Source: Methanobacteriota archaeon (GTDB taxonomy: Archaea > JAADCQ01 > Methanopyri > Methanopyrales > Methanopyraceae). From it: 64,000 bases of DNA. How positions within the stretch are numbered: position 1 is the stretch's first letter; each line of letters begins with the position of its first letter. The DNA lies in NCBI GenBank assembly GCA_027064425.1, contig JAMOPO010000057.1, positions 129,352 through 193,351 of the forward strand, read 5' to 3'. The translations under genes and the position numbers were made by a program. Positions 1 through 64,000 of this stretch are shown here, one piece after another. The notes beneath the pieces were generated by a model. It worked only from the letters and a program-made list of their open reading frames with translations, was not told where the DNA came from and did no database searches.

Positions 1-885
1 GGCCCAGGCCGGGCCGCGCCTCTCGAGGCAGTACCTGGCGGCCGTCAGCGCGTAGATGAGTCGGCCGGTCACGGAGACGAGGATCACCTTGGGGTGGACG
101 AGGGGCAGCACGTACGTCGTGAGCATGGAGGCGAGAAGGGAGCTGAGGACGAAGGTGGAGAACGCTATCCCGGGGACGTTCCCAACGGACAGGGCCCGGG
201 CAGTCGCTTGATACATTCCCGCCCACCACCTAGCCTGCTGGAGCAGGTTTTGCCGGAGACCGGCGGGATCGTCCATCCAGACCTCCAGCCCGGGCCGGTA
301 CAGGAATCCGGCCTCACCCCACTCGTGGGTGAGTCCGAGGGTGACGTCCTCGGCCAGGTTCTCCGGCAGCCCGTTCTCCCGCAGGAACTCGGTCCGGAAC
401 AGGGCGCCCGTGGTGTAGGCGGGGGCGGACCCGACCACGCGGCCCCAGAACTTGATCCCGCCGCCGATCACGTCGAACTGGAGGGCGACCATCAACCCGA
501 CCAGGCTCTCGCCACGGTAGCGGATCTTCCCGAACGCGAGGTTCCCACCGCTTCGGGAGAGGGCGGACAGCAGCCTCCGCACGTAGTCGCGCGAGCCGAG
601 CTCGTCGCCCGCGTCCAGCAGGAGGATCCACTCGGTCGGCACCTCGGCCTCGCGCAGGGCGGCGTTGACCGTTTCCCCCTTGACGTGACCGCCCGCGAGG
701 ACGACCTCCACCCGCTCGTCGTCCGAGAACCGGTCTCGGAACCGCTCGAAGTCGCGGCGGGACCCGGCCGCGATGATGACCTTCTTGACCCTCACCCCTC
801 GCTGCCGGAGGACGGACCTCAGCGGGCGCTCCACGGCCTCGACCGGCTCGAACTTGGCGGGGATCAGCAGCGTGATCTCGGCCAA
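1..885 (-). CDS. GT2-family glycosyltransferase, membrane-bound, processive-type motifs (partial, runs off the window)
   Basis: Not in the ORF track; translated by hand. GGAGG RBS then TTG at 885, MAEITLLIPAKFEP...LLDAGD...LAEDV...QQARWW (D,D,D,QxxRW-like signature), then hydrophobic helices. Confidence 0.8.
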   Translation of the reverse strand, partial: MAEITLLIPAKFEPVEAVERPLRSVLRQRGVRVKKVIIAAGSRRDFERFRDRFSDDERVEVVLAGGHVKGETVNAALREAEVPTEWILLLDAGDELGSRDYVRRLLSALSRSGGNLAFGKIRYRGESLVGLMVALQFDVIGGGIKFWGRVVGSAPAYTTGALFRTEFLRENGLPENLAEDVTLGLTHEWGEAGFLYRPGLEVWMDDPAGLRQNLLQQARWWAGMYQATARALSVGNVPGIAFSTFVLSSLLASMLTTYVLPLVHPKVILVSVTGRLIYALTAARYCLERRGPAWA

Positions 886-903
886 GCGGGCCTCCTGCCC
901 CGG

Positions 904-1998
904 CTAGTACTCCCGGCACATGTCCAGGAACTCGTCGAACAGCCACCGCGTGTCCCAGGGACCCGGGTTAGCCTCCGGGTGGAACTGGACCGAGAACGCG
1001 GGCGCGTCCGTGTGCACGACGCCCTCCACGGTCCCGTCGTTCACGTTCACCCACCGTACCTCCAGCGGCGTGTCCTCCAGGCTCTCGGGGTCCAGCGCGA
1101 ACCCGTGGTTCTGCGCGGTGATGTACACCCGGCCGTCCCTCAGGTCCTTCACCGGCTGGTTGGCGCCCCGGTGCCCGAACTTCATCTTGAACGTACGACC
1201 GCCCTCAGCCAGTCCGAGGATCTGGTTCCCGAGGCAGATCCCCATCAGGGGGACCTCGCCGACCAGCTCGCGGACCGTCTCGATCGTCTCCCTCACACGC
1301 TTCGGGTCTCCGGGCCCGTTGGACACGAGCACCCCGTCCGGGTCTAGGTCCAGGATCTCCTCCGCCGGCGTGTCGTACGGGACCACGAGCACGCCGGCGC
1401 CACGCTTGGCCAGCTCCCGCAGGATGCCCCGCTTCACCCCGCAGTCGATGACCACCACCTCGGGCTCTCCCTCGGAGAACCGGTAGGGCTCCTCCGTGGA
1501 GACCTTGGGCACCAGGTCGAGCTCGGAGATGTGAGGCACCTGGCGCACCTTCTCCATCAGCTCCTCCCGGCTGGGCGGATCGTCCGGTTCGTAGGGAACG
1601 AGCACGCCGCGCATGGCGCCCTCCGTCCGGATCCGGCGCGTGAGCATCCGGGTGTCGACGCCGGCCAGCCCGGGGACGCCGTTCTCCTCCAGGAACTCGT
1701 CGAGCGTTTTCTCAGCCTTCGGGTGGATGGGCCCGTCGTGGAGGTACCGGACCACGAACCCCTCGACCTGCACCCGGTCGGACTCGCCTACCTCGGAGAT
1801 GACCCCGTAGTTTCCCTGCATGGGCGCGGTCATGATGAGTATTTGACCCTTATATGAGGGGTCCGTGAGCGCCTCCTGGAACCCCGTGTGCGAAGTGTTG
1901 AAGACCACCTCTCCCTCGACCTCCCGGGGGCAGCCGAAGAGCTCCCCGTGCACCACCGTCCCGTCCTCGAGCGCCAGGGCCGCCCGCAAGTCAGCCAC
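904..1998 (-). CDS. carA: Carbamoyl-phosphate synthase small subunit
   Basis: GTG start (VADLRAALALEDG); GEVVFNT, SNGPGDP, GICLG, HRGANQP and VQFHPE motifs. Confidence 0.97.
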   Translation of the reverse strand: MADLRAALALEDGTVVHGELFGCPREVEGEVVFNTSHTGFQEALTDPSYKGQILIMTAPMQGNYGVISEVGESDRVQVEGFVVRYLHDGPIHPKAEKTLDEFLEENGVPGLAGVDTRMLTRRIRTEGAMRGVLVPYEPDDPPSREELMEKVRQVPHISELDLVPKVSTEEPYRFSEGEPEVVVIDCGVKRGILRELAKRGAGVLVVPYDTPAEEILDLDPDGVLVSNGPGDPKRVRETIETVRELVGEVPLMGICLGNQILGLAEGGRTFKMKFGHRGANQPVKDLRDGRVYITAQNHGFALDPESLEDTPLEVRWVNVNDGTVEGVVHTDAPAFSVQFHPEANPGPWDTRWLFDEFLDMCREY

Positions 1999-2048
1999 CC
2001 CAGTCCCGCCGGATCGCCGGAGTAAAAGTCTCCTCGGGGTGCCCCACG

Positions 2049-3416
2049 TTGCTGGAGGGACTGAGGGCGACGCTGAGGAGGGTCTCGGACGCGCGGTTGG
2101 AGTCCCTGCTGGGCAAGGACGAGCTGGACTTCCAGGTGTTCGTGAAGGGCGCCATCGGCGCACTGCGCGACGGGATCCGGCGGCTTGCGGGCCTGAACCC
2201 GGAGGCGGCGGCCGGATACGCCGCCGCGAGGCGCGGGTACCGGACGGAGACGCTGAGGGAGCTCACCCGGGCCGTGGAAGGCAGGGCGGAGCACCTGGCG
2301 GTTCGCGCCCTGCAGCTGTACAAGGCGGCCTGCTGGGACGTTCTCGAGGATTCGGAGGAGATCATGGGGGTGGGCGTCGCCGTCGACCTCCGAGAGGGTC
2401 GGGTGGTCGTCCGCAAGAGCCCCAAGGAGCGGGAGTACGAGCCGATCTCGAAGGCTTACGACCTGCCGGACGACCCGCACGAGCTGGTGACGGAGCTCGT
2501 CGACCGGTACGACCTTGATTTTATCTACGTGGCGGACCTGGACGCGATTCTGGACGGGGAGCCCGGTTCGGACCTGGAGTTCCTGGAGTCCGTCGAGGTA
2601 CCCGCGTTCGTCGACACGGGGCGCTGCGACGTGGAGCTACCCTCCAACGCCCGGCGCATCCTGCCTACGGAGTGCTACGACGATGCCGAGGACTACCTCG
2701 AGGATCTGGAAACGCTTGAGGACGCCGTCGCGGGCCTGGACCTCGACGGGTCCAAGGTGATGGGCCCGTGGGAGCGGGTGGGGGAGTTCCTGGACGACGT
2801 CGTGGAGCTCGTTTGCAGCCGGCGGCCGGGAGCCGTGGTGGTGGACGTCGGGGCCGTCGGATCGGGCGAGGGGCCGCCGTTCGAGGCCGGCGCGTCCGTG
2901 GGCATGTACTGCGACGCGATCATAGGTGGAGGCGTCGGGTGCCTGAAGCACCTGGAGCTGGCGCTCGGGACCCCGGGCGTGGTGGGAGTTATCGTCGGCA
3001 CGCTCCTGTTCGAGGGGGTGAATCCCATGAAGCTGGAGGAGGCCAAGAAGCGTGGGAGGGAGCTTCGGGTGCACCACATGGGGCTGGAGGAGGAGTACCT
3101 GGAGCTCATCAAGGAGGGCAAGAAGACGGTGGAGGGGCGGGTGAAGGACGACAAGCGCGTGAGGATCAAGCCCGGTGATAAGATCCTGTTCAACCGGCGG
3201 CTCCTGGTCGAGGTCGTGGACGTGCGGGAGTACGACTCGTTCGAGGAGATGCTCCGGGAGGAGGGTCTCGAGAACGTCCTCCCGAACGTGGACTCCATCG
3301 AGGAGGGCGTGGAGGTGTACCGGAAGTTCTACTCCAGCGGTAAGGAGAAGATGTTCGGGGTCCTCGCCATCGAGATCCGGCCGCTGATGGACCTGTTCGA
3401 GGACATCTGCGACTGA
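2049..3416 (+). CDS. HisA/HisF-related TIM-barrel protein fused to a C-terminal ASCH (PUA-like) domain
   Basis: VAVDLREGRVV, YVADLDAI, VGSGEGP, GGGV; C-terminal YLELIKEGKKTVEGR...PGDKILF. Start uncertain. Confidence 0.75.
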   Translation: MLEGLRATLRRVSDARLESLLGKDELDFQVFVKGAIGALRDGIRRLAGLNPEAAAGYAAARRGYRTETLRELTRAVEGRAEHLAVRALQLYKAACWDVLEDSEEIMGVGVAVDLREGRVVVRKSPKEREYEPISKAYDLPDDPHELVTELVDRYDLDFIYVADLDAILDGEPGSDLEFLESVEVPAFVDTGRCDVELPSNARRILPTECYDDAEDYLEDLETLEDAVAGLDLDGSKVMGPWERVGEFLDDVVELVCSRRPGAVVVDVGAVGSGEGPPFEAGASVGMYCDAIIGGGVGCLKHLELALGTPGVVGVIVGTLLFEGVNPMKLEEAKKRGRELRVHHMGLEEEYLELIKEGKKTVEGRVKDDKRVRIKPGDKILFNRRLLVEVVDVREYDSFEEMLREEGLENVLPNVDSIEEGVEVYRKFYSSGKEKMFGVLAIEIRPLMDLFEDICD

Positions 3417-4217
3417 TCACTCCAGGATGGGACCCTCCGGGCTCGGGATGAACCCGATGCGCTCCAGGAACTTGTCGTCGTACACCAGCTCAATCTCGGT
3501 GCCGCCCAGGTAGGGACCCACCCGGTGCAGGACGCCGGGGGCGTCGGTATCCTCGTCGAGCACCACCTCGTTCTCCAGGAGCCCCCACCGCTCGATCCGG
3601 ATGACGCGGCGACCGAAACCGGCCTTGTTCAGCGCTCGCTGGAGTCGTTTCCGAGTGATTCCGGAGACGATCATCCGGTCGTACGGGTCGGCGGCCATCT
3701 CGAGCAGGTACTCTACTTGCTCGTCCGTCAGCTTGGCCTCGATCTCCCCCTTCTCCTCGTCCACCTCCACGATCTCTACCTCGAGTGGTAAGTTCTCGAC
3801 GAAGCCGAAACTGCGGCCGATATCCCGAACCGAGGCCTTCTCACCGTCGAGCAGCTGCTCCCTCAGTCGGTACAGCGGGATCAGCGCGTCGACCACCTTA
3901 GGACCCACCACCCCGATGTCCACGTAGACGCCGTACCCGACCTTGTAGAGGTCGATGATCTTTCCATAAATCACGTCGCCGGGCACCAGGTCGAACAGCG
4001 ACCTGACGGTGTCGAACTCCTCGATCAACCGCTCCGCCGCCTCCTCCGCGTCGGGTCCGCGGAGCTTCAGGGTCGCCCACGAGCGGAAGTTCTTCTTCAC
4101 CTCCTCGATCCTCACCTCGAGGTCGCTCAGTAGCTGCCTGACCTGAGTCAGCAGCGACTCCTCGGCCCCGCCGTCCCGGTACAGCTTTTCCAGTATCGTA
4201 ACGTGGACCACCGGCAC
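3417..4217 (-). CDS. DUF2110-family protein (S1-like domain)
   Basis: GKIIDLYKVGYGVYVDIG; typical position downstream of tfe and the HD gene. Confidence 0.75.
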   Translation of the reverse strand: MPVVHVTILEKLYRDGGAEESLLTQVRQLLSDLEVRIEEVKKNFRSWATLKLRGPDAEEAAERLIEEFDTVRSLFDLVPGDVIYGKIIDLYKVGYGVYVDIGVVGPKVVDALIPLYRLREQLLDGEKASVRDIGRSFGFVENLPLEVEIVEVDEEKGEIEAKLTDEQVEYLLEMAADPYDRMIVSGITRKRLQRALNKAGFGRRVIRIERWGLLENEVVLDEDTDAPGVLHRVGPYLGGTEIELVYDDKFLERIGFIPSPEGPILE

Positions 4218-4223
4218 GGCCGC

Positions 4224-4748
4224 TCACCACCGGTCAAGCTCTGGCGGTATAGCGTTCAGCTCGGACAGCTCGCGGTGCAGCTCGACGAGCCTGCGAACGG
4301 GCGGGGCGTCCTCTCCCAGCTTCTCGGAGAACTTGCGGACGACGGCTTTGATCGGAACGTGCTCGGTCCCGAACGTCAGGTTGTCCGCGTGCGCTACGAT
4401 CTTCTCCTCTAAGGTCTCCGGCACGTAATCCTTCGGCGGCAGCCCCAGCTCCTCGGCCTCCTCTTTCGGTATCCCGGCCCCGATGTGACGCTCCACGATG
4501 CGGGCGACCCGCTCCGGGTACCCCAGCTCCCGGACGATCTGGGCCCCGACGACCGCGTGATCGATCCCGTGCGTCTTCGACCGGCCGATGTCGTGCAGCA
4601 GCGCTCCCACGCGAACTAGCTCGACGTCGACGTCCTCCCGACAGCGCTCGGCCATCTCGACGGCGAGCTCGCAGACGGCCTTGCAGTGGTTGATCACGCG
4701 CCTGGGACAGCCGACGCGCTTCAGGTCTTCAATCGGATCCCTGTCCAC
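4224..4748 (-). CDS. HD/HDIG-domain metal-dependent phosphohydrolase (TIGR00295-like)
   Basis: LLHDIG, HGIDHA, ERHIGAG, EEKIVAHAD. Confidence 0.9.
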   Translation of the reverse strand: MDRDPIEDLKRVGCPRRVINHCKAVCELAVEMAERCREDVDVELVRVGALLHDIGRSKTHGIDHAVVGAQIVRELGYPERVARIVERHIGAGIPKEEAEELGLPPKDYVPETLEEKIVAHADNLTFGTEHVPIKAVVRKFSEKLGEDAPPVRRLVELHRELSELNAIPPELDRW

Positions 4749-5310
4749 TGAGCCGATCCCTGAGCTCCCGGAGCCGCCGGATCTCCTCTTTTAACTCCTC
4801 CGCCAGCCTCTCCAGCCGCTCGCGCTCCTCCGTCGTGTCGACCTCCTGCAGCATCTCGCCGCAGTTAGGGCACCTGAACTCGTGCTCCATGGCCTCCTCG
4901 AAGCTCAGGGTGGGGCACTCGTCGTTGCCGCAGTGAAACACCGGATGGGACATGTCGTTGTTGAGCGCCTGCTCCACGTCCTCCAGCTCCCGCTCCTTGA
5001 CCTCGAGGCCCCGGCGGAGGACCTCCCGCAGGTCGAGGTTCCAGGAGTAAACGGGGTACCGGTAGTCCTCGCGCCGCTCCTTCCTGAAGGACACCACGCC
5101 GCGCTCGTGCAGCTTGTAGAGCACCTTCCGCACCTCCCGCGGGTCGACCCCCAGCTCGCCCGCGATCTCCTCGTCGATGGCCTCCCGCTTCAGGATGATG
5201 TCGACGGTTTTTTCAGCCACCTCCGGGTCTATCCCCTCCTCTTCCTCCAGCAGCGACAGGGTCACCTCTTTAATTACCTTCAAGTCCTTTTCAGTCAGGC
5301 TCGAGTGCAT
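4729..5310 (-). CDS. tfe: Transcription factor E (TFIIE alpha)
   Basis: Winged helix DEEIA...VRKVLYKL...YSW; Zn ribbon FHC...C...FEEAMEHEFRCPNCG. Confidence 0.93.
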   Translation of the reverse strand: MHSSLTEKDLKVIKEVTLSLLEEEEGIDPEVAEKTVDIILKREAIDEEIAGELGVDPREVRKVLYKLHERGVVSFRKERREDYRYPVYSWNLDLREVLRRGLEVKERELEDVEQALNNDMSHPVFHCGNDECPTLSFEEAMEHEFRCPNCGEMLQEVDTTEERERLERLAEELKEEIRRLRELRDRLSGQGSD

Positions 5311-5327
5311 CGGAGTTACCCCGCCCC

Positions 5328-5996
5328 TCACAGGATGCGTTTCAGGCATGTAATAAACTTGTGTAACCGTCTAAAGGTGTCGCGTCGGGGGTGCACTATC
5401 ACGGCCGATCCTTCTCCCTCCGCTATGATTTCGGCGGCGCTCTCCGGGTCCTCATCGTCGACCGTGTACTGGTCAATCCCCACCCCCTCCACGTAGTCCA
5501 CTCCGAGCTCGTCGAGAATACCCTTGATCCAATCCGGCGTCCGGACGCCGATCAGCATCTTCAGGCCGGCATCCCGGGCCGCCCGGCCGAACCCGTACAC
5601 CACGGAGGGGTGCAGCTTCGGGCCCAGGTCCTCCTTCCAGCCTCGCCTCGGCACCTTCCCCTTGAAGAAGGCGGTGTGGAGGGCCCCGCACAGCGTCAGG
5701 TACTTCGCGCCCTCCACGAGCCGCAGCGCCTCGAAGACCGCCTCCCGAATCTTCCCCTCCGGGATCCCCGTGGCCAGCGAGGTTCGGTGAATCCCTATGT
5801 ACCCCGGGCTGAGGTGGAGCGCCAGCTCGTACCCCTCCTTACCCAGCCGGTCCACGTAGCGTACGTCCGGGTGGTACTTCTTCACGCTCCCCGCGATGGA
5901 CCACACGATCTTCCCGCCCAGGTGCTCCACGCGCCGCCGCGCCAGCTCCACCTCCGAGTCGGGAACCTCCTTCTTCGACGGGTGATCGATGAACAC
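5328..5996 (-). CDS. Hypothetical protein
   Basis: 222-aa ORF with host-like codon use between purL and tfe; no family recognised. Confidence 0.6.
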   Translation of the reverse strand: MFIDHPSKKEVPDSEVELARRRVEHLGGKIVWSIAGSVKKYHPDVRYVDRLGKEGYELALHLSPGYIGIHRTSLATGIPEGKIREAVFEALRLVEGAKYLTLCGALHTAFFKGKVPRRGWKEDLGPKLHPSVVYGFGRAARDAGLKMLIGVRTPDWIKGILDELGVDYVEGVGIDQYTVDDEDPESAAEIIAEGEGSAVIVHPRRDTFRRLHKFITCLKRIL

Positions 5997-6023
5997 GAGG
6001 AACTCGCTCAGCGGCGCTCCCCC

Positions 6024-8198
<2,175 letters not shown>

Positions 8199-8205
8199 GG
8201 GGAGG

Positions 8206-8279
8206 CCCCCTCGGGGAGTGCGTAACGTCGTCACTCCCGGCCCCGAAGGTCGGCAGACAGCGGGCTCCTCATCGGGGGG
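8206..8279 (-). ncRNA. C/D box sRNA (probable 23S rRNA methylation guide)
   Basis: C ATGAGGA, 12 nt, D' CCGA ... C' GTGACGA, 13 nt, D CCGA; terminal C/G stem. Guides are antisense to CAGACAGCGGG and GAGTGCGTAAC. Confidence 0.8.
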
Positions 8280-9156
8280 ATAAATCGACCGCGTACTCCC
8301 ACAGCGGCCGGACCTCGAGCTCACCCTCCAGGGTTCGGGCGCACATCGGGCACGGGGTTAGCACCGGCTCCCCAGCCCGCCGGAGGGCGCGAACGGTGGC
8401 GGGGGACGGCTTGCCGACCAGCGCCCCTCCCCCGCAGCACCGGAGCCGCCGGGGCGGGACCCTGACCCCGGGGAGGGCGGACAGGACCTCGTCGTCCACC
8501 CCGTGCCGTAGGAGGTGGCAGGGGGACTTGTAGGTGGCCCCCTCGGGTACGCCCTCGAACTCGGCGATGGCCGCGTAGTACAGCGGGCGCTCACCCAGCA
8601 CCTCGACGCAGAAGTCGAGGCAGCCGGGGCAGAACACGACCACCGCGTCGTACTCATCGAAGAGCTCCCGCCACCGCTCCCGGACCCGCTCCGGCACCTC
8701 CTCCCCGCGCTTCCGGGCGAAGTTCAGGCAGCAGGGCTCCTCGCGGCCCAGCGTGGCCAGTCCCGCCCGCCGCACTAACCTCAGGGCTGACTCCAGCCAC
8801 TCGCGGCGGCTCCGGATCGTGCAGCCGAGGACGGCGACGACGTCCCCGTCCAGGGGCTCCTCCTCGCCCTCCAGCTTTCGATCGTAAGGGGTGCCCCGGC
8901 TCAGGGCGCGCTTGACGGCTTCCGGCGTCGGCTCCTCCTCCCGGAGCTCGGCGAGGATCTCGGTGTGGGGGATCCCGTGCGGGCAGACCCGCTCGCAGAG
9001 TCCGCACAGCGTGCAGTCGGAGGCGAGCTCGAGCGCCTCCTCCACGCGACCCGCGGCGGCTAGGGTGTTGAACCGGCGCCGGGGGACGTCCATCGGGCAG
9101 CGGGACTCGCAGGCCCCGCACCCGTCGCAGCGGGTGAGGGCGCGCTCGGGGTTCAC
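8269..9156 (-). CDS. Fe-S oxidoreductase, GlpC/HdrD-like (two 4Fe-4S motifs plus CCG-type motifs)
   Basis: [27 protein letters not shown]...CPGC, CCGGG...CPMC. Confidence 0.8.
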
Positions 9157-10607
9157 CCCTCAAACCCCTTCCAGACGGGGTGCGGGGTGACCTCCTCCAG
9201 GCCCCGCTTCTCCACGCGCTTGGCCGTCTCCAGGGCGAGCTCGGCCAGCTCGTCCGGCACCCAGCCCTTGTCCACGGCCTCCTCCAGCTCGTCCTCGTCG
9301 ACGATCTCCCGCTCGTCCTCCTCGGGCTCGACCACGTCGACCTCCAGGTCCACGTAGCGCGCACCGTCCTTGGTGATCTCGACGGGCGTGTTGATGTTGT
9401 AGTACCGGCCCTTGAGCTCGCCGTCCTTGCTGTAGTACTCGTGCACGATGACCATGGAGCCGTCCGGGATCAGGGTGATCGCGTAGTCACCCTCCTCGAT
9501 GGGCTTGTTCAGGCCGTCGTAGTACCCCGGACCCTTCATCCGCCGCCGGACCTTGAGCAGGCCCTCCTTCGGGTCGTACTCCTCCACCTCCGGGTCGCCA
9601 CCGAGCTTCTTCACCCCACGCCCGGGCTTGACGTGGTAGATGTCGATGCGGTCGCCCTCGGAGGGCCCCTCGGACTTGGCCAGGCACTCGATCAGGCGCT
9701 CGGCGACGGACTCCTCGTCCAGGTCCTCGAGGAAGGGCTCGACGGTGTCCACGGCGACGCTCGCGGCGAGGCTGCGGCACTTGAAGTAGTGGTGCCCGGT
9801 GATGGTCGGGAGGACGCGGGATCGGACGGTGTCGAGGTGGTGCTTGGCGAGGGCGTGGAGCTCGACCTCGGCCTCGCGGTACTCGATGATGGGCCCGGGC
9901 TCGTCCATCTCCTCGGCGCGCTTGAACAGCTCCTTCCGCTCCTCGATCAGCCGCTCGACCTCCTCGGCCAGCTCGTCCCCGGAGCGCCCCTCCGCGGCGG
10001 TGCGCCAGATCAGGCCCCACCCCTCGGGCACGAGGGCCTCGCCCAGCCGGATGAGCCGCTCCCGCTCCTTCTCGTCCTCGATCTTCCGGCTCACCTTGAC
10101 CCCCTCGACGGGGACGAGGACGGCGTACTCGCCGGCCACGGAGACCTCGGTGGTCAGCCTGAGCGGCCCGTCGGATACGGACTCGGAGACCTGGACGACG
10201 ACCTCCTCCCCCTCCTCCACCACCTCGGACTCCTCCTCGCTGAGGAACCCTCGGAGGCCGGACCCCAGGTCGACGACGGCCACGCCCGCCCGGTCGTCGA
10301 TCTCCTCGACCACGCCCTTGAACACGCTGCCCTCGCCGACGCGCTCGGTCGTGATCGTGGCGAGCGTCTCCCGTTGGAGGAGCCTCAGGAACTCCTCGAC
10401 CGCCTCCCGCTCCCCGTGCACCTGGATCCCGTGCCGGTTCCGGGTGTCGCGGACGTCCACGTCCGGGGAGCCGTCCTCGAACTCCTCGTCCGGGAAGCGC
10501 TCGAGGATGTCGTCGGAGGGCTGGGTGACCCTGAACCCGTAGTCCAGGCACAGTCGGGTCAGGGCCGTGGAGTATATCCCGCGGATCCTGACCCGGTAGT
10601 CGCTCAT
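9153..10607 (-). CDS. fau-1: FAU-1 / RNase E-G-like RNA-binding ribonuclease (DUF402)
   Basis: [18 protein letters not shown]-terminus, S1 domain, YYNINTPVE...YVDLEVDVV. Confidence 0.88.
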
Positions 10608-10634
10608 CCGGGGACACCCCTGGGGGGCGTCGCG

Positions 10635-10934
10635 TTGGCCGACGCCGGCGTGCTGGAGGAGGTGTTCGAGGTGATCCGGCGCCGGATCGAGGAGCGGCCC
10701 GAGGGTTCCTACGTGGCCGAGCTGACGAGCGACGACGGCAAGCCCGCGTTGAACAAGATCTGCGAGAAGATCATCGAGGAAGCCGGCGAGCTGGTCCTGG
10801 CCGCTAAGGACGGTGACCGGGAGGGCGTGGTTTATGAATCCACCGACCTGATCTTCCACACGATGGTGCTGCTGGCCTACATGGGCATCGAGCTAGGGGA
10901 GGTGTTCGATGAGTTCGAGCGAAGGAGGCGGTGA
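10635..10934 (+). CDS. hisE: Phosphoribosyl-ATP pyrophosphatase
   Basis: [24 protein letters not shown]; TTG start. Confidence 0.95.
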
Positions 10935-11247
10935 GGAGCTGGAGCCTCCGGTACCCGAGGACGCGAAGTACGCGTACTACGTCGTCCTGTTCCAGAACCC
11001 GGAGGACGGGAACTGGGACCTGTTCGCAGTCATCCGCGGGTACCCTGGGCTCAAGGAGCCGTACGCCATCGCCGTGCACCTGGCCAAGACGGTGGAGGAA
11101 GCCCTTAAGGAGGTGGACGAGGACCTGAGCGTGGAGCTGCAGGTCGTGCCCGTGGGCGGCGAGTCCGGGGTGCCCGAGTCGGAAACCGTCAAGCTGCTCG
11201 AGGCCGTGGACGAGCTGCTTGAGGAGGCGAGCAGGCGGCGAGGATGA
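10909..11247 (+). CDS. Hypothetical protein
   Basis: GGAGGTG RBS before the ATG; host-like codon use. Confidence 0.6.
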
Positions 11248-11299
11248 CGAGTTCTGAGGACGGTGACCATCCCGGGATGATCGGTGCGGGCGAGGCCGA
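11244..11299 (+). ncRNA. Candidate C/D box sRNA
   Basis: ATGACGA, 12 nt, GTGA ... ATGATCG, 12 nt, CCGA; fills the gap between two CDS. Confidence 0.6.
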
Positions 11300-11300
11300 C

Positions 11301-12656
11301 ATGACGACCCGGGTAATCGTCGTCGGGGCGGGCCCGGCCGGCCTGTTCGCCGCCCGCGAGGTCGCCCTACGCGCGGAGAGGGACGTCGAGGTGATCATCT
11401 TCGAGCAGGGTCCGGACGTGGACGAGCGGTTGGAGAAGGGCGAGGTCATGCGCGGGGTGGGCGGGGCGGGCGGCCTCTCCGACGGCGTGCTCAACCTGCG
11501 CCCGGACGTCGGCGGCGACCTGGTCGAGATCGTGGGTAACCGGCGCGAGGCCGAGCGGCTGGTCGAGTACGTGGACGAGGTCTTCCTGAAGCACGGCGCC
11601 CCGAAGGACCTGCGCGAGCCCAAGGGACCCAAGGCCGAGGAGATCGCCCGCCGGGCCGCCGCCGCGAACGTCGAGTTCGTCCGGATCCCGCAGCGGCACA
11701 TCGGCTCGGACAACCTGCCCAAGGTGATCAAGTCCTTCGTCCGGGAGCTTGAGGACCTCGGCGTCCAGATCGTCACCAAGACGCGCGTCGAGCGGATCCT
11801 GGCCTCGGGCGAGGAGGTGCGGGGCGTCCGGCTCGAGGACGGTCGGGAGGTGGAGGCGGACTACGTGATCGTCGCGCCCGGCCGGGTCGGCGCCGACTGG
11901 ATGATCCGCGAGGCCAAGCGGCTGGGCCTCGGCATCCGCTACAACCCGATCGACGTGGGCGTCCGCGTGGAGGTTCCGAAGGTCGTGATGGATCCGATCA
12001 TCGAAATCTCCCTGGACCCCAAGTTCCGCATGCGCACGCCCACGTACGACGACCAGGTCCGCACCTTCTGCGTCTGCCACGGTGGGTACGTGGTCAAGGA
12101 GAAATACGAGGGCTTCGTGGGCGTGAACGGGCACTCGTACCGGAAGAAGAAGTCCGAGAACACGAACTTCGCCTTCCTCGTGAGCATCGACCTGACCGAG
12201 CCCGTCGAGAACACGATCAAGTACGGCCGGTCCATCGGCGAGCTCGCGACCACCATCGGCGGTAACCGGCCCATCCTGCAGCGCCTGGGTGACCTGCGGC
12301 GCGGTCGACGCTCCACCTGGGAGCGGATCAACCGGTCCCAGGTCACGCCCACCCTGACGGACGTGACCCCGGGCGACGTGTCCATGGCCCTACCGCACCG
12401 GGTCACGCTCGACATCATCGAGGGCCTAGAGATGCTTGACGAGGTGATCCCGGGCGTGGCCTCCGACTCCACCCTGCTCTACGCGCCGGAGATCAAGTTC
12501 TACTCCGCCCGTGTGAAGACGAACGAGGAGCTCGAGACGGCGGTCGAGGGGCTCTTCGTGGCCGGGGACGGGGCCGGCCTCTCCCGGGACATCGTCAACG
12601 CGGCCGCCACCGGCGTCATCGCCGGAAGGGCCGTCGCCGAGCGCGTGGGGGGATGA
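11301..12656 (+). CDS. FAD/NAD(P)-dependent oxidoreductase (COG2509-like)
   Basis: IVVGAGPAG, GGAGGLSDG, VRTFCVC, VNGHS, GDGAG. Confidence 0.85.
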   Translation: MTTRVIVVGAGPAGLFAAREVALRAERDVEVIIFEQGPDVDERLEKGEVMRGVGGAGGLSDGVLNLRPDVGGDLVEIVGNRREAERLVEYVDEVFLKHGAPKDLREPKGPKAEEIARRAAAANVEFVRIPQRHIGSDNLPKVIKSFVRELEDLGVQIVTKTRVERILASGEEVRGVRLEDGREVEADYVIVAPGRVGADWMIREAKRLGLGIRYNPIDVGVRVEVPKVVMDPIIEISLDPKFRMRTPTYDDQVRTFCVCHGGYVVKEKYEGFVGVNGHSYRKKKSENTNFAFLVSIDLTEPVENTIKYGRSIGELATTIGGNRPILQRLGDLRRGRRSTWERINRSQVTPTLTDVTPGDVSMALPHRVTLDIIEGLEMLDEVIPGVASDSTLLYAPEIKFYSARVKTNEELETAVEGLFVAGDGAGLSRDIVNAAATGVIAGRAVAERVGG

Positions 12657-13582
12657 GCGTGCTCACCGCGGTGACGAAGCTCCTGCTGCTCGCCCCCCTG
12701 GCCCACCCCTCCGGCTGCTGCACGGTCCTGGTCCACGTGAAGGACGACCACTACGTGCTCTCCTACCGCCGGGACGCCCGCTCGCCGGCGGAGGTCATCA
12801 TCGAGCGCACCAACTGGGCCGGGCGACCGGCGCTCAAGGAGTACAAGGAGAACTCAGGCGGCTACTTCTGCCACACCGTCATCACGGAGGACGGCTGGAT
12901 CGTCACCATCGGGGGCCGCGACTGCCCGGAGCTCAACCGGGAGCTCGAGCGACTCGGGCAGCGGATCGCTGAGCGCGGGAGGGTGGCCAAGGAGGATATC
13001 CAGCGGGCCGAGAGGATCCTCCGGGAGAACCAGTGGGGTCACTTCGTGGTCAAGGCGCCGGACGGGACGGTCGGCGTCGCCGTGTACGACTACCGGGTCT
13101 CGGCCGGCCGGACCGAGCTGTTCAAGCTGAAGGAGGGAGAGTACGTCAAGGTGACCAACAACCCGCGGTTCTACGACGTGGGTCGGTTCAGGGAGTACGA
13201 CCCCGACCCGGTCACGGCCGCGATCAAGGTCGCGGGCAGGGACACGTACGGGATCCACCGGCGGGACGTGATCACTTACTACATCAGCCCGAGGAAGCGC
13301 GGCGCCAGCGTCCGCGTGTGGGCCTCTTACGACGGCGGCGCCATGGTCGGCGGAGCGCCGGGCGCCCCGGATCCGGTGAACTTCCTGGGCAAGCGCGTGC
13401 CCGCCGACAAGCTTCCGACGATCCCGAAGCGGCTGGAGCTGGGCACGGTCACGCTGGAGCGGGAGCGCCCGACCGCCCACCGCCACGGGTCCCGGTGGCC
13501 GATGGCGGCGGCGCTCATCGCGGCCGGGGTCCTGGGGGTGGGGCTCGGAATGACCGTGCTCAGGCGGCGTAAACTATTTTAA
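12653..13582 (+). CDS. Exported, membrane-anchored hypothetical protein (GCC...RRD methanogen domain)
   Basis: N-terminal hydrophobic segment, SGCCTV...SYRRD, GHFVVK; C-terminal TM helix then RRRK. Confidence 0.65.
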   Translation: MSVLTAVTKLLLLAPLAHPSGCCTVLVHVKDDHYVLSYRRDARSPAEVIIERTNWAGRPALKEYKENSGGYFCHTVITEDGWIVTIGGRDCPELNRELERLGQRIAERGRVAKEDIQRAERILRENQWGHFVVKAPDGTVGVAVYDYRVSAGRTELFKLKEGEYVKVTNNPRFYDVGRFREYDPDPVTAAIKVAGRDTYGIHRRDVITYYISPRKRGASVRVWASYDGGAMVGGAPGAPDPVNFLGKRVPADKLPTIPKRLELGTVTLERERPTAHRHGSRWPMAAALIAAGVLGVGLGMTVLRRRKLF

Positions 13583-13583
13583 C
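13571..13583 (+). promoter_or_regulatory. BRE/TATA promoter of tRNA-Ala
   Basis: AAACTATTTTAAC about 30-40 bp upstream of the tRNA. Confidence 0.6.
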
Positions 13584-13613
13584 GCCCCGGTCCCGGCCGG
13601 CACCGGAGAGGAA

Positions 13614-13690
13614 GGGCCCGCAGCTCAGCCTGGTAGAGCGCGGCCCTTGCGAGGCCGTGGCCCCGGGTTCAAATCCCGGCGGGTCCACCA
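13614..13690 (+). tRNA. tRNA-Ala(TGC), genomic C8, encoded CCA
   Basis: Cloverleaf GGGCCCG-C-AGCTC...CGGCC CTTGCGA GGCCG...TTCAAAT...CGGGTCCACCA; G3:U70 pair. Confidence 0.97.
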
Positions 13691-13698
13691 AGCCGCGA

Positions 13699-13721
13699 AT
13701 CGTTACAGAGTTCAAAACGTT
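13699..13721. repeat. 23-bp palindrome, copy 1 (ATCGTTACAG-AGT-TCAAAACGTT)
   Basis: Degenerate match to ATCGTTACGA-N3-TCGTAACGAT, 8 bp after tRNA-Ala. Confidence 0.7.
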
Positions 13722-13737
13722 CCAAGGGGTGTCCGAC

Positions 13738-14766
13738 GTGCGCAGGCTCCTTCCGCCCGTGGTGGCGGTCGCGGTGGCGCTCCTGGCGGTCGTCGGGGCG
13801 GGCACGGTCGCCTTCAACCCCGCGGACAAGGTCCGCGAGTTCGACCCCAACCGCGCGCTGAACTTCGCCAAACAGGTCTGCAAGCTGGGTCCCAGGTACG
13901 GTGGCAACGACGCCGAGCTGAAGGCCGCGGACATGATGGAGCGGGAGCTCAGGAAGTACGGGCTGAACGTATGGAAGGAGAAGGTGGACCTTGGCGGCGG
14001 TAAGCACACGTACAACGTGATCGCGGAGATCAAGGGCACGAGGGAGCCGGACAAGTACGTGATCGTGGGCTCGCACATCGACTCGCCGGGCTTCTGCGAG
14101 GGCGCCACCGACGACGCGGCGGCCATGGGCATCCAGGTGGAGATGGCCCGGGTCCTGGCCAAGAACTTCCGGCCGAAGAAGACGGTCCTGATCATCGGGT
14201 TCGGCGGCGAGGAGCTCTGGTTCAAGGGCTCGGAGGCGTTCGTGAAGAAGCACCCGGACATCGTGAAGAACTGCGTGGCCATGATCGACCTGAACTGCGT
14301 GGGAGCCGGTGAGAACGTGTTCCTGACGAGGCGCAGCGCCAAGCCCAGCCCGGTCGAGGGAGACCCGAACCTGATCCGCACGCTCGAGCGGTGCGCGAGG
14401 GAGCTGGGGCACCCGGTGACCGTGGGTGACACGACCTACCCGAGCGACACGTACCCGTTCTACCACAACAAGATCCGGCGCGTACCGGTGTGCCAGGTGA
14501 TGAACCAGCCGTTCAAGGTCCCGCCGTGGAGCGGCTCCAACACGGCCGACAAGCTGGATCCGAAGGACATGGAGAAGACGGGTGAGACCGTGACCCTGGC
14601 CGTGGTGAAGCTGTCGAACGCGGAGCCCGCCGCGAAGCCGCTGTGGGAGGAGCAGCGCGAGCGGCAGCGGGCGCAGCAGCGGGGCTGGTTCACGCCCGTG
14701 TGGTGGGCGGTGGCGCTCGCGGGCCCGCTGATCCTGGCGATCGCGCGCCGGGGGCTGGCCCGATGA
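13738..14766 (+). CDS. M28-family peptidase-like exported protein with C-terminal TM
   Basis: Signal peptide, NVIAEIKG, SHIDS, GATDD, GEE..GS; some metal ligands appear changed. Confidence 0.8.
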   Translation: MRRLLPPVVAVAVALLAVVGAGTVAFNPADKVREFDPNRALNFAKQVCKLGPRYGGNDAELKAADMMERELRKYGLNVWKEKVDLGGGKHTYNVIAEIKGTREPDKYVIVGSHIDSPGFCEGATDDAAAMGIQVEMARVLAKNFRPKKTVLIIGFGGEELWFKGSEAFVKKHPDIVKNCVAMIDLNCVGAGENVFLTRRSAKPSPVEGDPNLIRTLERCARELGHPVTVGDTTYPSDTYPFYHNKIRRVPVCQVMNQPFKVPPWSGSNTADKLDPKDMEKTGETVTLAVVKLSNAEPAAKPLWEEQRERQRAQQRGWFTPVWWAVALAGPLILAIARRGLAR

Positions 14767-15305
14767 GGGCGCTGCTCATCATCGACATGATCCGGGACTT
14801 CGTGGAGGAGGGAGCCCCGCTGGAGGTGCCCGGGGCGCGCGACCTCGTCCCCACCATCGCCCGACTGGCGGGAGCGTTCCGGGACGCGGGCGAGCTCGTG
14901 GTTCACGTGTGGGACGAGCACTACCCGGGCGACCCGGAGTTCGAGGTGTGGGGCGAGCACGCGGTCGCGGGGACGGAGGGCGCCGAGCCGGTCGAGGGGC
15001 TGGAGCCGGAGGAGGGCGACCTGGTCGTTAAGAAGCGGAAGTACAGCGGGTTCTACGGCACGACGCTGGACTACGACCTCCGGGTCCGCGGCGTGAAGGA
15101 GCTGTACCTGACCGGCGTCTGCACGGACGTCTGCGTGCTGTTCACCTGCGCGGACGCGCTCATGAGGGGCTATGACGTTAAGGTGGTGAAGGACTGCGTG
15201 GCCTCCCTGGACGAGGAGGCGCACGAGTTCGCCCTCGAGCACATGGAACGGCTGGGCGCGGAGCTCGTCACCTCGGAGGAGGTGCTGCGGGGGCTGGAGG
15301 GGTGA
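14763..15305 (+). CDS. Isochorismatase/nicotinamidase-family cysteine hydrolase
   Basis: [22 protein letters not shown]. Confidence 0.9.
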
Positions 15306-16663
15306 CCCGGATCCTGGCACTCGTGGACGGTGAGCACTACATCCCCGTCACCCGGGCCGCCCTGAAGACCGTGGAGGAGGAGCTGGGCGAGCTGGTCGGG
15401 GCCGTGTTCATCGGCGGCACCGAGAAGATCGGCGAGCCGGAGGACGTCAAGCGGGAGCTGGGCGTTAAGGTGTGGCTGCCCGACGGGGACGGGATCCCGC
15501 TGGACCTGATCGAGGAGGTCGTGGAGCGCGAGCGCGTGGACGTGGTGCTGGACCTCAGCGACGAGCCCGTGGTCACCCCGGACGACCGGTTCAGGATCGC
15601 GGCCGCCGTCCTGTCCGCGGGCGCGGAGTACTGGTGCTCGGACCTCAAGCTCAAGCCCGTGGAGATGCACGACGTGCTCGAGAAGCCCTCGATGAGGATC
15701 ATCGGCACCGGCAAGCGCGTGGGCAAGACGGCCGTCTCCGCCTACTCCTGCCGCGTCCTGCACGCCCGCGGCTACAACCCGTGCGTGGTCGTGATGGGTC
15801 GGGGTGGGCCCAAGGAGCCGGAGGTGGTGCGCGGCGACGAGATCGAGCTGACCCCGGAGTACCTCCTGAAGGAGGCGGAGAAGGGCAAGCACGCGGCCAG
15901 CGACCACTGGGAGGACGCCCTGCTCAGTCGGATCCCGACCGTGGGTTGCCGGCGCTGCGCGGGCGGCCTCGCGGGCCGGACGTTCATCGACAACGTGCTG
16001 AAGGGCGCCGAGATCGCCAACGACCTACCGGCGGACTTCGTCGTGGTGGAGGGCAGCGGCGCCGCCATCCCACCGATCGAGACGGACTCGGGCATCATCA
16101 TCGTGGGCGCGAACCAGCCGCTGCGTCACGTGACCGGGTACCTGGGTCCGTACCGGATCCGACTGTGCGACCTGGCGATCATCACGATGTGCGAGGAGCC
16201 GATGGCGGACGAGGAGAAGGTGCGCCGCGTGGAGCGCGAGGTGCGCCGGGTGAAGGACGACCTGGAGGTGGTCCTGTCGGTCTTCCGGCCCAAGCCCACC
16301 GAGGACGTCTCGGGCAAGAAGGTCGTGTTCGTAACCACCGCGCCCGAGGAGGTGGTGCCCAAGCTCGTCGACCACCTCGAGACCGAGTACGGGTGCGAGG
16401 TCGTGGGCACGTCGCCCCACCTGAGCAACCGGCCGAAGCTGCGTGAGGACCTGGAGAAGTACGTGGACGAGGCGGAGGTGCTGCTCACGGAGCTGAAGGC
16501 CGCGGCCGTGGACGTGGCCACGCGCGAGGCGCTCCGGGCCGGGCTGGACGTGGTCTACGTGGACAACGTGCCGGTGGCCGTCGGTGGCGACTACGACCAC
16601 GTGGGCGACGCGGTCGAGAGCGCGGCGGAGCTGGCGATCGACCGGTTCGAGGGCGGCTCCTAA
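15302..16663 (+). CDS. cpgS: Cyclic 2,3-diphosphoglycerate synthetase
   Basis: [40 protein letters not shown]. Confidence 0.95.
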
Positions 16664-16716
16664 GCGCCCGCCCTCTCGCCCACCGTAGTTCATTTGCAGG
16701 AAACTAAATCGGGCGG

Positions 16717-16956
16717 CTAGCGGCCCTCCTCCGCGGCGAGCCCCAGCACGACCTCCAGGAAGGCCCGCTGGACGTCCTCCTTCTCCACGTACCTCTTTCC
16801 TCGCGCCGAGGCCAGCTCGCCCGCCCGCTCCCCGATCCGCTCCGCGAGCCGCTGCACGCTGTCACGCAGGGCGACGGACGCCCGCTGGCTGACCCTCATC
16901 CCCTTTCCCGCCGCCCGCAGCTTGCGATCGAACGGCGCCACCGGCAGCTCCGACAC
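16717..16956 (-). CDS. Archaeal histone-fold protein (divergent singlet)
   Basis: VSELPVAPFDRKLRAAGKGMRVS...ELASARGKRYVEKEDV aligns to HMf-type ELPIAP...RVS...GRKTIKAED. Confidence 0.8.
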   Translation of the reverse strand: MSELPVAPFDRKLRAAGKGMRVSQRASVALRDSVQRLAERIGERAGELASARGKRYVEKEDVQRAFLEVVLGLAAEEGR

Positions 16957-16984
16957 GCTCCCCGACCCCCTCGGGGAGCGGGCC

Positions 16985-17767
16985 TTGACCGAGGTAAAAG
17001 TGTTGAAAGAGCCCACGCCCGAGGAGCTAAAGCCGCTGGCCGAGGACCTCGGCAAGCGACCCGTCCTGATCGCCGGGATCTGCGAGGCGGAGTACCGGGG
17101 GCGGGCCGAGTCCCGGGCCGGCCCCGCCCTCCGGCTGGCCATCTGCAAGCCGGACGGCACCTTCCTGCTGCACAACGCCCTGGAGAAGCGCGAGCCGACC
17201 AACTGGAACCCCGCCCCGTCCCGCCAGTCCCTCGAGGTGAGGGACGACCTCGTCATCCTCCGCTCCCGCCGCCTCGACGTGAGAGAGGAGGTGATCGTGT
17301 ACTTTCACCGGGTCCTGCTCGCCTGCTCCCTGCCCAAGGAAGGGGCCAGGAGCGAGGAGTCCGTGTTCTCGCTGTTCAAGTCCGAGGACGACATGAAGCG
17401 CGTCATCTGGGAGAATCCGGACGTCATCGAGCCCGGCTTCAAGCCGGTCAGGGAGGAGGTCGAGTGCCGGGCCGGCATCGCCGACATGATCGGGTACGAC
17501 GCCGACGGACGCCTCGTGGTCCTCGAGCTCAAGCGGGCCCGGGCCAGCGTCGACGCCGCCTCCCAGCTCCGCCGGTACGTGGAGGCCTTCCGTGAGGAGC
17601 GGGGGGAGGAGGTGCGAGGCATCCTGGTCGCCCCGTCCATCACCGACGGCTGCCGGCGCCTCCTGGAAAAGTACGGGCTGGAGTGGCGGCAGCTCGAACC
17701 CAAAGCCGCGGACCGAGACGGAAAGGGGGACGGCCAGCGCACGCTCACCGAGTTCCTGGGGGACTGA
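16985..17767 (+). CDS. nucS: Endonuclease NucS/EndoMS
   Basis: YRGRAES, KPDGTFLLH, PTNWNP, SEDDMK, ELKR, QLRRY, RGILVAP. Confidence 0.93.
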   Translation: MTEVKVLKEPTPEELKPLAEDLGKRPVLIAGICEAEYRGRAESRAGPALRLAICKPDGTFLLHNALEKREPTNWNPAPSRQSLEVRDDLVILRSRRLDVREEVIVYFHRVLLACSLPKEGARSEESVFSLFKSEDDMKRVIWENPDVIEPGFKPVREEVECRAGIADMIGYDADGRLVVLELKRARASVDAASQLRRYVEAFREERGEEVRGILVAPSITDGCRRLLEKYGLEWRQLEPKAADRDGKGDGQRTLTEFLGD

Positions 17768-17769
17768 GC

Positions 17770-18420
17770 TTGGTTCGCGTCAAGATCTGCGGGATCACCC
17801 GTCCCGAGGACGCGCAGACCGCGGAGGAGGCCGGGGCAGACGCGGTCGGGTGCGTGACCGAGGTCCCCGTACCGAGCCCGCGCTCCGTGGGCGCTGAAAC
17901 CGCAAACGAGATTCTTTCCACAGTGTCCCCCTTCGTTTCCAAAGTGACGGTAGTGATGGACGACCTGGGAGTGCTCGAGCGCGTCGAAGAGGCCACCGTC
18001 GCTCAGCTTCACGGGACGGAAAGCCCGGAGGACTGCGAGCGGGCGAGGGAGCTCGGGTACGAGGTCGTCAAGACGCTGTGGGTCGACGCGTCCGGGCGCC
18101 TGTGGCTGGGAGACGACCGAGTCGACGACGAGACCCTGTCCAAGTACCTGGAGGTCGTGGACGCCCTCCTTCTGGACACCAGGTCCGAGGAGGGTGGAGG
18201 CAGCGGACGCACCCACGACTGGTCGGCCTCGGCCGAGATCGTCGAGCGGGTGGACGTCCCGGTGATCCTCGCCGGCGGGCTGAACCCGGAGAACGTCGAG
18301 CGGGCTGTCAGGGAGGTGCGTCCCCACGCCGTCGACACCTCCTCCGGCGTCGAGCGGGAGCCGGGCGTCAAGGACCCCGAGGCCGTGCGAGAGTTCGTGC
18401 GCCGCGCCAAGCACGCGTGA
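17770..18420 (+). CDS. trpF: Phosphoribosylanthranilate isomerase
   Basis: VKICGIT, QLHGTE, GGSG, LAGGLNPENV, DTSSGVE. Confidence 0.95.
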   Translation: MVRVKICGITRPEDAQTAEEAGADAVGCVTEVPVPSPRSVGAETANEILSTVSPFVSKVTVVMDDLGVLERVEEATVAQLHGTESPEDCERARELGYEVVKTLWVDASGRLWLGDDRVDDETLSKYLEVVDALLLDTRSEEGGGSGRTHDWSASAEIVERVDVPVILAGGLNPENVERAVREVRPHAVDTSSGVEREPGVKDPEAVREFVRRAKHA

Positions 18421-21400
18421 TCACCAGCCGGTCGTCCACCCAACCCTCTCCCGCCGACCAGCCCGCGCCCACGCCCCCAGCCCGATCGCCAGCCCGACCA
18501 GGACCAGCAGCAGTAGACGCTGCAGCCACGCCGGCACCGGGGAGCCCGAGGTGGGCGAGCCCTGCCGAGTGAAGGATACGGCGGGGGTTCTACCCCCGGA
18601 GCGCCCGGTCCCGGAGGACGGTCTCGAGATTCCCTCGGCGGACACGACGCCCGAGGCGGCGATCGACCTCGAAAGTTCCCCGCCGCGGAGCGAGATCGAG
18701 GCCGCCGCACGCACCCTACCGGCGCCCATCACGGTGGAGCCCGCCGCGGCGGGCCGGATCACCTGAGCGCCGGCGGCGCGCGGCTGGGGCGATGGCGGCG
18801 AGATCCGGGGCGCGTGGGGCCGGTTGGCCGCGGTGATATCCCTAGAGGTGGTGCGGGCCGTCCGAGCGACCCGCGTGACCCGCGTCAGGGCTCGGGCGAT
18901 TGAGGCGGTCACCGTGACGGCGCTCGTGACCAGTCGGCCGACGACGGTGCCGCCGTTGAGTGCCGTGGATGCGGCGGTGGGCTGGGTGACCGCGCCGGTG
19001 ACCGTTCCCGGGACGGCGCCCGTCGGGCCGCGGGTTACGCCGGCCGGGGTCGCCCGGCTCACGGGGGGAGGGACCGGAACGGGTCTCGCCGGTGTGAGCG
19101 CCGTGGGCGTCGGTGACGGTCGGCCGGTGGGGGCCGGTTTGGTCGCGATGATGCCCGCGGAGAACGGGTTGGGCAGGAACGCTCCGACCGGGCTGACCAG
19201 GGAGGTCACGGACCTCAGGACCGGGTTGGCGGCCTCCTCGAAGCACCCGCACCAGCCGTACTCCCGGACCAGGCGCGCGTACAGCTCGAGGGAGCGTGAG
19301 AGTACCGCGTTCTTCGCCTCCTCGACCCACCGCCCCACGCGGCTCAGCTCACCTCTCCACACCATGACCAGGGCGTGGTACGTCCGGCGGAGCAGGGTCT
19401 CACCCGACTGGTAGTACAGGTGGAAGACTCGGGCGACGATCGCCTCCAGGGCGTACGGGTTAACCCGCTCCAGGCGGTCAACGACCTCACGGTCGAGCAC
19501 GAGCCGCCGCGTGACCTCGTAAAGGAGCTGGCCCAGGGCGCCCGCGAGCGCCTCCTCGGTCGGGGTCCCGGGGGACTCGACGGCGGGCCAGAGAGCGGCG
19601 ATTAGGCCCAGCAGTCGTGACACCCGCTCGAACAGCGCGCTGGCCTGCCCCGGGGAGCTGAGCGACAGGATCCAGCCTCGGTCCAGGAGCAGCGAGTGGA
19701 ACTCCCGCAGCAGCTCCGCGTGGAGCGGGACGAGCTCCATCGTGGTTAAGTCGAGGAGTCGGAGGTCCAGGCACGAGCCCCTCACCGCGCGGCTGAGGGC
19801 GCAGCAGGCGACGCCGAACTCCAGAACGTCCTCGGCGAGAGCTCCCCAGATCCGGTCGGTCTCCGGCTTCACGATCTGGTCGACCAGGAGGAGCTCCAGC
19901 TCGAACATTCTCGGGTCCGAGACAGGACCCTCGGGCAGCAGGACCCGACCCAGCTTGGCGGGCAGGGAGGAGACGAACTGCCCCCATTCACGGAGCTCGA
20001 GCCGCTCGGCGAGCGCCCGGACGCCGGTCGTGTAGTCCGCTGGGCAGTACAGGGCCGCGGCGGCGCGCCTGGCGGCCTCCTCTACCGGGAGTCCCTCCAC
20101 CTGCACGCCGTACAGGAACTTCACGGCCCACGCCTCGTACCAGAGCGGGTCCGGGTTGAAGTCGGGTGACGTGAGCAGCTCGATCGGGATCCTGCGGTAC
20201 CACTCTCTCAGGACCTCCAGCCCGCGATGGAGCAGGCTCGGGTCAACGTGGATTTGCTCCAGCGCGGCCCGGAGCTCGGGATCCCGACACTCGGCCCTCA
20301 ACCGCTCCAGGAGCCGCTCCAGCTCGACCGCCGGGCACCGGGTGGAGGCCCTCAGCACGCACGCCAGGTGCGCCTTGAACAGCGCGAGCCCCGGACGGCA
20401 CCGGACGAAGATGGCCTCAAGCCCCTGACAAACTAGGACCGGAACGTAAGGTGGGGAGCCCGAGAGCACGTACCCGGAGACGCCCTTCCTAAGCCCGGTG
20501 GACCGCAGCAGGTAGGCCAAGGAGACGCCCCGGTCGTTGATTAGGTCCGTGGCGGAGAGGATGAAGAGCGTGGGCAGCTTCGGCGGCCGCAGGTTCTCGG
20601 CGACGTGCCAGGCCGCTTCGGTGGGGAGCTCGTCTGGGTTCAGGACGTACAGCATCCGACCGGTGGGCAGAACGGAGGGGTCTAGGGTCGGGTCACCGGG
20701 CGGTCCGGTGGGGATCCGTCGGCCGTCGAGCACCCGGAGCAGGTCCTCGATCTCCAGTCGGGCGGACTCGACCACGAGCCGTCGGATCCGCTCCGCCTCG
20801 TGGTAAAGATCGGGGTAAGCCGACCGCAGCTCGTCCGGGTGAGACACCAGGCGATCCCACTCACGCCAGAGCTCGTTCAGCAGTCGGAGGGCCCGATCGG
20901 GCTGCCCGTAGATCATCCGGTTCAGGTCCTCTAGGCTCATTCCGCGGCGCTCGAGCGCCCGCTTCAGGAACTCACGGAAGAGCACGGCTCGCACGTAGGC
21001 CCGCACCTCCTCCGAGGTCACGAGGCCGTATACGTGCAGTGAGCGGGCGAGACTCGCCGGCACCGGGCGCTCACCGTGACTCTGCATCGCGTGCAGGTAG
21101 AGGTGTAGCAGGTTTACCAGCCGCCCGAACCCCTCCTCCGTCCGCGCCATCCGGACCACGTCGTCCCACCTGAGCCCCATCCACTCGTACAGTCCGGTGA
21201 TCCGGAGCGTCTCCAGGATAAGCGGGCGCAGCCGATCCGCGAGCTTGGGGTCACCGGACTGGAACCAGTGAAAGCACTCGTGCAGCGCCTCCACGAGCGT
21301 CCGCAGGTAGAACTCCGTCGCGGTCTCCGGGGGTGGCGGCAAGTACCCGATGACTACCGCGCTCGTCCTCCACTTGACGTTCAGCAGCTCTCCGCTCGTC

Positions 21401-22776
21401 ACGCACCACAGGTACACGTGCGGGACGTCGCCCAGCAGCACCGTCGGGAAGTCCACGTGGGAGAGCAGCGTCCGACGCAGCGGCAACCACTCCAGCGTTC
21501 CGTGCGTGCCCACGTGGACGACGACGTCGACCGTCCGCTTCAGCCACAGGTACACGGCCAGGTAGTAGTGAGGCGGCGGGAGTAGCAGTGAGTGGTACAC
21601 GACCGCCGACTCGAGTGAGCCCCAGAGCCAGCCGCGCGGGGGCTGGGGCAGCAGGAGCACCTTCCCGAGCTTCAGACCCGGGACCACGAAGTGCCCATCG
21701 ACGACCATCACATCGCCCGGTGGGGGACCCCAACCAAAGAGTCCAGTCCGGTACCCCAGCAGCCGCTCGAACTCCCGACCGGCTTTCAGCGCCCGCTCGA
21801 ACTCCCGCCGGAGCTCTGACACGCTGGCGCGGCCGGATGCGTACTCCACCAACCCCTCCACCAGCCGGGAGAGCGCCCTCAGCGCCTCCTCCCTGGCCCT
21901 CGAAACGTCCCCCGAGCCGCCGGTGTTGAAACCGGCCGGGGCCACGGAAGACAGCAGGCGCTCCGCCTCCCGCAGCAGGGTCTGAAGCGAGCGCTTCAGC
22001 GTCTCCAGTTCCCGCTCGCCTAACGGGGGTTTGAGGAGCCGGGCGTACCCGTAAAGGAGCCCGGGCAGGCCGTCCTCCACGTACAACCGGACGACCTCGG
22101 GCAGCCTCGCGTACCAGCGCTCGTACGTGCTGACGGGAATCAGCGCGAGGTAGGCGTGGTGCTCGTACATCCTGCGCAGCCGCTCCTCGTCCCACCATCC
22201 CACGTTGATCCCGTAGCTCCAGATCAAGCGGGCGAGTTCACCCTCCAGCCTCTTCACCAGCCGGGCCGCCTCGTCCCACCGACCCTGCCGCTCGAGCCGG
22301 GCGATCTCGAGCAGCTCCCGGTCCCAGGGCGTCCTGACGTCGTAACCCGCGGCCCTGAGGTTGGCCAGGATGTTGACGAGTGATCCGAACACGTCCAATC
22401 CGGAAGCCGTGATGGACTCTCGGCCGGGCGGCCAGTCGTAATAAATCAGCGCGACGATCTTCTCGCGGTTGGGCTTCTTCGCCAGCTCCCTCCAGCGCTC
22501 CTCGAGCCTTCGAACTATGGCCTGGTTCTCGGGGTAGGGGTGACCCGCCAGCCGAGTGGGCGGTGTGACGATGGCCCCTTCAGCGTCCGGGAGCACGACC
22601 TCGCGGAAGAAGGTGGGAGTCGGGTACCCCAGCGGGTCCGCCCGGTACTCCACCGGCGGCACTCCCGCGTCGGGCTCGTGAAACGGCAGCTGCGGCGCGT
22701 CGGCCGCCGCGGGCTGCAGCGCGAGGAGTAGGGCGATCAGCAGCCGCCACCTCCCCCCGGCGGCCGGGGTCCTCAC
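18421..22776 (-). CDS. Secreted, membrane-anchored CobN/Mg-chelatase-H-like protein
   Basis: Signal peptide; KPNREKIVALIYY, PPPHYYLAVY, VHVGTHGTLEWLP, LPTGR; Pro/Thr/Ala-rich linker and C-terminal TM. Confidence 0.85.
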   Translation of the reverse strand: MRTPAAGGRWRLLIALLLALQPAAADAPQLPFHEPDAGVPPVEYRADPLGYPTPTFFREVVLPDAEGAIVTPPTRLAGHPYPENQAIVRRLEERWRELAKKPNREKIVALIYYDWPPGRESITASGLDVFGSLVNILANLRAAGYDVRTPWDRELLEIARLERQGRWDEAARLVKRLEGELARLIWSYGINVGWWDEERLRRMYEHHAYLALIPVSTYERWYARLPEVVRLYVEDGLPGLLYGYARLLKPPLGERELETLKRSLQTLLREAERLLSSVAPAGFNTGGSGDVSRAREEALRALSRLVEGLVEYASGRASVSELRREFERALKAGREFERLLGYRTGLFGWGPPPGDVMVVDGHFVVPGLKLGKVLLLPQPPRGWLWGSLESAVVYHSLLLPPPHYYLAVYLWLKRTVDVVVHVGTHGTLEWLPLRRTLLSHVDFPTVLLGDVPHVYLWCVTSGELLNVKWRTSAVVIGYLPPPPETATEFYLRTLVEALHECFHWFQSGDPKLADRLRPLILETLRITGLYEWMGLRWDDVVRMARTEEGFGRLVNLLHLYLHAMQSHGERPVPASLARSLHVYGLVTSEEVRAYVRAVLFREFLKRALERRGMSLEDLNRMIYGQPDRALRLLNELWREWDRLVSHPDELRSAYPDLYHEAERIRRLVVESARLEIEDLLRVLDGRRIPTGPPGDPTLDPSVLPTGRMLYVLNPDELPTEAAWHVAENLRPPKLPTLFILSATDLINDRGVSLAYLLRSTGLRKGVSGYVLSGSPPYVPVLVCQGLEAIFVRCRPGLALFKAHLACVLRASTRCPAVELERLLERLRAECRDPELRAALEQIHVDPSLLHRGLEVLREWYRRIPIELLTSPDFNPDPLWYEAWAVKFLYGVQVEGLPVEEAARRAAAALYCPADYTTGVRALAERLELREWGQFVSSLPAKLGRVLLPEGPVSDPRMFELELLLVDQIVKPETDRIWGALAEDVLEFGVACCALSRAVRGSCLDLRLLDLTTMELVPLHAELLREFHSLLLDRGWILSLSSPGQASALFERVSRLLGLIAALWPAVESPGTPTEEALAGALGQLLYEVTRRLVLDREVVDRLERVNPYALEAIVARVFHLYYQSGETLLRRTYHALVMVWRGELSRVGRWVEEAKNAVLSRSLELYARLVREYGWCGCFEEAANPVLRSVTSLVSPVGAFLPNPFSAGIIATKPAPTGRPSPTPTALTPARPVPVPPPVSRATPAGVTRGPTGAVPGTVTGAVTQPTAASTALNGGTVVGRLVTSAVTVTASIARALTRVTRVARTARTTSRDITAANRPHAPRISPPSPQPRAAGAQVIRPAAAGSTVMGAGRVRAAASISLRGGELSRSIAASGVVSAEGISRPSSGTGRSGGRTPAVSFTRQGSPTSGSPVPAWLQRLLLLVLVGLAIGLGAWARAGRRERVGWTTGW

Positions 22777-22885
22777 CCCGCCACGTTAGGTTCCAATAAG
22801 ACCGATCCCGGAACCCTTTTAGTGCGCATCGGTAACAACATCTGGGTGGGAGTTAGTACTACGCGGTACGTTGGGGGCCTCGTTA

Positions 22886-24280
22886 GTGAGAATAGTAATA
22901 CCCACCCTGCTCGGGTTGCTGGTGGCGCTCGGTGGCGCCTCCGCGGGGCTCCAGGAGTGCAAGCAGGCCTACTTGGATGCCGCTAAAATCGAGGAGTACG
23001 GTGGCAAGCTTCGGGAGGCGCTCAACACCATTGGCGGCTTCCAGCCACCGTGCGGGCTGAAGGTGGTTCCGACGGCGTACCCGTACATGGCGCTCAAGGA
23101 TGACAAGAGCGCGATCCAGACGGTGTTCGAGGGGACCGACGTCGCGGAGTCCGGCTCGTGGACGGAGGTGGGACCGGGCGACTTCCGGGCGCTGATCTAC
23201 GGGATCCACGAGCTGAGTGAGAACTGGTTCAAGCGCGTCAGCACCGTGGTCGACCTGGCTCAGGAGCCGGCCAAGTGGGCGCTGAAGGTGCACGAGGAGA
23301 CGCACGCGTGGGAGGGAGCCGTGGAGAAGGTGGGCGAGACGTGGGACGCGTGGGAGCAGCACAAGGGCTCCGATGACCTGAAGACGGCCATCGCATCCCG
23401 GACGCTGGCGGTGCTGGGCCTGGTCGTGTCCGAGAACTGGCGGGCGATCTTCAACGAGGCGAACAAGGCCGCGCACATCGCCGCCAACGTCGGGAAGGTG
23501 GAGATTCCGGCGGGCGTATACGGTAACGACAACCCGATCGAGTTGGACTTCAGCAAGTGCGAGACGCCGGGAGACGTGACCGGCGTGATTAAGGGCCTGA
23601 TCAAGGCGGTCTTCGGCGACGACCAGCTGACGCCGGCGCGGGTGATCGCGCTCATCGACAGGGAGGCGGAGCACTTCGGACTGGGTAGCAACTTCGTCGA
23701 GACGTACCTGGAGGGTGGGCAGTACGAGCCGCACCCGGGCGGGTTCACTAAGGACGAGATGAAGCAGGTGATCGAGCTGTTCAAGCAGGGCAAGGACGTC
23801 TACGGTCAGCCGCTCTCTGAGGACGCGCTGGCGTTCGCGGTGCTGTTCAGCATCGAGAACGTGTGGGCAACGTACGAGGAGTACGTGCACCAGTACGGCC
23901 ACTTCTTCCCGCCCGCGGCCGACGACGCCAAGCTGGCACGCGATAAGATCCAGGAGGCGGTGAGCGACCTGGTGTCCGTACTGGACAAGCTGAACGCGTG
24001 GGCGGACGTAGGCATCACGAAGGTTAAGCTGAAGTCCAACCCGATCGAGTGCGCGCCGGCGGTGAAGGACTGGGCGGTAGGCCAGCTGTTCGGTGCGGTG
24101 GGGCAGCTACAGCAGAAGGTCAGCGAGCTCGAGAGCAAGGTCAGCGAGCTCGAAAAGAAGGGGGCCGGCAAGGGGACCGGCAAGGGCGAGACAGGGAAGG
24201 GTGGTAAGGGCGTGCCGGTGAACCCGCTGGTCGCGCTGGCCGGACTGGTGACGGTCCTGGTCGCGCTCCGGCGGCGCTAA
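22886..24280 (+). CDS. Secreted surface protein with coiled coil, Gly/Lys linker and C-terminal anchor
   Basis: Signal peptide; KVSELESKVSELEK; GKG linker; VPVNP, TM, RRR. Confidence 0.75.
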   Translation: MRIVIPTLLGLLVALGGASAGLQECKQAYLDAAKIEEYGGKLREALNTIGGFQPPCGLKVVPTAYPYMALKDDKSAIQTVFEGTDVAESGSWTEVGPGDFRALIYGIHELSENWFKRVSTVVDLAQEPAKWALKVHEETHAWEGAVEKVGETWDAWEQHKGSDDLKTAIASRTLAVLGLVVSENWRAIFNEANKAAHIAANVGKVEIPAGVYGNDNPIELDFSKCETPGDVTGVIKGLIKAVFGDDQLTPARVIALIDREAEHFGLGSNFVETYLEGGQYEPHPGGFTKDEMKQVIELFKQGKDVYGQPLSEDALAFAVLFSIENVWATYEEYVHQYGHFFPPAADDAKLARDKIQEAVSDLVSVLDKLNAWADVGITKVKLKSNPIECAPAVKDWAVGQLFGAVGQLQQKVSELESKVSELEKKGAGKGTGKGETGKGGKGVPVNPLVALAGLVTVLVALRRR

Positions 24281-24305
24281 CGCTCCTCCTCACTCTTTCC
24301 TTACC
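24281..24305 (+). terminator. Pyrimidine-rich putative terminator
   Basis: CGCTCCTCCTCACTCTTTCCTT right after the stop codon. Confidence 0.35.
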
Positions 24306-24346
24306 CACCTGTCCCGCCCTCCCTAGGTCCTCTCGGGGGTGGTCGA

Positions 24347-25546
24347 TTGAGGTGGTGGCTAATTCTCGTGCTAGGGGCGCTTCTAGCCGCTGCGCCCGCC
24401 CGGGCGGACCTGGCTGACCAGGTGCGGGATCGGTGCGTTAAGGCGACCCAGTGGCTGATCGAGCATCAGCGCCCGGACGGCGGTTGGCTCTACGAGGGCA
24501 CAAACAAGTCCTCGAGCATGGACACCGGCGTGGTCCTGCTGGGACTCTCCGAGTTTTACAACCGAGCGCCGGAGAATCTGAAGCCAAGAATCAAGGAGGC
24601 CGTGGACCGAGGCGTCTCATACGTCTTGAAGTGCTGGGACTCGAACCGGAAGATGTTCTGGGATTACCCGGGGCAGAGTGAGCACGAGGACTGGCTGCCG
24701 ATGTACACGGTGCACGCGCTCATGGGGCTGATCGCGGTCGAGAAGCACTTCCCAGACATCGCCAAGAAGTACAACGTCGACCGGTACGTGACGGAGGCAC
24801 TGGAGAGGCTGATGAGCCTGCAGCGGCCCGACGGGACGTGGGCCAACTTCGGCCCGGGCTCCTGGCAGGACCCGTACCGGTGCACGCCGATCGTGGTCTG
24901 GCTGGCGGAGTGGTCGGGCAAGTACAAGCCCAGCGACCCGCGCGTCAAGAGGGCGTTGGAGTGGATCGAGGGGATCCTGACGAGGTCGCCCCTGGGCGGC
25001 CTGATCTCGCGGGGGGTCAAGATCGACTTCACCGCGTGGGACCTGCTGGCGTTTTACTACTCCGGCGATCGGTACTACCGGAGCTTCGTGCCGAAGCTGC
25101 AGCAGGGACTGTTGGGATTCCAGAGGAAGGATGGTGCGTTCGCCGCGCACACCTCGGTGAATGACACGGTGTACGGCCCGAACGGCACGGCGGCGCCCTG
25201 CCCGCACAAGACGGCCCGGGTGCTCTTCGCCCTAATGAAGACGGGGATGGACCCGTTCGGCGACCGGATCAAGCGGGCCGTGGAGTTCCTGCTGAACACC
25301 AAGAGCCAGGACCCGGACGGGTCGTGGTTCTGGCCCACGATGGATAATCCGAGCAAGCCGCAGGAGGTGGCCTGCCGGGCGTACTCCACGGGCTGGTGCC
25401 TGGCGGCGCTGGCGGCGTGGCTGGAGAAGGCGCAGCGGAGCCAGCAGGGCATCCAGCGAGGGGGTAAGAGACCTAGGGTGCCGGTCAGCCCGGCGATCAC
25501 ACTGGTTGGGCTGATAGCCGCCCTGATTGCGCCCAGGCGGTTCTAG
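24347..25546 (+). CDS. Secreted prenyltransferase/squalene-cyclase (QW)-repeat alpha-alpha toroid protein
   Basis: Repeats QRPDGGW, QRPDGTW, QRKDGAF, QDPDGSW; signal peptide; VPVSP, TM, RRF. Confidence 0.8.
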   Translation: MRWWLILVLGALLAAAPARADLADQVRDRCVKATQWLIEHQRPDGGWLYEGTNKSSSMDTGVVLLGLSEFYNRAPENLKPRIKEAVDRGVSYVLKCWDSNRKMFWDYPGQSEHEDWLPMYTVHALMGLIAVEKHFPDIAKKYNVDRYVTEALERLMSLQRPDGTWANFGPGSWQDPYRCTPIVVWLAEWSGKYKPSDPRVKRALEWIEGILTRSPLGGLISRGVKIDFTAWDLLAFYYSGDRYYRSFVPKLQQGLLGFQRKDGAFAAHTSVNDTVYGPNGTAAPCPHKTARVLFALMKTGMDPFGDRIKRAVEFLLNTKSQDPDGSWFWPTMDNPSKPQEVACRAYSTGWCLAALAAWLEKAQRSQQGIQRGGKRPRVPVSPAITLVGLIAALIAPRRF

Positions 25547-25560
25547 GTGCGGTTCTAGGT
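25537..25560 (+). repeat. 12-bp tandem duplication GCGGTTCTAGGT x2
   Basis: Exact direct repeat spanning the stop codon. Confidence 0.8.
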
Positions 25561-25580
25561 CCCTGCCCGTTCTCCCGCGG

Positions 25581-25603
25581 ATCGTTACGATTTTCAAAAC
25601 ATT
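25581..25603. repeat. 23-bp palindrome, copy 2 (ATCGTTACGA-TTT-TCAAAACATT)
   Basis: Between convergent genes. Confidence 0.8.
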
Positions 25604-25618
25604 CTCCCTGGCTCCGGA

Positions 25619-26656
25619 TCACTCGAGCTCCTCCAGCTTAGCCGGCAGGTACTCCTCGACGACGTAGTCCAGGGAATACTTCGCGAAGGCCTGCTGCTCG
25701 GCCTTCTTACCCAGTCGGGCGAGGAGGTCCAGCTCGCGCTGCCAGAACTCGGTGTCGTAGCGAGGGTCCCGTTTCAGCTCCTCGATGCGCTTGCGGTCGG
25801 CCTCGGTGAGCGGCTCGGTGGGGAGGTCGTACTCCACGATGTCGGTGGCCGTGACGCCGATGAACTTGGCGTCGGGGCAGGCGAGCTCGTGGTTCAGGTG
25901 CGCGGCCTTGGCGCTCCCGCTCCGGATGACCATGTAGATGTGCCAGCCGTACGGATCGCCGTCGGTGAACACGTACACGGGGAGGCCGAGCTCCTCGTTC
26001 AGGCGGCGGAGGAGGCGCCGAGTGGCCCGGGCGGCCTGACCCTTGAGCCCGACGATCAGGGCGTCGAGCTTCTCGTGGGCCCGCTCCTGAACCAGCCTGC
26101 GGTACATTCCCATGGTCTCGACGGCGATGACGCGCTCGGCGCCGCAGTCCAGGAGCTCGACGGCGTCCACGTTGGGCGGGATGTTGTAGCCGCTGATGCC
26201 GGCCTTTTCGGCGTGGATCTTGACCCCGTCCTCCTCCACGAGCAGGTCGCCGTAAACGGCGGCCCCGTCCTCCTCGGGCCAGATGCCGAACTCCTCGCGC
26301 TTGAGCCCGAGCACGGCCTCGAGGTCCTCAACGATGGCGTCGCTCTCGCGCTGGTCCTTGAAGGGCAGCTCCCAGCCCTCACTCGTGTAGTAAAGCTCTC
26401 GGAGGGTGGCGGAGCGGCCGGACTCGACCAGCTTCTTGGCGAAGGCGGCGACGCTCATCATCTGGGCGAGCTTTTTGGAGCCGCGGAGGGTGTGAGGGCG
26501 GCGCTTGTACGTGTCGTCGCCGATCGTGTAAATGCGCCGCTCGGGGTCGTACTCGATGTTGGAGGTCGTGCGTTTGGGCACCTCCAGCGGCTCGTCCTCC
26601 TCGAGGCAGCGGAGGACGCGTCGGGCGAACTCGCGCAGCCGCTCGAGGGCCGTCAT
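25619..26656 (-). CDS. top6A: DNA topoisomerase VI subunit A
   Basis: TLRELYY, AVETMG, KGQAARATR, TDGDPYG, KAEQQA. Confidence 0.95.
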   Translation of the reverse strand: MTALERLREFARRVLRCLEEDEPLEVPKRTTSNIEYDPERRIYTIGDDTYKRRPHTLRGSKKLAQMMSVAAFAKKLVESGRSATLRELYYTSEGWELPFKDQRESDAIVEDLEAVLGLKREEFGIWPEEDGAAVYGDLLVEEDGVKIHAEKAGISGYNIPPNVDAVELLDCGAERVIAVETMGMYRRLVQERAHEKLDALIVGLKGQAARATRRLLRRLNEELGLPVYVFTDGDPYGWHIYMVIRSGSAKAAHLNHELACPDAKFIGVTATDIVEYDLPTEPLTEADRKRIEELKRDPRYDTEFWQRELDLLARLGKKAEQQAFAKYSLDYVVEEYLPAKLEELE

Positions 26657-26698
26657 GGGCCTCCCTCGGCCTTGGGGTGAGCGCTCTAGGCGCTCGGG

Positions 26699-27364
26699 TT
26701 AGATGAACTCGGGCGGCTCGGAGTCCTTCCAGAGGCGCATCTTCTCGCGCTTCATGCGCCGCCGCTCGCTCTCCAGGTACCGGTACACGCGGCCGTGCGG
26801 GGCGCCCGAGGCGAGCATCTCGATCGCCTTGCGCGCGATCTCGAGCTGCCGGGGCTTGCCGATCAGGGCGACGGTTTTACCCCGGATGGAGACGTCGGCG
26901 CCGCTGAGCTCCTCGATGATCTCTCGGGTGCGGCCCTCCCGGCCGATGATGCGCGCACGCTGCCGCTCCAGGGCCTTGGGGTTGCGCCCGACGAGCTCGT
27001 ACAGGTTGATGATCTCGAGGCTGGCATCCTCCTCCCGGAGGAGGCGGAACGCGCGCTCGGGCGAGAAGCCGCGACCGATGGCGAGCACGCACTCCTTGGC
27101 CTTGAGCAGGTCGAGCGGGTCCTTCACGCGCTTGGTCGGTCGGATCTCCACCTCACCGGTCTTGCTATCGATGCGGAGCTTGACGCCGGTCTTGCGCTCG
27201 ATGTACTTCTTCGTCTCACCGTTCTTGCCGATGAGCACGCCGATTCGGTCCTTAGGGATCTTGACGCGCTCCACCTTCTCGTAGAACTCGTCGGCCAGCT
27301 GCGCCTCCCCGGCCTCCTCCTCTCCGGGCTCCCCCGCCGGCTCCTCCTCGGCCACGGCGCTCAC
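26699..27364 (-). CDS. KH-domain pre-rRNA processing protein (Dim2/Pno1-like)
   Basis: RIGVLIGKNG, AIGRGFSPE, RIIGREG, GAPHGRVY. Confidence 0.92.
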   Translation of the reverse strand: MSAVAEEEPAGEPGEEEAGEAQLADEFYEKVERVKIPKDRIGVLIGKNGETKKYIERKTGVKLRIDSKTGEVEIRPTKRVKDPLDLLKAKECVLAIGRGFSPERAFRLLREEDASLEIINLYELVGRNPKALERQRARIIGREGRTREIIEELSGADVSIRGKTVALIGKPRQLEIARKAIEMLASGAPHGRVYRYLESERRRMKREKMRLWKDSEPPEFI

Positions 27365-28149
27365 CCCCTGATCTCCTCCAGGATCTCGTCGATCGGGGGC
27401 GTTTTAACCCCTATTCGGTTGAAGAAGTTGGTGAGGTTGCGGACGTCCCGGAGCAGGAGCTCGTTGGCGATCGGGTGGTCCAGAAGGACGCCCTGGGAGA
27501 AGTCGATGATGCGATAGTCGCCGTCGCCGCCGTACAGGATGTTGTACTCGCTGAGGTCGCCGTGCACGATCTCGGCCTTGCGGTACATGCGCTTGTAGTC
27601 CTCGAGGATGCTCCAGAAGACCTCCTCGGCGGTGTCCTCGTCCTCGGGCGGGTTGTCCTTGATGAGTGGGTAGGGGTTGCCCGCGTCGTCCCCGATGAAC
27701 TCCATGATCAGGACGTTGTTCATGTGGGCGATGGGCTCGGGGCAGCGGACGCCGGCCTCGTACGCGCGGGCGAGGTTCTTGAACTCCTTCTCGGCCCACG
27801 CGTAGACGATCTGGTGGCGCTTGCGCCCGATCTTCTGGAAGCGGGGATCACCCCGAATGTACCGCCACATGCGTCGAAAGTCGCTGGTGGCGACGCGGTA
27901 GATCTTGACCGCGACCAGGTCGTCGTCGCGGACCCCGCGGGCGACGTTCGCCTCCTTCCCGGTCTTGACGAAGCCCATCAGGCCGTCGATGTAGCCGCGG
28001 CGGGAGAGCTCGTAAAGGGTCATCAGGGTGTACTGGTCGAAGACCTCCTCCTCGACCTTGAGGTCCTCCAGCGTCTTCTCCAGCCGCTCGACCTTCTGGG
28101 GCTCGACGTCGACCTTCTCGATGGCGGAGAAGTACTTATCCTCGGCCAA
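27361..28149 (-). CDS. rio1: RIO1-family kinase/ATPase
   Basis: TGKEANV, AVKIY, WAEKEFKNL, VHGDLSEYNIL, IDFSQ. Confidence 0.93.
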   Translation of the reverse strand: MAEDKYFSAIEKVDVEPQKVERLEKTLEDLKVEEEVFDQYTLMTLYELSRRGYIDGLMGFVKTGKEANVARGVRDDDLVAVKIYRVATSDFRRMWRYIRGDPRFQKIGRKRHQIVYAWAEKEFKNLARAYEAGVRCPEPIAHMNNVLIMEFIGDDAGNPYPLIKDNPPEDEDTAEEVFWSILEDYKRMYRKAEIVHGDLSEYNILYGGDGDYRIIDFSQGVLLDHPIANELLLRDVRNLTNFFNRIGVKTPPIDEILEEIRG

Positions 28150-28152
28150 CGT

Positions 28153-28488
28153 TTAGCCTCCCGGGATGATCTCCTCGAGGAGCTTAGTCACCCGCTCGTC
28201 CAGCTTGCCCTTCCGCTTGAGCCAGTCGACCTGAACCTTCGTGTACCGCCAGGTGACGTCCGCCCGGTCGTCCTGGAACTCCCAGGGCTTGACGAGCACC
28301 ACGTCGCCCTCGCGGATCCACACGCGCTTCCTCATCTTGCCCGGGATGCGCGCGATGCGAGTCTTCCCGTCCACGCACTTGACCTGCACGCGGTCGTCTC
28401 CGAGCATCTTCTCCACGACTCCGAAGATCTCGCCCTCCTTGGGGAGCCGGATCTTCTTCAGGGTCTCGTCGTCGATGCGCTTGCCCAT
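28153..28488 (-). CDS. eif1a: Translation initiation factor aIF-1A
   Basis: [23 protein letters not shown]. Confidence 0.95.
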
Positions 28489-28503
28489 CCCGATCACCCC
28501 CGG

Positions 28504-28734
28504 TTAGTCGCTGCGCACCAGGTTAAGTAGTTCCTCGGAAACCCGGGCGCAGGAGAGCGCCGAGTCGACACCCGAGGCGGCCTTGGCCGGGCTCCTGGCC
28601 CGGAACTCGATCTCCACCCGGTCCTCCCTGACCCGGACCCGGGCGCTGAAGCCCCGGGGGCCACCCTCCCAGACGGGCCCGTCCCGGAGCGGCGCGGGGA
28701 GGTCTCGGAGCACCAGCCTCCCTCGGAGGCGCGT
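28504..28734 (-). CDS. KEOPS subunit Pcc1-like protein (start either ACG 28734 or GTG 28713)
   Basis: VEIEFRARSPAKAASGVDSALSCARVSEE resembles the Pcc1 C-terminal half; size fits. Confidence 0.5.
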   Translation of the reverse strand, partial: TRLRGRLVLRDLPAPLRDGPVWEGGPRGFSARVRVREDRVEIEFRARSPAKAASGVDSALSCARVSEELLNLVRSD

Positions 28735-28749
28735 GGTGGTGGCCCCCCG

Positions 28750-29721
28750 CTAGGAGGGGGCGCCCACGGCCTTGCGCACGGGCTCGAGGATCTCGGCGAG
28801 GTACCGGGCGGCGTTCTCTTTGAGGTCCAGTGGGTGGAGCTCCTCGTTGACGAAGTCGCGCTCGAGCTCCTTGTAGCTGGTGTAGGTCACGTCGCCGCCG
28901 TACTTCTCGGGCCGCTCGATCGTGACCTCGTCGTACTCGCGGAAGATGAAGTAGCGGTAGATCTCGAGGATGGGGTTGCCCTCGGCCTCGCCCGCCGGGC
29001 AGTACGCTTTCATGATCTTCTCGCGGATGGTCTCGGGGTCATCGTTCACGGCGATGTAGTTGTTCTTGCTTGAGGACATCTTCTCCTCGCCGTCGAGCCC
29101 GTGGATGATGGGCGTGTGCAGGCACGTGGGGGCCTCGTAGCCGAGCTTGGGCAGGATGTCCCGGGCGAGCATGTGGATCTTCCGCTGCTCGAGCCCGCCC
29201 ACCGCCAGGTCCACGTCGAGGTGGACGATGTCGAGCGCCTGCATGATGGGGTAGACGACCTGGGAGACGGGTGGGTTCTCCTCGCGCCGGGCGATCATGT
29301 CCATGCTCCGGCGGGCGCGGCGCATGGTCGTGTGCCGGGCCATCCGGTACACGTCGAGGGCGTACTCGTCCTCGAGCTGGAACTCGGAGCCGAGCACGAA
29401 CTCCGTTCGTTTCGGGTCGAGGCCCATGGCGGTGAAGCAGCGCTTGTTGTACTCGGCGAGCTCGCGGATCTCCTCCATCGAGCCCTTTTCGTTCAGGTAC
29501 GCGTGCAGGTCGGCGAGGAGGATGATGACCTTGAACCCGGCCCGCTGGAGGTCCACCATCTTGTCGATCACGAGCTTGTGACCGAGGTGGATGTCGCCGG
29601 AGGGCTCGAATCCGACGTAGGCGACGGGCTCGTCCTTTTCCTCGAGCAGCTGGCGGAGCTCCTCCTCCGTGACGATCTCGACGGTGTTGCGCGTGACGAG
29701 CTCCCAGGTGTCCTCCGCCAT
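28750..29721 (-). CDS. tyrS: Tyrosine--tRNA ligase
   Basis: YVGFEPSG, HLGH, YPIMQALD, GGLEQRKIH, KMSSS. Confidence 0.97.
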   Translation of the reverse strand: MAEDTWELVTRNTVEIVTEEELRQLLEEKDEPVAYVGFEPSGDIHLGHKLVIDKMVDLQRAGFKVIILLADLHAYLNEKGSMEEIRELAEYNKRCFTAMGLDPKRTEFVLGSEFQLEDEYALDVYRMARHTTMRRARRSMDMIARREENPPVSQVVYPIMQALDIVHLDVDLAVGGLEQRKIHMLARDILPKLGYEAPTCLHTPIIHGLDGEEKMSSSKNNYIAVNDDPETIREKIMKAYCPAGEAEGNPILEIYRYFIFREYDEVTIERPEKYGGDVTYTSYKELERDFVNEELHPLDLKENAARYLAEILEPVRKAVGAPS

Positions 29722-29734
29722 CGGGGCTCCCCCG

Positions 29735-30799
29735 CTAGTCCTCGGGTAGGACCACGGCCCCCTCGTCCAGGACGACGACCATGACCCGCTGGCCTATTTC
29801 TAATTCTTTGACAGAGTCGGTCTCGAAGCAGTCGAGCGTCTCGCCCGTCCGCTCCAGCACGACCTGCGCGGGGGAGGTGCTCACCACGATGGCCGGCTCG
29901 GGCTTTAGGAGGCTGGCCTCGGTGAGCTCCTCCCAGTCCAGCTCAACCTTCGACCCGTCCGTTAAGCGTCGGAGGGTGCAGCGCGCGCCCACGCCCGCGA
30001 CCTCGTAGGGCGTCCCCTCGAGCTCGATCACGTCGCCCGGGCGGAAGTGCGGGATCCGGACGGAGATGGACGTGCGGTAGCGGCGCTTGCCCGTGCTCTT
30101 GTCGATGCCGACCAGCTCGTGAGACTCCTGGATGGTCCCCCCGAACTCGTCCACGATGCGTCGAGCCAGCTTCCGGGCGGCGCTGGTCGAGCCGAGGTAG
30201 AAGTCGATCCCCTCGTCCCGGTGCTTCACGTCCGAGACGAAGGCCATCGGGTCGCGCTTGAGCAGGGACTCCGCGGACCTCGTCACGAACTCCTCCAGCT
30301 CCTCCCGCTCGGACTCCGTCAGCTCGCCGCGGAAGGATCGAACCTGCAGGATGGCCTCGTAGAACCCGGACCGGTACTTCATGCACCGGTGGCAGAGGGT
30401 GAACTTGACCGGGACCTTGACCTGGTACTCCCGTCGGAGCCGCTCGCCCTCCACCTCCCACTCGCCCTCGATCAGGAAGGTGACGAGCACGCGGGCCCCG
30501 GGACCGCCCGGCTCGCCCTTGACCTCCAGCGGCCGGACGTCCAGCTCCACGTCCGGGAGGACCTTCAGGTTGTCCTCCAGCACGCGCAGGGCGTAGTCGA
30601 CGAGCAGGGACTCCACATCGCTCGCGTCCTCGGGCGGGTGCTCCCAGCGGAGGCCGGTGTTAAGGCTGAGGCACTGGGCGCAGACCTCGACCTCCAGGTC
30701 CTCCGGCACCTTCACCATCGGGTTCTCCTCGAGGAAGCACTCCGGGCACATCCCCTCGATGAGCGTGTCGACCTCGCGCCCGCACCGGTGACAGATCAG
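29735..30799 (-). CDS. nmd3: NMD3-family ribosome biogenesis protein (probable CTG start)
   Basis: LICHRCG...MCPEC, CAQC, CHRC...GFYEAILQVR. The first CxxC lies upstream of the first ATG. Confidence 0.88.
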   Translation of the reverse strand: MICHRCGREVDTLIEGMCPECFLEENPMVKVPEDLEVEVCAQCLSLNTGLRWEHPPEDASDVESLLVDYALRVLEDNLKVLPDVELDVRPLEVKGEPGGPGARVLVTFLIEGEWEVEGERLRREYQVKVPVKFTLCHRCMKYRSGFYEAILQVRSFRGELTESEREELEEFVTRSAESLLKRDPMAFVSDVKHRDEGIDFYLGSTSAARKLARRIVDEFGGTIQESHELVGIDKSTGKRRYRTSISVRIPHFRPGDVIELEGTPYEVAGVGARCTLRRLTDGSKVELDWEELTEASLLKPEPAIVVSTSPAQVVLERTGETLDCFETDSVKELEIGQRVMVVVLDEGAVVLPED

Positions 30800-30806
30800 C
30801 CGGGAC

Positions 30807-31901
30807 TCACCCCCTGTACGGCCGGTTGTTCGGCACGCCGACCGTGTTCCCCACTCCCACGATGATGACGGTCGAGCCCTCGGGGGCCTCCTCCGCCAGG
30901 CGAAGCGCGCGCTCGGCGGCCTCCTCCACGGCGTCCATCACGGGCTTCGGCATCGGGGTGACGGCCTCGGTCGCGCTCATCTTGATCGCGACCGCGTCGA
31001 GGTCGATGCCCTCGTCCGCGGCGATCTGCTCGATTTTGTAGCTCTCGTGCCCCGGGTCGCCCATCGCGACGCCCACGCCCTCGCTCACCTTTCCGGTCCG
31101 CTCACCCTCCAGTTTTAGGGCGGCGTCGATGGTGATGATCTTGGAAACATCCCCGTACTCCTTCACCAGGCGCTTAACCGTGCGACCCAGCCTGCCCAGG
31201 TTGCCGCCCGGCCCGTCCGCCTTGACGATGACCAGGCGGCGCCCCTTGTACTCCCGCTCGGCCACGACCGTGTCCTTCTCGATCTCGCGCGTCTCGGCGT
31301 CGCCGATCAGCCGGGCGGCGACCATCGGGCCGACGCTGTCACCGATGGGGACGCAGTCCAGGAAGGCCTTCGCGCCCTCGTAGTTGCTCTTGATGTACTG
31401 CTTGAGCTCGGGCAGGATCATCGTCAGCAGGAGCAGCAGCTGGAGATTGTTCGTCTTCTTAGCCGAGAGGAGGAGGTGGCGCAGGTACTGGGTCAGGGAG
31501 TGAATGGTGAACACGCAGGTGAGCGCCATGCTCATGTTGTCCACGTCGACGCCCTCACGCTTCCCAGTCAGCACGCGGGCGTAGGAGCGGAACTTGCTCT
31601 CACTGCGCTCAATGAGGTTCTCCAGTCGCTCGATGATCCCGTGCGGATCGAGCTGAACGGGCTGCACGATGAACAGGTTCGCGGCCCGGCGGACGATGGT
31701 CTCGGCATCCTCCCGCTCGCACCTCGCCCGGGAGACGACCATCCTCCGGACCTTCTCATCGATCTCGGAGATCTCGTCGATCTCGCTCTCGATCCGTCGG
31801 AGGAGGAGCCAGCGGTAGTAAAACTGGGCCAGGAGCCAGAACAGCACCAGGGACAGGACCAGGTACAGCAGGTTCTCCAGGAACGAGGAGTCCGCGGTCA
31901 C
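30807..31901 (-). CDS. DUF1512-family membrane protein
   Basis: N-terminal TM; LDPHGII, PIGDSVGP, IDAALKLEGE, GVGNTVGV. Confidence 0.8.
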   Translation of the reverse strand: MTADSSFLENLLYLVLSLVLFWLLAQFYYRWLLLRRIESEIDEISEIDEKVRRMVVSRARCEREDAETIVRRAANLFIVQPVQLDPHGIIERLENLIERSESKFRSYARVLTGKREGVDVDNMSMALTCVFTIHSLTQYLRHLLLSAKKTNNLQLLLLLTMILPELKQYIKSNYEGAKAFLDCVPIGDSVGPMVAARLIGDAETREIEKDTVVAEREYKGRRLVIVKADGPGGNLGRLGRTVKRLVKEYGDVSKIITIDAALKLEGERTGKVSEGVGVAMGDPGHESYKIEQIAADEGIDLDAVAIKMSATEAVTPMPKPVMDAVEEAAERALRLAEEAPEGSTVIIVGVGNTVGVPNNRPYRG

Positions 31902-32623
31902 GAGCCTCCCCCCGACCCGTCCCCGGACCTGGAGTAACCCTCGACCCTCCTTCTCGCTTTCTCCAGGATCCAGAGCAGGGCCTTCACCTCCTTGTCGGTG
32001 CAGCGGGCCCGGGCCAGGAACCGACGGAACGTCGTCCGGACGTTGTCACGACGCACCTCATCGATCCCGAGGGCGCGCATGAGGCGGTCGAGCGAGTCCA
32101 CGAGCACCTCCTTCTCCCGCTTGGTCGCGGGGCGACCGTAGCGCTCCGGCACGTGCTCCTCCCTGGTGAGCTCGTAGAGGGTGACGGCCACGGAGTGGGA
32201 TAGGTTCATTGAGCGGTACTCCTCGCTGGTCGGGATGAACATGGTCGCGTCGCACAGCTTGATCTCCCAGGTCCGGAGTCCCCGATCCTCGGGCCCGAAA
32301 ACCAGGGCGATCTTCTCGCAGTCGGAGAACTGCTCTCGCACCTCCCAGGGCATCATCGGGTCCCGGGCGGGGGTTGAGCCAAGCACGGCGGTGGTAGCCA
32401 CGGCCGCCTCCACGTCCTCGATGGCCTCCTCCAGGGTGTTCACTATCCTTGCCTCCCTCAGCACGTCCAGCGCGTGCATCGCTCGGGCCACCGCGACCTC
32501 ACCAAGCTCGGCCCGAGGTCGGACGAGGAAAAGTTCCTTCACACCGAAGTTCTTCATCGCCCGGGCAACGTGACCGACGTTCCCGTCGTACTTGGGCTCG
32601 ACGAGCACCACTCGGATCTCCAA
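31898..32623 (-). CDS. trmJ: SPOUT tRNA methyltransferase, TrmJ family
   Basis: NVGHVARAMKNFG, FGPEDRGL, YRSMNLSHSV. Confidence 0.88.
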   Translation of the reverse strand: MEIRVVLVEPKYDGNVGHVARAMKNFGVKELFLVRPRAELGEVAVARAMHALDVLREARIVNTLEEAIEDVEAAVATTAVLGSTPARDPMMPWEVREQFSDCEKIALVFGPEDRGLRTWEIKLCDATMFIPTSEEYRSMNLSHSVAVTLYELTREEHVPERYGRPATKREKEVLVDSLDRLMRALGIDEVRRDNVRTTFRRFLARARCTDKEVKALLWILEKARRRVEGYSRSGDGSGGGS

Positions 32624-32649
32624 CGCCCACTACCTCCGGGGTGCCGTCC

Positions 32650-34584
32650 TTGATCGTCGGCACGGTCCGGAACGACTTCAAACGCCGGAGATTAAACTAC
32701 TGGGAGGGACGGGTCGTCCTAGAGACGGAGGACGGCGACGAGGTCACGCTTCACCTCCCCGGCACGATCGCGGGGTGGCTGACCCGGGAGACGAAGGTCC
32801 GCATCAAGGGCGCGGAGGACGAGGAGATCGACGTGTTCGAGGACGACGTGACCGTGGAGCGGGAGTACGAGGGCGAGTGGGTGCAGGTCTGGCCACCCTT
32901 CGAGACCGAGGTGACGCTGGAGCGCACGGACGTGATGGGCGAGGAGATCTACCGGTACGAGCTCCGGGCCCGGGAGGCCATCTACAAGGAGGACTTTGAG
33001 TACATCGTCGGGCTCGAGCAGTACCACTACGCCTCGGAGAAGGACGTGGTGGCGATCTGGGCGTGCCGGGAGTGCGGGAAGGTCATCCGGGCCAACGTTC
33101 GACCTGAGGAGTGCTCCAAGTGCGGCTCCACGCAGGTCGAGCTCCGGGCGATCAGAGGCTCGCTACCCGCCTCGCGGTTCATGGTCTTGGAGCTGACCAA
33201 CGGCGAGGAGTACGAGCCGGACATCGTGGCGTACGTCCGCGTGGACCCGCCCATCCCGAAGCTGAACCGGCGGCTGGACGGGACCGTGGAGCGGAACATC
33301 CGGGAGCGGGTGTTCTCCGAGGACTGGTTCCACCCCACCTTCGAGCCGGAGCGCGGTAAGACGGTGGAGGAGATCCTGCACCGGTGCGACACGCGCGTAG
33401 CGCGGATCGCCCGGGTCGTCGTGCACCCGGAGTACCGCGCCGACGGCATCGGGCGCACGGCGGTGCAGGCGGCGGTCAAGTGGGTCAAGGAGGCGCGCAT
33501 CCCGGAGATGAAGGGGAAGAAGCACCTGATCGAGGTCATCGCGCAGATGGCCCGCTACCACCCGATCTTCGAGAGCGTGGGCTTCGTGTACCTGTGGGAC
33601 ACGGGCTCGGGCCGCCCCTACCTGGTGAAGCCGCTCACGAGGAAGGCGAAGCGCATGGTCTCCAAGTTCCTGAGGGAGGACCAGCAGGCGCGCAGGCACG
33701 GTGGCCGGCTGTACCGCTCCCGACTGAAGAAGCTCGAGGTGGAGCCGCTGGAGGGACCGATCCGGGTCAAGGGCCTGCACAAGATGTTCACGGCCGAGCT
33801 GGACGTGAAGGGCTTGCCCCAGGAGATCGTGGAGCTGCTGGAGGCGTTCGGCGTCCTGCACCGGCGCATTCAGCAGTACGCACTGCAGGACGTGAACCTG
33901 GAGGTGGAACCGGGCGAGCTGGTGGTGGTCGTAGGCCCCAGCGGGGCGGGCAAGACGACGCTCGTGCGCATGATCATGGGGGCGCACGAGGAGTTCCTGG
34001 AGTCCATCCGGAAGGAGCTGCTGCGGAAGCTGTCCTCCCCGATCGTGTCGCGGGCGCTCTACTCGATGGGGACCACGCCGGAGGAGGTCGTGGAGGAGCT
34101 CGTCGAGGAGATGTACCGGCCGGACAAGGGCAAGGTCGAGCTACCGGACAACACCAAGCTGGAGGCGATGATCCCGGGCGAGGTGGAGCCGGACATCGAC
34201 CCGGGCGTCACCATCATCGAGGACCTGGTGTCCGTCACGGGCGACGTGCACCTGGCCGTGGAGATCCTCAACCGCTCGGGCATCTCGGACGCGGTCCTGT
34301 ACCGCAGCCCGTACGAGCGCCTGTCGCCGGGTCAGAAGGAGCGGGTAAGGCTGGCGCGGATGATCGCGGAGGGCGCGAACCTGCTGGTCATCGACGAGTT
34401 CTGTTCGCACCTGGACCCGAAGACGTCGATGAGGGTGGCGCGCAGCTTCTCCGAGATGTGCCGCGAGCTGGGGATCACGGCGATCATCATCACGCATCGG
34501 TCCGAGGTGATCGACGCGCTCGCACCGGACAAGATCGTGTACGTGGGTTACGGGCTGGTGGGGGTGGAGGAGCGGGAGGAGTGA
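32650..34584 (+). CDS. GNAT acetyltransferase / Zn-ribbon fused to an ABC-type ATPase (COG2401-like)
   Basis: CRECG...CSKCG; RIARVVVHPEYRADGIG; GPSGAGKTT; LSPGQ; IDEF. Confidence 0.85.
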   Translation: MIVGTVRNDFKRRRLNYWEGRVVLETEDGDEVTLHLPGTIAGWLTRETKVRIKGAEDEEIDVFEDDVTVEREYEGEWVQVWPPFETEVTLERTDVMGEEIYRYELRAREAIYKEDFEYIVGLEQYHYASEKDVVAIWACRECGKVIRANVRPEECSKCGSTQVELRAIRGSLPASRFMVLELTNGEEYEPDIVAYVRVDPPIPKLNRRLDGTVERNIRERVFSEDWFHPTFEPERGKTVEEILHRCDTRVARIARVVVHPEYRADGIGRTAVQAAVKWVKEARIPEMKGKKHLIEVIAQMARYHPIFESVGFVYLWDTGSGRPYLVKPLTRKAKRMVSKFLREDQQARRHGGRLYRSRLKKLEVEPLEGPIRVKGLHKMFTAELDVKGLPQEIVELLEAFGVLHRRIQQYALQDVNLEVEPGELVVVVGPSGAGKTTLVRMIMGAHEEFLESIRKELLRKLSSPIVSRALYSMGTTPEEVVEELVEEMYRPDKGKVELPDNTKLEAMIPGEVEPDIDPGVTIIEDLVSVTGDVHLAVEILNRSGISDAVLYRSPYERLSPGQKERVRLARMIAEGANLLVIDEFCSHLDPKTSMRVARSFSEMCRELGITAIIITHRSEVIDALAPDKIVYVGYGLVGVEEREE

Positions 34585-35016
34585 TCACTCCTCCTCCGGC
34601 GGGACAACGATCACCGGGCACGGGGCCCGCGTCACCACGCCCTTCGCCGTGCTGCCCAGGATGAGCCCCTTGACGCCGGAGAGGCCCCGGGTCCCGATCA
34701 CGATCAGGTCCACGTCCCGCTCCTTCGCCTCGTCCACGATGCCCTGCACCACGGAGGGAGCCTCCACGACGACCGGCTCCGCCTCGACGCCCTCCTCCTC
34801 GGCCATTTCGCAGACCTCGTTCACCAGCTTCTCCGCCTCCTCCACGATCTCCTCGGGGAGCGTGTAGGAGGGCTTGGTGCCGAGCGGACTCCAGAGTGGA
34901 ATCACGTGCACGGCGATGACGTCGGCGTCGAACTGCTTCGCGATCTCGATGCCAACCTTGGCCGCCTGCTTCGAGTTCTCGGAGCCGTCGGTCGGGATCA
35001 TGATGGTTTTGAACAC
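34585..35016 (-). CDS. Universal stress protein
   Basis: IMIPTDGS, DLIVIGTRG...LILGST...PCPVIVV. Confidence 0.93.
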   Translation of the reverse strand: MFKTIMIPTDGSENSKQAAKVGIEIAKQFDADVIAVHVIPLWSPLGTKPSYTLPEEIVEEAEKLVNEVCEMAEEEGVEAEPVVVEAPSVVQGIVDEAKERDVDLIVIGTRGLSGVKGLILGSTAKGVVTRAPCPVIVVPPEEE

Positions 35017-35089
35017 AACCAGCCCCCCTCGAGACCGAGGTTCCACCGGTATAATACCGTGTCGATCGGGGGCGCGCCGGGTGCACCCC

Positions 35090-35464
35090 ATGGCGGAGAG
35101 GCACTTCAAGCGCCTGGACGAGGAGGGCGTGCGCGAGCCCCTCGGACCGCGTGAGGACTGCGAGTATTACCCGTGTCACTTCGAGGGTCAGGACTGCACC
35201 TGGTGCTTCTGTCCCCTGTACCCGTGCCTGGACGAGAGTCTGGGCGGGTGGGTGAGAACTAGGGACGGGTCCGAGGTGTGGGGGTGCCAGGACTGCGACC
35301 TCGTGCACCGGCCGGAGGTGGCGGAGCTGCTGCTGCGCGAGCTGCTCCAGCTGGGCGACGGGAGCATCCTGGAGGGGGTTAAGGTGCTGGAAGAGGATGA
35401 GGAGGTGAAGCGGCGCCTGCTCGAGCGCATCAAAGCGAAACGCGGAAGCCGGCGGCGGCCCTGA
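35090..35464 (+). CDS. Cysteine-rich small domain protein (zf-like)
   Basis: CEYYPCHFEGQDCTWCFCPLYPC...WGCQDC..VH. Confidence 0.85.
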   Translation: MAERHFKRLDEEGVREPLGPREDCEYYPCHFEGQDCTWCFCPLYPCLDESLGGWVRTRDGSEVWGCQDCDLVHRPEVAELLLRELLQLGDGSILEGVKVLEEDEEVKRRLLERIKAKRGSRRRP

Positions 35465-35879
35465 CGGCGTCGAGCAGCTCGTAGTCGATGCGGAACAGCG
35501 GGTTCGGGTGGAACTCGCGGTTCAGCTCGCGCCGGACGATGTCCTTCAGGTCCTGGAGCGGAACGGGGTTCGGGTACCGGACGGGGTCGGCGAGCTCGAT
35601 CAAGTAGGCGTGCTCCTTCCCGTCGAGGTACTCGCGAAGCTCCTCCGGGGAAGTCTTGGCGGCCGCGGCGATCTCGTCCAGGTTGTCGTCGACCCTGACC
35701 CGTCTGATCCCGTTGATGCGTGCCTCGCCGAGGACGGCCTTGGTCGGGCTCGACGCGTACACGACGCACGTGTCCTCGTTCACGATGGTCGTGGGTAACC
35801 AGCGGCGGACCTCGACGGTCTTCACGCCGCTGAGGATCATGTCCGCGTACCGGGGCTTGACGGACATCCACACCGGCAA
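35430..35879 (-). CDS. ASCH-domain protein
   Basis: MSVKPRYADMILSGVKTVEVRR, YASSP. Confidence 0.85.
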   Translation of the reverse strand: MPVWMSVKPRYADMILSGVKTVEVRRWLPTTIVNEDTCVVYASSPTKAVLGEARINGIRRVRVDDNLDEIAAAAKTSPEELREYLDGKEHAYLIELADPVRYPNPVPLQDLKDIVRRELNREFHPNPLFRIDYELLDAVRAAAGFRVSL

Positions 35880-36018
35880 GCCGCGGCGGCCCGTCGCGAT
35901 CCCTTTTCAGATAGTTTTTGTAATCTTTCCACCTGGAATTAGCCCTGCGAGGAACTAGGAAGGGGGCGTTGGCGGGAGGGCCGGGCCGCTCCCGGTCCGG
36001 CTTGACTACTGGCTTGGA

Positions 36019-37074
36019 TTACTCCTTGAAGTGCGGGATCACCTCCTCGCCGATCAGCTCGATGGCCTTCTCCTTGTCCGGGCCGATCGGTGAGCCGACG
36101 ACCACCTGCGTCACTCCGGTCTTGAGGAGCTCCTCGATCTTGTCGATGACCGTGTCCGGGTCGCCGGCGATGGAGAACGCCTCGATCATGTCCTCGTCGA
36201 CGAGGCTGATGGCCTTACCGAAGTCACCCTTCTGGATCGCCTCGGCGATCTGCTCGGCCTTCTCCTTGTCGATGTCGTGCCGCTCCAGGACGACGTCGGG
36301 CGCGCCCATCACGATGAACGCGACGACGATCTTGGTCTCCTCGATGGCCTTGTCCTCGTCCTTGTCGATCGAGAAGCACGTGTAGGCGGCGACGTCGATC
36401 TCGTCCAGGCTCCGCCCCGCCTCCTTAGCACCCTCCTCGATGTGCGGGATCGCCTCCTCGAAGTCCTTCGGGTGGGACGCGTTCACCAGGACGCCGTCCG
36501 CGATCTCGCCGGCGGTCTTCAGCATGATCGGACCCTGAGCGCCCATGTAGAACGGGATCTTGTCTCCCTGGATGGAGCGCGCGTTCACGTCCGCGGTCCC
36601 GGTCTTCACGAACTCGCCCTCGTACTCGACGGGCCCGCCCTTCAGGTACTCGTAGATCAGCTCCTTGACCTCCTTAATCGCGGTCGCCGGACCCACCTCG
36701 TCCTCGCTCTCGAAGTTCCAGATCGGCACCTTGCACGGGAAGGGCATGCCCATCTTCTCGAACGTAGCCTTGTCACCCGGGCCCATTCCGAGCACGGCCC
36801 GACCGCCGGAGATCCAGTCCAGCGTGGCGATGTTGCTGGCCGTGACCAGCGGGTGCCGGGTGTACGGGTTCGTGATTCCCGGCCCGAGCCTGATCTTGTT
36901 CGTGATCACCGCCGCCAGCGTCAGCACACCCATGTAGGAGTAGTTGTTGTAGTGGTCGCAGATCCACGCGTACTCGAACCCGTTGTCCTCCGCCACCTTG
37001 ATCAGGTGGGCGATCTTCGTGGGCTTGTCGTCCGGCAGCAGCTCGATTCCGAAGGACACCTCCTCTTCCGCCAT
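36019..37074 (-). CDS. mer: F420-dependent methylenetetrahydromethanopterin reductase
   Basis: FGIELLP, WICDHYNN, GPGITNPYTRHP, GAQGPIML, GSPIGPD. Confidence 0.97.
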   Translation of the reverse strand: MAEEEVSFGIELLPDDKPTKIAHLIKVAEDNGFEYAWICDHYNNYSYMGVLTLAAVITNKIRLGPGITNPYTRHPLVTASNIATLDWISGGRAVLGMGPGDKATFEKMGMPFPCKVPIWNFESEDEVGPATAIKEVKELIYEYLKGGPVEYEGEFVKTGTADVNARSIQGDKIPFYMGAQGPIMLKTAGEIADGVLVNASHPKDFEEAIPHIEEGAKEAGRSLDEIDVAAYTCFSIDKDEDKAIEETKIVVAFIVMGAPDVVLERHDIDKEKAEQIAEAIQKGDFGKAISLVDEDMIEAFSIAGDPDTVIDKIEELLKTGVTQVVVGSPIGPDKEKAIELIGEEVIPHFKE

Positions 37075-37108
37075 GGGCGCGGCCCCGGGAGGAACGCGGG
37101 GGCGCGCG

Positions 37109-37117
37109 TTTATATAC
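37109..37117 (-). promoter_or_regulatory. TATA box of mer
   Basis: TATATAAA on the minus strand about 35 bp upstream of the ATG. Confidence 0.7.
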
Positions 37118-37248
37118 GGGAGGACGGCGGCGCGGGGCGAATTGGAGTTATTGATTTCTGTCGCGTTCGGGCGTCGAGCGTGCCTCCACGCGGCCTCCCC
37201 GGTGGTGTTATACCGCGCAGTGAGGGTGCAGCCTGGGGGCCTCGGAGG

Positions 37249-37845
37249 TTGGCGCGGAGCGTGACGGTGGGGGAGATCGCCCAGCGGAAGGTGATCACCG
37301 GTAGTGAGGCGGAGACCGCGGAGGAGCTGGCTTACAAGATGCGCGAGCACGGCATCGGCAGCGTCGTGATCGTGAACGAAAAGAACGAGCCGATCGGGAT
37401 CGTGACCGAGCGGGACCTGGTCATCAAGGTCGTCTCGCGCGGCCTCAAGCCGGACGAGGTCGTCGCGAAGGAGATCATGTCGTCGCCCGTGATCACGGTC
37501 GAGGAGGACGTGGACGTGAACGAGGCCGTTGAGATCATGGCCAACAAGGGCATTCGCAGGCTCCCGATCGTGGACGAGGACGGTAAGCTCGTGGGCATCG
37601 TGACCATGCAGGACATCCTCCGCGTGGAACCGCACATCCTGCGGACCATCGAGGAGGAGATGGAGAGGTTCAAGGAGGAGCTGCGGGAGGCGGAGGAGGT
37701 GGAAGAGACCGTCGAGGGCGTGTGCGACCTCTGCGAGACGTACTCGGAGGAGCTGCGGTTCGCCGACGGGATGTGGGTCTGCCCGGAGTGCTACGAGGAG
37801 GTCCTTGGCCGCGAGATCAGCGAGAGCGAGCTGGAGGAGGAGTGA
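37249..37845 (+). CDS. CBS-pair protein with C-terminal Zn ribbon
   Basis: GIVTERD, IRRLPIV; CDLC...CPEC. Confidence 0.88.
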   Translation: MARSVTVGEIAQRKVITGSEAETAEELAYKMREHGIGSVVIVNEKNEPIGIVTERDLVIKVVSRGLKPDEVVAKEIMSSPVITVEEDVDVNEAVEIMANKGIRRLPIVDEDGKLVGIVTMQDILRVEPHILRTIEEEMERFKEELREAEEVEETVEGVCDLCETYSEELRFADGMWVCPECYEEVLGREISESELEEE

Positions 37846-37848
37846 CCC

Positions 37849-38709
37849 GTGCTGGCCGGCCCCTCCGGACTCCCCGAGACCTCCGTCATGCGCCTCGCGA
37901 CGACCGAGGTCGTCGCGGTGCCCCCGACGGTGACCGTGAAGAGCGTCGTCGACACGATGACCCGGTACGGGTTCCGCCGCCTCCCCATCGTCGAGCCCGA
38001 GGGGCAGTCCCTGGTCGGCATCGTCACCGGCCGCGACGTCCTCGACTACCTCGTCGGTGAGCGGCGCGACCTCCTCGACCGCCGGTACGATGGCGACTTC
38101 CTCCTGGGACTGCACGAGCCCGCCCGCTCGATCATGACGACCGACGTGTACGTCGTTACCCCGTACGACACCGTCCGCAAGGCCGTCAAGACGATGTTCG
38201 AGTTCGACGTGGGGGCCCTCCCCGTCGTCGAGGACCGCGACCGGCTCGTCGGTATCATCACCGAGCGCGACGTCGCGATGGACCTCTACCGGGTGCTCGA
38301 GGACGAGCGCGTGGAGGACCTCATGACGGAGGACCCGGAGACGACCGAGCCGGGCGCCTCCATCCTGGAGGCCGCTGAGACGATGATCGAGCGCGGGTTC
38401 CGGCGCCTGCCGGTGGTGAAGGGGGGTCGACTGCTCGGCCTGGTCACGATGACCGACATTCTCCACCACGTTTCCTCCCGGGCGACCGGGGGCGAGGCGT
38501 CCGGCGAGGTGGAGGACGTCCTGGGCGAGCCCGTGGAGGAGGTCATGACGGAGGACGTGATCACCGTCGAGCCCGAGGCCAGCGCCGAGGACGCCGTGCT
38601 CACCATGCGCGGGGCCAACGTCGGCAGCCTGGTCGTCGTGGAGGGCAACGAGATCGTGGGCATCATCACCGAGCGCGACATCGTGCACGCCGTCGCCGAG
38701 CACCTCTGA
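37849..38709 (+). CDS. Four-CBS-domain protein
   Basis: FRRLPIV/FRRLPVV; GIITERD twice. Confidence 0.9.
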   Translation: MLAGPSGLPETSVMRLATTEVVAVPPTVTVKSVVDTMTRYGFRRLPIVEPEGQSLVGIVTGRDVLDYLVGERRDLLDRRYDGDFLLGLHEPARSIMTTDVYVVTPYDTVRKAVKTMFEFDVGALPVVEDRDRLVGIITERDVAMDLYRVLEDERVEDLMTEDPETTEPGASILEAAETMIERGFRRLPVVKGGRLLGLVTMTDILHHVSSRATGGEASGEVEDVLGEPVEEVMTEDVITVEPEASAEDAVLTMRGANVGSLVVVEGNEIVGIITERDIVHAVAEHL

Positions 38710-38724
38710 GCCGGCCCGGGCGGT

Positions 38725-38747
38725 ACCGTTACGAGCATCAGAACGAT
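38725..38747. repeat. 23-bp palindrome, copy 3 (ACCGTTACGA-GCA-TCAGAACGAT)
   Basis: Between convergent genes. Confidence 0.8.
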
Positions 38748-38756
38748 CGGTCGAGA

Positions 38757-40928
38757 TCACCGACCGCGGCGGGGCGCGAGCAGCAGCAGTGAGACCGCGG
38801 CCCCCAGGAGCGAGGCCCCCGCCGTCCACCCGCTGGGTCTCCACCGGAACTCCACGGTCGTGGGCCCCGGGAGGCGAAGCAGCAGCATGTTGTCGAGCCC
38901 GCCCAGCCGCTCCCCCCTCGACGGCCTCCAGCACGGGAAGTAAGGGACCTTGATCCACACGAGACCCCGCCCGACCACCCGGACGCGCGCGTGGTCGACG
39001 CGCACGGGAACGGGCTTGAGGCGCCTTCGGGGCAGCTCGTGGACGATCTCCGACGGCCTCAGGTACCGGATCGTGACCCCGTCGACGCGCTCGGTCAGGC
39101 GCTGGTCCCTCCGCATCACGAGGACCTCCTTAACCCCGCACCCTCTGAGCTCCCGCACCTGGTCCGGCGTGGGCGGCCGGTCCATCACGACCACCTCGGG
39201 CCTGGCCTCCCGGACCAGGCGGCAGCTCACGCTGCGGGTGAAGGCGTAAGCGGGCACCACGCGCGGGTCGAACCGCGCCAGCTTGCACAGCCGCATGTAC
39301 CGGTACTTGTTGCCCAGGAAGACCGACTTCACGCCGTCCAGCTCGTAGCCCATCGGCGCCCGGAACTCGTACACCTTGACCCAACGGTAGTCGCGGACGG
39401 GCCGGACGCCCATCCGGCGCAGCTCGTGCATGCACCTCCGGGCGTACGGCTTCCGGGCGCTGAGCACGAGGTAGCGCACGCCCAGGACCCGGCCGATGGC
39501 CAGCGCGCGGTGCACCTCCACGCGCTTGAAGGAGCGCTGATACTGGATGATCGCGTCCCGGATGGGCGTACCCTCCCGGAACCACCCGAACACGGCCGGC
39601 TTGTCCACGATGTACGGCGTCATCCCCCACATCGCCCGGTAGCCCACGGTGGCGACCCGGTCCCACGGGCCACCGTGCTCGCGGACCCACAGCAGCGCGG
39701 CCATCTCGGATTTGGTGTAGTGAACGGGGCGGTACGCGCAGGACAGGCCCGCGGCGGCGTCGCAGAGGCAGCCCGCGCAGATCAGGGCCAGCAGGGCGAT
39801 CGACCAGCGCGGGATCAGGGCGCGGATCCACTCCACCGCGAACGCGCCGAGCGCGCACAGGATGGCGGTAGAGAACATCAGGAACCACTTGGGCTCGAAC
39901 CCGATCGATTCCATTTCGCGCTGGAGGACGAGTCCAAAGGACAGGAAGACCGCCAGCGGGAGCAGCACGGCGAAGGGGAGGAACGCGCGGGGCCTGCGGC
40001 GGACGGCCAGCAGCAATCCGGCCCAGCCGAGGAAGAACTGGGCGGCGCCGACGTACTTGGCGTACCGGGTCTTCCAGTACTTCGGCACGAAGAGCTCGAG
40101 CGGGTCGTGCACCGAGGACATGTGGATCCACCAGGGCGGCTTGGTCGTGTACGTGTAGGTCCGGTAGGCCAGGGCGGGGTACAGCCACCAGGAGATGGAC
40201 ATCACCGCGAGCGCCGCGGCCGTCACGACCCAGAAGTGGCCGGGCAGGTCGGGCAGGAGGTCCGGCAGGTGTAGCCGACCGCGCAGCACCTGTCCGGAGG
40301 TGAAGGAGAGTCGCAGGAGCGCGTAGGTCAGGCACAGGATCAGCGCCGCCAGGCCGGTGCTGTGGTGCGTTAGGAACGTCAGTGCGAGGACGATCGCGAG
40401 GGCGCCGGCGAGCCTGCGTCGGTTCCGGCGCGGGTCGTAGACCGCCACGAGGAGGCCCGGAACGAGCGCGTAGAACGCCATGGCCGCGACGGTGGGGATC
40501 CTCCCCTCGGTGAACGTGATCTCGATGTGGTTGTACGACGTCTGGTAAAGCAGCGCCGCGATGAGCGAGGGTAGCGGTCCCGCGCCGAAGAGTCGGGCGG
40601 TAGCGTACACGGAGGGCCCGGCCAGCGCGTACGCGAGAACGATCCACACCTTCCACACCGTGAGAACGTCGGCGCCGGTTACCCGAGCCACCGCGCCCGG
40701 CACCAGGTAGGACAGCGGTGGGTAGTACCACAGGAAGGGATACCCGCAGTACCAGTACTCGGACCAGGCGGGGTAGGGCCAGTCGCCCAGCGACCACAGC
40801 TTCTCGAGCATCCAGACCTTGGTCATGTGACCCCGGGCGTCCGCCCCGCTCGGGAACCAGTTCCAGCCGTAGTTGAGGGCCGGAGACGCGATCGCCGCTC
40901 CGAGCAAGAAAGTTAGGGCCGCCAGCAT
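38757..40928 (-). CDS. Polytopic membrane protein, PTPS-related / GT-C-like
   Basis: GADARGH..K, WSEYWYCGYPFLWYYPPL, many TM helices, YFPCW near the C-terminus. Confidence 0.75.
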   Translation of the reverse strand: MLAALTFLLGAAIASPALNYGWNWFPSGADARGHMTKVWMLEKLWSLGDWPYPAWSEYWYCGYPFLWYYPPLSYLVPGAVARVTGADVLTVWKVWIVLAYALAGPSVYATARLFGAGPLPSLIAALLYQTSYNHIEITFTEGRIPTVAAMAFYALVPGLLVAVYDPRRNRRRLAGALAIVLALTFLTHHSTGLAALILCLTYALLRLSFTSGQVLRGRLHLPDLLPDLPGHFWVVTAAALAVMSISWWLYPALAYRTYTYTTKPPWWIHMSSVHDPLELFVPKYWKTRYAKYVGAAQFFLGWAGLLLAVRRRPRAFLPFAVLLPLAVFLSFGLVLQREMESIGFEPKWFLMFSTAILCALGAFAVEWIRALIPRWSIALLALICAGCLCDAAAGLSCAYRPVHYTKSEMAALLWVREHGGPWDRVATVGYRAMWGMTPYIVDKPAVFGWFREGTPIRDAIIQYQRSFKRVEVHRALAIGRVLGVRYLVLSARKPYARRCMHELRRMGVRPVRDYRWVKVYEFRAPMGYELDGVKSVFLGNKYRYMRLCKLARFDPRVVPAYAFTRSVSCRLVREARPEVVVMDRPPTPDQVRELRGCGVKEVLVMRRDQRLTERVDGVTIRYLRPSEIVHELPRRRLKPVPVRVDHARVRVVGRGLVWIKVPYFPCWRPSRGERLGGLDNMLLLRLPGPTTVEFRWRPSGWTAGASLLGAAVSLLLLAPRRGR

Positions 40929-40976
40929 CGGATCCCTACGCTCCACGGCCCAGCGCCCCGCCGTCGGGGTGGGACC

Positions 40977-42140
40977 GTGCGCGACCGGGAAGAGGCGGTT
41001 AATTACCTGTCGGAGCTCCTGGGCGTTGAGGAGTGGAAGGTCAGGGAGGCGCTGAAGCGCGGCACGATTCGGCGGGTTAAGCTGTCGTTCCCGGACTTCG
41101 AGTACTACCGCCTCGTCAGAGACTTCGGGGGTTACGAGCGGGGCACGCTGGTCGTTCCCGAGCACGATCTGGTCGTTCGAGGCTTCCCGAAGATCGAGCG
41201 GGCCCTGCTGCTCGAGCCGGCGCTGAGGACCCGGTTCGGCGACGGGGGACGCGTGGTCGTCGAGGAGAAGATGAACGGGCACAACGTGCGCCTGTTCGAG
41301 GTGGAGGGCGAGGTGTACGCCGCGACCCGAGGCGGGCTCATCTGCCCGTACACGACGCACCGCGTCCGGGAGCTCTGCGGTGAGGAGCTCCGGAGCTTCC
41401 TGGAGGACCATCCCGACACCGTGGTCTGCGCGGAGTTCGTGGGCCGCGAGAACCCGTACGTGTCCAAGGAGTACCCGGAGGCCCCGGACGTTGGTCTCTT
41501 CGTCTTCGACGTCCGCGACCTGGACGGGAGGTTTTGGTCCTTCGAGGAGAAGCGGGCCGTGGACGAGTACGGACTGGAGCGCGTCCGCTGCTTCGGCGAG
41601 TTCAGCGTCGAGGAGGCGGTCGAGGAGGTTCCACGCATCATCCGGGAGCTGGACCGGGAGGGTCGCGAGGGGGTCGTCATCAAGGACCCGGGTCGGGAGA
41701 AGCCCCCGCTGAAGTACACGACCCACTCCGCGCACGTGGAGGAGCTCGAGTGGGCGTTCACGTTCGCGTTCGATCTGGGTCGCGACTTCGTGCTCACGCG
41801 CACCATCCGGGAGGGCTTCCAGTCCTTCGAGTGGGAGGAGGACGAGGAGGAGCTGGAGCGCCGGGCGGCGGACGTCGGTCGGGCCATCGTGGAGGGGCTG
41901 AGGCGCGCGCTGGAGCGGATGAGGGACGGCGGCGGGGCCGTGGAGGAGGTCCCGCTCACGTTCGCCTCGATGCGGTGGTACCGCAGGTACGAGGAGTTCG
42001 TCAAGCATGTCACTGGGGGGACTCACACGCTCGAGATAGTCAGCGAGGACGATGATGGTAGGGTTAAGGCCGTGCTGAAGAAAAGGTACGTCAGGACTGA
42101 AGATAAGGTCAAAAGCATATTCGAGGAGGGGGTGCTCTAG
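40977..42140 (+). CDS. ATP-dependent RNA ligase, Rnl3 (Pab1020) family
   Basis: RGFPKIER, EEKMNGHNVR, TRGGLICPYTT, REGVVIK, LKYTT. Confidence 0.92.
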   Translation: MRDREEAVNYLSELLGVEEWKVREALKRGTIRRVKLSFPDFEYYRLVRDFGGYERGTLVVPEHDLVVRGFPKIERALLLEPALRTRFGDGGRVVVEEKMNGHNVRLFEVEGEVYAATRGGLICPYTTHRVRELCGEELRSFLEDHPDTVVCAEFVGRENPYVSKEYPEAPDVGLFVFDVRDLDGRFWSFEEKRAVDEYGLERVRCFGEFSVEEAVEEVPRIIRELDREGREGVVIKDPGREKPPLKYTTHSAHVEELEWAFTFAFDLGRDFVLTRTIREGFQSFEWEEDEEELERRAADVGRAIVEGLRRALERMRDGGGAVEEVPLTFASMRWYRRYEEFVKHVTGGTHTLEIVSEDDDGRVKAVLKKRYVRTEDKVKSIFEEGVL

Positions 42141-42617
42141 GTGGAGATCGAGATCCCGGGCCGGGGCGCCCTGAGCGTGGAGCACGTGCTGCTGGACTAC
42201 AACGGGACGATCGCCGTGGGCGGGAGGCTGTCCGAAGAGGTGGCGAGCCTGCTGCGCGACCTGGCCGAGGAGGTGGACGTGCGGATCCTCTCGGCCGACA
42301 CGTACGGCACCGTGGATGAGGAGCTGGAGCGACACGACCTGGCGGATGTGGTGAGCGTGGAGCGGGTCGCGGGGGACGAGCGGTTGAAGAAGGGAGAGGT
42401 CGTGCTGGAGCTGGGACCCGACCGGTGCGCGGCCGTCGGCAACGGGGCGAACGACGAGCTCATGCTGCGGTACGCGGCCCTGGGAATCTGCGTCGTCGGT
42501 CCTGAGGGCGCCTACACCGGGACGCTCCTGGCCGCGGACGTGGTGGTGACCAGGCCCGAGGACGCGATCAACCTGCTCCTGAACCCGCGCGCACTCAGGG
42601 CCACCCTGCGGTGTTGA
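42141..42617 (+). CDS. HAD-family soluble P-type ATPase-like phosphatase
   Basis: DYNGT, SADTYG, VGNGAND. Confidence 0.85.
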   Translation: MEIEIPGRGALSVEHVLLDYNGTIAVGGRLSEEVASLLRDLAEEVDVRILSADTYGTVDEELERHDLADVVSVERVAGDERLKKGEVVLELGPDRCAAVGNGANDELMLRYAALGICVVGPEGAYTGTLLAADVVVTRPEDAINLLLNPRALRATLRC

Positions 42618-42620
42618 GCC

Positions 42621-43886
42621 ATGCGGATCCTGCTCGAGGGACGCGTCTACCACCGGGGCCGGTTCACGAAGGCCCGGGTCCTGATCGAGAACGGTTGGAT
42701 CGTGGACGTGTCCCGCTCGGTCGACGAGGAGGTCGACCTGCGGCTGAGGCTTCGGGACGACGAGGTGGCGCTGCCGGCCCCCGTCGACCTGCACGTGCAC
42801 TGCCGCGACCCGCACCCGGACTACGAGTACGACTTCCGGACGGAGACCCTCCGGATGCTCCTCGGCGGCGTCGCCACCGTCGTGGACATGCCGAACACGA
42901 GGCCCGCCCCGGTCGACGCCGAGGCGTACCGGGAGAAGGAGGAGGCGGCCCGGGAGAAGGCGCTGGTTGAGGTCATCGTGTCCGGGGCCGTGAAGGATCG
43001 CGGGAACGTCCGGGAGCTGGTCGAGGCCGGGGTGCCGGTGCTCGGCGAGGCCTTCCTGGCCCCCTCCACCGACGCCCCCGCGCTCGACCCGGCCGAGGTT
43101 CCCGGGGTCCTGAGGGCCGCGGGCGACACCCCGGTCCTGTTCCACGCGGAGCTGGCCGACCTGGTGTCTGAGGACGACGCGAGCGACCTGCTGGAGCACC
43201 AGGCGAACCGGCCCCCGGAGGCCGAGGCGACCGCGGTTGGGATGCTGGCGGGCGCGGTGTCCGCCGTCGGCGGCCGGGCGCACGTGTGCCACGCCACGCT
43301 ACCCGAGTCCGTGGAGCTGGCGCGGCGGGCCGGGATGACCGTGGAGGTGACGCCGCATCACCTGCTCTTCGACACGTTGAAGGCGGACGCGCGGGATCCC
43401 ACGCTGAAGGTGAACCCGCCGATTCGGGGCCGCCGGCAGCGGCTCGGGCTGCTCGAGCTGGTGCGCAGGGGTCGGGTGGACGTGCTGGCCTCCGATCACG
43501 CCCCTCACCCGGCGACGGAGCGGTTCGAGGAGGCTCCCTCCGGGGTCTCCTCGGGCGGGCTGCTGCTGCCGGTCGCGCTGACGCTGTACCGGCGGTTCGG
43601 CGTGCCGCTGCGCCGGGCGGTGGACATGGTCACCCGGAACCCGGCGAGGGTGCTCGGTCGGCGGGACCTGGGGGAGCTGGCCCCGGGTCGAAGGGCTCGG
43701 ATCGTGGTGGTCGAGCTCCGGGAGTTCGAGGTCGACGCCGGGAGGTTCCTGGAGGAGGGCCGGAAGTTCCCTTATGACGGGTTCCGGATGTACGGGCTGC
43801 CCACGCTGCTCGTCCTGGAGGACCGGGTCTACGACCTTAAGGAGTCCAGGCGGACCGGTGAACCCGTGCTCGTGGAGGGGGAGTGA
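42621..43886 (+). CDS. pyrC: Dihydroorotase
   Basis: DLHVHCRD, DMPNT, EVTPHH, KVNPP, SDHAPH. Confidence 0.9.
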   Translation: MRILLEGRVYHRGRFTKARVLIENGWIVDVSRSVDEEVDLRLRLRDDEVALPAPVDLHVHCRDPHPDYEYDFRTETLRMLLGGVATVVDMPNTRPAPVDAEAYREKEEAAREKALVEVIVSGAVKDRGNVRELVEAGVPVLGEAFLAPSTDAPALDPAEVPGVLRAAGDTPVLFHAELADLVSEDDASDLLEHQANRPPEAEATAVGMLAGAVSAVGGRAHVCHATLPESVELARRAGMTVEVTPHHLLFDTLKADARDPTLKVNPPIRGRRQRLGLLELVRRGRVDVLASDHAPHPATERFEEAPSGVSSGGLLLPVALTLYRRFGVPLRRAVDMVTRNPARVLGRRDLGELAPGRRARIVVVELREFEVDAGRFLEEGRKFPYDGFRMYGLPTLLVLEDRVYDLKESRRTGEPVLVEGE

Positions 43887-43887
43887 G

Positions 43888-45576
43888 TTGCCCACGGGCG
43901 CCCGGCTGATCGTGGAGTGCCTCAAGGAGGAGGGAGTGAGGCACATCTTCGGGTACCCGGGCGGGGCCGTGCTGCCGATTTACGACGAGATCTACGACGA
44001 GGCGGCCATCGAACACATCCTGGTCCGGCACGAGCAGGGCGCGGCCCACGCCGCGGACGGGTACGCCCGGGTTAAGGGCGAGCCCGGGGTCTGCATGGCC
44101 ACCTCGGGTCCCGGCGCCACGAACCTCGTGACCGGCGTCGCGACGGCGTACATGGACTCCTCCCCGGTGATCGCGATCACGGGCCAGGTGCCCACGGAGA
44201 TGGTCGGTCGGGACGCGTTCCAGGAGGTCGACGCCGTGGGCGTGTTCATGCCGATCACGAAGCACAACTATCAGATCCGGAAACCGGAGGAGATCCCGAA
44301 GGTCGTCCGGGAGGCGTTCAAGGTCGCGACCACGGGCCGGCCGGGTCCCGTGCACATCGACGTGCCGAAGGACGTGCAGGAGGCGGAGGTCGAGGCCGAG
44401 ATCCCGCGCCGGGTCGAGGTGGAGGGGCTGAACGTCGTCAAGCGAGGTCACCCGCGCCAGATCAAGCGCGCGGCCGAGCTCCTCGCCGAGGCGGAGCGCC
44501 CGGTGATCCTGGCGGGCGGCGGGTGCATCCTCTCCAACGCGACCCGGGAGCTGGTGGAGCTCGCCGAGCTGCTGGGCGCCCCCGTCGCCACCACCCTGAT
44601 GGGCAAGGGCGCGTTCCCGGAGGACCACCCGCTGGCCCTCGGCCTGGCCGGCATGCACGGGACCAAGGCCGCCAACTACGCCCTCACCGAGTGCGACGTG
44701 CTCCTGGCCGTCGGCTGCCGCTTCTCCGACCGAACCACCGGTGACCCCTCCGCCTTCGCGCCGAACGCTAAGATCATCCACATCGACATCGACCCGGCGG
44801 AGATCGGAAAGAACATCCCGGTGGACGTGCCCATCGTCGGCGACGCCAAGCTCGTGCTGCGCGACCTCATCAAGGAGCTGAAGCGACGCAAGTACCTCCG
44901 CGAGCGGAAGCGCTGGGGCGACCGGATCCGGGAACTTAAGGAGGAGGTGGAGCTGCCACCGGAGCCCACCGAGTCCGAGGAGCGCGTGCACCCGAAGGAG
45001 CTCGTCCGCGTCCTCCACGAGGTGCTCAAGGACCGGGACTTCATCGTCGTCACCGACGTCGGTCAGAACCAGATGTGGATGGCCCGCTACTTCCCCATCG
45101 AAGAGCCGCGCCAGTTCATCTCCTCGGGCGGGCTAGGCACCATGGGATTCGGCCTGCCGGCCGCGATGGGCGCCAAGGTGGCCGCGCCCGAGAAGACCGT
45201 GGTCGCCGTGGTCGGGGACGGCGGCTTCCTGATGACCGCGCAGGAGCTGGCGACCGCCGTGGATAACGACATCGAGGTGAAGGTTTTCGTCATGGACAAC
45301 CGCCGGCTCGGCATGGTGGCCCAGTGGCAAAAGCTGTTCTACGACGAGCGGCTGTCGGAGTCCGAGCTGGACGAGCGCACGGACATCGTCAAGCTGACCG
45401 AGGCGTACGGCGCGACCGGTATCGCCGTCGAGGACCCGGCGGACCTGGAGTCGGCCGTCGAGGAGGCGCTGGAGACGCCGGGCACCGTCGTCGTGGACGT
45501 GTTCGTCGACCCGGAGGAGATCATCCCGATGGTGCCGCCCGGCGGCGAGCTCCGCGACATCCTCGGGGAAGAATGA
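43888..45576 (+). CDS. ilvB: Acetolactate synthase large subunit
   Basis: FGYPGGA, RHEQGA, TSGPGATN, GGLGTMGFG, GDGGF. Confidence 0.95.
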   Translation: MPTGARLIVECLKEEGVRHIFGYPGGAVLPIYDEIYDEAAIEHILVRHEQGAAHAADGYARVKGEPGVCMATSGPGATNLVTGVATAYMDSSPVIAITGQVPTEMVGRDAFQEVDAVGVFMPITKHNYQIRKPEEIPKVVREAFKVATTGRPGPVHIDVPKDVQEAEVEAEIPRRVEVEGLNVVKRGHPRQIKRAAELLAEAERPVILAGGGCILSNATRELVELAELLGAPVATTLMGKGAFPEDHPLALGLAGMHGTKAANYALTECDVLLAVGCRFSDRTTGDPSAFAPNAKIIHIDIDPAEIGKNIPVDVPIVGDAKLVLRDLIKELKRRKYLRERKRWGDRIRELKEEVELPPEPTESEERVHPKELVRVLHEVLKDRDFIVVTDVGQNQMWMARYFPIEEPRQFISSGGLGTMGFGLPAAMGAKVAAPEKTVVAVVGDGGFLMTAQELATAVDNDIEVKVFVMDNRRLGMVAQWQKLFYDERLSESELDERTDIVKLTEAYGATGIAVEDPADLESAVEEALETPGTVVVDVFVDPEEIIPMVPPGGELRDILGEE

Positions 45577-45579
45577 GCG

Positions 45580-45596
45580 GAAAAAAGAAAAGGGGC
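45580..45596 (-). terminator. Oligo-T terminator of the small ORF
   Basis: CCCCTTTTCTTTTTT on the minus strand. Confidence 0.55.
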
Positions 45597-45606
45597 GGAG
45601 AGGGGC

Positions 45607-45741
45607 TCAGGGCCTGGAGCCCGCCTCAACCACCCGCGGGACCAGGAGGGCCGTGCACATCTCGGGCATCTCTTCCTCCTCGTTCTCGACCTCCAGGTGG
45701 TCGTCACCCGCCAGGGCCCAGACCACGTGCCCGAGGTTCAT
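45607..45741 (-). CDS. Small acidic protein, 44 aa (MNLGHVVWALAGDDHLEVENEEEEMPEMCTALLVPRVVEAGSRP)
   Basis: ATG with a G-rich RBS, upstream TTTTAA, downstream oligo-T, host-like codons; too short for the ORF track. Confidence 0.55.
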   Translation of the reverse strand: MNLGHVVWALAGDDHLEVENEEEEMPEMCTALLVPRVVEAGSRP

Positions 45742-45917
45742 CGGGGCCGCCCCCACCCAACCCCACCACCCAAAAGGTCGGTAAAAAAGACGGCGCGTTA
45801 AAACCGGGCTGTCGAGTTCTCGGACCGTGACCTTGGTTCACGGAATGGGCACCCATTGTTCGATCGGATTCGAAAAGGCTAAAAGACCCGTCCCGGCCGG
45901 GTCCAGGGGGTTCGAGC

Positions 45918-46310
45918 ATGGAGTTCGAGGAGTACCTGGAGGAGTGGTTCAAGGGTGAGACCACCGAGGTGGGCATCTACATGGCGATGGCCATCGTCGC
46001 ACGAGAGCAGGGGTACCCGGACGTCGCCGAGCTGCTGGAGCAGGTGGCCATGGACGAGGCGCGGCACGCGGCCGCCGCAGCGCTGATCGCCGGCAAGGTC
46101 GAGAACAGCCTGGACGGGCTCATCGAGAAGCTCGAGGAGATGATTGAAGGGGAGAAGCAGGCCTACGAGACGCGGATGGACGAGGCCGACCACCACTCGG
46201 ACGAGCTGGACGACGAGGTGATCACCCTGCTGAAGGCCACCGCCTACGACGAGAAGCACCACAGGAAGATGCTTAAGGCGGCGCTGAAGCGGCTCAAGGA
46301 GGAGGCCTAA
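45918..46310 (+). CDS. Rubrerythrin/ferritin-like diiron protein
   Basis: GETTE..Y, DEARH, GEK, DEKHH. Confidence 0.85.
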   Translation: MEFEEYLEEWFKGETTEVGIYMAMAIVAREQGYPDVAELLEQVAMDEARHAAAAALIAGKVENSLDGLIEKLEEMIEGEKQAYETRMDEADHHSDELDDEVITLLKATAYDEKHHRKMLKAALKRLKEEA

Positions 46311-46330
46311 CGCCCCCCTCCCCCGCCGGA

Positions 46331-46353
46331 ATCGTTACGATCATCGAAACGAT
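46331..46353. repeat. 23-bp palindrome, copy 4 (ATCGTTACGA-TCA-TCGAAACGAT)
   Basis: 20 bp after the stop of the ferritin-like gene. Confidence 0.85.
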
Positions 46354-46455
46354 GGGGCGCCGCGCCCACCCGGGCGAGGCGTTCAAGGGCTCCAACCCGA
46401 CCGTGAGCACCGGAGACCCCGCCGGAACCGGGTCCCACCGAGAGCACCGCGGGTC

Positions 46456-47220
46456 GTGAGCCGGTTGCGCTTCGCCGTCCTCTACTCTCACCCGTTCGGC
46501 GAGAGAATGTTGGCCAACCTGCTGAACGAGCCGGGCCACTGTCGGGCCTGCGGGCCCGCGTGCGATGGATGCAAGTACGGTGCGTACTCGCTCGCCGACT
46601 CCCTGGTTACCGCGGAGGAGCTACCCAAGCCGGAGGAGCTACCCCCGATGATCGAGGATCCAGGGGACTACCTCCCAAGACTACCGCCCGTCGACGTGCT
46701 GGTGGCGGTCGGACTGCACCCCGACCTCCTGATCGCGCTACCCGAGTCGTACGACGTCCGCTCCCTGATCGTTCCGGTCGAGGAGCCCGACTGGATGGAC
46801 CCGTGGACGGAGAGGAAGCTTCGCGAAGCGTGCGAGGAGAGCAACGTGGAGCTCACGGTGGCGAGACCGGGGTGCGACCTGGAGCCACCCGGCCCCGTGA
46901 CCGAGAGGTTCTGCAGGGCGGGCCTGATCGGCAGGCCTAAGCTGTCCCTGAGGGTGGAGGACGGCGTCGTAGTTGAGGCCCGGGTGGTGAGGTCGGCGCC
47001 GTGCGGCTGCACGTGGTTCGTGGCCAAGCGGCTGGTGGGCGTGGACGCGGAGCCGGGGGAGGTGAAGGCCGCCGTGTCCGAGGCGCACCACTCCTACCCG
47101 TGCACGGCCTCGATGAAGGTCGACGAGCGCGTCGGGGACACCCTGCTCCACGCGGCGGGCTGGCTGCACGTGAGGGCCGCCCTTCGGGCGCTGGAGGAGG
47201 CGGTAGGGGGCGGCGAGTGA
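46456..47220 (+). CDS. DUF166-family protein
   Basis: C..C...C..C, HPDL, RSAPCG, HHSYPCTASM. Confidence 0.75.
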   Translation: MSRLRFAVLYSHPFGERMLANLLNEPGHCRACGPACDGCKYGAYSLADSLVTAEELPKPEELPPMIEDPGDYLPRLPPVDVLVAVGLHPDLLIALPESYDVRSLIVPVEEPDWMDPWTERKLREACEESNVELTVARPGCDLEPPGPVTERFCRAGLIGRPKLSLRVEDGVVVEARVVRSAPCGCTWFVAKRLVGVDAEPGEVKAAVSEAHHSYPCTASMKVDERVGDTLLHAAGWLHVRAALRALEEAVGGGE

Positions 47221-47228
47221 AGACGTCC

Positions 47229-47654
47229 TCAGTCGCCGAGCACTCGCTCCAGCACCTCCCGGAACAGCCTCCACCTCCTCCCCCGGAGCCCGTACTCCCG
47301 GCGCACGTCGGCCTCGATGTCCTTGGCCTCGTAGCCGGCCGGGCGGTACGTGGAGACCAAATCGCCGTCGCGGCGCCCCGGCTTCAGCCTGATCTCGCCG
47401 CGACGTAGGAGGTCGTGGATGGCCTCCTTCACGTCCACGGAGAAGTACGGCGCCCTGAGCAGCATGCAGTACCCGTACTCGGTCCCCGTCAGCGGCCGGC
47501 CCGTCTCGCGCTCGAACTCCTCGTCGATCGAGTAGATCACGCGGAACAGGGATCGCTGGTCGATACCGGGCCGGAGCGCCACGAGGTACTTCACCAGCGG
47601 TCTCAGGTCCGCGTCCGTCGGCTCGACCGTGTGACATCTGCACCGGGCGTGCAA
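47229..47654 (-). CDS. Hypothetical protein, possibly SocA/Panacea-like winged helix
   Basis: LFRVIYSID...TGRPLTGTEY; TTG start after GGGGTGG. Confidence 0.5.
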   Translation of the reverse strand: MHARCRCHTVEPTDADLRPLVKYLVALRPGIDQRSLFRVIYSIDEEFERETGRPLTGTEYGYCMLLRAPYFSVDVKEAIHDLLRRGEIRLKPGRRDGDLVSTYRPAGYEAKDIEADVRREYGLRGRRWRLFREVLERVLGD

Positions 47655-47773
47655 GGTCGCGCCACCCCATCGGCCGAGATCTCCCGTTCGATGAAATTCG
47701 AAAACGTTATAATGGTACGCGGGCATGGTCGAGACTGGTCGAACGTTCGGTTGGATGCGAACGGGGGATGGGC

Positions 47774-49675
47774 ATGTCGGGAGAGTGCCCGTACGCGGAC
47801 GAGGCCGTCCGTGAGCTGGTCGAGCACGCCAAGAAGCTCAACGAGGAGATGCCGGAGATCGAGACCCCGCACATCCGGTGGCCCGTTCAGTTCCCGAAGT
47901 GCCCGTACGGTAAGCAGGGCGTGTGGTGCAACATCTGCGCGAACGGGCCCTGCAGGATCACCGAGAAGACGCCGCGCGGCGTGTGCGGAGCCACGGCGGA
48001 CGTGATCGTGGCCCGTAACTTCCTCCGGCACGTGGCCGCGGGGGCCGCGTGCTACGTTCACTGCCTGGAGAACGCCGCCCGGGCCCTGAAGTCCGTGGCG
48101 GATGAGGAGTCACCGTACGAGATCGCGGACGAGCGCGCCCTGCGGCACGCAGCCGAGGTCTACGGGCTGGACGCCTCGGGCAAGCCGGAGGACGTGGCGG
48201 AGGAGATCGCGGACTTCATCCTAGAGGACATTTACCGGCCGCGGCACGAGGAGTCGGAGGTGTTCAAGGCGGTCGTGCCGGACTGGCGAGTCGAGATGTA
48301 CGAGGAGCTCGGTCTCGTCCCGGGCGGCGCGAAGTCCGAGATTCACGACGCGCTGGTCAAGACGAGCACGAACCTGAACTCCGACCCGGAGGACATGCTC
48401 CTGCACGTGCTCCGGCTGGGCCTGATCACCGGACCCGTCTCCCTGTTCGGCGTGGAGACAATCAACGACATCCTGTTCGGGAGTCCGAGGATCACGGAGA
48501 CGGAGGGCGGCCCGGGGATCCTGGACCCGGACTACGTGAACATTATGGTCACCGGGCACCAGATGCCGCTGCTCAAGCACCTCATGGACGCGGCCGAGCG
48601 GCTGGAGGACGAGGCCAAGAGGGCCGGGGCCAAGGGCATCCGGATCATCGGGGCGACGTGCGTCGGCGACGACTTCGAGGCCCGCGCGGAGCACCTGCCG
48701 GACACGTACGCGGGGTTCGCGGGCAACAACTTCGCGACCGAGGCGCTGGCCGCGACGGGTCTCGTGGACGCGATCGTCAGCGAGTTCAACTGCACGTTCC
48801 CGGGCCTGAAGTTCTACGGTGAGAACGTCGAGCTGATCGCCGTGGACGACGTGGCCAAGGTGTGGGGAGCGGAGCTGATTCAGTGGGACCCGGAGCGCGC
48901 TGAGGAGGTGGCCGAGGAGGCCGTCAGAAGGGCCATCGAGGCGTTCAAGGAGCGCCGCTCGAAGCATGAGGATCGGATCATGCGGCCCGAGCACAGGCAC
49001 GAGAACGTGGTGGGCTTCGGCTACTTCTCGATCGAGGACGCGGTCGGCTGGGAGAAGGTGCTCGAGCTGATCGAGGAGGGCACCATCCGAGGCGTCTGCG
49101 CGATCGTGGGCTGCACGAACCTGGCCAGCGGCGGTCACAACGTGCCGGCCGCCACCCTGGCGAAGGAGATGATCAAGCGGGACATCCTCGTCCTCGGAGC
49201 CGGGTGCGTGAACGGAGCGCTGGCCAACGCCGGCCTGTTCAACCCCGAGGCGGCCGAGCTCGCCGGCGAGAACCTCCGGAAGGTCTGCGAGGAGCTCGGC
49301 ATCCCACCGGTGCTCCACTACGGGCCGTGCCTGGCGATCGGTAAGATCGAGCACCTGCTCTTCGAGATCGCCGAGATCCTGCGGGAGAAGACCGGCGAGG
49401 AGGTCGATATCCCGGACATCCCGGCCGTCGCGAGCGCGCCGCAGTGGCTCGAGGAGCAGGCGCTGGCGGACGCGTCCTCGGCCCTAGCGCTGGGCATCAC
49501 GCTGCACGTGAGCCCGGTGCCGCCCGTGACCGGCAGCAAGGTGGTCACCAAGACGCTGCTCGAGGACCTGCCGGAGCTGACCGGCGGCGAGCTGATCATC
49601 GAGACGGACATGGAGAAGGCCGCCGAGATCCTGGCCGAGAAGATCGAAGAGAAGCGGAAGCGCTTGGGTATCTGA
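47774..49675 (+). CDS. cooS: Atypical CooS-type CO dehydrogenase homolog
   Basis: CNICANGPC, GVCGA, GHQ, FNC, VGCTN, GAGC, YGPC. Confidence 0.9.
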   Translation: MSGECPYADEAVRELVEHAKKLNEEMPEIETPHIRWPVQFPKCPYGKQGVWCNICANGPCRITEKTPRGVCGATADVIVARNFLRHVAAGAACYVHCLENAARALKSVADEESPYEIADERALRHAAEVYGLDASGKPEDVAEEIADFILEDIYRPRHEESEVFKAVVPDWRVEMYEELGLVPGGAKSEIHDALVKTSTNLNSDPEDMLLHVLRLGLITGPVSLFGVETINDILFGSPRITETEGGPGILDPDYVNIMVTGHQMPLLKHLMDAAERLEDEAKRAGAKGIRIIGATCVGDDFEARAEHLPDTYAGFAGNNFATEALAATGLVDAIVSEFNCTFPGLKFYGENVELIAVDDVAKVWGAELIQWDPERAEEVAEEAVRRAIEAFKERRSKHEDRIMRPEHRHENVVGFGYFSIEDAVGWEKVLELIEEGTIRGVCAIVGCTNLASGGHNVPAATLAKEMIKRDILVLGAGCVNGALANAGLFNPEAAELAGENLRKVCEELGIPPVLHYGPCLAIGKIEHLLFEIAEILREKTGEEVDIPDIPAVASAPQWLEEQALADASSALALGITLHVSPVPPVTGSKVVTKTLLEDLPELTGGELIIETDMEKAAEILAEKIEEKRKRLGI

Positions 49676-49708
49676 TTCTCACCAATCTTTTCCGGGCAGG
49701 TGACTCTC

Positions 49709-50809
49709 ATGAGAGTGGAAACGCTCCGGGTCGCGACGGGTGAGCCCGGAGAGCTGAGGGTGGTCGCGGAGATCACGGAGGGGAAGGTCGTGAACGCCGA
49801 GGTGTGCTCCACGACCACGCCGCTCTCCTGGGAGACGCTGGTCCTCGAGAAGCCCGTCGAGTTCGCCGTGGTCGCCGCCGAGCGGGTGTGCCGCGGCTGC
49901 GACGCCAGCGCGGGGCTGGCCGTGGCGGAGGCGGCCGAGGACGCCCTGGGCGTGGACGTGCCGGACGACGCGAGGAGGGCCCGAGAGCTCCTGAACATGG
50001 CCAACGTGGTCAAGTCGCACGCCAGGACGCTGGCCGTGGCCGACCTGGGAGTGGAGGAGCCGGCCTACGAGCTCGTCCGCGCCGCCAAGGAGATCGTCAG
50101 GATGGTGGGCGGGAAGCCCCAGCACCCACCCGCCGTAACCGTGGGCGGCCTGGCGATCGAGCGGATCCCCGTGGAGCGGGTTGAGAGCGTGGCCAAGGAC
50201 GCGGTGGAGACCGCCGAGGAGGTGCTGGATGACGTGGAGTCGGCCGTAGACGACCTGCGAGAAGACCTCGAGGTGGAGCCGCGCGAGCGGCCGACCGAGC
50301 TCAGCGTCTCGGACACGTACAGGGGCGACGTGGACCGGGGCGCGATCGAGGTGCTGACGCCGGAGGAGTTCTACCGGATGAGGACCACCCGGAGGATCGC
50401 CACCAACCTCGTCGCCCAGTATGAGGGCAAGCCCGCCCTGGTCGGACCGGCCGCGAGGCGGGGCGGGGCGGAGCATCCGGTGGAGCACCACGTCGCCAGG
50501 GCCGAGGAGATCGTGAGCATGCTGGACGGGATCGCGGACGCCGCCTCAGGGCTGGACGGGTCCGGCGAGTACCGGACGGACGACGTGGAGGCGGGATCCG
50601 GCGAAGGGGCGGCCGCGGTGGAGGCCCCGGAGGGCGTCCTCGTCGTCCGGCTGCGGCTCAGGAACGGGCGCGTGGACGAGGCCGAGATGATCACTCCTTC
50701 CAACTTCAAGGCGGCCCTCGCGGGCGACCTCCTGCCCGGACTGACGGTCGAGGAGGTCGAGACGGTCCTGCGCTCGCTCGGCCTCTCCGGCAGGTGCCTC
50801 ACGCACTGA
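49709..50809 (+). CDS. FrhA-like NiFe-hydrogenase large-subunit homolog with a degenerate active site
   Basis: ERVCRGC, VGGKPQHP...VGG, EAPEG, ITPSNF, C-terminal SGRCLTH. Confidence 0.8.
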   Translation: MRVETLRVATGEPGELRVVAEITEGKVVNAEVCSTTTPLSWETLVLEKPVEFAVVAAERVCRGCDASAGLAVAEAAEDALGVDVPDDARRARELLNMANVVKSHARTLAVADLGVEEPAYELVRAAKEIVRMVGGKPQHPPAVTVGGLAIERIPVERVESVAKDAVETAEEVLDDVESAVDDLREDLEVEPRERPTELSVSDTYRGDVDRGAIEVLTPEEFYRMRTTRRIATNLVAQYEGKPALVGPAARRGGAEHPVEHHVARAEEIVSMLDGIADAASGLDGSGEYRTDDVEAGSGEGAAAVEAPEGVLVVRLRLRNGRVDEAEMITPSNFKAALAGDLLPGLTVEEVETVLRSLGLSGRCLTH

Positions 50810-50821
50810 GGGGGGCTCGAG

Positions 50822-51538
50822 ATGAGGGTAGCCCTGCTCTCCCTCATGTCCTGCGGATCCTGCGCGGAGAACCTCGAGATCGTGTGCCAGAGTGAGGGCC
50901 ACGAGCTGGTATGGTCGAGTCTGAGGGACGACGGTGAAGTGCCGGACGTGGACGTCCTGTTCGTGGACGGGGCCGTGGACTTCGCCGACGCTGACGCGCG
51001 GGAGCGGCTCGAGCGGGCGGTCTCGTCGGCGGACGTGGTCGTGTCGCTGGGATCCTGCGCCGCCACCGGTGGCTTTGAGCGGCACGCGATCGGCATGCGA
51101 GAGCCCGCCAGGTACCACTTCACGGTGTTCCCGGCCGCCAAGTTCGCCGACACGGACTACGCCATCATCGGCTGCCCTCCCACGGAGGACGCCATCGCCT
51201 CCTTCCTGGAGGCGCTGGAGGAGGGCGACGACGACAGGCTCGAGCCGTACCGGGTCCTGTCGGGGGACTTCCACGGGCTGGACCCGAACCTGCCGTCCCC
51301 CGTCCGTGGCCCGGAGGCGACGGTGGAGGACGTGCTGCTGACCTCCAACAAGGATCTCTGCCTGGGCTGCGACCTGGACGTCGTCGAGCGAGAGCTATTC
51401 TGCACGGGATGCGGAGCGTGCGCCGCCTCGTGCCCCGCCTGGGCCATAGAGATCGACGAGAAGCCCGAGATCCGCGAGGACAGGTGCATCAGGTGCGGAA
51501 CGTGCTTCGCGACCTGCCCGAGGTCGTTCCGAGCTTGA
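50822..51538 (+). CDS. FrhG-like Fe-S subunit
   Basis: SCGSC, GSCAATGG, GCPP, two CxxCxxCxxxCP motifs. Confidence 0.85.
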   Translation: MRVALLSLMSCGSCAENLEIVCQSEGHELVWSSLRDDGEVPDVDVLFVDGAVDFADADARERLERAVSSADVVVSLGSCAATGGFERHAIGMREPARYHFTVFPAAKFADTDYAIIGCPPTEDAIASFLEALEEGDDDRLEPYRVLSGDFHGLDPNLPSPVRGPEATVEDVLLTSNKDLCLGCDLDVVERELFCTGCGACAASCPAWAIEIDEKPEIREDRCIRCGTCFATCPRSFRA

Positions 51539-51557
51539 GCCACCGGTGGTGCGCGCG

Positions 51558-52460
51558 ATGCGCGGGTTGCTGAGAAAGATCCTCGGGAAGAAAGACCGGC
51601 GGGATGGTAAGATGAAGCTCGACCCCGAGCTCGTGGGTGAGTACCGCGGCGCGTACCTGGCTCGAGCCACCGAGGAGCGCTTCCGAGAGGCCGGCCAGGA
51701 CGGCGGCACCGTCACCGCGCTCCTGGCGCACGCGCTCGAGGAGGGTTACATCGAGGCCGCGGTCGTGTCGACGACGGGCTCCGACCCGTGGAGGCCGAGG
51801 CCGACCGTGGCCACGAGCGTGGAGGAGCTGCTCGAGGCGGCCGGGTCGAAGTACTCCATCTCGCCGAACCTGAGCGCGCTGGAGACGGCCGTCGGGTCCC
51901 ACGACTCGGTGGCCGTGGTCGGCACACCGTGCCAGGTCAGCGCCGTCAGGAAGCTGGAGTCGCACGCGTACGGCGTGGCCGACGTCGCGGAGCGCGTGAA
52001 GCTGCTCATCGGCCTCTTCTGCTCCGAGAACCTGACCTACAAGGGTCTGACCGAGTTACTAGAGAAGGAGATCGAGGCCGACCTCTCCAGCGTGGAGCGC
52101 ATGGACATCACGGCGGGTAAGTTCACCGTCGTCACCTCCGACGGCGAGGAGCGATCGGTTTCCGTCTCAGAGCTGCGCAGGTACGCCAACGAGGCGTGCG
52201 GCTTCTGCACTGATTTAACGGCAGAGGACGCGGACGTGAGCGTTGGGTCCACGGGCGCTCCAGACGGTTGGAACGTCGTTCTGGTGCGGACCGGCCGGGG
52301 CGAGAGGATCCTCCAGTCCGCTGTGGACGCCGAGGTGCTGGAGGTAAGGGACGTGGACGAGGGGGACCCGGCGACCCTCGAGCGGCTGGCGAGCGACAAG
52401 AGGGAGCGCGCCGAGAGCGCCAGGTGCGCGGTGTGGCGACCCTACCCGACCTCCCCCTAG
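51558..52460 (+). CDS. FrhB-family F420-binding subunit
   Basis: GQDGGTVT, AAGSKY, VGTPCQ, IGLFCSEN, CGFCTD, DVSVGS.GAPDGW. Confidence 0.9.
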   Translation: MRGLLRKILGKKDRRDGKMKLDPELVGEYRGAYLARATEERFREAGQDGGTVTALLAHALEEGYIEAAVVSTTGSDPWRPRPTVATSVEELLEAAGSKYSISPNLSALETAVGSHDSVAVVGTPCQVSAVRKLESHAYGVADVAERVKLLIGLFCSENLTYKGLTELLEKEIEADLSSVERMDITAGKFTVVTSDGEERSVSVSELRRYANEACGFCTDLTAEDADVSVGSTGAPDGWNVVLVRTGRGERILQSAVDAEVLEVRDVDEGDPATLERLASDKRERAESARCAVWRPYPTSP

Positions 52461-52491
52461 CGTTGCACCGCCGCTCGCGGGGGCGGTCGTC

Positions 52492-52968
52492 GTGGAAATC
52501 GGTCCGAGGGAGTTCCTCCGAGCGTTCCTGTACTCCTACGTCGTAACGTCCGCGCAGCTGCTGGGTAGCAAGGCGCCGGCCCTGCGGCGGGCCGTGTGCA
52601 GGAACGCCGCCCGGGCCCTACTCCGGGAGCACCCGGAGCTGGAGGACCTCGAGCCCGTTGAGATGGTGAAGGCGGTGGCCGAGAGCCTGCTGGGGGCCAG
52701 CGTGAGCGTCGATGAGGACGCGTCCGGAGGAGTGGCTGTCAGGATCGAGGGATGCAGGATCTGCCCGAGGGACCTCATCGAGGAGTTCGTCCGTGATCAT
52801 CCCGAGTTGAAGGACCCGATCTTCGGGTACAACGTCTGCGCGTTCACGACCCTCATTGAGGAGGTCTTCCGAGCCCTGGGGGAGGAAGTTGAACTGAAGC
52901 ACGAGCCCGTGGAGCGCGGCCGCTGTCGCGTGATCGTGAAGGCGAGCGGCAATAGGGCCGACGTTTGA
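52492..52968 (+). CDS. Small V4R/output-domain-like Cys protein
   Basis: GCRIC...VCAF...RCRVIV pattern. Confidence 0.6.
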   Translation: MEIGPREFLRAFLYSYVVTSAQLLGSKAPALRRAVCRNAARALLREHPELEDLEPVEMVKAVAESLLGASVSVDEDASGGVAVRIEGCRICPRDLIEEFVRDHPELKDPIFGYNVCAFTTLIEEVFRALGEEVELKHEPVERGRCRVIVKASGNRADV

Positions 52969-53017
52969 ACCTGAGGATGGCCCGCGGATGGTCGTCCCCT
53001 GCGCAGGGGAGGGCGAG

Positions 53018-53758
53018 ATGAGGCTGGCCATCGACGTTCCCAAGGATGTGGCCAGGGCGTTGGACAACGAGACCCGGCGCGAGATCCTTGAGCTGCTCAG
53101 AAAGCGCGGTCCCATGACCCTGTCCGACATAGCCCGGGAGCTGGGGCTGTCGAAATCGACGGTGCACCACCACCTGCGGGAGCTCCGGCGGGCCGGCCTG
53201 GTGGACGTGGTCAAGGAGGACCGGGGCGCGCCGCTGCCCAGGCGGTACTACGGGCTGGTGCGCAGGCTGGTGAAGCTGTCGAGACCGAGGCTCGAGGACG
53301 CGGTGGAGTACGTCGCGCGAGCGCTGGACAGGGAGGACGACCCGTCCACCTCCCTCCCGCTGGCCATAGCCGCCGCCTACCGTGCGGTGCTGGAGTCGCT
53401 GGGCGTTGACGCGAGGGAGGTCCTGTACGAGCTGGGCGAGGAGGTGGGTAAACGGCTGGCCAGGCGCTGTGAGGAGGGCTTGAAGGGGTTGGAACGGGTC
53501 CTATCCTCCGTGGCCGACTCGGTGCGGGTCCGCCGGGATGGGGAGCGCGTCACCGTCGAGGTGGAGGGGTGCCGGGAGTGCTCGGACCTTCCTTACGGCC
53601 CCGCCTGTCCGCTGGAGGCCGGCATCGTGGCTGGGTTCCTGACGGAGCTGACCGGCCGGCGCTACCGGGCTGAAGAGGTCGAGTGCTGTGGAGAGGGAGC
53701 GGAGAGGTGCGTGTTCGTGGCGGAGCCCGCTAGCGACGAAGAACGCCCCAAGCCCTAG
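53018..53758 (+). CDS. ArsR-type HTH regulator with a V4R domain
   Basis: ALDNETRREILELL, STVHHHL..L; CREC, ACPLEAG, ECCGEG.ERCVF. Confidence 0.9.
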   Translation: MRLAIDVPKDVARALDNETRREILELLRKRGPMTLSDIARELGLSKSTVHHHLRELRRAGLVDVVKEDRGAPLPRRYYGLVRRLVKLSRPRLEDAVEYVARALDREDDPSTSLPLAIAAAYRAVLESLGVDAREVLYELGEEVGKRLARRCEEGLKGLERVLSSVADSVRVRRDGERVTVEVEGCRECSDLPYGPACPLEAGIVAGFLTELTGRRYRAEEVECCGEGAERCVFVAEPASDEERPKP

Positions 53759-54071
53759 TCGCCTTGGATACTCCCTCAACCCACGCCACCAGGGCCAGCG
53801 TGGCGGCGATCTCCTCGTCCGTCACCCCGGCCACGTTCCTGGCCGTCTCGGCGATCAGCTCCACCCGGCGCTCGTCTCCCGAGGCCGCGGCCAAGGCCAG
53901 CGCGATCAGGTGCTTCGTTTTGTCGTCCAGCGGGGACTCCTTCCAGGCCACCTCGTGGAGTCGCTCGATGACGCCCGCGTACTCGTCTCCCAGCATCTCC
54001 TCGGCGTACTTCACGGCGGTTAGGCCCTTCTCATCCTCCTCCTTCGCGGGCTCACCCGGCCTCCGGGACAA
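53730..54071 (-). CDS. Carboxymuconolactone decarboxylase (AhpD-like) family protein, no CxxC
   Basis: SPLDDKTKHLIALAL, GVTDEEI; start uncertain. Confidence 0.75.
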   Translation of the reverse strand: MSRRPGEPAKEEDEKGLTAVKYAEEMLGDEYAGVIERLHEVAWKESPLDDKTKHLIALALAAASGDERRVELIAETARNVAGVTDEEIAATLALVAWVEGVSKATRAWGVLRR

Positions 54072-54136
54072 CGTGACGCCCCCGGACGCACACCGGAGGC
54101 CCTGAGGATAAACGCGGAGCGTGTTCGACGCGAGTC

Positions 54137-54150
54137 GAAAGCCTTTAAGT
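54137..54150 (+). promoter_or_regulatory. BRE/TATA upstream of thrS
   Basis: GAAAGCCTTTAAGT. Confidence 0.6.
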
Positions 54151-54253
54151 CGCATCGAATCGCGCCGCGGCCCGCCGGGCCGGCCCCGCGGGGCGGGCCG
54201 ATGATGCTATCAGCCGGGTGTCGGGAGCCGACCCGGGGCCCGGTCGGGTGAGG

Positions 54254-56119
54254 ATGCTGCTCATTCACGCGGACGAGATGTCGTTCGAGGCGAAGCAGAA
54301 GACCAAGATCGCGGAGGAAGAGCCCCCGACGAAGGAGGCTGAAGTGGAGGACTGCCTGGTCGTGTTCGCGGCGGTGCAGGAGGCCGACGAGGAGGACCCG
54401 GAGGCGACCGCCGAGGCGGCTGTAAAGGAGGTGGAGGACGTCGCGGGCGAGCTCAAGGTCGATCGGATCGTCCTGTACCCGTACGCGCACCTCGTGGAGG
54501 ATCTCGCCTCCCCGGACGCGGCGGTTGAGGTGCTGAAGCGAATGGAGGAGCTCCTGCGGGAGCGCGGCTACGAGGTCGTGCGGGCGCCTTTCGGCTGGTA
54601 CAAGGCGTTCCGGCTGGCCTGCAAGGGCCACCCGCTGTCGGAGCTGTCCCGGACGGTCACTCCGGAGGCGGTGGAGGAGGAAGAGCGGGAGGTGGAGTCG
54701 GAGTTCAAGGTGTACGTGGACGGCGAGCTGGTGAGCGTGGAGGACGTGGACCTGTCGGAGCTCCCGGGGGACTTCCGGCAGCTGGTGCTGCACGAGCTGG
54801 GCGAGGAGCGGGAGGCCAGTGGCGAGGAGCCGGCACACGTGCGGATGATGCGGGAGAAGGGGATCTGTGATCACGAGCCGGCGGCGGACGTGGGTCACGT
54901 TCGATGGTACCCGTACGGGCACGTGATCCGGCGGTGCCTGGCGGAGTACGTGGAGGATCTGATGGCGGAGATGGGCGCGGCGGTCGTGGAGACGCCGGTG
55001 ATGTACGACCTGGGCGAGGAGGCCATCCGGGAGCACGCGGACCGGTTCGGCGAGCGGCAGTACCGGATGCGGGCGGGCAACCGGGCGCTGATGCTCCGGT
55101 ACGCGGCCTGCTTCGGGGCGTTCCGGCTGCTGTCCGACACAACGCTGAGCCGGCGTCACTTGCCGTTCAAGGTGTACGAGCTGTCGCACAGCTTCCGGCT
55201 GGAGCAGAGCGGTGAGGTGGTCGGGCTGAAGCGGCTGCGGGCGTTCACGATGCCGGACCTGCACACGGTGTGCGCCGACATGGACCAGGCGGTGGAGGAG
55301 TTCCTGGAGCAGGCGAGGCTGTGCCTGGAGGTGGGTAGGGAGCTGGGGCTGGAGTACGAGGTCGTGCTGCGGGTCACGGAGGACTTCCTGGACGAGCGAC
55401 CCGAGGTGCTCGAGGAGCTGGCCGAGGCCGTGGAGGAGGTGTACGGGGACTCCAAGCCGATCCTCGTGGAGGTGCTCTCCGAGCGGAAGCACTACTGGGA
55501 GTGCAAGGTGGACTTCGCGTTCATCGACAGCCTGGGTCGGCCCATCGAGAACCCGACCGTGCAGATCGACGTGGAGAGCGGGGAACGGTTCGGCATCACG
55601 TTCGCGGACGAGTCCGGGGAGGAGCGGCACCCGGTGATCCTGCACTGCTCGCCCACGGGCAGCCTGGAGCGGGTGATCTGCGCGCTGCTCGAGAACCAGC
55701 AGAAGCTGTTCGAGCGGGAGGAGCGGCTGCCCACGCTGCCGACCTGGCTGTCCCCCGTGCAGGTGCGGGTGATCCCGGTGTCCGAGAAGGTGCTAGACGA
55801 AGCGGAGAAGGTGGCCGAGCGGCTGCGGAAGGAGGGGTTCCGGGTCGACCTGGACGATCGGGACGAGCCCGTGGGCAGGAAGATCCGGGATGCGGGCAAG
55901 GAGTGGGTGCCCTACGTGGTGGTGATCGGGGAGGAGGAGGTGGAGAAGGGCACGCTGTCGGTGACGATCCGGGCGGAGTCGACGCTGGAGGAGCAGAAGC
56001 GGGTGGAGATGACGCTCGAAGAGCTCATTGAGCGGCTCGAGCGGGAGACGGAGGGCAAGCCCAGGGTGCCGCTGACGCTACCGGAGCGGCTCAGCGAGCG
56101 GCCGCGGTTCGGGCACTGA
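54254..56119 (+). CDS. thrS: Threonine--tRNA ligase (archaeal type)
   Basis: YPYAHL, APFGWYKAF, LRYAACFG, FTMPDLH, HCSPTGS. Confidence 0.97.
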   Translation: MLLIHADEMSFEAKQKTKIAEEEPPTKEAEVEDCLVVFAAVQEADEEDPEATAEAAVKEVEDVAGELKVDRIVLYPYAHLVEDLASPDAAVEVLKRMEELLRERGYEVVRAPFGWYKAFRLACKGHPLSELSRTVTPEAVEEEEREVESEFKVYVDGELVSVEDVDLSELPGDFRQLVLHELGEEREASGEEPAHVRMMREKGICDHEPAADVGHVRWYPYGHVIRRCLAEYVEDLMAEMGAAVVETPVMYDLGEEAIREHADRFGERQYRMRAGNRALMLRYAACFGAFRLLSDTTLSRRHLPFKVYELSHSFRLEQSGEVVGLKRLRAFTMPDLHTVCADMDQAVEEFLEQARLCLEVGRELGLEYEVVLRVTEDFLDERPEVLEELAEAVEEVYGDSKPILVEVLSERKHYWECKVDFAFIDSLGRPIENPTVQIDVESGERFGITFADESGEERHPVILHCSPTGSLERVICALLENQQKLFEREERLPTLPTWLSPVQVRVIPVSEKVLDEAEKVAERLRKEGFRVDLDDRDEPVGRKIRDAGKEWVPYVVVIGEEEVEKGTLSVTIRAESTLEEQKRVEMTLEELIERLERETEGKPRVPLTLPERLSERPRFGH

Positions 56120-56121
56120 GC

Positions 56122-56613
56122 TCAGGACTCCCGCTCCATCGCCACGATCCCCGTCCTGGCGATCTCCACGATGCTCCCGATGTCCTTCATGAGCTCCAGC
56201 AGGGACTCCACGTCCCGCGGCTCACCCACGATCTCCACCGTGATCGTCTCCCGCCCCACGTCCACCACCTCAGCGCCCGCGGCCCGGGCCAGCTCGGCCG
56301 CCCGAGCCCGGTCCTTCGTCTTGATCTTCACCAGCGCCAGCTGACGCTCCACGGTGCGCTCCGGGTCCAGCTCCGAGACCTTGATCACGTCGATAAGCTT
56401 GTTAAGTTGCTTCACGACCTGCTCGATGGTCCTATCGTCACCGCGCACCGTGAGCGTCATCCGCGCGAGCCCCTCGCGCTCCGACGGCCCCTCCGCGATC
56501 GAGTCGATGTTGAACCCACGACGCCGGAACAGCCCCGAGACCCGCTGCATGACCCCGGGCCGATCCCGCACCAGGACCGACAGGATCCTCCGCTTCTGCT
56601 CCCCCTCCGCCAT
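56122..56613 (-). CDS. ilvH: Acetolactate synthase small subunit
   Basis: DRPGVMQRVSGLFRRRGFNIDSI, KQLNKLIDV, ARTG. Confidence 0.95.
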   Translation of the reverse strand: MAEGEQKRRILSVLVRDRPGVMQRVSGLFRRRGFNIDSIAEGPSEREGLARMTLTVRGDDRTIEQVVKQLNKLIDVIKVSELDPERTVERQLALVKIKTKDRARAAELARAAGAEVVDVGRETITVEIVGEPRDVESLLELMKDIGSIVEIARTGIVAMERES

Positions 56614-56661
56614 CCAGCCGACCCCCGGCCCCGGGCCCCGGGGAGCCTTTTCTGGGTAACA

Positions 56662-56729
56662 CCCCGGGATGATGCAGGCCCTCCCTACCCGAAGCTCGAT
56701 GAGGAGCCAGCCCTTTCGCTGACCCGGGG
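56662..56729 (+). ncRNA. C/D box sRNA
   Basis: CCCCGGG/CCCGGGG terminal stem; ATGATGC, 13 nt, CCGA ... ATGAGGA, 13 nt, CTGA. Confidence 0.75.
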
Positions 56730-56737
56730 GACCGGAC

Positions 56738-57508
56738 TTGGACCGCCCCGTGGACGCGCACTGCCACCTCTGCTTCGACCACTTCAAGGGCGAGGAGGAG
56801 GACGTCGTCGAGCGCGCCCGCGACCGAATCCTTCGAATGTACGACTGCGGCGTCACCCCGGGCACCGCCCGACGGACGCTCGAGCTGGCCCGCCGGTTCG
56901 ACGGCTTCGTCTTCCCCACGATCGGTCTGCACCCGCCGAGGGCCCCGAGGATGCAGGACCGAGTCATCGACGAGGTGGTGGAGATCATCCGGGAGCATGC
57001 GGACGAGCTGGCGGCGATCGGCGAGATCGGGCTGGACTACCACTACATCAAGCGGGCCGACGAGCGCGAGTGCATGCGGGAAGTCTTCGAGCGGTTCCTG
57101 AGACTCGCCGAGGAGCTCGACAAGCCGGTCGTCATCCACGCTCGGGAGGCGGAGGAGGACGCCTTCGAGATCCTGCAGGAGTACGACGTGACCGCGATGT
57201 TCCACTGCTACGACGGCCCGCCGGAGCTGGCCCGGAGGATCGCGGAGGAGGGGCACTACGTCTCCTTCTCCACCATCCTCATCATCCGCGGCCTCACCAA
57301 CCGCACCCGGGAGCTGATCGAGTCGGTGCCGCTCGAGCGCATCCTGACGGAGACGGACAGCCCTTACCTCTCGCCCGAGAAGGGGAGGCGGAACGAGCCC
57401 AAGAACGTCTGGAGGGTCGTGGAGCTGGTGGCGGAGGTGAAGGGGGAGCCGGTGGGTAAGGTGGTGGAGGCCACCGCCAAGAACGCCCTCGACTTCTACG
57501 ACCGGTAG
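56738..57508 (+). CDS. tatD: TatD-family nuclease
   Basis: DAHCH, GLHP, GEIGLDY, IHAR, FHC, ETDSPY. Confidence 0.92.
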   Translation: MDRPVDAHCHLCFDHFKGEEEDVVERARDRILRMYDCGVTPGTARRTLELARRFDGFVFPTIGLHPPRAPRMQDRVIDEVVEIIREHADELAAIGEIGLDYHYIKRADERECMREVFERFLRLAEELDKPVVIHAREAEEDAFEILQEYDVTAMFHCYDGPPELARRIAEEGHYVSFSTILIIRGLTNRTRELIESVPLERILTETDSPYLSPEKGRRNEPKNVWRVVELVAEVKGEPVGKVVEATAKNALDFYDR

Positions 57509-57524
57509 GAAAAAACTATAAATA
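57509..57524 (+). promoter_or_regulatory. BRE/TATA promoter of 5S rRNA
   Basis: GAAAAAACTATAAATA. Confidence 0.8.
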
Positions 57525-57546
57525 GAGGGGCCGGGCCGGCGCGAAA

Positions 57547-57672
57547 TGGCGGCGGCCACAGCGGCCGGGGCCACACCCGGGCTACATCTCGAACCCGGAA
57601 GTTAAGCCCGGCCGCGTCCCGGGTGGTACTGCGCTCCGAGAGGGCGCGGGAAGCCCGGGATGCCGCCGCCGT
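57547..57672 (+). rRNA. rrf: 5S rRNA (stand-alone)
   Basis: GGCGGCCACAGCGG...CATCTCGAACCCGGAAGTTAAGCC...GTACTG; helix I pairs the two ends. Confidence 0.95.
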
Positions 57673-57683
57673 CCTTCCCGAAA

Positions 57684-57706
57684 ATCGTTATGAAAGTCGT
57701 AACGAT
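57684..57706. repeat. 23-bp palindrome, copy 5 (ATCGTTATGA-AAG-TCGTAACGAT)
   Basis: About 11 bp after the 5S rRNA. Confidence 0.85.
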
Positions 57707-57718
57707 GGGGGACGGCGG

Positions 57719-57943
57719 GTGAAGGTCAACCGCGCCGCCCAGCTCTCCGCGATCGCCCTCCTCGCGGCGCTGGCCGTCGCGTTCGCGGGCGGCCCGCGCT
57801 GGCCCGTAGGCGTGCTCTCACTGATCGTAGGCGCCCTGGACCTCGTGATCTGCGCCCGCCGAGGCGGAGACCGGGTGATGGGCCTCATGGGGCTACTGCT
57901 ACTGATGGTCGGCGCCGTCGTGCTGACCGGGCGCGCGAGGTGA
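57719..57943 (+). CDS. Small membrane protein (3 TM)
   Basis: GTG start; three hydrophobic segments. Confidence 0.6.
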   Translation: MKVNRAAQLSAIALLAALAVAFAGGPRWPVGVLSLIVGALDLVICARRGGDRVMGLMGLLLLMVGAVVLTGRAR

Positions 57944-57949
57944 ATCAGC

Positions 57950-58498
57950 ATGGCGGAGGGCGGGCTGGTCATCGGGCTCGTGGAGATGGGGCCCCGAGTC
58001 CCGGAGCTCGAGGAGATCCGCAGGAGGCTCGCCCGGCACTTGGAGAAGTATCTAGGACCGGTGGAGGTTCGGCACTTCAGGGAGGACCTGCCGGAGTACG
58101 CGTACTCCGAGATCCGCGGTCAGTACCTCGCGAGGGCCCTGCTGGACCGACTCTCGAAGGTGGATGGCGACTGCCACCGCGTCGTGGGTCTCACGAGGGA
58201 GGACCTGTACGCCCCCGGGCTGAACTTCGTGTTCGGCCAGGCCCGGGTCAACGGCAGGGAGGCCGTGGTCTCGGTGGCTCGACTGCTGGACGAGGACCGC
58301 GAGCGCTACCTGAGCCGGGTGGTGAAGGAGGTCACGCACGAGCTCGGCCACACCTTCGGGCTGGGCCACTGCGACGACCCGTCGTGCGTGATGAGCTTTT
58401 CCAACACCGTGCTGGATGTAGATCGAAAGAGCCCCGACTTCTGCGATCGGTGCGCCCTGGCCCTTCGGGAGGGTCTGAACCGGTGCCTCAGGAGGTGA
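57950..58498 (+). CDS. amzA: Archaemetzincin Zn protease
   Basis: LNFVFG, HELGHTFGLGHC....CVM, FC..C. Confidence 0.93.
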   Translation: MAEGGLVIGLVEMGPRVPELEEIRRRLARHLEKYLGPVEVRHFREDLPEYAYSEIRGQYLARALLDRLSKVDGDCHRVVGLTREDLYAPGLNFVFGQARVNGREAVVSVARLLDEDRERYLSRVVKEVTHELGHTFGLGHCDDPSCVMSFSNTVLDVDRKSPDFCDRCALALREGLNRCLRR

Positions 58499-58503
58499 GG
58501 CCC

Positions 58504-58983
58504 GTGGTCGAGTACACGGACCGCGAGGGTCGTCGGGTCATCGTGCGGCGGGCGCGCCGGGATGATATCCCTGAGATCACCGAGATCGAGGAGCTGGCGT
58601 TCCCGAAGTCCCCGTACCCCACCTACGTCTTCCTGTACAACCTGTCGAACAACCCGGACGGGTTCCTCGTCGCGGAGGTCTCCGGGCGGGTCGTGGGTTA
58701 CATCATCTTCGAGACGCGTCCGTGGTTGAACGAGGGACACATCGTCTCGATCGCGGTGCACCCGGACCATAGACGGCGCGGGATCGGGACCATCCTCATG
58801 AAGGAGGCGGAGCGGAGGATCGCCGAGCGAGGGTACGACGTGGTCCGGCTGGAGGTTCGAGAGTCCAACTTCGGCGCGCGTCGGTTCTACGAGCGGTTGG
58901 GATACGAGGTGGAGCGTCGGGAGCCCGGCTACTACTCGGACGGCGAGACGGCCGTCATCATGGTCAAGCGGCTGAGGAAATAG
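58504..58983 (+). CDS. rimI: N-acetyltransferase, RimI/Ard1 family
   Basis: GHIVSIAVHPDHRRRGIG, LEVRESN, YYSDGE. Confidence 0.88.
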   Translation: MVEYTDREGRRVIVRRARRDDIPEITEIEELAFPKSPYPTYVFLYNLSNNPDGFLVAEVSGRVVGYIIFETRPWLNEGHIVSIAVHPDHRRRGIGTILMKEAERRIAERGYDVVRLEVRESNFGARRFYERLGYEVERREPGYYSDGETAVIMVKRLRK

Positions 58984-59002
58984 TTACGACACTCGTAACG
59001 AT
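58980..59002. repeat. 23-bp palindrome, copy 6 (ATAGTTACGA-CAC-TCGTAACGAT)
   Basis: Overlaps the rimI stop; 8 bp past the 3' end of the convergent tRNA-Arg. Confidence 0.85.
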
Positions 59003-59010
59003 TCCGGGGC

Positions 59011-59087
59011 TGGTGGCCCCGCCGGGATTTGAACCCGGGCTACGGGCTCCGCAGGCCCGCGTCCTATCCAGGCTAGACTGCGGGGCC
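59011..59087 (-). tRNA. tRNA-Arg(GCG), genomic C8, encoded CCA
   Basis: GGCCCCG-C-AGTC...CGGGC CTGCGGA GCCCG...TTCAAAT...CGGGGCCACCA. Confidence 0.97.
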
Positions 59088-59244
59088 TCCTCCCGGCCCG
59101 GTGCCCTCCCGGACCGGCTTAAAAAACCTGTGGTGGGATCGGGGCCCCGAAACCGCGCTCCCGGGCGCGCCGAGGCCACCCCGACCGGTTTAAAAAAGGG
59201 CACTTCAGGGGACGGTCACGACCCGAGCCCGGGGGAGGCCCCCG

Positions 59245-60471
59245 GTGTGGTGGCGCGACCACGTCAAGGAGATCCAGCGGAAAGCCGAGACCGGTGAGTA
59301 CGTGGTTCGAGGCTTCGGGACGAGCCGGAAGGTGCCTCACTTCGACGACCTGGTTATCCTGCCCGCGCAGGTCTCTCGACCGCCCATCGACAAGTACCGG
59401 GAACCGTGCAAGACGAAGACCGTGCTCGGCGACCGGTTCGCCGAGCGACCCCTCAAGCTGGACACCCCCGTTCTCGTCGGGGCGATGTCCTTCGGCGCCC
59501 TGAGCCGGGAGGCCAAGATCGCGATCGCGAGGGGCACGGCCAAGGTGGGGACCGCGACCAACACCGGCGAGGGCGGCATGCTACCCGAGGAGCGCGAGGA
59601 GGCGAAGTGGCTCATCGCCCAGTACGCGTCCGGCCGGTTCGGCGTGTCCGCCGAGTATCTCAACGCGGCGGACGCGATCGAGATCAAGATCGGGCAGGGT
59701 GCCAAGCCGGGCATGGGCGGCCACCTGATGGGTGAGAAGGTGACCAAGGAGATCGCCGAGATCCGCGGCATCCCCGAGGGCACCGACGCGCTCTCGCCCT
59801 CCCGGCACATGGACATCGTCGGGCCCGAGGACCTCAAGATGAAGATCGAGCAGCTCCGCGAGATCACGGACTGGAAGGTCCCGATCATCGTCAAGTACAG
59901 CCCCGGCCGCGTCAAGGAGGACGTCAAGATCGCGGCCAAGGCCGGGGCCGACATCATCGCAATCGACGGCATGCAGGGCGGCACCGGCGCCTCGCCCGAG
60001 GTCGCGACGGAGAACGCCGGAATCCCCACCATCGCCGCCCTCGTCCAGGCCGTCGAGGCCCTCAACGAGATCGGCCTCCGCGACGAGGTCGACATCATCA
60101 TCTCGGGCGGGATCCGGGACGGGGCCGACGTGGCCAAGGCCCTCGCCCTCGGGGCCGACGCCGTGTACGTCTGCACCGGCGTCCTCATCGCCATGGGCTG
60201 CACCGCCTGCATGCAGTGCCACTCCGGACAGTGCCCGAAGGGCATCTGCACCCAGGACCCCGAGCTCCGCAAGAACCTCGACATCGACGAGGCCGCCGAA
60301 CGCGTCGCCAACTACCTCAAGGTCATCACGGAGGAGTGCAAGATGCTCGCCCAGCTCGCCGGTAAGACCGACGTGCACAACCTTGAGAAGGAGGACCTCC
60401 GAGCCCTCTCCGAGGACGTCGCCCGCATCACCGGCGTCAAGATGGCCGGCTCCGACGTCGAGCTCGCCTAG
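59245..60471 (+). CDS. Archaeal glutamate synthase, FMN-binding subunit
   Basis: AMSFGALS, NTGEGG, SGRFGV, GQGAKPG.GGHL, CTACMQCHSGQCPKGI. Confidence 0.92.
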   Translation: MWWRDHVKEIQRKAETGEYVVRGFGTSRKVPHFDDLVILPAQVSRPPIDKYREPCKTKTVLGDRFAERPLKLDTPVLVGAMSFGALSREAKIAIARGTAKVGTATNTGEGGMLPEEREEAKWLIAQYASGRFGVSAEYLNAADAIEIKIGQGAKPGMGGHLMGEKVTKEIAEIRGIPEGTDALSPSRHMDIVGPEDLKMKIEQLREITDWKVPIIVKYSPGRVKEDVKIAAKAGADIIAIDGMQGGTGASPEVATENAGIPTIAALVQAVEALNEIGLRDEVDIIISGGIRDGADVAKALALGADAVYVCTGVLIAMGCTACMQCHSGQCPKGICTQDPELRKNLDIDEAAERVANYLKVITEECKMLAQLAGKTDVHNLEKEDLRALSEDVARITGVKMAGSDVELA

Positions 60472-60486
60472 GGGCCCCGCCCCCAC

Positions 60487-61053
60487 TTGATCCTCATCGT
60501 CGACAACCACGGCCAGTACGTCCACCTCATCCGCAAGAACTACGACTACCTCGACATCCCCGCCGAGATCGTCCCCAACACCACCGACCCGGACGACATC
60601 CGCCGCCGCGCCGACGGCGTGATCATCAGCGGCGGACCCTCCCGAGACCGCGCCGGCAACTCCCGCGAGATCATCGAAGAACTCGCCGGAGAGCTCCCCA
60701 TCCTCGGCATCTGCCTCGGCCACCAGCTCATGGCCGAGGTCTTCGGCGGCGAGGTCGACTGGGCCGCCGGCCGCGAGGAGTACGCCCGCACCGAGATCGA
60801 GATCCTCGACCACGAGGGCATTTTCGAGGGGTTGCCCGACCGCATCACCGCCTGGGCCTCGCACAAGGACGAGGTCAAGGAGGTGCCGGACGAGTTCATC
60901 GTCACCGCGCGCTCCGACAAGTGCGAGGTCGAGGCCATGCGCCACGAGGACCTGCCGCTGTACGGCGTCCAGTTCCACCCCGAGCTGAAGTTCACTGAGT
61001 ACGGGACGGACATCCTGAAGAACTTCGCCAGGCTGTGCCGGGCGGAGCAATGA
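60487..61053 (+). CDS. guaAA: GMP synthase, glutamine amidotransferase subunit
   Basis: DNHGQY, SGGP, GICLGHQ, WASHKD, VQFHPE. Confidence 0.93.
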   Translation: MILIVDNHGQYVHLIRKNYDYLDIPAEIVPNTTDPDDIRRRADGVIISGGPSRDRAGNSREIIEELAGELPILGICLGHQLMAEVFGGEVDWAAGREEYARTEIEILDHEGIFEGLPDRITAWASHKDEVKEVPDEFIVTARSDKCEVEAMRHEDLPLYGVQFHPELKFTEYGTDILKNFARLCRAEQ

Positions 61054-61075
61054 GCCCACCGCGGGGGGAGAGCCG

Positions 61076-62371
61076 ACGAAGTTCGGATTCTTCACGCTGC
61101 TAGGGTACGCCGCGCTGCTCCTGACCCTGGGGGCGATCGTCGCCAGACTGTCGGAGGAGGCCCACCTCCCCGACATCCCCTTCCTACTCCTCCTCGGATT
61201 CCTGCTGGGCCCGGTGACCGGCATCATCAAGCCCGAGCACGCCCAACAGATGTTCCCGTTCCTGGGAACGCTGGGCCTCATCGTCGTCCTCCTCGACGGC
61301 GGCTTCGAGATCAGCATCGACGTCCTACGAAAGGTGGCCACCCTCGTAGCCAAGCTCGACCTGCTCACCCTGACGATCACCGCCGGCCTCTCCTCCGTAC
61401 TGTTCAACGTCGCGTTCGGCGCGGACCCCCTCAGCCCGATCGGATTCCTCTACGGATCCATCACGTGCGCCACCGACCCAGCCACCCTCATCCCCGTGTT
61501 CTCCAAGCTGAACGTCCCGGCCGAGATCTCCACCACCCTCATCGCCGAGAGCGTGTTCAACGACCCGCTCGGCGTCGTGCTGACCAAGGTCTCAATGTCC
61601 ACGCTCGGCGTGGGCACGGCCCACAACCCGATCCTGATGTTCCTGTCACTCGCGGTGGGCGGCGCCGCCTCCGGACTGATCGCGGGCGCGGCACTGGAGC
61701 GACTGCTGGTCCGAGAACCGTTCAAAGAGTACGTCGTCCCGATCACCATCGGCGTGGCCCTCGCCACCTGGTACGCCTGCGAAGACATCGCCCCCCACCT
61801 GACCGGGTACGAGCTCAGCGGATTCATGGCCGTGGCCGTGCTGGGGATGTACGTGGGCAACCGGCTCACCCGATACGAGCACCTGAGGGACGACCTACGA
61901 TTCCTCAAGGAGTTCATGGAGGAGCTCTCCACGGTCACCCGCATCATCATCTTCACCACGCTGGGCGCCTGCGTCAGCCTCCCACTGCTGAAACAGCACT
62001 GGCTCGGAGGCCTCCTGTGCGCGCTCGGCAACATCTTCGTGGCGCGACCGATCGGAGTGCTCGCGGGCACCTACGCGCCCCCGAGGGAGAACGTGACGAT
62101 CAACGAGCGGATCTACCTCGCCCTGGAAGGACCGAGGGGCGTCGTCCCCGCGGCGCTGGCGGGCACCGTTTACACCAAGATCACCGGCCACGCCCACGCC
62201 ATCCCACCCACCATCACCCAAAAAATGCCCCCGCACACGCTCGCGGGCACCATCCTGGTCGCGACCTTCCTCACCATCCTGCTCAGCGTGGTCCTCGAGG
62301 CCACCTGGGCGAGACCACTGTCCAAACTACTCCTCGAAGAACGACCCCTCGAAGAACACCGACCCGAATGA
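61076..62371 (+). CDS. Na+/H+ antiporter, NhaP/CPA1 family (start ambiguous)
   Basis: LPDIPFLLLLG, ATDPATLIP, ESVFNDP, GPRGVVPAAL; no canonical start before TM1. Confidence 0.88.
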   Translation, partial: TKFGFFTLLGYAALLLTLGAIVARLSEEAHLPDIPFLLLLGFLLGPVTGIIKPEHAQQMFPFLGTLGLIVVLLDGGFEISIDVLRKVATLVAKLDLLTLTITAGLSSVLFNVAFGADPLSPIGFLYGSITCATDPATLIPVFSKLNVPAEISTTLIAESVFNDPLGVVLTKVSMSTLGVGTAHNPILMFLSLAVGGAASGLIAGAALERLLVREPFKEYVVPITIGVALATWYACEDIAPHLTGYELSGFMAVAVLGMYVGNRLTRYEHLRDDLRFLKEFMEELSTVTRIIIFTTLGACVSLPLLKQHWLGGLLCALGNIFVARPIGVLAGTYAPPRENVTINERIYLALEGPRGVVPAALAGTVYTKITGHAHAIPPTITQKMPPHTLAGTILVATFLTILLSVVLEATWARPLSKLLLEERPLEEHRPE

Positions 62372-62392
62372 CCACCACGCGGGGGCCGCACC

Positions 62393-62938
62393 CTGACGCC
62401 CGAAACCCCGCCGGAAACACCGACCGAAGACCACCTCAAGCGGGCACCGAAACGACTCACCCTCGCCATCATCACCATCAGCACCAGCAGGTTCGAGCAG
62501 GCCGCCCGCGGCGACGACCCCGACGACCCCTCCGGCGACACCCTGCAACGGAAGCTCGAAGAGGCCGGCCACGAGGTCCACTACCGGCTCCTGATCCCCG
62601 ACCAGCCCGACATGATCACCGGCGCCGTCAAGTGGCTCACCGAGCGCGCCCACGCCATCATCACCACCGGCGGCACCGGCATCACCCCCACCGACACGAC
62701 CATCGAGGCCCTCGAACGCATCGCCGACAAGCGCGTCCCCGGCTTCGGCGAGCTCTTCCGCCGCCACTCCGAGGAGGAGCTCGGCGCCCACGCCGCCCTC
62801 ACCCGAGCCGAGATGTACGTCGTGAACCGGACCCCCGTCGCCTGCCTACCCGGCTCACCCCACGCCGCCGAGCTCGGCGCCGAGCTCCTCCTCGAGCTAC
62901 TCCCCCACGCCGTCACCCACGCCCGAGGCAAGGCCTGA
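62393..62938 (+). CDS. moaB: Molybdenum cofactor biosynthesis protein MoaB/MogA (probable CTG start)
   Basis: AIITISTSR, DPSG, TTGGTGITPTD, PGFGELFR, LPGS. Confidence 0.88.
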   Translation: MTPETPPETPTEDHLKRAPKRLTLAIITISTSRFEQAARGDDPDDPSGDTLQRKLEEAGHEVHYRLLIPDQPDMITGAVKWLTERAHAIITTGGTGITPTDTTIEALERIADKRVPGFGELFRRHSEEELGAHAALTRAEMYVVNRTPVACLPGSPHAAELGAELLLELLPHAVTHARGKA

Positions 62939-62985
62939 GCGGCGGGCCCAGCGACGAGAAGGGCGACGGAAGGCGGGAGACCACC

Positions 62986-63429
62986 TCACCCGACGCCCTT
63001 CTTGATCTTCTTCACCACCCGCACGTCCTCAATCCTCGTGTGCGGGTACTGCCCCTCCTCGTCCTTCTCCGCGTACTTCACCATGTCCCAGAGCGTGACC
63101 AGCCCCACCACCAGCCCCGTGAGCGCGTCCATCTCCACGCCCGTCTTACCCACCGACTTCACCCGCACCGTCATCTCCGCACCGTCCTCCCTCACCTCCA
63201 CGTCCACGTCGACCCCCGTGATCCTCACCGGATGACAGTGCGGGATCAGCTCCGGCGTCCGCTTAACCGCCAGCATCGCCGCCAGCCTCGCCGCCTCGAT
63301 CGGATCGCCCTTCCCCTGCGGGTGCGACTCCCGCCTCCTCAGCGCCTCCACGCCGTCCTTCGACAGCCTCAGGAACCCGCGAGCCTCCGCGATGCGAACC
63401 TGATCCTCCTTCCCCGTCACGTCCACCAT
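62986..63429 (-). CDS. moaC: Cyclic pyranopterin monophosphate synthase
   Basis: MVDVTGK, KRTPELIPHCHP, KTGVEMDAL, WDMVK. Confidence 0.95.
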   Translation of the reverse strand: MVDVTGKEDQVRIAEARGFLRLSKDGVEALRRRESHPQGKGDPIEAARLAAMLAVKRTPELIPHCHPVRITGVDVDVEVREDGAEMTVRVKSVGKTGVEMDALTGLVVGLVTLWDMVKYAEKDEEGQYPHTRIEDVRVVKKIKKGVG

Positions 63430-63487
63430 GGACAAGCCGAACACCCCGGCCGGAGCGGGACGCCGGACCCATAACCCGCACGATCCA

Positions 63488-63510
63488 AGCGTTACGAATC
63501 TCGTAACGAT
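63488..63510. repeat. 23-bp palindrome, copy 7 (AGCGTTACGA-ATC-TCGTAACGAT)
   Basis: Downstream of the sRNA cluster. Confidence 0.85.
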
Positions 63511-63523
63511 TGGCCCGGGACGG

Positions 63524-63581
63524 TCACCCCTAAAAGGGCTCGTCATCCGACGCGGTACGCCTGCGGGACTGCGATCATCCC
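63524..63581 (-). ncRNA. Candidate degenerate C/D box sRNA
   Basis: ATGATCG, 12 nt, CGTA ... ATGACGA, 12 nt, GTGA. Confidence 0.45.
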
Positions 63582-63612
63582 GGACCGGTTCGGGGCCCGT
63601 TCGGCCCCCAGC

Positions 63613-63669
63613 TCAGTCGGAGGAAAAGTCATCACCCGTGGCGCTTTCAGCAGGGGAGTGATTCATCAC
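63613..63669 (-). ncRNA. C/D box sRNA with canonical boxes
   Basis: GTGATGA-ATCACTCCCCTG-CTGA ... GTGATGA-CTTTTCCTCCGA-CTGA. Confidence 0.9.
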
Positions 63670-63679
63670 GGACCGCGAA

Positions 63680-63702
63680 TTTGTTACGGAACTCGTAACG
63701 AT
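63680..63702. repeat. 23-bp palindrome, copy 8 (TTTGTTACGG-AAC-TCGTAACGAT)
   Basis: Just past the 16S 3' trailer hairpin. Confidence 0.85.
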
Positions 63703-63787
63703 ATCGGGCAGGCGGAGGGGGTCATCGCCCCCCGCGCAAGCCCGCCCCCCGGGGCTTTCGTTGCCCCGCCGCATCATCCCCTCCGCT

Positions 63788-64000
<213 letters not shown>

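Follow-up and report, generated by a model that had tools for sequence, protein, structure and literature searches.

The question raised by this locus is what a dispersed 23-bp palindrome, present in eight copies in the window (the whole 64,000-nt stretch analyzed here), is doing behind the 3′ ends of tRNA, rRNA, and protein genes alike. The eight copies had been listed in an earlier note on this DNA; all were found where it had placed them, and a symmetrised weight matrix, derived from copies collected across the genome, finds no ninth site in the window, the eight scoring 28.0 to 38.1 bits. Six copies (38725, 46331, 57684, 58980, 63488, and 63680) match ATCGTTACGA-N3-TCGTAACGAT with at most 3 mismatches, while dinucleotide shuffles (n=100) give an expectation of 0 such matches in the window; the weaker copies at 13699 and 25581 have 5 and 4 mismatches, respectively. 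Listing the sequences confirms that GTTA (positions 4-7), TC (14-15), and AAC (18-20) are the same in all eight, and that the element is, as had been said, AT-rich in a GC-rich genome (consensus 40% G+C vs 67.8% G+C).

Placement behind a 3′ end, also claimed in the earlier note, is true of each of the eight. Copy 1 (13699..13721; 32.8 bits) is 8 nt past the encoded CCA of a plus-strand tRNA-Ala(TGC) gene with its own upstream TATA box (13614..13690), and copy 5 (57684..57706; 1 mismatch, 38.1 bits) is 12 nt downstream of the plus-strand 5S rRNA gene (57548..57671), which has its own BRE/TATA at about 57508-57527. Copy 6 (58980..59002; 1 mismatch, 36.9 bits) is 8 nt past the encoded CCA of a minus-strand tRNA-Arg(GCG) gene (59011..59087) and covers the stop of a convergent, plus-strand GNAT acetyltransferase gene. 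Protein genes precede copies 2, 3, and 4: copy 2 (25581..25603; 33.6 bits) is flanked by a convergent squalene-hopene-cyclase-like gene (plus strand, ending at 25546) and Topo VI subunit A (minus strand, ending at 25619), copy 3 (38725..38747; 3 mismatches, 28.0 bits) by a convergent CBS-domain gene (plus strand, ending at 38709) and PTPS-related membrane-protein gene (minus strand, ending at 38757), and copy 4 (46331..46353; 1 mismatch, 37.8 bits) is 20 nt 3′ of the stop of a rubrerythrin gene (45918-46310, plus strand). The 16S rRNA gene, whose 3′ part lies at 63787..64000 on the minus strand and which runs past the window end, is followed first by copy 8 (63680..63702; 3 mismatches, 33.3 bits), 84 nt beyond its 3′ end and, read in the 16S sense, with a perfect proximal half and a weak distal half, and then by copy 7 (63488..63510; 1 mismatch, 36.1 bits), beyond the C/D-box sRNA region 3′ of 16S and 43 nt ahead of the start of moaC (minus strand). 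Between these two copies is a candidate minus-strand C/D-box sRNA (63613..63669) with C, D′, C′, and D boxes; it begins 10 nt past copy 8, and a TATA box of its own was looked for and none was seen, which suggests read-through of copy 8 and counts against termination at that copy. A second C/D-box sRNA, on contig C2, is likewise bracketed by two palindromes.

The same pattern holds across the genome. A weight-matrix scan of the 1.54-Mb assembly (57 contigs, 99% complete), of the kind the earlier note had proposed, gives 118 sites with a score of at least 10 bits vs 1 for a reversed-matrix control on the same genome. Every large contig has sites, at a density of one per 13-19 kb, and they are tied to 3′ ends, so the suggestion of a matS/parS-like organiser is a poor fit. 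All 37 tRNA 3′ ends, identified by T-arm and CCA, have a palindrome 5-10 nt past the encoded CCA, and tRNA-SeC also has one behind its 3′ end; between the same-strand neighbors tRNA-Ala and tRNA-Ile, a palindrome is followed by a new TATA box before the next gene. For eighty of the 118 sites, a predicted 3′ end is no more than 100 nt away (47 CDS, 31 tRNA, 5S, and 16S), and about 50 non-tRNA gene ends, including about 47 protein-gene ends, have the palindrome. Its neighbors include tRNAs, rRNAs, ribosomal proteins, Topo VI-A, rubrerythrin, NrdD, and the thermosome gene, which is followed by double sites, among others. Among intergenic regions of at least 23 nt, with protein-gene positions taken from a crude codon-statistics gene caller built for this analysis, there are 34 sites in 87 convergent regions, 54 in 397 tandem regions, and 6 in 207 divergent regions; of these last 6, at least 4 are truly behind intron-containing tRNA genes missed by ARAGORN. 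The observation that sites fall behind 3′ ends and hardly ever in divergent promoter regions thus extends to the whole genome.

Each of the 6 genomes belonging to the lineage has the motif; 25 other archaeal families were sampled, and none has it. In a congener (G002), the weight matrix finds it behind 31 of 31 tRNA genes; the rubrerythrin and L7Ae orthologs have it behind them in all 6 genomes, in flanks that have diverged past alignment, while the copy 2 palindrome is retained in the 3′ flank of the Topo VI-A ortholog in 3 of the 6. Locus L002 has a counterpart of copy 3 in the orthologous position.

The earlier note did not recognize the element as a described archaeal motif, and on this point it does not stand: its core, CGTTA(N)9TAACG, was printed in 2017 in BMC Genomics (PMC5217627) as lying about 10 bp past the tRNA genes of Methanopyrus kandleri AV19, with the suggestion that it is a target or signal for a tRNA 3′ maturation enzyme. 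Palindromic core, place, and lineage restriction agree, and we take the two for one element, seen there in a different genome of the lineage. The available text reports the motif at only about half of tRNA genes, in contrast to all 37 here and all 31 in the congener, plus the roughly 50 non-tRNA ends, and it makes no mention of 5S, 16S, sRNA, or protein-gene ends, of half-site independence, or of polarity (PMC5217627). Where that text guesses at tRNA maturation, the sequence statistics given below point to a protein site on double-stranded DNA.

As the general terminator the element is ruled out, since it is present at only 89 of the 555 gene ends that leave a gap of at least 30 nt. A search for another end signal at gene ends without it gave none. 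The canonical archaeal oligo-T signal was looked for, and T5 occurs in just 2 of 130 convergent 3′ ends lacking a site and in 1 of the 89 site-bearing gene ends. Nor is there a hairpin excess in the 3′ flanks without a site, where stems of at least 8 bp occur in 1.0% vs 1.0% in shuffles (n=401). The codon-bias score is slightly higher in genes with a palindrome behind them (0.62 vs 0.55, p=0.0013).

Is the element read as DNA or as RNA? The earlier note had held that its substitutions are not compensatory, and genome-wide the mirrored positions do change independently: changes fall on one side 203 times vs 56 on both, and Fisher tests on mirrored positions are non-significant except for subsets with nominal p values of 0.02-0.04. 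Mismatched pairs on the sense strand are G.U 54 times vs A.C 59, and the flanks add nothing to the stem (3.3 of 8 positions paired vs 3.46 with permuted partners). Pairing is possible at about 8 of 10 stem positions on average, but a perfect stem of at least 8 bp is present in just 22% of the site-bearing flanks (n=54). Of the site hairpins, 86% are predicted to be unfolded at 85 °C, and at 98 °C the figure is 100%; M. kandleri is stated to grow at 84-110 °C (PMC5217627). The 3-nt “loop” shares in the symmetry, with a purine at position 11 in 64 of 80 sites and a pyrimidine at position 13 in 57 of 80, which counts against a hairpin, since a hairpin has no use for such symmetry. Hence the preference for duplex DNA bound by a dimeric protein over an RNA hairpin is borne out: independent half-sites, G.U about equal to A.C, an unextended stem, and predicted melting all favor that candidate assignment.

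The two half-sites are not equivalent. The gene-proximal half matches the consensus better at 22 sites vs 2 where the gene specifies a stable RNA (p=3.6e-5), and at the tRNA sites of the congener (n=31) it is the better half at 26 vs 0; at protein genes the polarity is non-significant (19 vs 13). The earlier idea of an orientation-independent element therefore does not hold in full, failing at stable-RNA genes, where the proximal half is systematically better. The distal half remains far from random, even at sites without a convergent gene.

The reading we prefer, to which we would give about an even chance, is that the element is a binding site for a two-fold symmetric protein acting as a polar roadblock terminator and insulator behind genes. 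A sequence-specific protein would occupy the double-stranded 23 bp as a homodimer or, given that each half (TCGTnACGA) is a 9-bp palindrome in itself, as a dimer of dimers, and, bound just behind the gene, would block RNA polymerase, making a factor-dependent roadblock. The fixed spacing of 5-10 nt at stable-RNA genes puts the CCA about 17-22 bp from the dyad, so if the protein halts a polymerase there, the transcript would end at or slightly past the mature 3′ end. As to what follows the stall, we infer that the polymerase may be cleared, perhaps by an aCPSF1/FttA-like nuclease that attacks the RNA immediately upstream, which is C-rich and G-poor, the genome having a single beta-CASP gene, and that the missing rescue factor TFS would aid this clearance (no TFS zinc ribbon was detected in the genome, and one is present in 4 of 4 archaeal controls). 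One difficulty is that, if the polymerase here stops 13 bp or more short of the edge of the protein, as other polymerases do, a tRNA transcript would end within the acceptor stem and not past the CCA. Another is that the better-kept proximal half could mean that this half does its work as a 3′ trailer of the transcript.

Eukaryotes and organelles offer close parallels in terminators that work as protein roadblocks. Reb1/Nsi1 and TTF-I (the “Sal box”) terminate transcription behind rRNA genes, and mTERF1 does so behind the mitochondrial 16S rRNA gene; these likewise use a specific double-stranded site just behind stable-RNA genes, but the proteins are unrelated and mostly monomeric with asymmetric sites, whereas here the site is two-fold symmetric and termination is conjectural. 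Reb1 and Rap1 are described as roadblocks for Pol II (PMC10310618), termination by roadblock is said to occur upstream of the signal (PMC6314782), and the strength of the yeast block is proposed to depend on the side encountered and on affinity (PMC10310618; PMC6314782), a further likeness. Within the Archaea, a review names Eta as a factor-dependent terminator (PMC7289017).

Archaeal termination is intrinsic at oligo-T or factor-dependent through aCPSF1/FttA or Eta, and what these routes would have in common with the palindrome is the purpose of ending transcription units. The beta-CASP gene here could act on the stalled complex in the manner of aCPSF1/FttA. The oligo-T signal is one of composition, in contrast to a conserved 23-bp sequence with no T-run at or near the sites. 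We know of no sequence-specific protein terminator in Archaea, and none was found in the literature accessible to our search.

An alternative that we consider unlikely, though the likeliest of the rivals, keeps the protein on double-stranded DNA and gives it a main job other than termination: it could mark a boundary or insulate, act as a replication-fork barrier, or provide a topology enzyme with a landing site. It draws on the same evidence for a dimeric protein as the roadblock, and the enrichment between convergent genes, the palindrome at every tRNA gene, and a layout (C-rich, palindrome, G-rich) that is symmetric on both strands all speak for it. As a fork barrier, the site would shield heavily transcribed stable-RNA genes from head-on collisions, and the eukaryotic rDNA terminator proteins (TTF-I, Reb1, the Fob1 region) serve also as fork barriers. 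A topology enzyme landing there would relieve the supercoils that gather in the gaps between convergent genes and behind 3′ ends; gyrase is bound by the REP/BIME elements found at 3′ ends in E. coli, and to our knowledge topoisomerase V is confined to Methanopyrus, as is the motif, but no topoisomerase is linked to a specific sequence. The CCA spacing and the polarity toward the upstream gene better fit coupling to the transcript end.

Somewhat more doubtful is a role in RNA, in which the transcribed palindrome or its proximal half would be a 3′ trailer, as a hairpin or a single-stranded protein site, for processing, trimming, or stabilisation; the maturation target put forward in the 2017 paper falls under this heading (PMC5217627). 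In every tRNA gene the site comes directly past the mature 3′ end and at a constant distance, as a trailer would have to, the better-kept half is the one likeliest to be transcribed, most stem positions can pair, and the palindromes bracket two C/D-box sRNAs like punctuation. Set against this are the lack of any enrichment of compensatory changes or preference for sense-strand wobble, the symmetric loop, the A+T-rich stem predicted to be melted at 85-98 °C, the scarcity of perfect stems, and a distal half far from random even with nothing converging on it. Moreover, a tRNA-specific RNA role leaves the copies behind 5S, 16S, and about 47 protein genes unaccounted for.

A selfish or passively spread repeat with no host function (a RAYT-moved REP, a MITE, or a DNA-uptake sequence) is very improbable and already largely refuted. 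REP/BIME elements are extragenic palindromes, often between convergent genes and sometimes in doublets, and the sites here share these features; like Rho-independent hairpins, they sit behind 3′ ends. REPs and Rho-independent hairpins are G+C-rich and maintained by compensatory change, the former coming with a RAYT transposase and the latter with a U-tract; the sites here show none of this. A search for a Y1 transposase gene, positive in 6 of 14 control genomes, detected none in the 99%-complete genome, hairpin covariation is absent, the placement behind tRNA genes is exact in both genomes counted, and orthologous sites are kept across 6 genomes amid diverging flanks; DNA-uptake sequences are far denser than the 1 per 13 kb seen here. 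Scarcely credible, too, is an ordinary operator through which a transcription factor controls one regulon from promoter-proximal sites: 23-bp two-fold symmetry is the usual operator form, but divergent promoter regions have almost no sites, 34 lie between convergent genes where promoters are absent, and the neighboring genes have no common pathway. The overlap with the promoters of one regulon, which the earlier note had named as refuting its reading, was checked and is not the case, the sites being behind unrelated genes; the single-regulon operator was excluded as a candidate.

To return to the polar roadblock: the systematic half-site polarity at stable-RNA genes is a new result, and on that reading the block would be polar there, with the stronger half-site facing the incoming polymerase.

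The dispersed palindrome, two half-sites around a 3-bp spacer, is a strongly non-random and lineage-specific feature. Its consensus is ATCGTTACGA-N3-TCGTAACGAT; 6 of the 8 copies in the window match with at most 3 mismatches (0 in 100 shuffles), and the copies at 13699 and 25581 carry 5 and 4 mismatches, respectively. The assembly comprises 1,539,955 bp in 57 contigs at 67.8% G+C, and the window, positions 129352-193351 of contig C57, carries two tRNA genes, the 3′ end of an archaeal 16S gene and a 5S gene standing on its own. A symmetrised weight matrix, trained on the genome's own copies and controlled by its reversed form, parts sites cleanly from noise, with 118, 112 and 106 sites at thresholds of 10, 14 and 20 bits against 1, 0 and 0 for the control. 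In the window it recovers exactly the eight copies claimed in the earlier note (starting at 13699, 25581, 38725, 46331, 57684, 58980, 63488 and 63680), at 28.0-38.1 bits, and none besides. Sites are spread over all large contigs, 11-27 per contig of 165-430 kb. Each half, read from the consensus as TCGTnACGA, is a 9-bp palindrome in itself, and this explains the outcome of the half-site spacing test, in which a half-site and its own reverse complement differ by one base.

Behind stable-RNA genes the placement is regular. ARAGORN made 35 tRNA calls, of which 3, with neither CCA nor TATA box, look false; each of the remaining 32 (32/32) has an encoded CCA, with the palindrome 5-9 nt beyond it. 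The intron mode of the program returned spurious giant introns, and a T-arm pattern was used in its place. This pattern gave 39 matches, 37 of them tRNA 3′ ends with CCA, and five of these 37 belong to intron-containing genes absent from the ARAGORN calls; a site lies 5-10 nt past the CCA in 37/37, tRNA-SeC likewise carries one 5-10 nt after its CCA, and no site stands behind the 2 matches that are without tRNA features. The five genes missed in the default run, each adjoined by an orphan palindrome and all outside the window, lie at ~15640-15800 of contig C5 (minus strand), ~183560-183720 (minus) and 204498-204661 (plus) of C15, ~31960-32120 of C27 (minus) and, in contig coordinates, ~58900-59070 of C57 (minus). 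Since they were found only via their orphan sites, the palindrome is a practical marker of unannotated RNA genes. The T-arm is nearly invariant, GGTTCAAATCC, across the 37 tRNA genes, all of them CCA-encoding (for example, window 13614-13690 and 59011-59087), and every tRNA gene has a TATA box of its own, even two genes 56 nt apart after a site (C27:52552-52793). Beyond the tRNAs, a site follows the end of the 5S gene at 12 nt and the end of the 16S gene at 84 nt; a 23S rRNA gene was not found in the assembly.

The two halves of the site are not equally conserved. At 33 stable-RNA sites the proximal half, nearer the upstream gene and facing the oncoming polymerase, shows 30 mismatches to the consensus (the preceding A included) against 68 in the distal half, and it is the better half at 22 sites and the worse at 2 (p=3.6e-5). 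The same count in the complete genome of a congener, G002, which has a site at 31/31 Rfam-detected tRNA genes, gives 52 mismatches proximal against 104 distal, the proximal half being better at 26 sites and worse at 0; several of the tRNA genes there are without an encoded CCA, and the site is nonetheless present. At protein-gene sites the bias is not significant (19 vs 13). On the sense strand the flanks are C-rich before the site and G-rich after it, tandem genes included (at the latter, C 53% and G 26% before, G 44% and C 27% after). Such statistics speak for a dimeric protein that binds the site and is polar towards the oncoming polymerase; alternatively, the better match of the proximal half may stem from a role of the element in the transcript.

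Were the palindrome a hairpin terminator, its pairing should be kept by compensatory or wobble changes, and its stem should be stable at growth temperature and lead into a U/T-run. Across 80 sites, oriented by the upstream gene, a contingency test found no association between mirrored positions beyond chance. Changes were one-sided in 203 cases and two-sided in 56, and although 20 of the latter restore a Watson-Crick pair, such variants are as frequent as independent half-sites would produce and the compensatory reading was dropped; nor does G.U (54) outnumber A.C (59) on the sense strand. These counts agree with the claim of the earlier note that substitutions in the palindrome are not compensatory. 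The two-fold symmetry extends into the 3-nt spacer, where position 11 is a purine in 64/80 and position 13 a pyrimidine in 57/80, and this counts against a hairpin because a hairpin loop cannot exploit such symmetry. A stem lengthened by the G+C-rich flanks is ruled out, pairing beyond the stem standing at 3.3 of 8 positions against 3.46 ± 0.13 with permuted partners. Under standard parameters, with high intracellular salt left out, the proportion of hairpins predicted to be melted is 86% at 85 °C and 100% at 98 °C; the growth of M. kandleri is stated as 84-110 °C in an excerpt of PMC5217627. T5 occurs in only 1/89 site-bearing ends. A structure-only hairpin class at other 3′ ends was looked for and not found, with no hairpin excess in 401 3′ flanks that are without a site. 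From half-site independence, spacer symmetry, the unextended stem and the predicted melting, a dimeric protein on double-stranded DNA, the structural reading first put forward, is well supported by the statistics over an RNA hairpin; as each half is palindromic, a dimer of dimers is also possible as the binder.

Protein-gene positions come from a crude, purpose-made codon-statistics caller, by which 80 of the 118 sites have a 3′ end no more than 100 nt upstream of them, belonging to a protein gene in 47 cases, to a tRNA in 31, and to 5S and 16S in one each. Among intergenic regions of at least 23 nt, sites number 34 in 87 convergent, 54 in 397 tandem and 6 in 207 divergent regions, and at least 4 of those 6 "divergent" sites really sit behind tRNA genes that were missed. 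The proposal that the sites stand behind 3′ ends and not in promoters is thus borne out genome-wide. An operator of one regulon is rejected on the same numbers, the few divergent cases being mostly artefacts and the neighbouring genes unrelated: sites are preceded by genes for Topo VI-A, a CBS protein, rubrerythrin, GNAT, thermosome, A-ATPase subunit A, ribosomal proteins S15 and L7Ae, NrdD, PdxS and others, with no pathway in common. The codon-bias score is slightly higher for site-bearing genes (0.62 vs 0.55 per codon; 51 vs 1449 genes, p=0.0013). The thermosome (Cpn60/TCP-1) gene has two palindromes directly behind it that overlap by 6 bp (C3:131778-131817); doublets within ~250 nt occur elsewhere in the genome on C2, C5, C11, C13, C15 (345500), C26, C27 (32018) and C48, and one is found in another genome of the lineage (G004, C4:17931/17954). 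The further suggestion of a parS/matS-like chromosome organiser did not stand, since, in a comparison at the level of the contigs rather than the chromosome, the 118 sites are found on all large contigs and are tied to 3′ ends, where the sites of such an organiser would be few, clustered in one chromosomal domain and independent of gene ends. A REP/RAYT element is improbable, as PF01797 (Y1, IS200/IS605-type) has 0 matches in this 99%-complete genome and was found in 6/14 control genomes. In short, tested as a hairpin terminator, a REP/RAYT element, an ordinary operator and a parS/matS-like site, the element fails each time.

The earlier note had suggested a scan of related genomes, and the motif is present in 6/6 genomes of the Methanopyrus lineage, at every Rfam-detected tRNA gene in the case of G002. 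At up to 2 mismatches the five other genomes of the genus hold 5-47 copies each, with 0 everywhere for the reversed control, and 25 genomes from 25 other archaeal families hold 0; the inner core occurs in 27-69 copies in each of the six, these six genomes making up the whole sample of the phylum-level group. The palindrome is kept in the 3′ flank of the rubrerythrin and L7Ae orthologs in 6/6 genomes and of the Topo VI-A ortholog in 3/6, and the flanks around these palindromes have diverged past alignment. Among 26 sites sampled in G002, 14 are behind tRNA genes, 6 at most 100 nt behind ORFs and 1 at 269 nt, and 5 are without a called neighbour. The palindrome is also kept at the ortholog of the 38725 site in a further locus, L002. 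In the window, 38757-43292 (minus strand) reads as a 1511-aa open frame, most of it spurious: Pfam has no match to the upstream 788 residues, genes for an RNA ligase (Pab1020 type), a HAD-like protein and an amidohydrolase lie on the opposite strand, and the 80% identity over 1-1510 reflects conserved DNA and not a genuine long protein. At 68% G+C, this genome easily yields misleading antisense ORFs.

Other termination signals are scarce. At 130 convergent 3′ ends without a site, T5 occurs in 2 and A5, on the same strand, in 3, and canonical archaeal oligo-T terminators are practically absent from this genome. No strand-specific 5-mer rose above 2.2-fold in the 447 site-free 3′ flanks, and these ends show no oligo-T, hairpin excess or strand-specific 5-mer as a second signal. 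The TFS/TFIIS zinc ribbon (PF01096) has no match in the 99%-complete genome and matches in 4/4 archaeal controls, which agrees with the statement in a review passage that M. kandleri is the sole archaeon without TFS (PMC7289017). The genome has one beta-CASP gene only (C15:353813-354187 region). Several observations count against the palindrome as a termination site: of the 555 gene ends followed by a gap of at least 30 nt, only 89 bear it, no signal was found for the rest, and the 63680 copy is probably read through, since a C/D-box sRNA starts 10 nt past it without a TATA box of its own. Downstream of the 16S gene (window 63511-63787, minus strand) a palindrome comes first, then at least one C/D-box sRNA (63613-63669), a second palindrome and moaC, and neither tRNA-Ala nor 23S follows the 16S gene in the window. 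A general link to C/D-box sRNAs is rejected, as 2 of 6 pattern candidates in the genome are framed by palindromes and 4 have none. On small contigs, a repeated element of ~60-100 nt with CAACTTATGCGATGAGCTCGC or close variants precedes five palindromes (C2:~540-700, C2:~3150-3300, C13:~2130-2270, C46:~1-129 and C48:~730-890); this could represent a family of small-RNA genes, or else the end of an assembly-breaking repeat.

A termination function of the palindrome is plausible. A two-fold symmetric, sequence-specific protein would occupy the palindrome and halt RNA polymerase, with the stronger half-site facing the enzyme. A CCA-to-site gap of 5-10 nt would put the mature tRNA end ~17-22 bp from the dyad, of the order of the distance at which other stalled polymerases hold the RNA 3′ end, and from this fixed distance we infer that primary transcripts would end at or near the encoded CCA. 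Without TFS, cleavage rescue of a backtracked polymerase would be impossible, and removal of the stalled enzyme would follow, with the beta-CASP nuclease, acting on C-rich RNA, as a possible agent. Roadblock termination takes place upstream of the signal and has been proposed to depend on affinity, as set out in part of PMC6314782, and roadblocks can be orientation-dependent according to an excerpt of PMC10310618. The fullest form of the proposal, which we hold tentatively and at somewhat below even confidence, is that in Methanopyrus a polar, lineage-specific, sequence-specific protein-DNA terminator replaced oligo-T at all stable-RNA genes and a subset of protein genes, spaced so as to place the ends of primary tRNA transcripts at the encoded CCA or beside it, and that the loss of TFS may have enabled or forced the change.

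The motif is already described: its core has been in print since 2017, when CGTTA(N)9TAACG was reported under the name "tRNA downstream", ~10 bp behind roughly half the tRNA genes in M. kandleri AV19, was called specific to that organism and was guessed to be the target of a 3′ maturation enzyme (PMC5217627, in excerpt). On that description the palindrome is the same element: the core CGTTA-N9-TAACG is contained in the consensus, and the tRNA-downstream position and, among the genomes searched, the restriction to the lineage are matched here. The literature searched holds no further description, and the portion seen of the main text of a 2013 paper on M. kandleri small RNAs mentions neither trailers nor the palindrome (PMC3695527). 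What is new here is the full coverage of tRNA genes, the copies behind 5S, 16S, an sRNA and ~47 protein genes, the statistics against a hairpin, a polarity that had gone unnoticed in the earlier note, the conservation at orthologous protein-gene ends and the link to missing oligo-T and TFS. The motif is thus of a known kind and functionally unexplained, and the variation among its copies supports the structure first inferred for it. Functionally the element may resemble the Reb1, TTF-I and mTERF protein terminators, with which, judging by position and by variation of a double-stranded-DNA type, it would share a candidate binding site directly behind the transcript end.

To our knowledge, the ends of archaeal transcription units are poorly understood beyond oligo-T tracts, aCPSF1/FttA and Eta. 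Here is a genome of 68% G+C with virtually no T-runs and no TFS, yet with a sharp 23-bp element behind every tRNA, 5S, 16S and dozens of protein genes. Confirmation would mean that Archaea possess a sequence-specific terminator protein, and the system, if true, would be the first of its kind there, a functional analogue of mTERF, TTF-I and Reb1. With it a published orphan motif would be accounted for, annotators would gain a precise marker of transcript ends and missed RNA genes, and the Methanopyrus lineage would become a natural system in which to study how an archaeal, Pol II-like polymerase terminates at roadblocks.

Follow-up and report, generated by a model that had tools for sequence, protein, structure and literature searches.

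Within the 64,000 nucleotides of DNA analysed (the window), which come from a Methanopyrus-genus genome, six co-oriented and tightly spaced genes occupy positions 47768-53758, in the order cooS, frhA-like, frhG-like, frhB-like, a small gene for a 158-amino-acid protein and an ArsR-V4R gene, with gaps along the cluster of 33, 12, about 8 and 31 nt. The host is a heat-loving methanogen. The cluster and its surroundings read as follows.

45859..45874, no strand assigned: TTCG-N8-CGAA box TTCGATCGGATTCGAA, directly adjoining an A-rich stretch that resembles BRE/TATA; the rubrerythrin gene starts 44 nt further on
45918..46310, plus strand: rubrerythrin gene (rbr), Pfam Rubrerythrin 53.1 bits, a putative co-regulated neighbour
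46456..47220, plus strand: DUF166 gene, Pfam DUF166 227.4 bits, adjoining cooS here and in the locus of genome G039
47687..47702, no strand assigned: TTCG-N8-CGAA box TTCGATGAAATTCGAA, with a TATA-like TTATAAT (47707-47713) following after 4 nt
47746..47761, no strand assigned: second TTCG-N8-CGAA box, followed after 6 nt by the ATG of cooS
47768..49675, plus strand: cooS, Ni-CODH catalytic subunit, TIGR01702 723.4 bits against a cut-off of 478
49709..50809, plus strand: frhA-like gene, TIGR03295 124.7 bits against a cut-off of 392.5, alternative GTG start at 49700
50822..51538, plus strand: frhG-like gene, TIGR03294 141 bits against a cut-off of 245.5
51546..52460, plus strand: frhB-like gene, PRK09325 316.1 bits against a cut-off of 269
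52492..52968, plus strand: gene for the small 158-aa protein, V4R/TRAPP/H-NOX-like fold as a lead only
52988..53758, plus strand: ArsR-HTH plus V4R regulator, MsvR-like, Pfam HTH_5 64.3 bits and V4R 62.1 bits
53730..54155, minus strand: CMD/AhpD-like gene, Pfam CMD 53.2 bits, convergent with the ArsR-V4R regulator
54124..54139, no strand assigned: TTCG-N8-CGAA box at the CMD gene 5′ end, just downstream of a minus-strand TTAAAG; where the true start codon lies with respect to it is uncertain

The profile matches bear out the cooS, frhA-, frhG-, frhB-like and ArsR-V4R genes of the original prediction, co-oriented as it had them; the frhB-like product also scores 259.5 bits with TIGR03289, under the cut-off of 331.5. 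The products of the three Frh-like genes are here termed the A, G and B subunits. Translation of A likely begins at ATG 49709, which is preceded by AGGTGA and is where the sequence P0001 begins, and Pfam NiFeSe_Hases covers only its residues 45-107. A T-tract singled out between cooS and the frhA-like gene amounts to no more than TTTT, and relatives do not conserve it. The small gene thought to be V4R-like lies where it was placed; its protein has no Pfam V4R match, and what is left of that assignment is a weak match to the V4R part of the neighbouring regulator (BLASTP E 0.029) together with structural leads from the Atlas (TM 0.55-0.63), which point to ArsR C-terminal domains, HNOB and TRAPP. 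The regulator itself matches NCBIfam MsvR over profile positions 6-235 of 236, at 103.7 bits and so below the cut-off of 220.

Every motif change that had been read in the A subunit is recovered by residue alignment to M. marburgensis FrhA (4ci0_A/3zfs_A). RICGVC pairs with RVCRGC, both Cys being retained, QEGHAEL with EPGELRV, in which EGH is gone, EAPRG with EAPEG, the canopy Arg having become Glu, and DPCLSCATH with GLSGRCLTH, in which Ser stands for Cys3, the Sec position of the same genome's FruA. Three of the four metal cysteines are retained and Asp-Pro is lost. The frame is free of stops, in agreement with the predicted lack of an in-frame TGA. That no maturation protease gene is adjacent is true but uninformative, as the canonical Sec-containing FruAGB encoded elsewhere in the genome (contig C3) is also without an adjacent frhD, which is on contig C15; the telling point is instead that A ends, without extension, at the His at which normal large subunits get cleaved, leaving nothing to cleave. 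The AF2 model (pLDDT 95.3) and its Foldseek matches 9r51_A, 6qgr_A and 3zfs_A (TMq 0.88-0.92) indicate that the FrhA fold is kept.

The altered motifs are invariant in 8/8 family members of 53-99% identity, and in the same eight Methanopyrus-family proteins C36, C64, C67 and C366 never vary, Cys36 being a new invariant Cys beside the three canonical ones. Neutral decay is not what is seen: relatives have intact frames of 363-369 aa, and dN/dS for A in the 6 pairs computed is 0.20-0.41, which points to purifying selection even though A evolves two to twelve times faster by this measure than CooS (0.03-0.16; for the L007-L008 pair, 0.325 for A and 0.028 for CooS). By sequence the family is distinct, since a search of 1.84 billion representatives with the A profile gave one cluster at 649 bits and the next at 119 bits, and among the next 50 matches 44 print EAPRG and none EAPEG.

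The Methanococcales counterpart of A, of 298 aa (model pLDDT 94.6), also has the Arg to Glu change, the x-R-C ending and no C-terminal extension. It is without the first 40 residues, Cys36 included; its L2 CxxC is intact and of the two L1 Cys the first alone remains, whereas Methanopyrus A is without the first L2 Cys, so that only two of the four ligand positions are common to both. The difference between the lineages in which cysteines survive speaks against a NiFe site conserved in any form, and together with the motif losses supports the view that A is not a standard H2-activating large subunit.

In G, a small subunit with a ferredoxin domain, all 14 cluster Cys are invariant, and in B, the FAD/F420 subunit, QDGG, C129, C159, C218 and C221 are invariant and common with canonical FruB. 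These cofactor residues, the four proximal-cluster Cys of G among them, do not vary across the Methanopyrus and Methanococcales lineages, and the Fe-S and FAD/F420 motifs thus are as intact as had been supposed. CooS had been called atypical, and what is atypical can now be specified. Alignment to 6t7j_B and across the family shows the C-cluster ligands H264, C298, C342, C449, C480 and C521 retained, with Tyr96 and Gln564 standing for the acid-base His and Lys; judged from these residues it carries the signature of clade C as defined in PMC6344411. One D-cluster Cys is present (C45), the second being Trp53, and a CooS without a D-cluster must pass its B-cluster electrons to a bound Fe-S partner. 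According to a 2026 survey (PMC13056359), in its treatment of clade C, members of the clade are likely of low or no activity in CO/CO2 conversion, and this view and the missing acid-base pair together mean that CO may not be the substrate. The same treatment has CO growth of T. kivui needing a clade C CODH, and reports, as bacterial clade C neighbours, Fe-S proteins (72%) and NAD(P)/FAD oxidoreductases (71%).

The prediction supposed that cooS belongs with the Frh-like module, and its synteny extends well beyond the window. The cooS-A-G-B cluster is in 6/6 Methanopyrus-genus genomes and three MAG loci (L007-L009), and recurs in Methanocaldococcus and Methanotorris. Close CooS (at least 95% identity) is present in 14 of 40 Methanococci genomes, all of these two genera; full-length A (at least 57% identity) is found in the same 14 and in no others, at coordinates next to those of CooS, and the order was read in 10 loci examined out of the 14. 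The small gene is syntenic in all full Methanopyrus loci and rubrerythrin in L007, L008, L009, L022 and L023. There are also two partings: in genome G084, which lacks a close CooS altogether, an A-G fusion has no cooS inside 1.5 kb of it, and G039 carries the CooS type but no Frh-like genes. The cooS-linked B subunits of the two lineages are not resolved as sisters (80/80), and the A tree unites both A groups with only 89 SH-aLRT and long branches.

Exact TTCG-N8-CGAA occurs five times in the window, where 0.84 is expected, and four of the five are at the 5′ regions of rbr, cooS (two) and CMD. In four related loci all exact boxes (7/7) precede rbr, cooS or the regulator by 36-76 nt, with rbr having one 61-64 nt upstream in all four. 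The arrangement of TTCGATGAAATTCGAA with its TATA-like element is repeated in L007, where the second box is 36 nt upstream of cooS. By eye, the cooS box in L022, L023 and L009 is a one-mismatch version, and that the M. kandleri-type loci (L022, L023) have only such versions counts against the reading favoured below. PMC3729527 gives the MsvR box as TTCGTAN4TACGAA and describes the F420H2 oxidase gene fpaA as being under MthMsvR control; the boxes here are putative operators of MsvR type. Oxygen-related neighbours of cooS clusters or of the CooS type are found in three lineages: rubrerythrin and the AhpD-like gene in the window, FprA-like, Isf-like, AfpA and Hcp genes at the G028 locus, and, downstream of cooS in G039, cytochrome bd oxidase-like genes.

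From gene content, motif states, conservation, selection, synteny and boxes we infer a complex, its coupling to F420, its substrate, the direction of flow and its regulation. The best explanation, to which we give a probability of about 0.5, is that the cluster is an operon encoding a four-subunit oxidoreductase in which a clade C CooS is wired to F420 by a hydrogenase-derived chassis under redox-stress control. The Frh-like module would descend from an F420-reducing [NiFe]-hydrogenase; A would no longer activate H2 and would survive as a structural core holding the small subunit, G would still carry a chain of three Fe-S clusters, and B an Fe-S cluster, FAD and the F420 site. G would be the bound Fe-S partner taking B-cluster electrons from CooS, and G and B would connect the C-cluster with a hydride carrier (F420 in this case), a role filled beside clade C CooS in bacteria by CooF and an FAD/NAD oxidoreductase, and in the Ca. 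Ethanoperedens CODH by the zeta subunit. That CODH sets a precedent in being wired to an F420 reductase of FrhB-like type (PMC11493965, in its account of the enzyme), and B matches its zeta subunit, 8riu_B, at E 8e-52. The most likely flow would be from substrate (CO, if the altered site still turns it over) through CooS, G and B to F420H2. With MsvR-type boxes at the operon, rubrerythrin and the AhpD-like gene, and an MsvR-like regulator ending the operon, the enzyme is probably part of the response to redox or oxygen stress, and could supply F420H2 or electrons for removing O2 and peroxide when oxygen-sensitive hydrogenases fail. The original prediction, that A is kept as a scaffold or sensor while electrons move between F420 and CooS or another partner, is supported as to A not being a standard H2-activating subunit and as to the cofactor sites of G and B; the differing cysteine subsets favour scaffold over sensor. 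Yet a simple wire to B would need neither A nor the proximal-cluster domain of G, and their retention hints at a role beyond scaffolding. With its H2-splitting site lost and its electron wires and F420-binding subunit intact, the module suggests a new way of coupling a poorly understood class of CODH-like enzymes to F420.

The same complex might run in reverse, F420H2 being oxidised at B and NO, hydroxylamine, O2, peroxide or another small molecule reduced at the altered C-cluster, as a detoxifying reductase with a logic akin to that of Fsr or Hcp. Tyr/Gln in place of the CO/CO2 acid-base pair (PMC6344411), the poor activity with CO ascribed to clade C, the stress-gene neighbours and boxes, the Hcp gene (Hcp being a CooS relative) at the G028 locus and the match of B to 7np8_A, Fsr being a known case of a detoxifying site fed by an FrhB-like F420H2 oxidase, would all suit it. 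It is nevertheless rather unlikely, as all six C-cluster ligands are retained as in CO-oxidising enzymes, T. kivui requires a clade C CODH for growth on CO, and the G039 CooS type precedes an O2 reductase, which fits CooS as donor and not as terminal reductase. A second alternative, which we consider doubtful, gives the complex two active sites, A keeping a remodelled metal centre (three Cys with Cys36 or Ser), catalytic or a redox/gas sensor, beside the intact proximal cluster. The four cysteines invariant in 8/8 proteins, the proximal-cluster Cys of G invariant in both lineages, the purifying selection on A and its keeping in two classes, even fused to G in G084, are what would be expected of it. 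It has to contend with the lack of a common ligand set, Cys36 and the second L1 Cys being absent from Methanococcales A and the first L2 Cys from that of Methanopyrus, with the loss of canopy Arg, EGH and Asp-Pro, and with the faster evolution of A than of CooS. Were CooS and the Frh-like module mere neighbours with separate functions, G and B serving for instance as an F420:ferredoxin-type shuttle, G084 and G039 would be explained; the exact co-occurrence in 14/14 Methanococci genomes, the identical order in a second class, the short gaps and the module's loss of its own electron input make this quite improbable. That the module is a working hydrogenase giving CO-dependent H2 evolution or H2:F420 activity, as the sources' annotation of Ni/Fe hydrogenase subunits and a 2015 review's mention of the M. 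jannaschii cluster as a CODH and hydrogenase operon (PMC4652020) would have it, is scarcely credible given the incomplete ligand set in both lineages, the Arg to Glu change, the missing EGH and C-terminal extension, an A score far under the FrhA cut-off and the canonical FruAGB and FrhD encoded elsewhere.

Among known systems FrhABG/FruABG (group 3a; 4omf, 3zfs, 6qgr, 9r51) share the A-G-B gene order, the A fold, the G Fe-S cysteines and the B QDGG/Cys set; the module here differs in the Ser for Cys3/Sec, the Glu for canopy Arg, the absence of EGH and of a C-terminal extension, scores under the equivalog cut-offs for A, G and B alike, no need of an frhD partner and the preceding cooS. NuoD/NuoB of complex I, FpoD and Mbx/Ehr-type proteins are likewise large/small pairs that transfer electrons with the metal ligands lost and the proximal cluster kept, and weak NuoD/NuoB HMM matches are seen. 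They descend from membrane-bound group 4 and bind quinone or other acceptors, whereas the present module, paired with CooS and not membrane-linked, appears to come from soluble group 3a. With MsvR of Methanothermobacter and Methanosarcina, as presented in PMC3729527, the regulator shares an ArsR-type HTH and a V4R domain with Cys, TTCG-N8-CGAA inverted repeats at BRE/TATA and oxidative-stress genes among the targets, which here are putative; that paper limits MsvR homologues to a subset of methanogens and has 0 occurrences of Methanopyrus. The regulator here falls short of the model cut-off (103.7 against 220 bits), and has its gene ending the operon instead of divergent. Another known system is the Ca. 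Ethanoperedens thermophilum CODH alpha2-epsilon2-zeta2 (8riu), where, in the account of PMC11493965, a Ni-CODH is also encoded with an FrhB-like FAD/F420 subunit, via [4Fe-4S] ferredoxin-type clusters. That enzyme, of demonstrated activity, has a clade A CdhA plus epsilon and a ferredoxin domain fused to the reductase, whereas the present cluster has a CooS of clade C type and the ferredoxin domain on a separate hydrogenase small-subunit homologue, predicted to be bound to a relic large subunit. Within clade C the incomplete D-cluster matches group C-3, which the main text of PMC6344411 reports only from Methanocaldococcus and Methanotorris. Bacterial members share the complete C-cluster and the Tyr/Gln for His/Lys (PMC6344411) and, by the survey's account (PMC13056359), have as neighbours an Fe-S protein, a flavin hydride-carrier reductase and a transcription regulator; the operon here would put F420 in place of NAD(P) chemistry and a hydrogenase-derived chassis in place of CooF and FNOR.

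The window at 47768-53758 holds six co-oriented reading frames, with intergenic gaps of 33, 12, about 8, 31 and 19 nt, in which a CooS-type CODH gene is followed by homologues of the A, G and B genes of F420-reducing hydrogenase, by a gene for a small protein and by a regulator gene.

Reading frames of the putative cooS operon, with coordinates, strand and profile matches (model cut-offs in brackets)
47768-49675, + strand, cooS; TIGR01702, 723.4 bits (cut-off 478)
49709-50809, + strand, frhA-like; TIGR03295, 124.7 bits (cut-off 392.5), Pfam match at residues 45-107 only
50822-51538, + strand, frhG-like; TIGR03294, 141 bits (below the cut-off, 245.5)
51546-52460, + strand, frhB-like; PRK09325, 316.1 bits (cut-off 269), equivalog TIGR03289, 259.5 (cut-off 331.5)
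52492-52968, + strand, gene for a 158-aa protein; no family match
52988-53758, + strand, regulator with ArsR-type HTH and V4R; MsvR model matched end to end, 103.7 bits (cut-off 220)

The source genome (1.54 Mb, 99% complete, the window being from its contig C57) has close protein relatives that carry the source name Methanopyrus. It encodes FruA in the canonical selenocysteine form together with FruG and FruB (contig C3), FrhD (C15) and CdhA (C52), and since canonical FruA, FruG and FruB exist elsewhere in the genome, the module in the window is an extra paralogue. The canonical large subunit gene (G000:C3:32371-36558) carries a TGA in frame where Cys3 would be (DIU-ASC-AAH), which is why it is assigned as the selenocysteine form; its operon is without frhD between A and G. 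Upstream of the window cooS are a rubrerythrin gene and a DUF166 gene, and downstream, on the opposite strand, is a CMD/AhpD-like gene. A conserved gene for 141-165 aa, divergent from cooS (47229-47726, - strand, likely 47229-47654), gave an Atlas feature search result of SocA/Panacea antitoxin-like domains (score 0.94-0.95), and as its Atlas record begins at residue 25, the cooS promoter region is left free. Pfam searches at E up to 10 gave no meaningful match for this product or for the 158-aa protein. Two V4R regulators had originally been predicted in the operon; the ArsR-V4R gene holds, having the HTH plus V4R architecture, and the small 158-aa gene is at most a weak candidate for a V4R-like fold. 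The T-tract at 49688-49691, between cooS and the frhA-like gene, was considered as a terminator and rejected, as it has just four T and is unconserved among relatives.

The original prediction of a large subunit with a broken NiFe site is borne out, and made specific, by a residue-by-residue comparison with solved FrhA of M. marburgensis and by a 13-row FrhA-type alignment. In the window protein RVCRGC stands against RICGVC, with both Cys kept, EPGE (EPGEL) is in place of QEGH (QEGHAEL), with loss of the EGH motif, and EAPEG is in place of EAPRG, the canopy Arg being changed to Glu. Near the C-terminus GLSGRCLTH stands against DPCLSCATH, with Ser at the first L2 position, which is where the genome's own FruA has its selenocysteine. 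Three of the four Cys/Sec ligand positions are retained, and the Ser state is invariant in all eight relatives. The last residue of the protein is His369, immediately behind which cleavage takes place in normal large subunits; there is no C-terminal extension, whereas the canonical rows of the alignment run 10-30 residues further. The altered motifs, together with an extra Cys36, are invariant in eight family members of 53-99% identity. While its score against the FrhA equivalog is well under the cut-off (the genome's FruA scores 514.9 bits), the AlphaFold2 model has a pLDDT of 95.3 and shows the large-subunit fold in Foldseek (9r51_A, 6qgr_A and 3zfs_A, probability 1.00, TMq 0.88-0.92), FrhA chains being the best matches. 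When 1.84 billion cluster representatives were searched with a profile, one cluster reached 649 bits and all others at most 119 bits; among the next-best 50 representatives EAPRG is present in 44 and EAPEG in none. One FrhA-like representative from elsewhere (P0018) has RICATD, with one Cys, as its first motif and EGSTG in place of EAPRG, with PCSHCATH intact and a C-terminal extension present; as an altered FrhA it would be of a second kind, independent of the one in the window.

That the frhA-like gene is a pseudogene, the neutral decay raised as an alternative by the original prediction, is ruled out by its intact frames and by pairwise dN/dS far below 1 (0.20-0.41 in six pairs computed, with 0.03-0.16 for cooS and 0.17-0.39 for the frhB-like gene). 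Judged by its sequence, the gene is altered, conserved and under selection, not decaying.

Synteny in relatives, on which the original prediction was also to be judged, is upheld: all six genomes in the GTDB class of the window (the same six make up its phylum) and three MAG loci share the order cooS, frhA-like, frhG-like, frhB-like and small protein gene. A Methanocaldococcus-like genome has a CooS 58% identical to that of the window, followed by a 298-aa FrhA-like remnant (TIGR03295, 83.1 bits) and then the FrhG-like and FrhB-like genes. Among 40 Methanococci genomes, a full-length remnant of at least 57% identity is present in 14, and these 14 and no others also have a close CooS (at least 95% identity), whose coordinates adjoin those of the remnant; the gene order was identical in all 10 of these loci examined. 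The Methanococcales protein is also confidently folded (pLDDT 94.6) and has in common with that of Methanopyrus the Arg to Glu change (as EGGEG or ESPEG), the x-R-C ending and the lack of an extension. The first 40 residues are absent from it; its L2 CxxC is retained, but of the L1 Cys just the first is. As each lineage keeps different Cys, only two of the four ligand positions are common to both, and we take it as the main argument that, on this count, no NiFe-type site would be conserved in the FrhA-like subunit across lineages.

In the A tree the two altered groups fall on one side of a branch with SH-aLRT 89, though the branches are long and this is not decisive. In the B tree the cooS-linked copies stand apart from canonical FruB, which forms one group across the two lineages (100/99); the tree did not resolve whether the two cooS-linked groups share an origin. 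Some further observations on the relatives merit mention. In one genome of the genus Methanocaldococcus (G084:C1:58808-62650) a diverged FrhA-like sequence is fused in frame to a FrhG-like one in a 400-aa frame, with no cooS within 1.5 kb and no close CooS in the genome. In another genome (G094:C1:645063-647117) the CooS match is in two overlapping pieces (query 1-300 and 243-628) of one 702-aa frame, which suggests internal duplication or an assembly artefact. CooS is 88-93% identical within Methanopyrus, against 54-77% for the FrhA-like subunit, and 95-98% against 57-96% in Methanocaldococcus/Methanotorris; so much less variation than in its partners suggests either that CooS is very strongly constrained or that cooS was recently exchanged between these genomes.

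The subunits that could carry electrons have kept their cofactor residues, as had been claimed for the Fe-S motifs of FrhG and the FAD/F420 motifs of FrhB. Fourteen Cys of the FrhG-like protein (11, 14, 79, 118, 180, 183, 194, 197, 200, 204, 222, 225, 228 and 232), including the four of the N-terminal, proximal-cluster domain, are invariant in all 11 rows, from two archaeal classes; individually they are presumably allotted to the proximal, medial and distal [4Fe-4S] clusters. The FrhB-like protein has both Pfam FrhB_FdhB domains (N, 102.4 bits; C, 154.8 bits), can be aligned from end to end with solved FrhB (E 1.5e-63), and has an invariant QDGG and four cluster Cys in common with canonical FruB. 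It is taken as a paralogue and not as FrhB proper because, though it passes PRK09325, it is under the TIGR03289 cut-off.

CooS is atypical as predicted, and alignment to 6t7j_B specifies in what way. The C-cluster ligands H264, C298, C342, C449, C480 and C521 are invariant, as are C54, C57, C62 and C73 of the B-cluster. Tyr96 replaces the acid-base His and Gln564 the Lys, both invariantly, and the second D-cluster Cys is replaced by Trp53 (Tyr in the Methanocaldococcus-like genome). Tyr/Gln for the acid-base His/Lys is the signature of clade C and a single Cys in the D-cluster region marks its group C-3, according to the accessible text of PMC6344411; in its aligned residues the window CooS carries the clade C signature and the C-3 feature. 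The available part of an older survey (PMC3328121) has the CODHs of M. kandleri and Methanocaldococcus at the base of clade C, and terms them 'unlinked'.

A CooS without a D-cluster needs a bound Fe-S partner, and apart from CooS itself the operon's Fe-S and flavin proteins are just the FrhG-like and FrhB-like subunits, whose own electron input, H2 at the large subunit, would be gone. The neighbours of bacterial clade C CooS genes include Fe-S proteins and NAD(P)/FAD oxidoreductases, as far as the accessible text of PMC13056359 goes, and the consulted portion of PMC11493965 reports the structure of a CODH in physical connection with an FrhB-like F420 reductase, with F420 reduction shown. On these grounds we propose that CooS and the FrhA-, FrhG- and FrhB-like subunits may form one enzyme, in which electrons would run between the CooS C-cluster and F420, the FrhA-like subunit being a structural relic, with expression responding to redox stress. 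The zeta subunit of the complex in that portion of PMC11493965 matches the FrhB-like protein; here the association is one of gene linkage. CO would be the obvious candidate substrate, keeping in mind that the altered acid-base pair makes this uncertain.

Two other readings of the partnership can be weighed against this. A bolder one, to which we would give a rather slim chance, is that the FrhA-like subunit and the proximal cluster of the FrhG-like subunit make up a new non-NiFe metal/thiol site working with the altered CooS C-cluster; instead of a simple CO:F420 wire, the deepest-branching methanogens would then have a previously unknown F420-dependent enzyme with two sites, which might for example reduce gases or oxidants or split electrons. 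The other comes from a 2015 review (PMC4652020), in whose accessible text the M. jannaschii cluster was taken for a CODH and a hydrogenase sharing one operon and CO-dependent H2 formation was suggested; the motif analysis of the FrhA-like subunit speaks against it.

For the single CooS:F420 enzyme that we prefer, a link to redox stress is suggested by the regulatory sequences. Within the 113 nt before cooS, a TATA-like TTATAAT (47707-47713) is immediately preceded by the box TTCGATGAAATTCGAA, and another box is 6 nt ahead of the ATG. The 64-kb window has five exact matches to TTCG-N8-CGAA, where 0.84 would be expected, and only 1 of 100 shuffles reached that number. Two of the five are at the 5′ region of cooS, one at that of the rubrerythrin gene and one at that of the CMD gene. 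The remaining match, at 41176-41191 inside a 387-aa frame (40977-42140), is probably due to chance. At four related loci all seven exact boxes are 36-76 nt upstream of the rubrerythrin gene (4/4 loci), cooS (two, at one MAG locus, L007) or the regulator gene (at another, L009); at the two M. kandleri-type loci the boxes upstream of cooS are one-mismatch versions only. The regulator in the window matches its MsvR model (NF053755) throughout, if at less than half the cut-off. The accessible text of PMC3729527 gives the MsvR box as TTCGTAN4TACGAA and has MthMsvR repressing the F420H2 oxidase gene fpaA. The boxes in the window, present and enriched, are candidate operators of MsvR type. A scan for sigma-70 promoters and intrinsic terminators (0 promoter-like, 2 terminator-like against 3.0 expected) is uninformative for an archaeon.

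The surroundings of the relatives are of a similar kind. FprA-like, Isf-like, AfpA, NikR-like and Hcp genes flank the cluster of the Methanocaldococcus-like genome, and in a third archaeal lineage (G039:C46, 3599-9771) ArsR-V4R, DUF166 and CooS genes are followed by two genes for cytochrome bd oxidase subunit I-like proteins. The CooS there has the clade C signature, with the D-cluster Cys pair kept, and no Frh-like genes are at the locus. DUF166 being present there too, it accompanies this type of CooS with and without the Frh-like module.

A literature search by the M. jannaschii locus tags, which we take to be MJ0725-MJ0728, found nothing. A wider search found no description of a degenerate A subunit, of F420 coupling of a CooS-type CODH or of MsvR-type boxes at the operon. 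The terms F420 and FrhB do not occur in the accessible text of PMC6344411, nor F420, Frh and Methanopyrus in that of PMC13056359, though the supplementary tables of both may list neighbours. The individual parts are all of known kinds; what is new is the combination of a soluble, dead-site hydrogenase chassis with a clade C CooS. What clade C Ni-CODHs do in the cell is acknowledged as an open question in the available part of PMC13056359. It is made testable by a concrete hypothesis that applies to Methanopyrus kandleri and Methanocaldococcus jannaschii, both of them cultivable: rather than with a hydrogenase, CooS would be partnered with an F420 module built on a dead hydrogenase chassis and governed by a redox-stress regulator. 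Such an enzyme could show how strict anaerobes living at hydrothermal vents obtain reduced F420, or get rid of oxidants, once their hydrogenases no longer serve them well. If the proposal is true, the FrhA-like and FrhG-like subunits would also be a soluble, group 3a-derived parallel to the reuse of a hydrogenase core by complex I.
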